From: Clostridia bacterium
GTDB lineage: Bacteria; Bacillota; Clostridia; Christensenellales; Aristaeellaceae
Length of the DNA stretch: 30,988 nucleotides
Assembly (NCBI GenBank): GCA_030526225.1
Contig: JAUNDF010000019.1
Location: forward strand, 1-30,988
Direction of reading: 5' to 3'
Below, piece after piece: positions 1 through 30,988 of this stretch. Within the stretch, counting starts at the first letter, position 1; each line of letters opens with the position of its first letter. The position numbers were made by a program, and so were the translations under genes. The notes beneath the pieces were generated by a model that did not search any database, was not told the DNA's origin, and worked only from the letters and a program-made list of their open reading frames with translations.

Positions 1-1
1 G

Positions 2-958
2 GAGCACGGGCTGGAGGACGTGATGATGGACTTCTACGGCGGCAGCTATGATGTGCTGCTGTGCACCACCATCATCGAGAGCGGCCTTGACGTGCCCACT
101 GCCAACACGCTGATTGTGTTTGATGCCGACCGGCTGGGCCTGAGCCAGATGTATCAGCTGCGGGGCCGCGTTGGCCGGAGCAACCGGCAAGCCTATGCCT
201 ACTTTACCGTCCGCCCGGACAAGATGCTCACCGAGGTGGCCGAGCAGCGGCTGACGGCCATCCGGGAGTTTACCGAATTCGGCGCAGGCTTCCGCGTGGC
301 CATGCGCGATCTGGAAATCCGCGGCGCAGGCAACATCCTTGGACCCGAGCAGCACGGCCATCTGGCCACGGTGGGCTATGACATGTACTGCAAGCTGATT
401 GAGGAAACCCTCCGCGAGGTGCAGGGCGTGAAGAGTGTGCAGAAGCCGCTGGAGACACGGGTGGAGCTGAAGGTGGATGCCTATCTGCCCGACGATTATG
501 TGAAGGACGAGCGCCAGCGCATGGAGATGTACAAGCGCATCGCTTCCATCTCTACGCAGGAGGACCGCAACGACATCGAGGAGGAGCTGCTGGACCGCTT
601 CGGTCAGCATCCCCCGGTGGTGGATACGCTGCTGGATATTGCCCAGCTGCGCGCACTGGCCAACCGGCTGGGCGTGATGATTATCCTGAAAAAGGGCAAA
701 GACCTGACCATGCGGGTGGACAAGCGTTACGCCCCCAACGGCGACCTGATGCTCCGTGCCATGCAGGATACGGACGGCCGCCTGCGCATCACCACCGGCG
801 CGGCGGAGGCCATATTGCTCAAGGACATCCCCGGCAGCGATGCCGATATGCTCCGTGAGGGCGTGGAGGTGCTGAAAAAGCTGGTGGTCCGTCTGGCCAA
901 GCTGGAGGAGGAAAAGAAGGCCGCCGAAGAAGCTGAAAAGGCCGAAACCAACGCCTGA
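2..958 (+). CDS. mfd: Transcription-repair coupling factor Mfd, C-terminal part (5' end outside the window)
   Basis: The frame is open to the window edge. It carries helicase C-terminal motifs (LLCTTIIESGLDVPTANTLI, QLRGRVGRS) followed by a TRCF-type C-terminal domain (DAYLPDDYV...RMEMYKRIA). TGA stop at 956-958. Confidence 0.9.
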   Translation, partial: EHGLEDVMMDFYGGSYDVLLCTTIIESGLDVPTANTLIVFDADRLGLSQMYQLRGRVGRSNRQAYAYFTVRPDKMLTEVAEQRLTAIREFTEFGAGFRVAMRDLEIRGAGNILGPEQHGHLATVGYDMYCKLIEETLREVQGVKSVQKPLETRVELKVDAYLPDDYVKDERQRMEMYKRIASISTQEDRNDIEEELLDRFGQHPPVVDTLLDIAQLRALANRLGVMIILKKGKDLTMRVDKRYAPNGDLMLRAMQDTDGRLRITTGAAEAILLKDIPGSDADMLREGVEVLKKLVVRLAKLEEEKKAAEEAEKAETNA

Positions 959-986
959 TGACAGCGCGGCATGGAAACAACAAAAA

Positions 987-1019
987 AGCGCAAGCCCTTG
1001 CAAAATAAGGGCTTGCGCT
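987..1019 (-). terminator. Rho-independent terminator hairpin between convergent mfd and the transglutaminase-like gene
   Basis: Perfect 13-bp stem AGCGCAAGCCCTT / AAGGGCTTGCGCT with a 7-nt loop. The A-run at 981-986 gives a T-tract on the minus strand. There is no T-tract on the plus side. Confidence 0.6.
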
Positions 1020-1035
1020 GTGTGCGGCGGATGAA

Positions 1036-2433
1036 TTAATGAATCACCTTGGTGGCATAGCCGTGGGCATCGGCGAAGCGGGCGGCGACAGTATCGGGGC
1101 CGTCGACCAGCACCAGCAGCTTGCTGCTGCAGCCGGTGAAGGCGGAAGCATCAATGCTCGTTACGCTTTGCGGGATGTAGATGCGGGTCATGGTGCTGTT
1201 CATGAAGGCACGGGCGCCGATGGTCTTCAGCGAGCGGGGCAGACGGATGTATTCGGCGCTGGCTTTGGCAAAGGCTTCAGCCTCGATGGCGGTGATGCCG
1301 TCGGGGATGGTCATCGGCTTGCCGCAGATTCTGCTGCCGGTGACATAGATGATATCGCTCCAGCCGTACAGCACGGACAAATCCCAAACGCCGCTGCTCA
1401 GCTCGATTTCATCCTGACTGTTGATGCAGTAGGTAATCATTTCACGCCGGATGATTTCACGCGCCGCAGGGCCGGGGAGCCCTGCAAGGGACACCCTGCC
1501 GGAGCCCTGCAGTGCATCTGCGATGCGGGGCTCCAGGAAGCTGACCCAGGCAGCCGCCGCGCCGCTCTTTATGTAATAGTTGCAGGCCATGCCATCGGCG
1601 GCGGTGAAATTGTGACCGTAGTGGTCATCGCGCATGATGCTGTCGGGGATAAAGCAGTAATCGTAGGTGCAGTAGCCCAGGGGAGCACCCTTGCCCGCAG
1701 GCGCGTAGCCGGGGCAGTCCCAGGTGACATCCGCCTCGTACCAGTCACCCTCCAGCTCCAGCGCATTCCATGCGTGGGACTGGGCATCGGAGGTTACCAC
1801 ACGGGCATCGATGCCCGCGGCCTAAAGCAAATCAAGGTAGGCGATGGCGAAGCTTTGGCACACACCGAAGCCGCGGAACAAAAGCACATCCGCCCCGTGA
1901 TAGACCAGCGTGGAATCGTAATAGGAGTTCTTTGCCAGATACTCGTACAGGTACAGCGCCTTTTCGTAATCGCTGCTGCCGCTGCAGCCGGCCACCAGCT
2001 GCTTTGCCTTGGCGGCCACATAATCGTAGCCTGTCACATTCAGGTAGCAGTAGGCATAATCATAGCCTTCAATCTGGGCGACCAGCAGATAACGCCCGGG
2101 CTGATAAAAGCGGTAGTTGAATTTGGTTACATCGTTGCAGTAAACAACCTGATAGTAATCAGACCAGTCAACCTGCACTGCCAGCAGCATGGTGTGGGTA
2201 TAGCCGGGGAAGCTGTAGGCCGATTGGATGCTGACTGCCTGCCCGGTGGTCAGCTTGCCGGTGATGACAAAATCAGCCGCACTCTTTTGCTGGATTTCAT
2301 CCGTTGAAAAGGCAAAGGTGCCCGGCTCGCCCTCGGGCAATACCTGCAAAAAGCCGGGATTGCCGTCGGCCAAAGCCGTGGGCAGCAGGAACAGGACAAG
2401 CAGCAACAGCACAAGCGCGGCAAGTTTTTTCAT
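1036..2433 (-). CDS. Secreted transglutaminase-like cysteine protease with C-terminal LRR (BspA-like) repeats; contains one in-frame TAG (plus-strand CTA at 1822-1824)
   Basis: ORFs 1822..2487 and 1036..1800 share one frame, separated by TAG plus 7 sense codons. Signal peptide MKKLAALVLLLLVLFLLPTALA, with RBS GGAGG 7 nt upstream of ATG 2433. The catalytic Cys (GFGVCQSFA) lies upstream of the TAG. His and Asp (SHAWNALE...DVTWD) lie downstream. The C-terminus has repeats of the form IPDGITAIEAEAF / LPRSLKTIGARAF / IPQSVTSIDASAF. TAA stop. Confidence 0.6.
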
Positions 2434-2626
2434 ACAGACGGCCTCCGATTCAGGTGCGAAACCAAACATAGCATTCACATAATACAATGATTGTATTATT
2501 TTTCATACAGGATGTCAATCATCCGTTTGTTTACAAATTGTTCACAATTCATTCCGAATGGCTTCACATTGCGGATGCAAGATAGAATGGCCGGGGTGGA
2601 ATCATCCCGGGAGAGGAGCAAATCCC

Positions 2627-4546
2627 ATGAACGATCCGAAAAAGAAAAAATGGCTGACGATTACCATCATTGCCTTTATCGCCATGGTCATCATCAACCA
2701 GCTGGTGGTGCTGCCCTTTGTCTCTGCGTCGGGGCAGGCGAAGGAAACCACCTACGACTTCATGCTCCGGGAGCTGGAGAAGAAAAACATCACCCATGTG
2801 GAAATCAACGGTGAAAAAATCTACTTCAAGCTGAAGGAAAGCAAGCCCGACAAGGATGCCAAGCTGCTGGATACGCTGCTGGCGGCGCAAAACAACAATG
2901 TGTACGTCACCACCGCCATGACCGATCTGGCGCTGGTGGAGCGGCTGTACCAGTCCGGGGCGGAATTCACCCAGGTGAATCAAAAGCAGATGTCCCCCAT
3001 TGTGAGCATGCTGCTCAGCTACGGCTGCTTCATCCTGATTTATCTGGTGCTGATGCGGGTGATGATGAAGAAAATGGGCGGCGGCGGCTCGGTGATGAGC
3101 TTCGGCAAGTCCAACGCCCGCATCGTGGCCAACGATAAGGTGGATATCCGCTTCACCGATGTGGCCGGTCAGGAGGAAGCGAAGGAGAACCTGAAGGAAA
3201 TTGTGGATTTCCTCCACGACCCGAAAAAATACGAGCAGATGGGTGCCGTGCTGCCCAAGGGCGCATTGCTTGTCGGCCCTCCCGGCACCGGTAAAACGCT
3301 GATTGCCAAGGCGGTGGCCGGTGAGGCCCATGTGCCCTTCTTCTCCATTTCCGGCTCGGAATTTGTGGAAATGTTTGTGGGCATGGGCGCGGCCAAGGTC
3401 CGCGACCTGTTCAAGCAGGCCAAGGAAAAGGCCCCCTGCATCATCTTCATTGATGAGATTGATGCCGTGGGCAAAAAGCGCGACACCGCCGGCATCGGCG
3501 GCAACGATGAACGGGAGCAGACCCTCAACCAGCTGCTTTCCGAAATGGACGGCTTTGACGGCAGCAAGGGCGTGATTCTGCTGGCTGCCACCAACCGCCC
3601 CGAAACACTGGACCCTGCGCTCCTGCGCCCCGGCCGCTTTGACCGCAGGGTACCCATGGAGCTGCCCGACCAGAAGGGCCGCGAGGCGGTGCTGCGGGTC
3701 CATGCCAAAAAGGTGAAGATGGCTGATACCGTGGACCTGGTGGCCATCGCCCGGTCAACCCCCGGCGCTTCCGGTGCGGATTTGGCCAACCTGATTAACG
3801 AATCCGCCCTGCAGGCCGTCCGTGCCGGGCACGACAAGGTGCAGCAGGAGGACATCGAGGCCAGCGTGGATGTGGTGTTGGCCGGTCAGCAGCGCAAGAG
3901 CACGGTCATCTCCCCCAGGGAGAAGCAGGTGATTGCCTACCACGAGGTGGGCCATGCTCTGACTGCCGCGCTGCAGGATGAATCCGCCCCCGTGCACAAG
4001 ATTACCATCATCCCCCGGACCTCCGGCGCGCTGGGCTTTACCATGCAGCTGGATGAGGAGGAGCGCTTCCTGCACACCAAGCCAGAGCTGACGGCGCGGC
4101 TGGTAACCCTGTGCGGCGGCCGCGCAGCGGAAATGCTGGTGTTCGGCAAGGCCACCACCGGTGCCGCCAACGATATTGAGCAGGCCACCCGCATGGCCCG
4201 CGCCATGGTAACCCGCTACGGCATGAGCGATTCCTTCGGTATGGTGGCACTGGAGGCCAATGCCAACCGCTATCTGGGCGGTGACGGCGAGCTGACCTGC
4301 TCCGGCACCACTGCCGCCCGGATTGATGACGAGGTGATTGCCCTGGTGCAGGATGCCTTCCAGCAGGCAAGCAAAATCATTGCCGAGCACTGGTCTGCCT
4401 TGACCCGCATTGCCGATCAGCTGATCAGGCAGGAAAATATGTCCGGCGAGGAGTTCAAAAAGCTGCTGGACGAGGAATTGGAAACCAAGCGCCTCGCGGC
4501 ACAGGAAGCCGCCGGTGAGGGCAAGGAAAATGAAGTGAGTGAGTAA
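2627..4546 (+). CDS. ftsH: ATP-dependent zinc metalloprotease FtsH
   Basis: N-terminal TM segments, Walker A GPPGTGKT, Walker [32 protein letters not shown] and zinc motif HEVGHAL. RBS GAGAGGAG lies 8 nt upstream of ATG 2627, so the ORF-track start at 2558 is probably too early. TAA stop. Confidence 0.93.
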
Positions 4547-4550
4547 AAAG

Positions 4551-4590
4551 ACAGGGCCGTGAAAATGATTCACAGCCCTGTTTCTTATTC
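4551..4590. terminator. Bidirectional terminator hairpin (repeat copy A) between convergent ftsH and the SH3-domain gene
   Basis: ACAGGGC-c-GTGAA-aatga-TTCAC-a-GCCCTGT (7 bp + 5 bp stem) followed by TTTCTTATT on the plus strand. AAAAAG upstream gives a T-tract on the minus strand. Confidence 0.65.
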
Positions 4591-5463
4591 CGCGAACATC
4601 AGCTTTCCCTGACGGTCATATACCGCCATAACCTCCCTGTCCAACTCGGGAATTTCGTACATGACGATGATGCCGTTGGCGTCAATGGTGATATCGTGGG
4701 GGTGGATGATGTCATCCCGGCTGGGGTTGGATTGCCACAGCACGCGCCCATCCATGGTGATGGCCACGGGATGGGGGCCGTAGTAGCCGCAGATGTACAT
4801 GGTTCCGTCCCAGTCCACGGCGTGAGAGATGCCGGCACCAAGGGAGACCTTGCTTCTGCCCAGCTGCCACAGGCGGCGTCCGTTGGGCAAATCGTACAGG
4901 CTCAATCCTGTTTCGGTGTTGTAGATGGCCAGCGCGGGCTGCTGCTCTGTGCCGGCGATGAACACCGAGGTGCTTGTCAGCTCACCCACCTCGTAGACGA
5001 ATTCCGTTCTGGCCCACACGCAGGAGCGGTCGGCGCGGTACACGCCCACCGTCAGCCGTTCGCAGGCACTGTTTTCCAGCCGCCGGGCCACCACGCGAAG
5101 ACTGCCGCAGGGGGTATCCATCAACAGCTTGCCCTTTTTCTGCATGTCGGCAAAGCTGACAGGCTCGGTGGATTCGCGGTAGGTTCCACCGGGATTGGCA
5201 GGGGTCAGATAGCTTGACAGAATGTAGCCCTTTTTGCCGTTGTATTCGGCATAGGTGTAGTCCGCATCATAAGGGGCGCAGCCGGTGACCACCTCGTCCA
5301 GCGGAACCTTGACCAGCACCTTGCCGGAGGAGGACGGCCTTGCGCGCAGGGAGACCCACTCACTGCAGTTGGTCACCCGCATGTCCTCACCAAGGGCGGC
5401 GGCAGCAAGCAGCAGGGAAAAAGCAAAGCAGATAAAGCAGACAAGGATGAAGCGCTTTCGCAT
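4585..5463 (-). CDS. Secreted SH3-domain protein with a C-terminal beta-rich domain of unknown function
   Basis: Start chosen at MRKRFILVCFICFAFSLLLAAAALG (signal peptide), with RBS AAAGGAGG 7 nt upstream. The SH3_3-like segment is WVSLRARPSSSGKVLVKVPLDEVV...GKKGYILSSYL. TAA stop. Confidence 0.6.
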   Translation of the reverse strand: MRKRFILVCFICFAFSLLLAAAALGEDMRVTNCSEWVSLRARPSSSGKVLVKVPLDEVVTGCAPYDADYTYAEYNGKKGYILSSYLTPANPGGTYRESTEPVSFADMQKKGKLLMDTPCGSLRVVARRLENSACERLTVGVYRADRSCVWARTEFVYEVGELTSTSVFIAGTEQQPALAIYNTETGLSLYDLPNGRRLWQLGRSKVSLGAGISHAVDWDGTMYICGYYGPHPVAITMDGRVLWQSNPSRDDIIHPHDITIDANGIIVMYEIPELDREVMAVYDRQGKLMFAE

Positions 5464-5487
5464 ATTCGGGCCTCCTTTGGGGGATGA

Positions 5488-5524
5488 AAAACAGGGACTG
5501 TGAATCATTTTCACAGCCCCTGTT
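5488..5524 (-). terminator. Rho-independent terminator (repeat copy B, inverted relative to copy A) downstream of the zinc-ribbon gene
   Basis: Minus strand reads ACAGGGGCTGTGAAAATGATTCACAGTCCCTGTTTTTCATC. The hairpin core is the same as copy A and is followed by a T-tract. Confidence 0.6.
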
Positions 5525-5526
5525 GC

Positions 5527-6579
5527 TTATCTCCCCTGATACGGTACGTCGTTGATGCTGTCCAGCCGGCCGCCCTTGAAGGTCAGCTTCACCGCATCGC
5601 CTACCTTGAAGGATTGCCACTGCTCCAGGGGCAGGGTGGCTGTGTAGGTCTTGTTGTTCTTGTCGGCGAAGGTAACGGTGTACAGCTCCTCGCGGCCGCC
5701 CTCGCGCTGTTTGTTGGTCAGGGTGAATTCGCCCCACTTGGGCTCATCATCCTTGCCGGCGGTCTTGATGACATCGGCTTGCAGCCAGCGGTCAATTTCG
5801 TAGGTGTACTGGGTTTTATAGATGGGCTCATCCCGGTAGACGGGCTGCTTTTCGCGCTCGGTGTAGTACTCGGTCTTGTACCGGGGCGTTTTGACCTCCT
5901 TGGAGGTAAAGGTACCGTCACCGTTGTTGACGTACTGGGTGGAGGTGTCATAGCCATCCTGAACCTGACGGCTCTTTTTGACGGTGACATACTCGTAGTG
6001 GTCCACCACCTTTTCGTAGTGGTGGATGGCCTGACTGGTTTTGATGAGCCTTGCCCCCTCGGGCAGCTGCCAGTCCGCCTCGGTGACGGTGGTGTATTCC
6101 TCAATGCTGACGGCACGGGCCCATGCCTTTTCCAGCACGGTGGTGTCGGCGTTTTTGGGAATCAGGTTGATGACCAGGGCGATGACCAGCACGGCCAGCA
6201 GCAGCAGGGGCCACCAGCGCTTTTTCTTCGGGGCCGGGGCGGGCTGCATGGCGGCGGCCTTGGCGGCAGCCTTGGCTTTCAGCTTTTCCTCGTTGGTGAA
6301 ATAATCGTCCTTGCTGTCGGTTTTGGCACTGCCGCAGTTGGTGCAGTAGGCGGCGGTGATGCGGTTCATGGTGCCGCAGTTGGCGCAGAGCCAGTCGGCG
6401 CCCTGTCCGTACTTGGCGGCGGTATCATCATCCAGGAAGGCGTTTTTCTCCTCCGGCAGATAGAATACCGTGTTCTCATGCTGGGGCTTGCCGCAGCCCG
6501 GGCAGGATTTGGTCAGGCCGCCGATGCCCTTATTGCCGCAAAAGGGGCAGTCCCACAAGGCTTCAATCTTTTTGCTCAT
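5527..6579 (-). CDS. Membrane protein with two N-terminal zinc ribbons, one TM helix and a Tyr/Thr/Lys-rich extracytoplasmic domain; function unknown
   Basis: CPFCG-x12-CPGCG and CANCG-x10-CTNCG motifs. A basic stretch KKKRWW is followed by the TM segment PLLLLAVLVIALVINLI. RBS GGAGAG lies 6 nt upstream of the ATG at 6579. TAA stop. Confidence 0.65.
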   Translation of the reverse strand: MSKKIEALWDCPFCGNKGIGGLTKSCPGCGKPQHENTVFYLPEEKNAFLDDDTAAKYGQGADWLCANCGTMNRITAAYCTNCGSAKTDSKDDYFTNEEKLKAKAAAKAAAMQPAPAPKKKRWWPLLLLAVLVIALVINLIPKNADTTVLEKAWARAVSIEEYTTVTEADWQLPEGARLIKTSQAIHHYEKVVDHYEYVTVKKSRQVQDGYDTSTQYVNNGDGTFTSKEVKTPRYKTEYYTEREKQPVYRDEPIYKTQYTYEIDRWLQADVIKTAGKDDEPKWGEFTLTNKQREGGREELYTVTFADKNNKTYTATLPLEQWQSFKVGDAVKLTFKGGRLDSINDVPYQGR

Positions 6580-6632
6580 ATGCATCTCTCCGTATTGACA
6601 ATAATCATGGGGAACGCCGGTTCACTACTATT

Positions 6633-6661
6633 ATCATACAACAAATATTGGAAAATTGCAA
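6633..6661 (-). promoter_or_regulatory. Candidate sigma-A promoter for the zinc-ribbon gene
   Basis: Minus strand reads TTGCAA-N17-TATGAT (plus-strand TTGCAA at 6656-6661 and ATCATA at 6633-6638). Confidence 0.4.
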
Positions 6662-6676
6662 AGAAAAATGCAGCGG

Positions 6677-6705
6677 TTGCACATAGGCCTGATTTTTGGT
6701 ATACT
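6677..6705 (+). promoter_or_regulatory. Candidate sigma-A promoter for the orphan SBP / kinase / regulator operon
   Basis: TTGCAC (6677-6682), a 17-nt spacer, then TATACT (6700-6705). It sits about 45 nt upstream of ATG 6751. Confidence 0.45.
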
Positions 6706-6750
6706 ATATCCATCTATGTACAATTTGGCACAATCGGGAGTGAAAACAAC

Positions 6751-7725
6751 ATGAAAAAAATTTCAGCGCTGCTGATGCTCATCTGTGCTGCCCTGCTGCT
6801 GTGTGCCTGCACCGGGGAAAAACCTGCAGCGGAGGAAGCCGCGCCTATCGTCATCGGCTTTTCCCAGCTGGGTTCGGAAAGCAGCTGGCGCATCGGCAAC
6901 ACCAAGGACATGACCGAGGCAGCCGAGCGCGCGGGCATCACCATGATGCTGAAGGATGGCCGCCAGAAGCAGGAAAACCAGATTGCCGCCATCCGCGAAT
7001 TCATCGCCCACAGGGTGGATGTGATTGTGTTTTCCCCCATCGTGGAGGATGGCTGGGACAATGTTCTCAGGGAGGCAAAGCAGGCGGGCATTCCGGTGCT
7101 GCTGATTGACCGCATTATCCAGACCACCGATGACAGCCTGTACGCCGGGTGTATCGGCGCTGATTTTTATCTGGAGGGGCGCAACGCCGGTGAATATCTG
7201 CTGAAAAAGGCGGATGCCATGGGCGCGAAGGAGCTGCACGTGGTGGAAATCACCGGCACGGAGGACTCCACCCCCATGCGCCAGCGCATGAAGGGCTTCC
7301 ACAGCGTGGTGGACGGTGACAGCCGCATCGTGACATTGGAATCGGTCAACGGCGATTTCCTCCGTTCACGCGGGCGGGAGTGCATGGAATATCTGCTGAA
7401 GAAGTACGACGGGGAAATCGATGTGGTCTACTCCCACAACGATTCCATGACCCTTGGCGCCATTGAGGCGCTGGAGGCAGCCGGAGTCAAGCCGGGGCAG
7501 GATGTGATTATCATCACCGTGGACGGCGAACAGGCGGCCATCGACCTGCTGAAGGAGGGCAAAATCAACTGCGTGGTGGAATGCACCCCCATGCTGGGCG
7601 ATGAGGTGATGCGCCTTTGCACCAAATTGGCCGGCGGCGAAAAAATCGTGAAGCTGACCCATCCCGTGGAGCAGGTGTTTACCGATTTTGATGACCTGAC
7701 ACAGATTGGCCCCCGTGGCTACTGA
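6751..7725 (+). CDS. Lipoprotein sugar-binding protein (periplasmic-binding-protein type I, YtfQ/RbsB-like), probably the sensor partner of the adjacent kinase
   Basis: Lipobox LLLCAC in MKKISALLMLICAALLLCACTG. PBP fold motifs IVIGFSQLGSESSWR, VDVIVFSP, AGIPVLLIDR and VVYSHNDSMTLGAIEAL. RBS GGGAG is upstream. No adjacent permease; it is followed directly by the kinase and regulator. The ORF-track N-terminal extension from 5500 is antisense shadow. TGA stop. Confidence 0.8.
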   Translation: MKKISALLMLICAALLLCACTGEKPAAEEAAPIVIGFSQLGSESSWRIGNTKDMTEAAERAGITMMLKDGRQKQENQIAAIREFIAHRVDVIVFSPIVEDGWDNVLREAKQAGIPVLLIDRIIQTTDDSLYAGCIGADFYLEGRNAGEYLLKKADAMGAKELHVVEITGTEDSTPMRQRMKGFHSVVDGDSRIVTLESVNGDFLRSRGRECMEYLLKKYDGEIDVVYSHNDSMTLGAIEALEAAGVKPGQDVIIITVDGEQAAIDLLKEGKINCVVECTPMLGDEVMRLCTKLAGGEKIVKLTHPVEQVFTDFDDLTQIGPRGY

Positions 7726-7750
7726 TGCAGGGCGGAGCGATGAGATTGTG

Positions 7751-9232
7751 ATGAACAAGCGCGAAAAGACAAGGAGCATGGGCAGTCAGCTGCTGCAGTT
7801 TTCCCGATTGCTGACGGTGGTGCTGGCGGTGCCGGCGGTTATCAGTCTTGTGATGATGCTGGTGTCCAGCTCCATCTACCACCACACCCTCAGCCAGATG
7901 GAGCGGGTGGCCCAGCTGCAGCCGGTTATCAAGACAGACATTCCGGAGGCGGTGTGGTATGCCGTGGCCGGACGCACCTCCTTTGAGGAGGGCAATGTGT
8001 GGGGCATGGTGCGGCAGGTGACGGACACGCTGGATGACATGATTCTGGCGGATGAGAGCGAGGGCCTGTCCCTGACCATCGCCCGGCGCACCATGGATAC
8101 CATGGCCGGGTATATCACGCAGATTGAGACAGAGATGGCCAACCGCATGCCCGTGGTGGAGCTGTAGAGCATGGTGGAGGAGGTCCGCAGCGTGGGTGCG
8201 CTGGTGGAATCCATCCTGCAGGAATACATTACCGGCTCCATCGGGTCGGCGGCAACCATCAACAACGGCCTGCGCAAGCAGACCATGGTGTTTGCGGCGG
8301 TGGAAATCCTGCTGCTGATTGTGGCCTCCGTGGCGGCACAGCGCAACCGCAAGCGGCTGATGAATCAGCTGCTGAACCCCATTGAAAATGTGGAAAACTT
8401 TACGGCACAGGTGGCCGGCGGCGATTTATCAGCACCGCGGCTGCCCAAAGCAGAAATGACCGAGCTGGTGCCGCTGACGGAATCCATCAACTCCATGGCC
8501 GACCGGCTGGAATCGCTGTTCGGGCAAATCAAGCGGGAGCAGGACAACCTGCGCAAGGCAGAGCTTCGGACACTGCAGGCGCAGATTAACCCGCACTTCC
8601 TTTATAATACGCTGGATGCCATTGTGTGGCAGGCGGAGGAGGGCCGCAATGATGAGGTCATCCGCACCACCCGCGCCCTCAGTGACTTTTTCCGCATTTC
8701 CCTGTCCTCCGGCGATGACTGGATTCCCGTATCGCAATAGCTGCAGCACCTGTCGGGCTATCTGCTCATCCAGCGCACCCGCTACCGGGATATCCTCCGC
8801 TACGAAATCGATGTGGATGAAAAAATGCAGGACCTGATGATTTTGAAGCTTCTGCTCCAGCCGCTGGTGGAAAATGCGCTGTACCACGGCATCAAGTTCA
8901 AGCGGGGCGGCGGCACCATCCGGGTGGAGGGGAGGCTGGAGGATGACCACATGGTCTTCCGGGTCACCGATACAGGCAAGGGCATGCCCCCATAGCGGCT
9001 GAAGGCCGTGGTGGACAGCATGCACGGCGAGGCACCGCCCCTGACGGCAGAGTTTGCCCAGGGCGGCTCCGGATTCGGGCTTCGCAACGTAAACCAGCGC
9101 ATCAAGCTGTACTACCGGCAGCAGGAAGGGCTGCAGATTGAAAGCGGAAGCGGCGGCACCGCCGTGACCTTCCGCGTACCTGTTTTAAGAAAGGGGGAGA
9201 CCGACCGTGGTGAAGGTATTTCTGGTGGATGA
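7751..9232 (+). CDS. YesM/LytS-type sensor histidine kinase (TM - sensor - HAMP - His_kinase - HATPase_c) containing three in-frame TAG codons (8165-8167, 8738-8740, 8993-8995)
   Basis: Four ORF pieces (7706.., 8171.., 8813.., 9008..) share one frame and are separated only by TAG. H-box region QAQINPHFLYNTLDAI, N-box LLLQPLVENALYHGIK, G1 VTDTGKGM and G2 GGSGFGLRNVNQRI are all intact. The start is uncertain (ATG 7751 chosen). The TGA stop at 9230-9232 overlaps the regulator start by 26 nt. Confidence 0.7.
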
Positions 9233-10775
9233 CGAAATCGTTTTCCGGGAGGGTGTGCGCAACTCCTTCCCCTGGGATGAAAGCGGCTATACCCTGGTCG
9301 GCGAGGCCCCGGACGGCGAAATCGCCCTGACCATGATCCGCGACCAGAACCCGGACATCATCGTCACCGACATCCGCATGCCCTTTATGGACGGGCTGCA
9401 GCTGTGCGCCGAAATCCGCCGCATCATGCCCTGGGCGGGCATCATCATCCTCTCCGGATACGATGATTTCACCTACGCCCGCAAGGCCATGGCCATGGGG
9501 GTGCAGGAGTATCTGCTCAAGCCCGTGAACGTCACCGAGCTGCGGGATGCGCTGGACCGGGTGTACGGCCGCATGCAGGAGGAAAAGCGCCTGCGGGAAA
9601 ATGCCCGGGGCATCCGGGAAAGAATGGGTGCCAACAACCGCTTTGTCAAGGACAAGCTGCTCTTTGCATTGCTGGCAGACGAGCTGGATGAAAAAAGCGC
9701 CGCCACCATGATTGAGCAGCTGCGGAAAATCGGCATCAATCTGTTTGCCCAGCGCTATGCGGTGCTGGATATCTCCTTTGAGCAAAACGAAAACCAGACA
9801 AGGGACAAGGCCATGGATGTGCTGTACTCCCTGTCCGATGCGTCCTCTGGGGCGGCTATGGTCTGCACGGGCAAAAAGGGCGCGCTGGCCATTATCCTTG
9901 GGGACAGCGATGCGGATACGGAGGAGCGGGCCTACGGCTTTGCGGATTCCGCCGTGAAGGCGCTGGAGGAAAGCGGCTTCCGGCGGGTGCTGGTGACGGT
10001 GGGGGACACCGTGACCCGGCTGACGGAGCTGCCCGCAAGCATGAAGGCCGCCCGTCATCTGCGCCATCTGCACACCCTTGGCGAGCAGACAGAGCTGCGG
10101 GTGGTGGGCAGCCGGGACATCGGCAGTGCCCCGGAGAAAAAACGGCAGATGACCATTCGTCCCCTGCATGAGCAGATTCAGTATATCAGCGCCTCCCAGC
10201 TGGATTCCCTGTTCGACAGCTATGTGCAGTCACTGGATGCGGGGGATTTGCACGCCTATGTGGTCAGCGATTACCTGCAGGTGGAGGCTATGCTGACGGC
10301 CAACCGCATCGTGCTGGATGCCGGCGGCGACCCCGAGCAGGTACTGGGCAGCAAGGAAAGCATGTCCTTCGGCGATCACGATTTTGCCGCCGCCCGGGGC
10401 CTCCTGCGAAAGGCCATCGAGTACCGCGACAAAAACGCCACCCACAAGACCAACCCGGCCATCGCCCGGGCAAGAAGCTACATGTCCCAGCATTTTCAGG
10501 ACCCGAACCTGATGCTGCAGGATGTGGCCGACCATGTGGGCATGTCCTCCAGCCGCTTTTCCACCGTGTTTTCGCAGGAGACGGGCTACACCTTCACCGA
10601 ATACCTCACCGAGCTGCGCCTGAGCAAGGCCAAGGAGCTGCTCCGCGCCACCCAGCTGCGCTCTCACCAAATCTGCGAGATGGTGGGCTACAACGACCCC
10701 CACTACTTCAGCTACCTGTTCCGCAAAAACACCGGCGTCACTCCCAGCGAGTACAGAAGGGCAGAGAAGGGGTGA
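9207..10775 (+). CDS. YesN-type response regulator (REC domain + C-terminal AraC/XylS HTH)
   Basis: REC motifs VFLVDDE, DIIVTDIRMPFMDG, ILSGYDDF and YLLKP. The C-terminal AraC HTH is MLQDVADHVGMSSSRFSTVFSQETGYTFTEYL...GYNDPHYFSYLFRKNTGVTPSEYR. GTG start with RBS GGGGGAG 7 nt upstream. TGA stop. Confidence 0.88.
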   Translation: MVKVFLVDDEIVFREGVRNSFPWDESGYTLVGEAPDGEIALTMIRDQNPDIIVTDIRMPFMDGLQLCAEIRRIMPWAGIIILSGYDDFTYARKAMAMGVQEYLLKPVNVTELRDALDRVYGRMQEEKRLRENARGIRERMGANNRFVKDKLLFALLADELDEKSAATMIEQLRKIGINLFAQRYAVLDISFEQNENQTRDKAMDVLYSLSDASSGAAMVCTGKKGALAIILGDSDADTEERAYGFADSAVKALEESGFRRVLVTVGDTVTRLTELPASMKAARHLRHLHTLGEQTELRVVGSRDIGSAPEKKRQMTIRPLHEQIQYISASQLDSLFDSYVQSLDAGDLHAYVVSDYLQVEAMLTANRIVLDAGGDPEQVLGSKESMSFGDHDFAAARGLLRKAIEYRDKNATHKTNPAIARARSYMSQHFQDPNLMLQDVADHVGMSSSRFSTVFSQETGYTFTEYLTELRLSKAKELLRATQLRSHQICEMVGYNDPHYFSYLFRKNTGVTPSEYRRAEKG

Positions 10776-10970
10776 GAGGGCTCCCAGTTACATCCCTTCC
10801 ATACAAGCTGTCAAACACATGCAACGGAAATGTATTTGATGGCCAAACAAAAACCATATCAAACAAACAGGCGATAGAAAAATCAACTGTTTGTGAAATA
10901 ATTTTCAACCTTTGACAGCAAAACGGATTCCGATGGGAAATATTCAACCAAAATTGAAATGTTTGTGCAT

Positions 10971-10998
10971 TTGCTTTTGTTTTCGTGTGTGCTATCAT
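10971..10998 (+). promoter_or_regulatory. Candidate promoter of the ABC transporter operon
   Basis: TTGCTT-N16-TATCAT, with TGC immediately upstream of the -10 (extended -10-like). It sits about 45 nt upstream of ATG 11045. Confidence 0.35.
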
Positions 10999-11044
10999 CA
11001 AGACAACGGCAGAAGCCGAAAAGAGATTTTTGGAGGTACTCATC

Positions 11045-11973
11045 ATGAAGAAACTGTTTGCTGTCGCTATGGCGCTGGTCCTGGCATTGAGCCTGTGTGT
11101 GACCGCTATGGCCGATACCATCACCGTTGGTATCGTCAACAATCCCCCTTCCGAATCCGGTTACCGTGAAGCCAACGTAAAGGATTTTGAGCGCGTGTTC
11201 TGCGAAGACAACGGCTACACCGCCAAGACCGCTTACAGCCTGAAGAACGACGAGCAGCTGAGCGCCGCTCAGCAGTTCATCACCGACGGCGTTGATTACC
11301 TGCTGGTATCCGCCGCTGAAACCACCGGTTGGGACGTTGTGCTGGCAGCTGCTCAGGAAGCCGGCATCCCCGTGTTCCTGTTCGACCGCACCATCGATTG
11401 CGACGACAGCCTGTATGAGGCAGCTGTTGTTTCCGACATGCGCAATGGCTGAAGGGCCTGGGCCTGGACTCCTACAAGATCGTGCACATTCAGGGCGCTA
11501 TGGGCTCCGACGCTCAGATCGGCCGTACCAATCCCCTGACCGAGCAGGTTGCTGCTGACGATGCCTGGACCCTGGTTGTGGAACAGACCGCTACCTGGGA
11601 CGAAGCTGAAGCCAAGAAGATTACCGAGTCCGTCATCAACTCCGGCGAACCCTTCAACATCATCTACGCTGAAAACGACGGCATGGCACGCGGTGCTGTT
11701 GCTGCTCTGGACGAAGCCGGCATCACCCACGGCAAGGACGGCGACGTGATCGTGATGGGCTTTGACTGCAACACCTGGGCTCTGGAAGAAGTGCTCAAGG
11801 GCGCTTGGAACTATGATGGTCAGTGCTCTCCCTTCCAGGCTGATGTCATCGACGGCATGATCAAGAAGCTGGAAGCCGGCGAAACCCTGACCGAGAAGAA
11901 GATCATCTCCGAAGAAAAGGGCTTCGACTGCAACACCATCACCGCTGAAGACGTGGCCAACTACGGCATCTAA
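11045..11973 (+). pseudogene. YtfQ-like ABC transporter sugar-binding protein, disrupted by a frameshift near 11440-11452
   Basis: Signal peptide MKKLFAVAMALVLALSLCVTAMA, with RBS GGAGG 8 nt upstream. The N-terminal half is in frame 2 and ends at TGA 11450-11452. The C-terminal half (AQWLKGLGLDSYKIVHIQGAMGSDAQIGRT...) continues in frame 1, which is open from 11419. It is a paralog of the SBP at 6751-7725. TAA stop at 11971-11973. Confidence 0.75.
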
Positions 11974-11989
11974 TCCAACAAAACAAAGG

Positions 11990-12025
11990 GCGCGGTGCGG
12001 CGGAAAAACCGCACCGCGCTTTTTT
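11990..12025 (+). terminator. Intra-operon Rho-independent terminator/attenuator after the SBP gene
   Basis: GCGCGGTGCGG-cggaaaaa-CCGCACCGCGC (11-bp perfect stem) followed by TTTTTT. Confidence 0.8.
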
Positions 12026-12081
12026 CAGAAATCATCAGCGCCGCTGCAACGGTAAATCCTTAGGATAAAGGAGTCCTGACC

Positions 12082-13593
12082 ATGCAAGACAACATCGTCC
12101 TCACCATGCGAGGCATATGCAAATCATTCCCCGGCGTTCGTGCCCTGAACAACGTGGATTTTACCCTCCGCAAGGGTGAGATTCATGCGCTGATGGGCGA
12201 AAACGGCGCAGGAAAATCAACCTTGATCAAGGTGCTCACCGGTGTGTATTCCCGTGATGCGGGTCAGGTGAACATCGCGGGCATCGAGGGCGATGTGGCC
12301 ATCCGCTCCCCCAAGGATGCACAGGCCGTGGGCATTTCCACCGTGTATCAGGAAATCACGCTTTGCCCCAACCTGTCCGTGGCGGAAAACATCTACATCG
12401 GCCGGGACAAGCGCACCCTGATTCACTGGAAGGAGCGGGAGAAGAAGGCGGATGCCATCCTGCAGAGCCTGGGCATCCCGGCACGGGCGGCACAGCAGTT
12501 GGGCAGCTGCTCTCTTGCTGTGCAGCAGATGGTGGCCATCGCCCGGGCGGTGGATGCCGACTGCAAGGTGCTCATCCTCGACGAGCCCACCTCCTCCCTT
12601 GATGAAAAGGAAGTGAACATGCTCTTCAAGCTGATGCGGGAGCTGAAGGAGCGCGGCGTGGGCATCATTTTCGTTACCCACTTCCTGGAGCAGGTGTACG
12701 CGGTGTGCGACCGCATCACCGTGCTTCGCAACGGCGAACTGGTGGGCGAGTACCCCATCGAAGAGCTGCCGCAGGTGGAGCTGGTCTCCAAGATGATGGG
12801 CAAGGCGCTGGAGGACCTTTCCGGCATGAAGAAGAAGGAATTCACCCCCGACAGCACGGAGGAGGCTGTGTACGAGGCACACAACCTGTCCAGCAATCAG
12901 GGTGTCAAGCCCTTTGACTTCCGTATCCGCGCCGGTGAGGTCAACGGCTTTACGGGCCTGCTGGGCTCGGGCCGCAGTGAGAGCGTTCGCGCCATTTTCG
13001 GTGCCGACCATGTGACCGGCGGCGTGGTGACCATGCATGGCAAGCGGGTCAAGGTTTCCAACCCCCGTGAGGCTATGAAGCACGGCATCGCGTATCTGCC
13101 CGAGGACCGCAAGGATGACGGCATCATCGCCGACCTGTCCGTGCGGGAAAACATCATGCTGGCCATGCAGGTGATGAACGGCTTCTGGAAGCCCGTATCC
13201 CGGGCAAAGCAGGAGGAATTTGCCCGGCAGTACATCGATGCCCTGCAGATTAAAACCGCATCGGCCGAAACGCCCATCAAATCCCTGTCGGGCGGCAATC
13301 AGCAGAAGGTCATTCTGGCCCGCTGGCTGCTGCTGCACCCCGACTACCTGATTCTTGATGAGCCCACCCGCGGCATTGACGTGGGTACAAAAACGGAAAT
13401 TCAGAAGCTTGTTCTGAAGCTGGCAGAGGAGGGCACCGGCGTAACCTTTATCTCCTCCGAGATTGAGGAAATGCTGCGCACCTGCTCAAGGCTGATTGTC
13501 ATGCGCGACCGCAACATTGTCGGCGAGCTGCGCGGTGACGAGCTCAGTCAGGACAACGTGATGAAGACCATCGCAGGAGGCAACCGCACATGA
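12082..13593 (+). CDS. Sugar ABC transporter ATP-binding protein with duplicated ABC domains (RbsA/YtfR/MglA-like)
   Basis: Walker A GENGAGKST, Walker B LILDEPT in both halves, and signature LSGGNQQKV in the second half. RBS AGGAG. The TGA stop overlaps the next start (ATGA). Confidence 0.9.
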   Translation: MQDNIVLTMRGICKSFPGVRALNNVDFTLRKGEIHALMGENGAGKSTLIKVLTGVYSRDAGQVNIAGIEGDVAIRSPKDAQAVGISTVYQEITLCPNLSVAENIYIGRDKRTLIHWKEREKKADAILQSLGIPARAAQQLGSCSLAVQQMVAIARAVDADCKVLILDEPTSSLDEKEVNMLFKLMRELKERGVGIIFVTHFLEQVYAVCDRITVLRNGELVGEYPIEELPQVELVSKMMGKALEDLSGMKKKEFTPDSTEEAVYEAHNLSSNQGVKPFDFRIRAGEVNGFTGLLGSGRSESVRAIFGADHVTGGVVTMHGKRVKVSNPREAMKHGIAYLPEDRKDDGIIADLSVRENIMLAMQVMNGFWKPVSRAKQEEFARQYIDALQIKTASAETPIKSLSGGNQQKVILARWLLLHPDYLILDEPTRGIDVGTKTEIQKLVLKLAEEGTGVTFISSEIEEMLRTCSRLIVMRDRNIVGELRGDELSQDNVMKTIAGGNRT

Positions 13594-14660
13594 AAAAAAT
13601 CAAGCAAAGCCTGATGAAGTTGCGTTCCTCGCAGCTGCTGGTGCCATGTATCGCCGTGGCACTGCTGGTGATCTTCAACCTGATTCGTGATCCTTCCTTC
13701 TTCTCTGTATCCCTTGCGGCCAACAACAACGGCGACCCGGTGCTGACCGGCAACCTGATTGCCATCCTCAACGGCGCATCCGAGCTGGTGATTCTGGCCA
13801 TGGGCATGACGCTGGTCACCGCGGCCTCCGGCGGACAGGATATCGCCGTGGGCGCCACTGCCGCCATTGCGGGCAGTGTGTTTGTCAAGGTGCTCTCCGG
13901 CGGACCCATCACCGGCGGCACCATCCTGCTGGGCTTTGTGTGCTGCTGTCTGGTGGCCATGCTCTTCGGTGCCTTTAACGGCACGCTGGTGGCCGTATTC
14001 CGCATCCAGCCCATGATTGCCACGCTGATTCTCTTCACCTGCGGCCGCTCCATCGCTTACTGGATTAACGGCGGCGCCACCCCCACGGTGGAAAGCCCCA
14101 TCGTCACCGCCATCGGCAGCTTTATCCCCGGTGTGCCGGTGCCCACCCCCATTTTCATTGTCCTTGCGGTGGGATTGATTTTCGCCCTGCTGTTCCGCTT
14201 CACCAATCTGGGCCTGTACACCCAGACCGTGGGCATCAACCAGCGGGCAGCCCGCCTCAACGGCCTGAACCCCACGGCCATCAAGCTGCTGGCCTTTGTC
14301 ATCCTCGGTGCCTGCTGCGCCGTGGCCGGTGTCATCTCCGTATCCCGCCTGAGCCTGATTAACCACGAAACGCTGCTGCTGGAAATTGAGATGGATGCCA
14401 TTCTGGCCGTGGCCATCGGCGGCAACTCCCTGGGCGGCGGCAAATTCAAGCTGTCCGGCTCCATCATCGGCGCCTATGCCATCCGCATGCTGACCACCAC
14501 CCTCTACGCCATGAAGGTGCCTTCCACCTCCGTTAAGGCATACAAGGCCGTGGTCATCATCCTGCTGGTGGTGATGGGCTCTCCCGTGGTGAAGCAGTTC
14601 TTCGGGAAGCTGAGCGCAAAAATCAAGGCGAAGACCGCCGGAAAGGAGGCCCGGGCATGA
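13590..14660 (+). CDS. Sugar ABC transporter permease (RbsC/YtfT-like)
   Basis: Polytopic hydrophobic protein with the BPD_transp_2-type pattern (GGIDISVG-like GGQDIAVG, INGGATP). Translationally coupled by ATGA overlaps at both ends. Confidence 0.85.
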   Translation: MKKIKQSLMKLRSSQLLVPCIAVALLVIFNLIRDPSFFSVSLAANNNGDPVLTGNLIAILNGASELVILAMGMTLVTAASGGQDIAVGATAAIAGSVFVKVLSGGPITGGTILLGFVCCCLVAMLFGAFNGTLVAVFRIQPMIATLILFTCGRSIAYWINGGATPTVESPIVTAIGSFIPGVPVPTPIFIVLAVGLIFALLFRFTNLGLYTQTVGINQRAARLNGLNPTAIKLLAFVILGACCAVAGVISVSRLSLINHETLLLEIEMDAILAVAIGGNSLGGGKFKLSGSIIGAYAIRMLTTTLYAMKVPSTSVKAYKAVVIILLVVMGSPVVKQFFGKLSAKIKAKTAGKEARA

Positions 14661-15706
14661 ACAAGCAGCCTAAACTCCGTCAAAGAGAGCCCATGAGTGA
14701 AACGCAGCTGCTGATGACCATTGCCATCTGCATTTTTGTGGTGATGTACGGTCTGGCCATCGTTTTCCTGGGCGGCGGCTTCCAGCGGACACAGCAGTTC
14801 TTCAACATCCTCAATGACAACGCGGCATTGCTGATTATCTCCTGCTCCCTGACCATCGTCATGATCTGCGGCGGCATTGATATTTCCGTCGGCGGCGTCA
14901 TCGGCCTTGTGGTGATGACCTGCGTGGTGTACCTGAATTCTGCGGGCGCCAGCATCCCGGTGGCACTGCTGATTGCCCTTGGCATCGGCGCGGCCTTCGG
15001 TGTGGTGCAGGGCTTCCTTGTATCGTATCTGGAGATTCAGCCCTTCATCGTAACCCTTGCCGGCATGTTCTTTGCCAGAGGCATGACCACCATCGTCAGC
15101 GTCAATCCTCAAAAGGTGGCTCACGAGGGCTTCCTTGCGCTGATGAAGCAGAAGATTGAAATCCCCTGGCTGGGCTATGTGGCCAAGAAGGGCAATCTGG
15201 TGCCTGCCCGATTGGAAATCGGTGTCATCATCGCGCTGGCGGTGGTGGTGCTGGTGTATGTGCTGCTGCGCTACACCAAGCTGGGCCGCGGCTTCTATGC
15301 CATCGGCGGCAACCAGCAGAGCGCACTGATGCTGGGCGTAAACATCAAGCGCACCCGCTTTATTGCCCATACCCTGTCCGGTCTGCTGGCCGGTCTTGCG
15401 GGCTTTGTGTTCCTGATGCACACCGGTGCCGGCAACGCCACCAACGCATCCGCGGCGGAAATGAACGCCATTGCCTCCTCCATCATCGGCGGCACGCTGC
15501 TCACCGGCGGCGTGGGCAATGTGTTCGGCACCCTCTTCGGCGTGCTGACGCTTGCCACCATCAAGGCCATCGTGCCTGCCTCCGGTCTGACCGAGCCCTG
15601 GTGGCAGTCCATCACCACCGGCGCCATGCTGTGCTTCTTCATCCTGCTGCAGAGCGTGGTGCTGAAAAAGCGCGGCAGCAAAAAGGCAAAGGCTGCCAAG
15701 GAATAA
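14657..15706 (+). CDS. Second sugar ABC transporter permease (YjfF/RbsC-like)
   Basis: Polytopic protein with GGIDISVGGVIGL and QPFIVTLAGMFFARG motifs. A two-permease layout is typical of YtfQRT-YjfF-type furanose transporters. TAA stop. Confidence 0.85.
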   Translation: MNKQPKLRQREPMSETQLLMTIAICIFVVMYGLAIVFLGGGFQRTQQFFNILNDNAALLIISCSLTIVMICGGIDISVGGVIGLVVMTCVVYLNSAGASIPVALLIALGIGAAFGVVQGFLVSYLEIQPFIVTLAGMFFARGMTTIVSVNPQKVAHEGFLALMKQKIEIPWLGYVAKKGNLVPARLEIGVIIALAVVVLVYVLLRYTKLGRGFYAIGGNQQSALMLGVNIKRTRFIAHTLSGLLAGLAGFVFLMHTGAGNATNASAAEMNAIASSIIGGTLLTGGVGNVFGTLFGVLTLATIKAIVPASGLTEPWWQSITTGAMLCFFILLQSVVLKKRGSKKAKAAKE

Positions 15707-15810
15707 CCGTTTTGCAGAGGTGTCCGCCGGGCGGGCATCTCTGCTTGCGCCTGTGAAAGATTTCTGCCGGGAAAAGGATTATGACGGCTGTATGGAGAAA
15801 TTCTTTTCAC

Positions 15811-15840
15811 AGAAGATGAGGGGAGTCGAACCCCTGTCCG
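15811..15840 (-). other. tRNA/tmRNA 3'-end-like fragment (T-arm plus 3' acceptor strand); not a complete RNA gene
   Basis: Minus strand reads CGGAC-AGGGG-TTCGACT-CCCCT-CATCTTC-T. It has a canonical 5-bp T-stem and a TTCGACT T-loop. No matching 5' acceptor strand, D-arm or anticodon arm lies upstream, and there is no CCA. Confidence 0.4.
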
Positions 15841-15887
15841 AAACAAGCGAAACAAATACCCCAACAATCAATCGGAGGGACTAAAAT

Positions 15888-17480
15888 ATGGAAAACACCC
15901 GCATTGCCGAATATATTGCCTCCGGCCTTGCATCGGCCGGTATCGAGCTGGGCTCCACCCGCATCAAGGCGGTGCTCATCGGTGACGATTTTGCCCCCAT
16001 CGCCCAGGGCGACCATGCATGGGAAAACCGGCTGGAGAACGGCGTATGGACCTATCATCTGGAGGATGTATGGGCGGGCATTCAGGATGCCTTTGCCAAC
16101 CTGAAAAAGGATGTGGAAAGCCGCTACGGCGTTCAGCTGACGAAGCTGGCAGGCCTCGGTATTTCCGCCATGATGCACGGCTATCTGGTCTTTGACAAGG
16201 ACGGAAAGCAGCTGGCGGAGTTCCGCACATGGCGCAACACCATGACCGGCCCTGCCGCCGAAAAGCTGACGGCCATGTTCGGCTTCAACATCCCACAGCG
16301 GTGGACCATTGCCCATCTGGGGCAGGCCATCCTGAACAAGGAAGGCCATGTGGGGGATATCGACCAGCTGACCACCCTGGCCGGTTATGTGCATGCAAAG
16401 CTCACCGGCTGCAAGGTGGTGGGCGTTGGCGAGGCCAGCGGCATCTTCCCCATTGATGACAAGGGCCAATACGATGCGGCCATGGTTGAAAAGTTCGATG
16501 CGTTTGCCCATGAGGCTGGCTATGGGTGGAAGCTGACGGACATCCTGCCCGGCGTGCTTTCCGCCGGTGATGATGCCGGTACCCTGACAGCTGCCGGCGC
16601 ACTGCTGTTGGATCCTACGGGACAGCTGCAGCCCGGCACACTGATGGCACCCCCCGAGGGCGATGCCGGCACCGGCATGGTGGCCACCAATTCCGTGGCC
16701 GCCAGAACCGGCAATGTAAGCGCCGGCACCTCCGTGTTTGCCATGATTGTGATGGAAAAGGCGCTGTCGAAGGTGTACCCGGAAATCGATATGGTCACCA
16801 CGCCCACAGGCCGTCCTGTGGCCATGGTGCACTGCAACAACTGCACCAGCGATATCAACGCATGGGCCGGCATGCTGCAGGGCTTTGCGCAGGCCATGGG
16901 CATGGATGCCTCTCTGGGTGACATTTTCCCCGCCATGTTCAAGGCCGCCGCTTTGGGCGACAAGGACTGCGGCGGCGTGATTAACTACAACTACTTCTCC
17001 GGCGAGCCGGTAACCGGGCTGGATGAAGGCCGACCCATGCTTGTCCGCATGCCCGATGCGAAGCTGTCCTTCCAGAACCTGTGCCGCTCGCTGGTGTTCG
17101 GCGCGGTGGCTTCCCTGAAGCTGGGTATGGATATCCTGACCGGGGAAAAGGTGGCCATTGACCGGCTGCTGGGCCACGGCGGCTTCTTCAAAACACCTGA
17201 GGTGGGCCAGCGGATTCTGTCCTCCGCCCTCGGCACCCCCGTTTCCTGCATGACCACCGCCGGTGAAGGCGGCCCCTGGGGCATGGCCATTCTGGCGGCC
17301 TATCGGGTCAACGGCAGCGGCATGGCGCTGGAGGATTACCTGACGGAGAAGGTCTTCGCCGGTGCCGACTGCACCACCATCGCCCCCGATGCGGAGGATG
17401 CCGACGGCTTCGCCAAATACATCGCCCGCTATGCCGAGGGCCTGAAGGCCGAACAGGCGGCTGTGGACAGCCTGAAATAA
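15888..17480 (+). CDS. FGGY-family carbohydrate kinase, candidate (L-)ribulokinase/xylulokinase given the adjacent araD
   Basis: The N-terminal actin-fold phosphate-1 motif is GIELGSTRIKAVL. The 530-aa length and overall pattern match FGGY kinases. RBS GGAGGG. TAA stop. The substrate is inferred from gene context only. Confidence 0.7.
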   Translation: MENTRIAEYIASGLASAGIELGSTRIKAVLIGDDFAPIAQGDHAWENRLENGVWTYHLEDVWAGIQDAFANLKKDVESRYGVQLTKLAGLGISAMMHGYLVFDKDGKQLAEFRTWRNTMTGPAAEKLTAMFGFNIPQRWTIAHLGQAILNKEGHVGDIDQLTTLAGYVHAKLTGCKVVGVGEASGIFPIDDKGQYDAAMVEKFDAFAHEAGYGWKLTDILPGVLSAGDDAGTLTAAGALLLDPTGQLQPGTLMAPPEGDAGTGMVATNSVAARTGNVSAGTSVFAMIVMEKALSKVYPEIDMVTTPTGRPVAMVHCNNCTSDINAWAGMLQGFAQAMGMDASLGDIFPAMFKAAALGDKDCGGVINYNYFSGEPVTGLDEGRPMLVRMPDAKLSFQNLCRSLVFGAVASLKLGMDILTGEKVAIDRLLGHGGFFKTPEVGQRILSSALGTPVSCMTTAGEGGPWGMAILAAYRVNGSGMALEDYLTEKVFAGADCTTIAPDAEDADGFAKYIARYAEGLKAEQAAVDSLK

Positions 17481-17495
17481 GGGGAGGAAACCGAC

Positions 17496-18197
17496 ATGAT
17501 GCTACCCGAACTTCGCCGCGTGGTGTATGAGCAGAACATGGAGCTGCAAAAGCGCGGTCTTGTGACCTACACCTGGGGCAATGTATCCGGCATTGACCGG
17601 GACAAGGGCGTGTTTATCATCAAGCCCTCCGGCGTGGATTATGACAAGCTGTCCCCGGAGAATATGGTGATTGTGGACCTGGAGGGAAAGCGGGTGGAGG
17701 GTGATTTGAACCCCTCCTCCGACATGCTGACCCATCTGGAGCTGTACAACCACTTCCCGGAAATCGGCGGCGTGGTGCACACCCATTCCCCCTATGCGGT
17801 GGCATGGGCGCAGGCAGGGCGGGACATTCCCTGCTACGGCACCACCCACGCGGATTACTTCTACGGCACCATCCCCTGCACCCGCAGCCTGACCCCGGAG
17901 GAAATCGATGCCGGGTACGAGCGCAACACCGGCGTGGTGATTATCGAGACCCTTGAGGAACGGAAAATCAACCCCATCCACACCCCCGGCATCATCTGCC
18001 GCAACCATGGCCCCTTCGCCTATGGCAAAAATGCGGAGGATGCGGTGTATCACGCGGTGGTGCTGGAGGAGGTGGCCAAAATGGCCCTGTTCACCAAGCA
18101 GATTAACCCCGATGCAGGCCCCGCGCCCAAGCACATTATGGATAAGCACTTCCTGCGCAAGCACGGTCCCAATGCGTACTACGGGCAGAAGAAATAA
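17496..18197 (+). CDS. araD: L-ribulose-5-phosphate 4-epimerase
   Basis: Close match to my recollection of E. coli AraD along its length ([64 protein letters not shown]). RBS GGGGAGG. TAA stop. Confidence 0.9.
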
Positions 18198-18205
18198 CAG
18201 GCAAG

Positions 18206-18237
18206 TCCCCTGCAGTGAACGCCGCAGGGGATTTTGC
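18206..18237 (+). terminator. Rho-independent terminator after araD
   Basis: TCCCCTGC-agtgaacgcc-GCAGGGGA followed by TTTTGCTT. Confidence 0.7.
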
Positions 18238-18296
18238 TTGACAGCGGCGGGCGTATCCGTGATAATACAAGCATCAGTAAAACGGGAGGATGTCCC

Positions 18297-20414
18297 ATGA
18301 ATAATGAAGCAATCCGTCAGCGGGTGGAAGCACTGCTGGCGCAGATGACATTGGAGGAAAAGGTGGCCCAGCTGGTGCAGGTGCCCTATGCCCATAACGG
18401 CCGTGAGGAAAGCTTGCGCTGGGCAAAGATGGGTGCAGGCTCCTTCCTGCATATTCTGGGGGATGATGCCCGGGAGGTGCAGCAGACGGCGCTGCAGTCC
18501 CGACTGGGGATTCCGGTGATTTTCGGCATCGATGCCATCCATGGCCACGGCCTGAACCCCAACGCCACCATCTTCCCCAGCCAGCTGGCCTGTGCCTGCA
18601 GCTGGGATGCGGATACGGCGCGCACCATGGGCAGGGATACCGCCCGGGAGGTGGCCACCGACGGCCTGCACTGGACCTTTTCGCCGGTGCTGTGTCTGGG
18701 CCGTGATACACGCTGGGGCCGCATTGACGAGACCTTCGGCGAGGATCCGTATCTGGCGGCTGAGCTGGGCGCGGCCATTATCGAAGGGTATCAGGGCGAT
18801 GACCTGAGCGATGACGAGCATATTCTGGCCTGTGCCAAGCACTACCTTGGCTACGGCGAAGCCACCGGCGCCCGGGATGCCGTGGATACGGAATGCACCG
18901 AGCGCAAGATTCGCGAGGTGTTTCTGCCGCCCTTCAAACGGGCGGTGGAGGCGGGCTGTGCCACCATCATGACGGCATACGGAGCCATCGACGGTACGCC
19001 TTTGACATCCAATAAGCGCATGCTCAAGGACATCCTCCGGGATGAGCTGGGCTTTGACGGCTTCGTGGTTACCGACTGGGACAACGCGGCCTCTTTGGTG
19101 ACCAATCAGCACACGGCGGCAGACCTGAAGGAAGCCTCCCGGCAGGCGGCCGAGGCGGGCAACGACATGATGATGACTACCCTGGGCTTTTATGAGCATG
19201 CGGTGCAGGCCGTGCGGGAGGGAAGCCTTGACGAGGGCGTGATTGATGATGCTGTGCGCCATATCCTGACCATCAAATGCCGCATGGGCTTGTTTGAAAA
19301 GTGCGAAAAGACCGGCAGACCCGGCTGCATCGGCTGTGAGGAGCACCGCATGGATGCCCTGAATGCTGCCCGAAAGAGCGTAACGCTGCTGCGCAACAGC
19401 GGCATCCTGCCCCTGAAGGATGTAAAGAAGCTGGCTGTGGTGGGTGCCAATGCGGATGATATCCGTGCCCAGTACGGCGACTGGACCTACTTCACCCATC
19501 CCATTGCGGATGAGAACCGTCCGGCTGTGCGCCCCTATGTCACGCTGAAGGAAGGGCTGGTACAGATTTGCGCTGACAAGGGCATCGAAATGGTATATGC
19601 CCGTGGCTGCGGACCCATCGCAGATGACAGGGATGACATCCCCGCGGCACTGGCGGCGGCTGAGGGTGCCGATGCAGTGGTGCTGTGCGTGGGCGATACA
19701 TGGGCCCAGCATGGCGAAACAAAGGACAGAGCCAACCTGACCCTGTCCGGCAGACAGCTGGCGCTGTATCGGGCGCTGAAGCAGCAGGGGCACAAGGTTA
19801 TCACGGTGCTGGTGGCCTCCAAGCCCCTGTGCATGGAGGAGGCGGCATAGGCCGATGCGGTGCTGTGCGGCTTTAACGGCGGCATGTACGGCGGTCAGGC
19901 GCTGGCAGAGGCCATCTTCGGCATCATCAATCCGGAGGGACGGCTGCCCATCACCTTCCCGCGTCATTCCGGTCAGCTGCCGGTGTACTACAATCAGCTC
20001 CCCGGCTGGCATGGCGGCAAATACTGCGATTTGCCCGAAACGCCCCTGTTCGCCTTTGGCGAGGGCATGGGCTATGCACCCTTCCGCTACGACAGCGCGG
20101 CCTTTGACAAGGACACCATGACCGTGCAGGTGCAGCTGACCAACACCGGCGACATCCCCGGCACGGAAACCGTGCAGGTGTATGTGCACGATGTGGTTTC
20201 CAGCGTAATGCAGCCGGTGAAGCGGCTGGTGAAGTTTGCCAAGGTTACGCTGGCTGCGGGGGAAACGAAGACCGTCTCCCTGCCCCTGACCATGGAGGAC
20301 TTCTCCCTTGTCAACGCTGCCTGTCAGCGCGTGGTTGAGCCGGGCCTGTTTGAAATCATGGCCGGGCATTCCAGCAAGGACGAGGATTTGCTGAAAACGG
20401 AAGTTGAATGGTAA
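18297..20414 (+). CDS. Glycoside hydrolase family 3 enzyme (beta-glucosidase / beta-xylosidase / arabinofuranosidase type) containing one in-frame TAG (19848-19850)
   Basis: ORFs 18234..19850 and 19860..20414 share one frame, separated by TAG plus 3 sense codons. RBS GGGAGGA lies upstream of ATG 18297. GH3 motifs present are FGIDAIHG, KHYLGYG, nucleophile region GFDGFVVTDWD, PLCMEEAA[TAG]ADAVLCGFNGGMYGGQALAEAIFG..NPEGRLPITFP, and a C-terminal Fn3-like domain (VQVQLTNTGDIPGTETVQVYV). TAA stop. Confidence 0.75.
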
Positions 20415-20439
20415 CAAAAATGCCCTGCACAGGCAGGGC
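20415..20439 (-). terminator. Terminator hairpin between convergent GH3 and DUF2442 genes
   Basis: GCCCTGC-acag-GCAGGGC, with an A-run upstream that gives ATTTTTG on the minus strand. Confidence 0.55.
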
Positions 20440-20441
20440 GG

Positions 20442-20732
20442 TTAAGATACGGAAGCATATTCAAAGCTGTTGGCGTACATGTATTCCGGCGAGCAGTCGA
20501 TATCACCGTCCAGCCAGGTGACAACGCCGTGGTCCAGCTGTGCGTTTTTGAACACCTCAATGTCCTTCAGCGGCTGGAATACGGGTCCCTGCAGGAGCGT
20601 GGCATCAAACAAACGCTGTTCGCCGGTGGAAAAGGTCAGAATCATCATAAAATCATCCAGCGGCTTTACCTTCACGATTTTGATGGGGCCGGAAGGCTGA
20701 CCGCCATAAACATATCCGTCTTTGATGTACAT
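20442..20732 (-). CDS. DUF2442-family small protein
   Basis: 96-aa protein. The pattern VKPLDDFMMILTFSTGEQRLFD...HGVVTWLDGDIDCSPEYMY resembles DUF2442. It is tightly coupled to the upstream DUF4160 gene by an 11-nt gap. TAA stop. Confidence 0.7.
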   Translation of the reverse strand: MYIKDGYVYGGQPSGPIKIVKVKPLDDFMMILTFSTGEQRLFDATLLQGPVFQPLKDIEVFKNAQLDHGVVTWLDGDIDCSPEYMYANSFEYASVS

Positions 20733-20743
20733 GGTGTCCTCCT

Positions 20744-21010
20744 TTATTTCAGCGGGTCGATTTTGTCAAAGGGCATGGAGCGCACGGCTTTGTTCCATGC
20801 CTCATACAATTCATCTTCGTGGATTGCCATCCAGCCGGACAGCATGCGATACTGCTTCACCGGAAGACGGCCTTCAAGGATTTCACCGTCAAGGCCGACA
20901 GATGCTTCGTCCTCACCGTAGTAAACATGGACATGAGGCTTGTGATGCTTATCGTTGTCGTTGAATAACATTTTGATGACCAGCCCGAAGAATCGGCTTA
21001 ATTCCGGCAT
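20744..21010 (-). CDS. DUF4160-family small protein
   Basis: MPELSRFFGLVIKMLFNDNDKHHKPHVHVYYGEDEASV...GRLPVKQYRMLSGWMAIHEDEL matches the DUF4160 pattern. RBS GGGAGGG lies 6 nt upstream of ATG 21010, so the ORF-track start at 21031 is too early. TAA stop. Confidence 0.72.
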   Translation of the reverse strand: MPELSRFFGLVIKMLFNDNDKHHKPHVHVYYGEDEASVGLDGEILEGRLPVKQYRMLSGWMAIHEDELYEAWNKAVRSMPFDKIDPLK

Positions 21011-21099
21011 TGAAATCCCTCCCTGCAGCATATGCTTTCTATCTTCATTATACCGAATCCTGCATAAAACTCAAGTAGAGCAACAATCGAGGTACAACG

Positions 21100-22407
21100 A
21101 TGATTCGCATGGAAATTGCGCTGCTTCTGGTGCTGTTGTTTGTGGCGTTCAACTACTTCACGGCATGGAAAAAGCAGACACCCCTGCATGCCACCTTTGC
21201 GGTGCTGCTGGTAACGGCCATCTACCATGTGGCGCTGGATGGCATCAGCGTGTACACGGTGGCGCGGCTGGATACCATCCCCCTGTGGATAAACGATCTG
21301 GTGCACCGGTTCTTTATCGGCACCATGATTCTGGTGGTCTATCTGTTTTATCAGTACATCTCCACTTTGGTGGAGGATGAAACGGGCAAGCCGTCCCCAA
21401 GGCTGAACGCCTTTGCCAGAATCTACCTGATGATGGCATAGGCCGGGGCGGCTTTCCTGCCGGTGCACTACGCGGTCACGCCTTTGGGCAACTACTCCGA
21501 CGGCATTCATGCCATGAGCTGCTACGTGCATGTCAGCTTTTATCTGGTGCTGTGCGTGATTATGCTGGCGGTGAACTGGAAGCAGATTTCCGTCAAAAAG
21601 CGGAATGTCATCGGCTCGGCCATGGCCATTGAGATGATTATTTCGCTGCTGCAGTCCTTCAACCCCACATGGCTGATTTCCTCCATGGGCATCACCCTGA
21701 TGACACTGGCCTTCTACCTGACGCTGGAAAATCCGGATATCCTTCGCGGCGAGCTGGTGGAGCAGAAGATGTCCATGCTGTACCTGAAAAGTCAGGTCAA
21801 TCCTCATTTCCTGTACAACACATTAGGGGCTATCCGCATTCAGGCAGAGCTTGACGGCGACAAAAAGGTGGCTGATTTGCTGATGCGGCTGGCGGATTTT
21901 TTTCGCATGAGCGTGAAGGTGGACCGGCCCATGGTATAGCTGGAAAGCGAACTGGATATGCTGGATGCGTACATGGATTTGATGTGCTACCGCTATCCGG
22001 AGCTGCACTACGAGTGTGACATCGAGCCGGAGCTGTATGAAGCGGCGGTGCCCAATTTCATCCTCCAGCCCATGGTGGAAAACAGCCTGCTCCACGGCTT
22101 GAAGAACAAGGGCTACCGCGGCACTGTGGCGGTGACGGCCCGGGCAACGGAGCAGGGCATGGAAATCACCGTGAAGGACAACGGCGCGGGCTTTGCCGAA
22201 GGGAAAAAGGCCGCCATCGATGCCATGCTTCGCCACTACGCCAAGCATGCCCCCAAGCTGGAGGGCAACAGCATCGGTGTGCTGAATGTGCAAAAGCGCA
22301 TCAAGCTGCTGTGCGGCAAACAGTACGGCCTCAGCTATACGGAAAACCCTGACGGCGGCGTAACGGCGCATCTGCTGCTGCCGCTGGAAAAGGAGAAGGT
22401 GCAATGA
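21100..22407 (+). CDS. Membrane-embedded YesM/LytS-type sensor histidine kinase (multi-TM N-terminus) containing two in-frame TAG codons (21439-21441, 21937-21939)
   Basis: Three ORF pieces (21100.., 21463.., 21958..) share one frame and are separated only by TAG. H-box region KSQVNPHFLYNTLGAI, N-box ILQPMVENSLLHGLK, G1 VKDNGAGF and the GNSIGVLNVQKRI motif are intact. RBS GAGG. The TGA stop overlaps the regulator start (ATGA). Confidence 0.7.
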
Positions 22408-23144
22408 ACAAACTGCGTGTATTGCTTGTGGATGACGAAATCATGGTCCGGGAGGGCTTCAAGCGGCTGTTTGACTGGGAGGCCCATGACTGTCAGGTGG
22501 TGGGCGAGGCGGCTGACGGCATGGAGGCCCTCAGCCGGCTGGATGCCCTGAACCCCGACATCGTGATTATGGACATCAACATCCCCATCATGAACGGGCT
22601 GAAGGTGATTCAGGTCGGGCGCATCAAGCATCCGGACACGGCGTTCATCATCGTTTCCGGCTATGATGATTTTGCCTACTGCCGGGAAGCCCTGCGGCTG
22701 CAGATTACCGATTACATCCTCAAGCCCGTCAATTACGAGGAATTCGGCGAGTGCATCGACCGGCTGAAGATTTCCATGTTCCGCCGCCACAGCGAGGAAG
22801 CGGTGGAGGCAGGGGAGGAGCGGCCCATCAACCAGATTACCCGCTATATGCAGGAGCATCTGGAGGAGGACATCACCCTGTCGGTGCTGGCGGATGAATT
22901 CCACATGAACGGCCAGTACATCAGCCAGCTGTTTAAAAACGAGATTGGCGTGGGCTTTCTGACCTACCTGACCAACATCCGCATGGAGAAGGCCAAAAAG
23001 CTGCTGCTGTCCACCTCCCTTTCCATTGCGGATGTGGCGGCCAAATCCGGCTATGGCGATTACCGCGTGTTCACCAAGACCTTCCGCAAGCAGGAGGGGA
23101 TTACCCCGTCCCAGTTCCGCCGCGATTTTTTGAGCAGCGAATAA
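22404..23144 (+). CDS. Response regulator with REC domain and AraC-type HTH (short YesN-like)
   Basis: VLLVDDE, DIVIMDINIPIMNG, IVSGYDDF and YILKP. The C-terminal HTH is LSVLADEFHMNGQYISQLFKNEIGVGFLTYL...GYGDYRVFTKTFRKQEGITPSQFR. TAA stop. Confidence 0.88.
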   Translation: MNKLRVLLVDDEIMVREGFKRLFDWEAHDCQVVGEAADGMEALSRLDALNPDIVIMDINIPIMNGLKVIQVGRIKHPDTAFIIVSGYDDFAYCREALRLQITDYILKPVNYEEFGECIDRLKISMFRRHSEEAVEAGEERPINQITRYMQEHLEEDITLSVLADEFHMNGQYISQLFKNEIGVGFLTYLTNIRMEKAKKLLLSTSLSIADVAAKSGYGDYRVFTKTFRKQEGITPSQFRRDFLSSE

Positions 23145-23286
23145 AGTTGTGTTTACATCTCTAAATCGGACACAATCAACTGCAAAAATACTGTATAGAA
23201 ATAAGTGCGCCTGTCGTACAATAGCAGTGTCGAAAGGGAATCCGAAACGATGACAAATAAATCCCTTTACACAAAGGAGAATGCAT

Positions 23287-23526
23287 ATGAACATCAAGGA
23301 AACACTGCGGAGCAAGCGCCTTTATAAGAGCCGTGACAACAAGATGATTACCGGTGTGTGCGGCGGCGTGGCCGAATATCTGGACCTGGACCCCACCATC
23401 ATCCGGCTGGTGTGGACCATCCTGTGCGCCGTGGCCGGCAGCGGGATTCTGTGCTACATTGTGGCCAGCCTGATTATCCCCGACCGCACGGATGATGAGA
23501 ATGATTTTGGGAAGGAAGTGCGCTGA
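23287..23526 (+). CDS. PspC-domain membrane protein
   Basis: LYKSRDNKMITGVCGGVAEYLDLDPTIIRLVW followed by a TM helix. RBS AGGAG lies 7 nt upstream of ATG 23287. TGA stop. Confidence 0.8.
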   Translation: MNIKETLRSKRLYKSRDNKMITGVCGGVAEYLDLDPTIIRLVWTILCAVAGSGILCYIVASLIIPDRTDDENDFGKEVR

Positions 23527-23527
23527 A

Positions 23528-23791
23528 ATGATTGCATTCATCAAGGCGGCACTGCCGTGGATTCTCTGCGGATTGCCCATTGCCATCATCTGCAGCCGCG
23601 ATTTCAAGGTCAGGCAATCAGGCGGCAAGGTGGATCCTGCCATCCTTGCGGGCCTCGGTCTTGGCCTTGTGGGCGGTGTGGCCCTCAATCGGGTGGGTCT
23701 GTGGGATAACCACATCTTCGGCATCGCCATCGGCGTGCTATGGGGGCTTGCGATTGTGATAAGCCGCAAACCGAAGGAAACGGAAGAATAA
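23528..23791 (+). CDS. Small hydrophobic membrane protein, unknown function
   Basis: 87-aa ORF starting 2 nt after the PspC stop (MIAFIKAALPWILCGLPIAIIC...), with about 3 predicted TM segments. I recognise no family. TAA stop. Confidence 0.5.
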   Translation: MIAFIKAALPWILCGLPIAIICSRDFKVRQSGGKVDPAILAGLGLGLVGGVALNRVGLWDNHIFGIAIGVLWGLAIVISRKPKETEE

Positions 23792-23796
23792 GAAAG

Positions 23797-23834
23797 CCCG
23801 CGCATCTCCGAAAATGGGGATGCGCGGGTTTTTA
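23797..23834 (+). terminator. Rho-independent terminator after the PspC operon; overlaps the convergent antiporter stop
   Basis: CCCGCGCATC...GATGCGCGGG stem followed by TTTTTAT. Confidence 0.7.
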
Positions 23835-25010
23835 TGCCTTCTTCAGCAATTTCCGGTATGTGGTATCAATGGCAAAGGCACCAAGCGGTGCGGTGAGGAC
23901 GATGGCCAGCACGGCGGCGGTCAGGACGGTGTCGCCGCAGGCAAGGCCGAGGGCCAGCGGAATGCCGCCGATGGCTGCCTGCACGGTGGCCTTGGGGGTG
24001 TAGGCCAGCATGGTAAACAGGCGCTCACCGGAGGTCAATGGCGTTTTGACCACACACAGCAGCACACCCAGCATGCGGAAAATGAGGGCGAAAACAATCA
24101 GCAGCAGCGCAGGCATGCCCACATGGGTGATATAGCCGATGTTCACCGCTGCGCCCACCAGCACAAACAGGAACACCTCTGCGCCGACCCACAGCTTGCC
24201 ATACTTTGCGCTGATGCGCCCGGCCAGCTCCGGCCTTGATTGCTTCAGCCCGATGCCCGTAAACATCACGGCAATCAGTGCGGAAAAGGTGATGGCCGTC
24301 TGCAGTGAATCCTCGAGGGTGACAAGCAGGAAGGACAGGCTGAGGAGAATCATCACCTTGGCCGTATCCCGGATGTGGAAGCGGGTGAACAGCACCGTCA
24401 TCAGCCGGCCTGCCATCAGCCCGATGATGATGCCCAGCAGGATGGACACGGGGATGTTGACGAACTGCATCACCGATGCGCCCTGTCCCTGCAGCATGCC
24501 CACAAAGGTGGAGAACAGAACGATGACATACACATCATCCACCGAAGCACCGGCGAGAATCAGCTGCGGGATGCCCTCGCGGGTGCCATAGCCTTCGTCC
24601 ATCAGCCGGACCATCCGCGGCACCACCACCGCCGGAGAGACGGCGGCCAGCACGGCGCCCAGCACCGCGGCCTCCTGCAGGGAAAGCCCCAGGAGCAGGG
24701 GACCCAGCAGCATGGTGCCCAACAGCTCCATGGTGGCGGGGACAAAGCACATCATCAGCGCGGGCCGCCCCAGCTTTTTCAGGGCGGACAGGTCAAGCCC
24801 CAGCCCGGCTCTGGTGAGGATGATAATCAGCGCGATTTTTCTCAATTCCGCCGATACAGACAGGATGGATGCATCCAGCAGGTTCAGGGCGCAGGGGCCC
24901 AGCAGAATGCCCGTGGCCAGCATGCCCAGCAGCGGCGGCAGCTTCAAACGGCGGCAGACCCAGCCGGTGAGCATGCCCGGCAGAAGAATCAAGGCGATGG
25001 ATAACAGCAT
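23832..25010 (-). CDS. Cation:proton antiporter (Na+/H+ exchanger family, CPA-type)
   Basis: 392-aa polytopic protein. N-terminal pattern LPPLLGMLATGILLGPCALNLLD, then LIIILTRAGLGLDL and AAVSPAVVVP, typical of Na_H_Exchanger proteins. RBS AGGAGG lies 6 nt upstream. TAA stop. Confidence 0.8.
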   Translation of the reverse strand: MLLSIALILLPGMLTGWVCRRLKLPPLLGMLATGILLGPCALNLLDASILSVSAELRKIALIIILTRAGLGLDLSALKKLGRPALMMCFVPATMELLGTMLLGPLLLGLSLQEAAVLGAVLAAVSPAVVVPRMVRLMDEGYGTREGIPQLILAGASVDDVYVIVLFSTFVGMLQGQGASVMQFVNIPVSILLGIIIGLMAGRLMTVLFTRFHIRDTAKVMILLSLSFLLVTLEDSLQTAITFSALIAVMFTGIGLKQSRPELAGRISAKYGKLWVGAEVFLFVLVGAAVNIGYITHVGMPALLLIVFALIFRMLGVLLCVVKTPLTSGERLFTMLAYTPKATVQAAIGGIPLALGLACGDTVLTAAVLAIVLTAPLGAFAIDTTYRKLLKKA

Positions 25011-25136
25011 GTGGTTCCTCCTTCATGCGCAAAAAAAGCTGGTGCTCCTGCGCAGTCATCGCAGAAGTCATCAGCCTGAAAAAGCGGTTTCGGCAGCAAA
25101 CTGCCGCGGGAGAACTTCATTCCCGTTTGCGGCGAT

Positions 25137-25166
25137 AGTGTAGCACAACATGGGGCGGCAGGTCAA
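25137..25166 (-). promoter_or_regulatory. Candidate promoter for the antiporter gene, giving a leader of about 120 nt
   Basis: Minus strand reads TTGACC-N18-TACACT, with TGC immediately upstream of the -10 (extended -10-like). Confidence 0.4.
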
Positions 25167-25192
25167 GAGGGGGAGAGATGCATTTCCGGTAT

Positions 25193-25220
25193 TTGCCAAA
25201 TCTCTAAATTATAGTATAAT
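25193..25220 (+). promoter_or_regulatory. Candidate sigma-A promoter for the activase cluster
   Basis: TTGCCA (25193-25198), a 16-nt spacer, then TATAAT (25215-25220). Confidence 0.5.
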
Positions 25221-25305
25221 AATCTTTACCGGTCGTTTTGCGGCCGGGTGGGAGAGTGTGAATTTCTTCTATATATAGTGATTGATACTGGAGATGATCC
25301 CCGAT

Positions 25306-26235
25306 ATGGAACCCCGCAGCATAAAGGTGGGCCTGCCCCGGGCGTTTTTGTACCACCGGTACAAGGACATGTGGAAGGCCTTTTTCGATGCACTGGGCGT
25401 GGAAACGGTTGTATCCGCACCCACGGTCCGCGCAGACCTTGACAACGGCAGTGCCGTGGCCATTGACGAAACCTGCGTCAGCGAAAAAATCTGGTTCGGC
25501 CATGTGCAGCAGCTCATCGGCAAGTGCGACCACATTCTGGTGCCCCGCATTTCTTCCGTGGGGAAGGAACGCATTTTCTGCACCCGCTTTGAGGCGCTGC
25601 CCGACATCACCCGGGCGGTGTTCTATGCCTCCGGCCAGAGCATTGTGGATTACAACATCGACGTGCAGAAGAAATCCTCCGAGGAGGATGCCTTCATCGA
25701 CCTTGGCGTGAAGCTGGGCTTTGCGCCCCGTGAGGCCAAGCGCGCCTATAAGGATGCGCTCCGTGCGGATGCGAAAATCTGGAAGCAGCGCGTTGCCGCC
25801 GAGGAAAAGAAGCTGACCGGGCCGGGCATGAAGGTGCTCATCTGCGCCCACAGCTATGTGCTGGAGGACAGCTACATCGGCAAGCCTGTGCTGGATTTCC
25901 TGCGGGAAAACGATGTGAAGGCCATTCGTGCCGACATCTGCGACCGTGATGCCGCCCGCCGCAAGTGCGCCGCCCTGTCGCCCACCTGCCACTGGGAGCT
26001 GAACTGCGAAATCATGGGCTCTGCCGCCCTGCGCGCCGACAAGGTGGACGGCGTCATCCTGATGAGCGCCTTCCCCTGCGGCCCCGATTCCATGGTCAAC
26101 GAAATGATGATGCGCAAAATCAAGGGTGTGCCCATGCTCAACATTGTGCTGGACGGACAGAACGGCACCGCCGGTCTGGAAACGCGGCTGGAGAGCTTTA
26201 TCGACATTATCCGCTTCAAGGAGGGATTGCTGTGA
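25306..26235 (+). CDS. DUF2229-like protein (CoA-enzyme-activase-associated domain), first of two
   Basis: N-terminal IKVGLPRAFLYHRYKDMWKAFFDALGVETVVS, then later LMSAFPCGPDSM and LDGQNGTAGLETRLESFIDI. These resemble the non-ATPase domains of long acyl-CoA dehydratase activase-related proteins. The start is uncertain (25294 or 25306). TGA stop. Confidence 0.65.
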   Translation: MEPRSIKVGLPRAFLYHRYKDMWKAFFDALGVETVVSAPTVRADLDNGSAVAIDETCVSEKIWFGHVQQLIGKCDHILVPRISSVGKERIFCTRFEALPDITRAVFYASGQSIVDYNIDVQKKSSEEDAFIDLGVKLGFAPREAKRAYKDALRADAKIWKQRVAAEEKKLTGPGMKVLICAHSYVLEDSYIGKPVLDFLRENDVKAIRADICDRDAARRKCAALSPTCHWELNCEIMGSAALRADKVDGVILMSAFPCGPDSMVNEMMMRKIKGVPMLNIVLDGQNGTAGLETRLESFIDIIRFKEGLL

Positions 26236-27308
26236 AAAGCGCACTCGATCAGCGCAAGCGCTGTGCATTGCCCCGCTACGGCAATTACAACTGCGTGTTC
26301 CGCTACCTGCTTGAGAAGGGCGTGAATGTCAAGTGCATCCTGCCCCCGGAAATCACCCGGAAGACCGTTGACATCGGTGCCAGAAACAGCCCTGACTTTG
26401 TCTGCGTGCCCTTCAAAACCTTGCTGGGCAGCATGATTGAAGCATTGGAGGCCGGTGCCGACACGCTGATTATGCCCGGTGGTGCCTGCCGCCTTGGCTA
26501 CTATGGCGAGCTGCATGAGCAGATTCTGCGGGACATGGGCTACGAGTTTGAGATGATCAACATTGCCGAGTATGGCGATCTGGGCAAGAACATCCTCAAG
26601 ATTATCAAGCGCATCAACCCCAAGGCCAAGGTGTCCGCCTTCCTGATGGCGGCACTGGATGCGGTGAAGATGCTGGACTATGTGGATGAAATCACCGCGC
26701 AGATGTATCAAAACTGCGGCTTTGAAATCAACAAGGGCGAGTACAAAAAGGCGTACAACCGCTTTCTGTCGGATATGTTCCGCGCTGAATCCCGCAATGA
26801 CATTGAGGATGGCTACAAGCGCGTGAAGGATGCCTTTGCCGCCATCGCCATCGACAAGCCGGAGCATCCCCTGCGGGTGGGCCTTTTGGGCGAATACTTT
26901 ACCATCATGGACCCGCCCTCCAACCTGTATATTGAAGAGAAGCTGGCGGACATGGGCGTGGAGGTGTGGCGCTGGCTGAACCTCTCCAACCGCCAGTTTA
27001 AGGAAAACAGCGACCGCAACCTGCATGTGCGCATCCGCGACCTGTGCCGCTATGACATGGGCCCCACCTCCACGGAGACGCTGTGGTCTGCCAAGAAGTG
27101 GGCCGAGGACGGCTTTGACGGGCTGATTCATGTCAAGTCCGCCAACTGCACGCCGGAGATTGACCTGATGCCCATGCTGCAGCGGGTGGGGCAGGAGCAT
27201 AAGCTGCCCATCCTGTTCCAGAATTACGATACGCAGACCAGCGATGTGGGCCTGATGACCCGGCTGGAGGCGTTCTATGACATGATTTCGATGAAGAAGA
27301 GGGTTTAA
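26232..27308 (+). CDS. DUF2229-like protein, second of two
   Basis: GTG start overlaps the upstream stop, with RBS GGAGGGA upstream. Motifs NSPDFVCVPFKTLLGSMIEALEAGADTLIMPGGACRLGYYGE, HVKSANCTPEI and YDTQTSDVGLMTRLEAFYDM. TAA stop. Confidence 0.65.
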   Translation: MKSALDQRKRCALPRYGNYNCVFRYLLEKGVNVKCILPPEITRKTVDIGARNSPDFVCVPFKTLLGSMIEALEAGADTLIMPGGACRLGYYGELHEQILRDMGYEFEMINIAEYGDLGKNILKIIKRINPKAKVSAFLMAALDAVKMLDYVDEITAQMYQNCGFEINKGEYKKAYNRFLSDMFRAESRNDIEDGYKRVKDAFAAIAIDKPEHPLRVGLLGEYFTIMDPPSNLYIEEKLADMGVEVWRWLNLSNRQFKENSDRNLHVRIRDLCRYDMGPTSTETLWSAKKWAEDGFDGLIHVKSANCTPEIDLMPMLQRVGQEHKLPILFQNYDTQTSDVGLMTRLEAFYDMISMKKRV

Positions 27309-27311
27309 GCA

Positions 27312-28265
27312 ATGGAGCATGCATATCTTGGCATCGACGTGGGTTCCATCTCCACCAAGGGTGCCATCCTTGATAAACAGAATCACATTCTGGCTTCTGC
27401 CTACATCTGGACCGAGGGCGATCCCATCGGTGCGGTGAAGAAGCTGGTGCATCTGCTGGGCGAACAGCTGGACCGCGACCGCTACAAGGTGGTGGCGGTG
27501 GGCACCACCGGCTCTGCCCGCAAGCTGGCCGGCACCATTGCCGGTGCCACCATGGTGAAAAACGAAATCACCGCCCATGCGGTGGGCACCACGGCCTTCT
27601 ATCCCAATGTGCGCACGATTCTGGAAATCGGCGGTCAGGACTCCAAGATTATTCTGGTGGAAAACGGCGTGGCGGTGGATTACGCCATGAATACCCTGTG
27701 CGCCGCCGGTACCGGTGCGTTCCTGTCCAGCCAGGCCAAGCGGCTGGGCATCGAGGTGGAGAACATCAGCGAATGGGCGCTGCGTTCCACCCATCCCACC
27801 CCCATTGCCGCCCGCTGCACCGTGTTTGCCGAGAGCGATCTGGTGCACAAGATTCAGATGGGCTATCCCAAGGAGGATATCATCGCGGGCGTGTGCAACG
27901 CCGTGGTGGCAAACTACCTCAACAACGTGGGCAAGGGCAAAAAGATTCAGCCCCCTGTGGTATTTCAGGGCGGCGTGAGCAAGAACAAGGGTGTGGTGGC
28001 TGCCTTTGAGCGCACGCTGGGCTTCCCGGTGATTGTGGACGAAAACGGTCACCTGATGGGCGCCATCGGCTCTGCCATTCTGGCCCGGCAGTCCACCAAG
28101 CGCTGTGTGTTTGACTTCGGCATGGAGGACATGGAGTTCACCACCCGTGAGGTGGGCTGTGGCCAGTGCTCCAACAATTGCGAAATCATCTGCGTGTACC
28201 GCAACGAAAAGCTGATTGATGCCTGGGGCAACCGCTGTGAGCGGGGACAGATTAACGTAAAGTAA
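27312..28265 (+). CDS. BcrAD/BadFG-family ATPase (2-hydroxyacyl-CoA dehydratase activator-like 'archerase') with a C-terminal Cys-rich tail
   Basis: Actin-fold ATPase motifs YLGIDVGSISTKG, EIGGQDSK and FQGGVSKN. Cluster-ligand-type cysteines are present in NTLCAAGTG and ARCTVFAESD. The tail carries CGQCSNNCEIIC...GNRCERG. TAA stop. Confidence 0.82.
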   Translation: MEHAYLGIDVGSISTKGAILDKQNHILASAYIWTEGDPIGAVKKLVHLLGEQLDRDRYKVVAVGTTGSARKLAGTIAGATMVKNEITAHAVGTTAFYPNVRTILEIGGQDSKIILVENGVAVDYAMNTLCAAGTGAFLSSQAKRLGIEVENISEWALRSTHPTPIAARCTVFAESDLVHKIQMGYPKEDIIAGVCNAVVANYLNNVGKGKKIQPPVVFQGGVSKNKGVVAAFERTLGFPVIVDENGHLMGAIGSAILARQSTKRCVFDFGMEDMEFTTREVGCGQCSNNCEIICVYRNEKLIDAWGNRCERGQINVK

Positions 28266-28292
28266 CGCAAGAGCAAGCAAATTGCATCAGCA

Positions 28293-28326
28293 ACAGAGGT
28301 GTGCTTCGGCATGACTCTGTTTTTTG
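28293..28326 (+). terminator. Rho-independent terminator after the activase cluster
   Basis: ACAGAG...(TGC-ttcg-GCA inner stem)...CTCTGT followed by TTTTTT. Confidence 0.65.
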
Positions 28327-28442
28327 CTATCTACTTTTTTAGCAGCTATAAAACAGACACAACCGCATGAAGAATCGGCCTATCAGGGAAGTGCTGTCTG
28401 CTGTACAATAACGATTGTAAGCTGATAAAGGAGAGATACACG

Positions 28443-29378
28443 ATGAAGAAGATATGTGCTGTGATGCTGCTGATGGTGCTGCTGGTGACCCTCGCCTCCT
28501 GCCGGGTGAACAGACGCGGCGGTGAAGTGAGCGGCTGGGATGACAAGGCGTATCAAATCGGGGATGCGGAAATCACCGATGTGATTGATACCATCGACAT
28601 CGGCTGGAGCAGCGGCAGTGTGACGGTGGTGCCTGCCAAGGGGAAAAACATCACCCTGACGGAGGTCATCACGGGCACGGTCACCGATGAAAAACGCATG
28701 CACTGGCAGGTGGAGGGCAAAACGCTGCGCATCCGGTATTCGGCCCCGGGGATGAACATCACGCTGCCCATGAATTGCGAAAAGCGGCTGACGGTGGCCG
28801 TGCCGGAGAATGTGCAGCTGACCGGGCTGAGCATTTCCTCCGCATCTGCGCAGGTCAATGTGGAGGGCATCGCGGCTGACCGCATGGCGCTGGCCTCCGC
28901 GTCCGGCAGGCTGGACATTACAGCGGACGCCCGGGACATGAGCATCAGCACCGCTTCCGGCAAGGTTGTGCTGAAGCAGCAGGGGACCATGGACAGCCTT
29001 GCGCTTTCCACCGCATCCGGCAAAGTGGAGGCTGACTTGGCCCATGTGAAGGATGCCGCCATGTCCTCGGCCTCCGGGAGCTTTGTCATCAAAGCCGGTG
29101 CAGCGGAAACCCTGACGGTGCAGACCGCCAGCGGCAAAATCAACTGCAGCTTTGCATCGACCCCGAAAAAGGTGCGCCTGGAATGCACCTCCGGCGATGT
29201 CACCCTTGCCATGCCGGAGGCGAATGGCTTTACCGCCCGGGTGGAGACGGGATCCGGCAGCTTTGATACGGGCATCGCCGTGCGCAAGCAGGGCAAGACC
29301 TATCTATGCGGCGACGGCAAGGCGGAAATCGACATCAGCACCACCTCCGGCGATGTGTTTATCAGCCAGAGCAAATGA
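28443..29378 (+). CDS. DUF4097-family lipoprotein (beta-strand repeat, 'putative adhesin' fold)
   Basis: Lipobox VTLASC. Repeated xxSASG/TASGK/TSGD strand units run through the C-terminal two thirds, ending TTSGDVFISQ. RBS AAGGAG. TGA stop. Confidence 0.75.
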   Translation: MKKICAVMLLMVLLVTLASCRVNRRGGEVSGWDDKAYQIGDAEITDVIDTIDIGWSSGSVTVVPAKGKNITLTEVITGTVTDEKRMHWQVEGKTLRIRYSAPGMNITLPMNCEKRLTVAVPENVQLTGLSISSASAQVNVEGIAADRMALASASGRLDITADARDMSISTASGKVVLKQQGTMDSLALSTASGKVEADLAHVKDAAMSSASGSFVIKAGAAETLTVQTASGKINCSFASTPKKVRLECTSGDVTLAMPEANGFTARVETGSGSFDTGIAVRKQGKTYLCGDGKAEIDISTTSGDVFISQSK

Positions 29379-29421
29379 GCATCAGGCACTGACATTTTTT
29401 GCATTTCATGCTGACTTTCCC

Positions 29422-29450
29422 TTTACATCATCCGCCGCAGGGATTATAAT
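29422..29450 (+). promoter_or_regulatory. Near-consensus sigma-A promoter for the DUF1846 gene
   Basis: TTTACA (29422-29427), a 17-nt spacer, then TATAAT (29445-29450), about 50 nt upstream of ATG 29504. Confidence 0.55.
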
Positions 29451-29503
29451 ATTTTGGTATGTGTTTTTTCTTTGCATAAGAACGGAAGGATGGGAAAAGA
29501 CAG

Positions 29504-30988
29504 ATGAACATCGGATTTGACAATGACCTGTACCTGAAAACGCAATCCGAACACATCCGTGAACGCATCAGCCATTTTGACAACAAGCTGTACCTGGAAT
29601 TCGGCGGCAAGCTGTTTGACGATTATCACGCATCCCGCGTGCTGCCCGGCTTCCAGCCCGATTCCAAGCTGCAGATGCTGCTCCAGCTGCGCGACCAGGC
29701 CGAGGTGGTGGTGGTCATCAACGCAGATGACATCCAGAGCGGCAAAATCCGCGGCGACTACGGCATCACCTACGATGTGGATGTGCTGCGCCTGATTGGC
29801 GAATTCCAGAAAATCGGCCTGTATGTGGGCAGCGTTTGCCTGACCCGCTATGCCGAGCAGCCCGCCGCCATCGCATTCCGCCAGAAGCTTTCCGGCAAGG
29901 GCATCCGCTCCTATTGCCACTATTCCATCCCCGATTATCCCGCCAACGTGCGCCGCATCATCAGCGATGAGGGCTATGGCCGCAACGATTACATCGAGAC
30001 CACCCGCCCTCTGGTGATTGTAACCGCACCCGGCCCCGGCAGCGGCAAGATGGCCACCTGCCTCAGCCAGCTGTATCACGAATACAAGCGCGGCGTGAAG
30101 GCCGGCTACGCCAAGTTCGAGACCTTCCCCATCTGGAACCTGCCCCTGGAGCACCCTGTCAATCTGGCTTATGAAGCTGCCACCGCCGACCTTGGCGACG
30201 TGAACATGATTGACTCCTTCCACCTGAAGGCCTACGGTGTGCCCACGGTCAACTACAACCGCGATATCGAAATTTTCCCCGTGGTCAACGCCATGTTTGA
30301 GATGATTGCCGGGGCCAGCCCCTACAAATCTCCCACGGACATGGGCGTGAACATGGCCGGCAACTGCATTGTGGATGATGACTGTTGCTGCCGCGCCGCC
30401 AATCAGGAGATTCTGCGCCGGTATTATGACTGCCTGTGCGCCGAAAAGCGTTCCGGCCTGCCCGGCAAGGAGCGCTATCGTCTGGAGCTGCTGCTGAACA
30501 AGGCAGGTCTGGTGGCGGCCGACCGCGTGTGCCGCGATGAGGCCCTTGCCCGGGAGGAAGAGATGGGCGGCCAGCCCGCTGCAGCCATTCAGCTGCCCGA
30601 CGGACGCATTGTCACCGGCAAAACCGGCGAACTGCTGGGTGCATCTGCCGCGGCCCTGCTCAATTCCCTGAAGGTACTGGCCGGCATTGATGATGAAATC
30701 GACCTGATTTCTCCCAGTGCCATCGAGCCCATTACCCGGCTGAAGACCCAGTTCCTGGGCAGCACCAACCCCCGCCTGCACACCGATGAGGTGCTGATTG
30801 CGCTGTCTGCTTCCACCGCTGACAGCGAGCCTGCCCGCGCCGCCATGCAGCAGCTGTACAATCTGCGCGGCTGTGAGGTGCATTCCTCCGTGCTGCTGTC
30901 CCCCGTGGATGAAAAGACCTTCAAGCGTCTGGGCCTGCACCTGACCTGCGAGCCCAAGTACATGGTGCATCCCGCTGCACAGGACTGA
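29504..30988 (+). CDS. DUF1846 (UPF0371) family protein, function unknown
   Basis: 494-aa ORF. The N-terminus MNIGFDNDLYLKTQSEHIRERI...LYLEFGGKLFDDYHASRVLPGFQPDSK matches my recollection of the conserved UPF0371 family of Firmicutes. The TGA stop falls exactly at the window end. Confidence 0.75.
   Translation: MNIGFDNDLYLKTQSEHIRERISHFDNKLYLEFGGKLFDDYHASRVLPGFQPDSKLQMLLQLRDQAEVVVVINADDIQSGKIRGDYGITYDVDVLRLIGEFQKIGLYVGSVCLTRYAEQPAAIAFRQKLSGKGIRSYCHYSIPDYPANVRRIISDEGYGRNDYIETTRPLVIVTAPGPGSGKMATCLSQLYHEYKRGVKAGYAKFETFPIWNLPLEHPVNLAYEAATADLGDVNMIDSFHLKAYGVPTVNYNRDIEIFPVVNAMFEMIAGASPYKSPTDMGVNMAGNCIVDDDCCCRAANQEILRRYYDCLCAEKRSGLPGKERYRLELLLNKAGLVAADRVCRDEALAREEEMGGQPAAAIQLPDGRIVTGKTGELLGASAAALLNSLKVLAGIDDEIDLISPSAIEPITRLKTQFLGSTNPRLHTDEVLIALSASTADSEPARAAMQQLYNLRGCEVHSSVLLSPVDEKTFKRLGLHLTCEPKYMVHPAAQD

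Follow-up and report, generated by a model that had tools for sequence, protein, structure and literature searches.

Genes and in-frame TAG codons of the window

The window, i.e. the whole stretch of 30,988 nucleotides that was analysed, derives from an uncultured gut-type Clostridia bacterium with a genomic GC content of 59% (metagenome-assembled genome with NCBI proteins MDO4483647-677). It holds 22 real genes and one pseudogene, fewer than the 27 genes counted in a preliminary description of the same DNA. The gene content of the contig is chromosomal (Mfd, FtsH, an ABC sugar transporter and GH3) with Clostridia/Christensenellales-like relatives, and no phage, pyl or methyltransferase genes were found in the window. 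The following features are considered below.

1036..2433, minus strand: transglutaminase-like (TGase-like)/BspA-LRR secreted protein gene, 465 codons, ending in TAA
1822-1824, minus strand: TAG of the TGase-like gene, codon 204
7751..9232, plus strand: kinase 1, YesM-type sensor histidine kinase, 493 codons, ending in TGA
8165-8167, 8738-8740 and 8993-8995, plus strand: TAGs of kinase 1, codons 139, 330 and 415
9207..10775, plus strand: AraC-type response regulator, partner of kinase 1, Pfam Response_reg plus HTH_18/HTH_AraC
11046..11973 (limits approximate), plus strand: sugar-binding protein (SBP) pseudogene with an out-of-frame deletion
18297..20414, plus strand: GH3 glycoside hydrolase, 705 codons, ending in TAA
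19848-19850, plus strand: TAG of GH3, codon 518
21100..22407, plus strand: kinase 2, YesM-type membrane sensor histidine kinase, 435 codons, ending in TGA
21439-21441 and 21937-21939, plus strand: TAGs of kinase 2, codons 114 and 280
22404..23144, plus strand: AraC-type response regulator, partner of kinase 2, intact, with an ATGA stop/start overlap with kinase 2

Seven TAG codons stand in frame in four genes: one in the TGase-like gene, three in kinase 1, one in GH3 and two in kinase 2. The preliminary description had placed all seven correctly, but its figure of five affected genes has to be lowered to the four that its own list names. None of the four contains an in-frame TAA or TGA or a frameshift, and the earlier observation that no TAA or TGA interrupts a reading frame held for every gene of the window. 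The TAGs track the coding strand of genes on both DNA strands, and five of the seven lie within one unbroken Pfam domain match. Transglut_core (residues 151-235) is continuous across the TAG of the TGase-like protein, and Glyco_hydro_3_C (362-593) extends through that of GH3. In kinase 1, His_kinase (270-347) covers codon 330 and HATPase_c (366-478) covers codon 415, while His_kinase in kinase 2 (226-301) covers codon 280. The TAG-carrying genes are all accessory or dispensable, and three of the TAGs lie within one kinase. The partner regulator of kinase 1 is intact, lacks internal stops and overlaps the end of kinase 1 with its start, which argues that the kinase 1 two-component system is still in use.

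The sole non-TAG lesion in the window is found in the SBP gene, which had been described as truly frameshifted, and rightly so. Near 11440-11452 some 22-23 nt have been deleted out of frame, and compared to the paralog at 6745-7725 approximately 7-8 residues are missing. The N-terminal portion reads up to ...VVSDMRNG*, after which the C-terminal portion restarts in a different frame at AQWLKGLGLDSYKIVHIQG. This gene does qualify as a decaying pseudogene.

The 22 genes terminate with TAA (12) or TGA (10) and none with TAG. The absence of TAG terminators thus stands as first described, whereas the accompanying tally of 16 TAA and 11 TGA does not. Set against the clade baseline, this absence is an almost weightless argument: in relatives (160 loci), TAG terminates only 74/742 and 48/695 genes (7-10%), so that 0/22 would arise with a probability of 0.10-0.21 and is not significant. 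The near absence of CTAG (none in the window, and a median of 0.09 per kb in relatives) is one reason why TAG seldom serves as a stop throughout the clade. Neither tRNA genes nor prfA were found in the window. Among the relatives' 160 loci, none of the 9 tRNAs found has a CUA anticodon, and the relatives' loci examined contain no release-factor GGQ motif.

Residues and codons at the TAG positions

A comparison of ortholog columns of the Codetta type, suggested in the preliminary description, was run on the seven columns and favoured Glu, with one site discordant. In kinase 1, Glu occupies the columns of codons 139, 330 and 415 in 114/120, 120/120 and 84/120 homologs, Gln being the second residue at two of them, and in kinase 2 the column of codon 114 has Glu in 75/80 orthologs. 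Four of the seven TAGs hence face a strongly conserved Glu (95%, 100%, 70% and 94% of homologs). The GH3 column is variable, with Glu as the commonest residue (29/82). The column of the TGase-like protein is variable and polar among 148 representatives (N25 E19 Q19 K18 R15 T15 D15), and the closest homolog, at 56% identity, has Glu there. The discordant site is codon 280 of kinase 2, with T58 S10 A5 P5 R2 and Glu in 0/80 orthologs; only 2.7% of true Glu codons show a pattern like this one.

Glu is the consensus at five of the TAG columns, only seven being available to score. Genuine Glu codons of the four proteins reach a Glu consensus at exactly this rate (71.4%), compared to 4%, 8% and 11% of the codons for Gln, Lys and Asp, respectively. 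By log-likelihood over the TAG columns, Glu outscores the runner-up by 10^2.8 to 10^3.8, and Gln lies approximately 10^3.4 to 10^5.7 below Glu. New compared to the preliminary description is the proposal of glutamate, and not of Gln or Pyl, as the residue that would be decoded.

Five of the seven TAGs follow a codon ending in A, although A makes up just 7.3% of third positions (p=4e-5, or approximately 2e-6 given the residues). The codons concerned are rare synonyms, i.e. CAA (8.6%), CCA (1.8%), GCA (12.9%, twice) and GTA (6.6%). On the 5' side, an A at position -1 is known to favour UAG readthrough (PMC4615788). Two nonsense TAGs in relatives are both preceded by C. The seven in-frame TAGs exceed chance, and the codon context in which they stand is far from random.

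Conservation, relatives and read support

When a conserved column of kinase 1 was defined as one conserved at 90% or more, 93% of these columns were kept overall, with 91% before the TAGs and 93%, 100% and 91% in the segments following each TAG. Kinase 2 kept 82% of its conserved columns before the TAGs and 91% and 89% after them, and GH3 kept 55/56 downstream of its TAG. Together with the domain matches across five TAGs, these values bear out the earlier statement that conservation extends to both sides of the TAGs. A test of kinase 1 against drift, with the first hit taken as inactivating, gave only p~0.08. The four genes do not show the pattern of decaying pseudogenes, i.e. all three stops, frameshifts and conservation that relaxes beyond the first stop: they carry only TAGs and no indels, and conservation downstream equals that upstream.

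The nearest relatives in the databases searched exhibit 56-72% protein identity and read GH3 and kinase 2 with the standard code. No internal stop was found in any of 80 GH3 orthologs, and 77/80 kinase 2 orthologs likewise lack one, the remaining three looking like decay. In one relative (L105/L106) a TAG stands at a Glu column of the orthologous kinase (GAG to TAG), and in L105 the regulator orthologous to the kinase 2 partner, which is intact in the window, is frameshifted; this two-component system is visibly decaying. In another relative, L102, a TGG has become TAG. The in-frame-TAG trait is not shared among the relatives compared and thus lacks phylogenetic support, but as none of them is closer than 56-72% identity, the comparison is hardly informative on the lineage of the window.

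Two Logan contigs of about 2 kb each, from a separate assembly of run SRR24915835, match the window at 100% identity over all three TAGs of kinase 1. They represent the same sample as the window and not an independent strain. The TAGs of kinase 1 thus exist in the reads and are not the product of one assembler. The organism was seen in this one run only.

Readings of the in-frame TAGs

From the sequence comparisons above, we consider it probable that UAG is translated instead of terminating, with glutamate as the most likely inserted residue. The earlier proposal that TAG is decoded is accordingly kept as far as the residue columns, the domains, the conservation, the TAG-only lesions and the codon context are concerned, but not its argument from the count of TAG terminators. 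If true, this would be TAG translation on a bacterial chromosome, which has not been established for any.

On the other hand, Glu columns are also expected from recent GAG-to-TAG nonsense mutations, GAG being the most frequent Glu codon where GC is high and TAG the stop most easily reached from it. The four genes might thus be recent pseudogenes in a locus being shed, perhaps under a G:C-to-T:A (oxidative/MutY-type) bias, a reading that we regard as unlikely. With a typical nonsense spectrum, only 23% of TAGs should derive from GAG, and five or more of seven would do so with a probability of 0.009. A pure G:C-to-T:A mutator predicts TAG sources of 91% GAG and 9% TCG and would fit the Glu columns plus the one Ser/Thr column, but it also predicts 44% TAA and 17% TGA among the nonsense hits, and none is observed (the probability of 7/7 TAG is 0.0014, compared to 0.03 for the typical spectrum). 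The conservation test of kinase 1 under the mutator model does not reject drift (p=0.14). Of the nine conserved columns at which kinase 1 mismatches, no more than two could have been altered by a G:C-to-T:A change. The preference for rare A-ending codons is left unexplained by random mutation, and at the TCG-derived site the preceding A is not adjacent to the mutated base. The caveat of decay voiced in the preliminary description is still live, given the ease of GAG-to-TAG changes and the decaying precedent in L105/L106 (the TGG-to-TAG change in L102 adds to it), and the neighbouring SBP gene carries a real deletion. However, the four genes lack mixed lesions, none is frameshifted, and conserved columns are retained 3' of every TAG. 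All the hit genes are accessory and one was hit three times, but a gut Clostridia genome in which nonsense mutations alone had inactivated 4/22 genes would carry unusually many pseudogenes.

Alignment columns reflect ancestry as much as present meaning, and UAG could be read through as another residue while the Glu columns merely record descent from GAG. Possible routes are a Gln amber suppressor (supE-like, or carried on a TAG-recoded phage or plasmid), near-cognate decoding after RF1 loss, or pyrrolysine. The natural UAG meanings associated with prokaryotes are indeed Gln (TAG-recoded gut phages) and Pyl (archaeal Code 34), codon 280 of kinase 2 never faces Glu, and Gln ranks second at two kinase 1 columns. 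We nevertheless find such a reading improbable, because with Glu at 120/120 and at two columns of 94-95% any other residue would probably damage both kinases, and because the likelihood of Glu exceeds that of Gln by >10^3. The lack of phage, pyl and methyltransferase genes in the window also speaks against it, as does the fact that bacterial Pyl is reported solely in a few methylamine methyltransferases and one serine dehydratase. It is very improbable that the TAGs are consensus errors, e.g. from oxidative G-to-T damage at low coverage, or that the contig belongs to a foreign recoded element. The single run and the short Logan contigs, which hint at modest coverage, would be in line with an artefact, and G to T would account for most of the changes. 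Two assemblers agree at the kinase 1 TAGs, however, damage should also have produced TAA and TGA as well as numerous missense changes where residues are conserved, none of which is seen, the TAGs keep to the coding strand whichever DNA strand this is, and the contig carries ordinary chromosomal genes.

Translation of UAG as glutamate has, to our knowledge, no bacterial precedent. The bacterial UGA reassignments (table 4, UGA=Trp; table 25, UGA=Gly) are similar in that a stop codon was captured as sense on a bacterial chromosome. They concern RF2, whereas a UAG change would involve RF1, and they occur mostly in AT-rich or reduced lineages, in contrast to the GC-rich genome studied here. All the stop reassignments that the Codetta screen and the gTranslate preprint list for bacteria are of UGA, with loss of RF2. 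TAG-recoded gut phages (crAss-like, Lak and others; table 15) also use TAG as sense in a gut-associated element and usually carry their own suppressor tRNA, but these are phage genomes in standard-code hosts that read TAG as Gln. Phage code 15 was rejected for the window on account of its chromosomal gene content and the far poorer likelihood of Gln. Archaea with genome-wide UAG-to-pyrrolysine decoding (Genetic Code 34; Kivenson et al., bioRxiv 10.1101/2024.09.30.615893) likewise have in-frame TAGs in otherwise intact homologous genes, with TAG rare or absent as terminator. They differ by their archaeal nature, by pylTSBCD and by their 22nd amino acid from a bacterial host with Glu columns. 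Pyrrolysine decoding was likewise found unsupported in the window, which has no pylTSBCD and whose TAGs reside at Glu columns of kinases, GH3 and a TGase-like gene and not in methyltransferases. The same codon has the same new meaning in the eukaryotic UAG/UAR=Glu codes, i.e. UAG=Glu in an oligohymenophorean ciliate (PMC10553269) and UAR=Glu in Blastocrithidia (PMC12153298), although these codes belong to protist nuclei, with eRF1 in use. The decoder to be expected in both cases would be a tRNA-Glu with a CUA anticodon.

For glutamate insertion at UAG in the window, the putative decoder would be a tRNA with a CUA anticodon, and its simplest source would be a tRNA-Glu altered by one base from CUC to CUA. 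The clade would have offered a starting point in which UAG was already a rare terminator and CTAG was avoided, new TAGs would mainly be silent GAG-to-TAG (G to T) changes, and these may so far be confined to accessory genes of low expression. Work on engineered E. coli (PMC3001078, PMC6207430) shows that a bacterium with amber suppression or deleted RF1 is viable with UAG as sense, and that suppression efficiency is context-dependent when RF1 is present; unlike the organism of the window, these strains were engineered. RF1-free cells that lack a dedicated tRNA respond to the unassigned UAG with mistranslation and ribosomal rescue and not with clean insertion of a single residue (PMC6207430). 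The strong preference for A-ending codons before the TAGs suggests ongoing competition with a putatively retained release factor 1. The stage reached would be an 'ambiguous intermediate' or an efficient suppressor and not a completed reassignment, in line with the 'ambiguous intermediate' route, with the release factor still present, that was proposed for Code 34 (10.1101/2024.09.30.615893).

TAG codons and gene terminators

Seven in-frame TAG codons had been claimed in the preliminary description, and all seven were found at their positions, distributed over four genes and not over five as first proposed. Genes and codons are as follows.

1036-2433, minus strand: transglutaminase (TGase)-like gene, TAG at codon 204
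7751-9232, plus strand: kinase 1, a sensor histidine kinase, TAG at codons 139, 330 and 415
18297-20414, plus strand: GH3 glycosidase, TAG at codon 518
21100-22407, plus strand: kinase 2, a sensor histidine kinase, TAG at codons 114 and 280

These genes are otherwise intact, and none of the genes in the window contains an in-frame TAA or TGA, in agreement with the earlier reading. The evidence base consists of these seven sites in one 31-kb window. Two Logan contigs, assembled separately from reads of run SRR24915835, match the window at 100% identity, also across the three kinase 1 TAGs; the TAGs are therefore present in the reads, which derive from the same sample and not from an independent strain. 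That the TAGs are an artefact is very improbable.

By our count the window holds 22 genes plus one pseudogene, instead of the 27 genes first given. The absence of TAG terminators stood up to this recount, with 12 genes ending in TAA and 10 in TGA (previously 16 and 11). However, TAG terminates only 7-10% of the genes in relatives (160 loci), and at this baseline the probability of zero TAG among 22 terminators is 0.10-0.21, so the missing terminators, being non-significant, were set aside as weak evidence for decoding. CTAG is absent from both strands of the window, where base composition predicts about 114 occurrences and a Markov estimate about 14, and TTAG is also scarce (9). We rejected the absence of CTAG as a special property of the window since its rarity is clade-wide (median 0.09 per kb in relatives, and rare in most of them), which helps to account for the infrequent use of TAG as a terminator in the clade. 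Avoidance of CTAG would by itself bar TAG from following C-ending codons (43% of codons).

Residues at the TAG columns

The alignment of homologs that the preliminary description had called for was carried out for all seven TAG columns, and glutamate was the commonest residue at five of them.

Residues in homologs at the TAG columns, with the position of the codon preceding each TAG
Kinase 1, codon 139 (preceded by 8162-8164): E 114/120, Q 6
Kinase 1, codon 330 (preceded by 8735-8737): E 120/120
Kinase 1, codon 415 (preceded by 8990-8992): E 84/120, D 18, Q 11
GH3, codon 518 (preceded by 19845-19847): variable column, E most frequent (29/82)
Kinase 2, codon 114 (preceded by 21436-21438): E 75/80
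Kinase 2, codon 280 (preceded by 21934-21936): T 58, S 10, A 5, P 5, R 2; E 0/80
TGase-like, codon 204 (preceded by 1825-1827, minus strand): variable polar column, N 25, E 19, Q 19, K 18 and others; nearest homolog E

The best 120 homologs listed for full-length kinase 1 were all full-length with at most 56% identity, and TAG-fragmented close relatives are not detectable in this way. For the TGase-like protein the exhaustive search was made with the core only, after the full-length query had matched just the C-terminal BspA-type leucine-rich repeats (LRR).

The proportion of TAG sites falling in a Glu-consensus column (5/7, 71.4%) equals that of genuine Glu codons in the same four alignments (71.4%), compared with 4%, 8% and 11% for Gln, Lys and Asp codons, and the runner-up residue trails glutamate by a factor of 10^2.8 to 10^3.8. 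The columns thus point consistently to one amino acid, and judged from the alignments the single meaning of TAG here, if one exists, is glutamate. Glu columns alone are not decisive, because GAG to TAG is also a one-step path to a nonsense codon.

Decoding versus nonsense mutation

With the codon usage of the window, a random nonsense hit would give TAG with a probability of 0.61 if mutations follow a typical spectrum and 0.39 for a mutator acting purely by G:C-to-T:A changes, and the probability that all seven stops are TAG is 0.03 and 0.0014, respectively. Under the typical spectrum 48% of TAGs would stem from CAG and only 23% from GAG (P = 0.009 for at least five of seven from GAG). The mutator spectrum (GAG 91%, TCG 9%) fits the TAG sources but fails the stop-type test.

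The four genes carry no indels, five of the TAGs are crossed by single Pfam domain matches, and both partner regulators of the kinases are intact, with starts overlapping the kinase genes. In kinase 1, conserved columns are kept at 93%, 100% and 91% in the segments after the TAGs versus 91% before, and the nine mismatches at conserved columns are mostly conservative. Drift over three nonsense hits would have produced about 84 substitutions, and about 17 missense changes at conserved columns (p = 0.004); if the first hit is taken as inactivating and only the later two are counted, the estimated p is about 0.08. Downstream of the TAG in GH3, 55 of 56 conserved columns are kept, and in kinase 2 the segments following the TAGs are conserved at least as well as the part preceding them.

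The codons preceding the TAGs are also unusual. An A-ending codon stands before five of the seven (p = 4e-5), although just 7.3% of all third positions are A. These codons are CAA (8.6% of Gln), CCA (1.8% of Pro), GCA (12.9% of Ala, twice) and GTA (6.6% of Val); with CTT, which ends in T, a rare synonym precedes six of the seven TAGs, and only CTG is common. No such A bias precedes GAG, CAG, AAG, TAC or TAT codons. CTAG avoidance or a general bias at N|TA was rejected as its origin, since G-ending codons should then dominate and TAC and TAT are unbiased. Motif-specific conversion of AGAG to ATAG, or a corresponding sequencing error, was likewise rejected: 15 A|GAG codon pairs persist, and the missense changes that conversion would cause in other frames are not seen at conserved kinase 1 columns. 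At the TCG-derived site the A does not adjoin the mutated base. Adenine at position -1 is the main known 5' determinant raising UAG readthrough; the effect is documented in yeast, in mammalian cells and in 65 of 91 viral genes with readthrough, and 5' context is reported to have an influence in bacteria as well (PMC4615788). The pattern resembles that of functional codons under selection, perhaps decoded in competition with release factor 1 (RF1), and for the rare-codon context our best guess is that an A at -1 has been selected because it promotes readthrough.

Among kinase 2 orthologs from other gut metagenomes the only in-frame stops observed were TAGs, in the loci L105 (4593), L106 (5393) and L102 (2001). 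L105 and L106 represent one species in two assemblies (99.95% identical) with TAG at a Glu column, and the partner response regulator of L105 (5450-6351) is frameshifted; in L102, from a 36%-GC organism, TGG has become TAG at an invariant Trp. The base preceding these nonsense TAGs is C. Two wider screens were dropped: a frame-continuity scan for coding-like flanks (window and 80 relatives), whose background was similar for all three stops because of same-frame neighbour genes and shadow ORFs, and an ORF-versus-ORF BLASTP for stops spanned by homology, in which conserved antisense shadow ORFs of GC-rich genomes swamped the signal.

Taken together, we consider it reasonably probable that UAG is translated here, most likely as Glu, by a tRNA with a CUA anticodon; the tRNA and the residue it inserts, like the status of RF1, are inferred. 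The window contains no tRNA gene. Decay of the TAG-bearing genes by nonsense mutation would agree with the truly broken sugar-binding protein (SBP) gene, with the clustering of TAGs in accessory genes, with a mutator-like source spectrum and with the precedent in the relative represented by L105 and L106, but we regard it as unlikely. Readthrough as another residue, e.g. Gln or pyrrolysine, is less likely still. Under translation as Glu, UAG would have nearly vanished as a stop in the lineage and new TAGs would arise through silent GAG-to-TAG changes. A free-living, GC-rich gut Clostridia lineage with a natural UAG = glutamate code, at an apparent early or ambiguous stage (TAG would be about 1% of Glu codons, in accessory genes, with a selected A at -1 favouring decoding over RF1 termination), is a more tentative proposal, for which the chances fall slightly short of even.

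Known codes, database annotation and gene content

For bacteria, both the gTranslate preprint and the Codetta screen list stop-codon reassignments of UGA alone, and a bacterial UAG read as a standard amino acid is mentioned in neither. One preprint notes as an aside that some bacteria have fully reassigned TAG; in the literature searched we found no example of this, and no report of a natural bacterium that lacks RF1 or reads UAG as a standard residue. In archaeal Code 34, by comparison, UAG is reported to be reassigned genome-wide to pyrrolysine, in gut phages it is read as Gln, and the only known UAG/UAR = Glu codes are those of protists (PMC10553269, PMC12153298). If true, a UAG = glutamate code here would be the first reassignment of UAG to a standard amino acid on a bacterial chromosome, would mean that capture of a stop codon in bacteria can extend to the one that depends on RF1, and would provide a natural 'ambiguous intermediate' of codon reassignment in a genome that is GC-rich and not reduced, and possibly a natural tRNA(CUA)/GluRS pair for genetic-code engineering. 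It would also bear on the interplay of TAG-recoded gut phages with their hosts.

An annotation problem, gene splitting by the NCBI pipeline, would likewise be exposed. The pieces separated by TAG are annotated as independent proteins (records within MDO4483647-677), e.g. a 189-aa 'histidine kinase' and a 254-aa 'leucine-rich repeat protein'; MDO4483647.1 (window 1036-1800) and MDO4483654.1 (8171-8740) are such fragments. Each fragment forms a 90%-identity cluster by itself, and those of the TGase-like gene represent their own 50% clusters as well, so the splitting propagates into protein databases. Code-prediction tools based on coding density miss UAG changes.

The closest genomes, Christensenellales/CAG-74-like and other gut or rumen Clostridia MAGs, share a protein identity of only 56-72%, so within the collections searched the lineage lacks a close sequenced relative. 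These genome and metagenome collections also yielded no second sample, the only exact protein matches being the two 2-kb Logan contigs, both within the window. The TAG trait was not found to be common to the relatives, which are distant. The window (GC about 59%) carries ordinary chromosomal genes, and its further content is as follows.

Secreted protein: the TGase-like/LRR protein
Sugar uptake: two sugar-binding proteins and an ABC sugar transporter
Sugar metabolism: FGGY kinase, L-ribulose-5-phosphate 4-epimerase and the GH3 glycosidase
Regulation: two histidine-kinase/AraC-type regulator pairs
Others: the C-terminal end of Mfd, and FtsH; acyl-CoA dehydratase-activase genes, DUF4097 and DUF1846
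4585-5463, minus strand: function-unassigned gene (292 aa), secreted-looking, no Pfam match
5527-6585, minus strand: function-unassigned gene (352 aa), weak sub-threshold zinc-ribbon match only
20529-20921, plus strand: ORF of 130 codons, no Pfam match, tandem TAG-TAA end at 20919-20924
23832-25010, minus strand: Na+/H+ exchanger family gene (PF00999), not a CrcB or EriC-F fluoride channel
25055-25133, minus strand: fluoride riboswitch (Rfam RF01734; 43.9 bits, E = 3.5e-9), directly upstream of 23832-25010

The ORF at 20529-20921 lies in the 680-nt gap of lower GC between GH3 and kinase 2 (20415-21099) and is probably not a gene. The frameshift reported earlier for the SBP gene (11046-11973, plus strand) was confirmed, with about 22-23 nt deleted out of frame near 11440-11452; the gene belongs to the ABC operon and has an intact paralog, SBP1, at 6745-7725. 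Of the long plus-strand ORF at 5500-7725, only the part from about 6745 on, where SBP1 starts, is real.

Follow-up and report, generated by a model that had tools for sequence, protein, structure and literature searches.

Sequence comparisons across a 30,988-nucleotide stretch of Clostridia DNA (contig JAUNDF010000019.1, hereafter the window) indicate that TAG is probably decoded as glutamate in this organism, either by reassignment of the code or by efficient natural suppression. On this contig, TAG codons interrupt several intact and unrelated genes, the residue aligned with them is mostly Glu, and no gene ends with TAG. Three of these codons lie in one gene, here called kinase 1, and if TAG is read as Glu, kinase 1 is predicted to be an intact, expressed sensor kinase of the YesM/LytS type. 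The gene and its in-frame TAG codons are as follows.

7751..9232, plus strand: kinase 1, a YesM/LytS-type sensor histidine kinase by Pfam and homologs; three TAGs interrupt its frame, which ends in TGA
8165..8167, plus strand: TAG 1, in the extracytoplasmic sensor domain, preceded by CTG; homolog column Glu 114, Gln 6
8738..8740, plus strand: TAG 2, inside His_kinase (PF06580), preceded by the rare codon CAA; homolog column Glu in 120 of 120
8993..8995, plus strand: TAG 3, in HATPase_c just past the G1 box, preceded by CCA; homolog column Glu 84, Asp 18, Gln 11, other 7

When the plus strand was translated from 7751 to 9232, the kinase 1 frame was found to contain 493 codons with exactly three internal stops, all of them TAG, and to terminate at TGA. 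The three TAGs reported by the initial annotation at 8165, 8738 and 8993 were thus confirmed by translation, and the peptide contexts quoted with them were right. The frame is uninterrupted only when TAG is treated as a sense codon and is broken under the standard bacterial code. At least two of the TAG-bearing genes, kinase 1 and the gene for the transglutaminase/LRR protein described below, appear as fragments in the NCBI-derived protein records of the contig. Pfam analysis recognized His_kinase (PF06580) at 80.9 bits (cut-off 25.2) over residues 270–347, a match that spans TAG 2, and HATPase_c at 59.9 bits (cut-off 26.4) over residues 366–478, which spans TAG 3, while HAMP scored 24.5 bits, slightly below its 25-bit cut-off. 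The QINPHFLYNTL motif, in the region of the phospho-accepting His, is present, and the GHKL ATPase domain with its N and G boxes is found in the translation, which aligns along 6swj_A. Since TAG 2 and TAG 3 lie inside catalytic domains, the pieces of kinase 1 are not separate proteins but parts of one gene. A split-gene reading was considered and ruled out, as the TAGs interrupt Pfam domains and are not closely followed by a start codon. The earlier view that this is not a dead gene is supported; the frame contains no indel, and the kinase domains are recognized by Pfam across the TAGs.

The residues opposite the three TAGs were read from a MAFFT alignment of kinase 1 with 120 full-length homologs obtained by database search (48–56% identity), and Glu proved dominant in all three columns, as given in the list above. 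In the PDB, the core of kinase 1 has a single strong match, 6swj_A, and it carries Glu at the positions of both TAG 2 and TAG 3. For the three kinase 1 TAGs alone, the column log-odds amounted to +10.9 bits for Glu versus −3.1 for Gln. The initial annotation had aligned TAG 2 with a Glu of the paralogous kinase 2, which is correct, and had placed two of the three TAGs at positions usually held by acidic or amide residues; this stands for those two, but the count was too low, as all three columns are dominated by Glu among the 120 homologs. It had also suggested Glu or Gln as the inserted residue, and of the two Glu is the one supported, with positive log-odds against negative ones for Gln.

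All frames of the window were then scanned with TAA and TGA only as stops, and genes were assigned via Pfam and third-position GC. Seven in-frame TAGs were found in four of about 25 genes: one in a transglutaminase/LRR gene, three in kinase 1, one in a GH3 gene and two in kinase 2. The TAGs of kinase 2, of the GH3 gene and of the minus-strand transglutaminase/LRR gene had been left out of the earlier description. The three further TAG-bearing genes are as follows.

1036..2433, minus strand: transglutaminase-core/BspA-LRR surface protein; TAG at 1824–1822, between the catalytic Cys and His/Asp, with Transglut_core spanning the TAG
18297..20414, plus strand: GH3 beta-glucosidase with all three GH3 Pfam domains; TAG at 19848–19850, with Glyco_hydro_3_C spanning the TAG
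21100..22407, plus strand: kinase 2, YesM-type; TAGs at 21439–21441 and 21937–21939

Among 120 homologs of kinase 2, the column of the first TAG holds Glu in 118, and that of the second TAG is occupied by Ser (83), Ala (20), Thr (14) and Glu (3). The GH3 TAG lies at a one-residue gap and thus faces either a column with Glu in 85 of 120 homologs or one with Gln (45), Thr (30) and Lys (23). The transglutaminase TAG column is variable, with Glu the joint commonest residue (22 of 148), and the homolog nearest over the core region has Glu there. Summed over all seven TAGs, the column log-odds came to +9.9 to +17.9 bits for Glu and −5.1 to −10.3 for Gln, the next best, so that Glu is the sole residue with a positive sum. 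Four TAGs stand at columns with 70–100% Glu, and one of these columns is an invariant Glu in the core of the kinase.

Neither TAA nor TGA occurs in frame within the 25 genes (about 9,400 codons). The 25 terminators of the contig comprise 14 TAA, 11 TGA and no TAG, while TAG terminates 16 of 114 genes (14%) in loci of matching GC taken from related Clostridia as controls. The probability of finding no TAG among 25 terminators is about 0.02 against these loci and about 0.02 to 0.16 depending on the control set; it is less telling if the lineage is like Faecalibacterium/Gemmiger, some loci of which also have no TAG stops among 15 genes. The absence of TAG terminators is thus a moderate argument for reassignment. 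Within the window, the codon counts are 7 TAG versus 337 GAG and 239 GAA, the TAG-bearing genes are mainly non-housekeeping ones, and the GC content of the organism is about 59%. The figures for the contig describe a sample of only 31 kb with seven TAG codons.

The codon just upstream of the TAG is also unusual. In five of the seven cases it ends in A (CAA, CCA, GCA, GCA and GTA), while A-ending codons make up 7% of the codons in the window and CCA only 6 of 342 Pro codons. Given the amino acids that precede the TAGs, the Poisson-binomial probability of this bias is about 4e-6, and with C-ending codons excluded it is about 3e-5 (hand calculation). The remaining two TAGs stand after Leu, an amino acid for which A-ending codons are hardly used in the window. 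The tetranucleotide CTAG is absent from the window, and relatives avoid CTAG equally, so its absence was dropped as a special feature of this contig. Avoidance of CTAG explains why C is missing before TAG, and the preference for A over G is left unexplained by it. The use of a rare synonymous codon before TAG suggests selection acting on a translated codon, and it is not explained by mutation alone. It hints that the efficiency of TAG decoding may depend on context, perhaps via residual competition with a release factor. Context-specific mutagenesis from A-GAG to A-TAG was rejected as a source of the pattern, as it would need a third of such sites to have been hit with conserved residues spared.

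The state of the reading frames around the TAGs was assessed at conserved columns, defined as those at least 90% identical among homologs. In kinase 1, the segments before, between and after the TAGs keep 91, 93, 100 and 91% of these columns; in GH3, 97% are kept both before and after the TAG; and in kinase 2, the three segments keep 81, 87 and 84%. Kinase 1 shows 9 mismatches at 162 conserved columns, and as many or more were counted in 13 of 120 intact homologs; GH3 shows 11 mismatches at 331 conserved columns, matched or exceeded in 16 of 120 homologs. Kinase 2 has more mismatches, but the comparison is uninformative there, since the homologs form a tight clade with kinase 2 as the outgroup. 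No indel was found in any of the four TAG-bearing genes. The initial annotation had named relaxed constraint downstream of the TAGs as a sign against decoding; judged by the retention of conserved columns and by mismatch counts against intact homologs, the downstream segments show none. Of the features expected of pseudogenes, mixed stop types and indels are missing from the four genes, and relaxed downstream constraint is missing from kinase 1 and GH3.

These observations bear on the view that the four genes are recent pseudogenes and that the genome is decaying or that of a mutator, with nonsense mutations arising, for example, under a G:C-to-T:A bias; we consider this quite unlikely. Such a bias has some appeal, as it can turn both GAG and TCG into TAG, giving mostly Glu columns plus one Ser column, and the affected genes are of dispensable types. 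In addition, one YtfQ-like binding protein gene on the contig is frameshifted near 11438–11452, so some gene decay or sequence error does occur there. The Glu/Ser pattern would follow from a purely G:C-to-T:A process, but 62% of the stops made in this way would be TAA or TGA, and seven TAGs out of seven would then have a probability of 0.001. With random substitutions on the codon usage of the window, 59% of nonsense codons would be TAG (64% with transition bias), which gives a probability of about 0.03–0.04 for seven of seven; under uniform or transition-biased substitution, GAG would be the source of only 15–22% of the TAGs, so that at least four of seven at Glu would have a probability of about 0.01–0.05. 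None of these mutational processes fits both the all-TAG and the Glu/Ser features. Pseudogene stops arise mostly from transitions, and spurious Trp calls result from them (Shulgina and Eddy, PMC8629427). As transitions make TAG from CAG or TGG, pseudogenes would mimic Gln or Trp and not Glu. Kinase 1 and GH3, moreover, are free of indels and show no excess of missense changes at conserved sites, mutation alone fails to account for the rare A-ending codons that precede TAG (P 4e-6), and the contig lacks TAG terminators.

It is also unlikely, in our estimate, that TAG is still formally a stop codon and that the seven sites are merely leaky, read through by a natural amber-suppressor tRNA or in a context-driven manner, possibly for low expression of sensor and surface genes. 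A strong NNA-TAG bias would be expected if decoding competes with termination, the TAGs are confined to non-housekeeping genes, and the lack of TAG among 25 terminators is only moderately significant, all of which would suit such leakiness. Against it, the contig has no TAG terminator whatsoever, TAGs occupy invariant Glu positions in the catalytic domains, where truncated products would be wasteful, and kinase 1 would need three successive read-throughs, with a yield equal to the product of three efficiencies. A different inserted residue is very unlikely, be it pyrrolysine, which TAG encodes in the archaeal code, or glutamine, which it encodes in phage code 15 and in many eukaryotes. Among prokaryotes, UAG-to-Pyl is the only reassignment of UAG reported on a genome-wide scale, elsewhere UAG most often becomes Gln, and Gln ranks second at several of the columns; the summed log-odds given above are nevertheless negative for Gln and lower still for Lys-like residues, four TAGs fall at the Glu-rich columns, and there are no phage genes and no match in a phage collection. 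For pyrrolysine in particular, the TAGs lie at Glu columns in kinases, a GH3 enzyme and a transglutaminase-like protein, not in methylamine methyltransferases. That the TAGs are errors of sequencing or assembly and the true codon is GAG seems highly improbable, even though the source is a single metagenome-assembled contig, the window proteins that were checked are on record only from the NCBI contig, some of them also from a Logan assembly, and the frameshift on the contig could itself be an error. The Logan assembly of SRR24915835, an independent assembly yet probably of the same sample as the contig, is 100% identical over 7510–9531 (2,022 bases), with all three kinase 1 TAGs included. Errors would not be expected to be confined to in-frame Glu codons after rare A-ending codons, and the events occur on both coding strands, six on the plus and one on the minus strand.

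Decoding of TAG as Glu, the reading that we favour, would involve a GluRS-charged tRNA-Glu bearing the anticodon CUA, which could have arisen by one base change from the GAG-reading CUC isoacceptor. Under this model, RF1 would be lost, weakened or narrowed in its specificity, and RF2 would serve the TAA and TGA terminators. Drift from GAG to TAG would then be nearly neutral and could produce sparse TAG-Glu codons, mainly in non-housekeeping genes, and the NNA-TAG preference would suggest that local context still affects decoding, leftover competition with a release factor being one possible cause. No tRNA genes were found in the 31-kb window, nor does it contain prfA, the RF1 gene. A 20-base anticodon-arm pattern for tRNA-Glu(CUA) gave no hit in viral contigs and four hits in metagenomes, none of which ARAGORN calls a tRNA and which we attribute to chance.

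Genes on the contig include mfd, ftsH and those for sugar ABC transporters, an FGGY kinase and an aldolase, and a fluoride riboswitch is also present. All matches in a plasmid collection were short and of low coverage, the best being to ftsH of Vescimonas (Oscillospiraceae) at 73.5% identity. Since the genes are cellular, no phage match was obtained and the plasmid matches are short, the contig is, judging by its gene content, chromosomal DNA of an uncultured Clostridia bacterium that is probably close to the Oscillospiraceae; the named homologs come from Oscillibacter, Onthomonas, Christensenellaceae and unclassified Clostridia. Close relatives were searched for widely. None with at least 90% protein identity was found among about 15 billion proteins, and the 90% clusters of nine window proteins are singletons or contain near-identical copies from the contig itself and its Logan assembly (FtsH is not on record in this look-up). 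Exact protein matches beyond the contig came only from two 2-kb Logan contigs of SRR24915835. No kinase 1 relative was found in GTDB representatives, in which a DUF1846 scan gave a best match of 72% identity. The contigs of the nearest GH3 relatives are non-syntenic, have normal gene calls and look like standard-code DNA, and were used as controls. Among the points that weigh against the preferred interpretation are that one TAG stands at a Ser/Ala/Thr column and that no relatives sharing the trait were found.

Kinase 1 is flanked by genes that point to its possible role.

6751..7725, plus strand: YtfQ-like sugar-binding lipoprotein, encoded immediately before kinase 1 (Peripla_BP_4; YtfQ E 1.5e-71), with a start codon and a signal peptide
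9207..10775, plus strand: response regulator with REC and AraC HTH (YesN-type; Response_reg 92.3 bits, HTH_18 84.2 bits), overlapping the end of kinase 1

The YtfQ-like binder is the probable ligand-sensing partner of kinase 1, and the REC-AraC regulator at 9207..10775 is its predicted cognate partner. Kinase 1 is therefore likely to be the sensor of a binder/kinase/AraC-regulator system, predicted to control the neighbouring ytfQRT/yjfF-like sugar ABC transporter. A comparable three-component arrangement for sugar sensing is XylFII-LytS-YesN of Clostridium beijerinckii. The likeness lies in the gene order, which is the same as on the contig: a binder, a YesM/LytS kinase, a REC-AraC regulator and a CUT2-type sugar ABC transporter. 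The two differ in that the XylFII-LytS-YesN binder is of the xylose type, whereas the binders on the contig are YtfQ-like (galactofuranose type) and the kinase needs decoding of TAG.

Among eukaryotes, UAG or UAR is read as Glu in peritrich ciliates (table 30) and in Blastocrithidia (table 31). These nuclear codes make the same codon-to-amino-acid change as the one inferred here, by means of a tRNA-Glu with a stop-complementary anticodon, which for our contig is proposed; they differ in operating with eRF1 and in usually co-reassigning UAA, whereas TAA is the commonest terminator on the contig (14 of 25). The UAR-to-Glu code of Blastocrithidia is reported in PMC12153298. Among bacteria, all known changes of stop codons reassign UGA (Shulgina and Eddy 2021, PMC8629427). 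A k-mer screen of about 2.7 million assemblies (2026) lists no bacterial UAG reassignment, and a translation-table predictor (2026) cites the archaeal UAG-to-Pyl code as the only prokaryotic UAG case. In that archaeal code, all TAG codons are read as pyrrolysine (Kivenson et al., bioRxiv 10.1101/2024.09.30.615893, cited there). The surveys and papers covered report UAG reassignment only in phages (to Gln), in archaea (to Pyl) and in eukaryotes, and its use for Glu in a bacterium would be new with respect to these cases.

The bacterial UGA codes (Trp in Mycoplasmatales, several endosymbionts and Eggerthellaceae; Gly in Absconditabacteria/Gracilibacteria) resemble the contig in having in-frame stops at conserved positions and a codon unused as terminator. 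They differ in the codon (UGA versus UAG), in the amino acid (Trp or Gly versus Glu) and in the release factor expected to be dispensable (RF2 versus RF1), and they are found in AT-rich or reduced genomes, while the organism of the contig is GC-rich and looks free-living. The archaeal TAG-to-Pyl code shares with the contig the use of UAG as a sense codon in many ordinary genes and a coding density that is barely altered under table 11; it inserts Pyl via pylT/pylS, whereas the TAG columns of the contig point to Glu. Phage code 15, in which phage-borne suppressor tRNAs read TAG as Gln, likewise shows in-frame TAGs in intact genes and occurs in gut- or rumen-type communities. Unlike such phages, the contig has mfd, ftsH and sugar operons and no phage match, and its columns favour Glu and not Gln.

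Taken together, we lean slightly towards the view that this may be the first bacterium found to read UAG as glutamate, in a GC-rich, non-reduced Clostridia genome in which reassignment would be at a context-dependent stage. If true, it would be a natural case of the ambiguous-intermediate route of code change, and UAG-to-Glu in a bacterium would have to be added to the list of genetic codes. RF1-dependent termination would then be dispensable in a GC-rich bacterium of normal genome size, and the organism would possess a natural tRNA-Glu(CUA)/GluRS pair of interest for genetic-code engineering. Annotation pipelines would mis-call every lineage of such a kind.

Besides the YesM/LytS-type sensor histidine kinase 1, three more genes of the window were found to carry in-frame TAGs:

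1036-2433, minus strand, transglutaminase/LRR protein gene, in-frame TAG at 1824-1822
18297-20414, plus strand, GH3 glycosidase gene, in-frame TAG at 19848
21100-22407, plus strand, gene of the second YesM-type kinase (kinase 2), in-frame TAGs at 21439 and 21937

Of the four genes with in-frame TAGs, at least two, those of kinase 1 and the transglutaminase/LRR protein, are represented by separate fragments in the public protein collection. When the codons directly 5′ of the in-frame TAGs were analyzed, a rare A-ending synonymous codon was observed in five of the seven cases (CAA, CCA, GCA, GCA and GTA; P about 4e-6), with examples at:

8735-8737, 8990-8992, 19845-19847, 21436-21438 and 21934-21936, codons directly 5′ of in-frame TAGs

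This preference may reflect a context-dependent decoding of UAG. The GH3 TAG and the first TAG of kinase 2 are surrounded by an identical 11-mer, GGCATAGGCCG (Ala-TAG-Ala; 19843-19853 and 21434-21444), which is probably shared by chance, given the codon usage.

Upstream of kinase 1, the plus-strand ORF of 741 codons at 5500-7725 is a composite. In its 5′ portion it runs antisense to a genuine gene on the minus strand, and the genuine plus-strand gene starts at 6751:

5527-6585, minus strand, zinc-ribbon membrane protein gene, GC3 0.82
start at 6751, plus strand, YtfQ-like (galactofuranose-type sugar-binding) lipoprotein gene

Other features of the window include a frameshifted gene and a riboswitch:

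11045-11973, plus strand, gene for the YtfQ-like substrate-binding protein in the ABC transporter operon, split over two frames with the shift near 11438-11452
25055-25133, minus strand, fluoride riboswitch (RF01734, 43.9 bits)
23832-25010, minus strand, Na_H_Exchanger-family gene, with the fluoride riboswitch upstream

At the shift, one base appears to have been lost (or two gained). Either the split gene is a true pseudogene or the consensus is in error here; the truncated product of the gene has no record in the protein collection.

Nine proteins of the window were looked up in a collection of about 15 billion (FtsH has no record there). Their 90%-identity clusters contained no members from other genomes, and the highly conserved DUF1846 protein shared at most 72% identity with any match returned from GTDB representatives. 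Judged from these comparisons, the organism appears to have no sequenced close relative. The tetranucleotide CTAG is absent from the whole window, against 13.7 occurrences by Markov expectation. The same avoidance in related Clostridia loci (0-2 per 10-20 kb) indicates that it is a lineage-wide trait.
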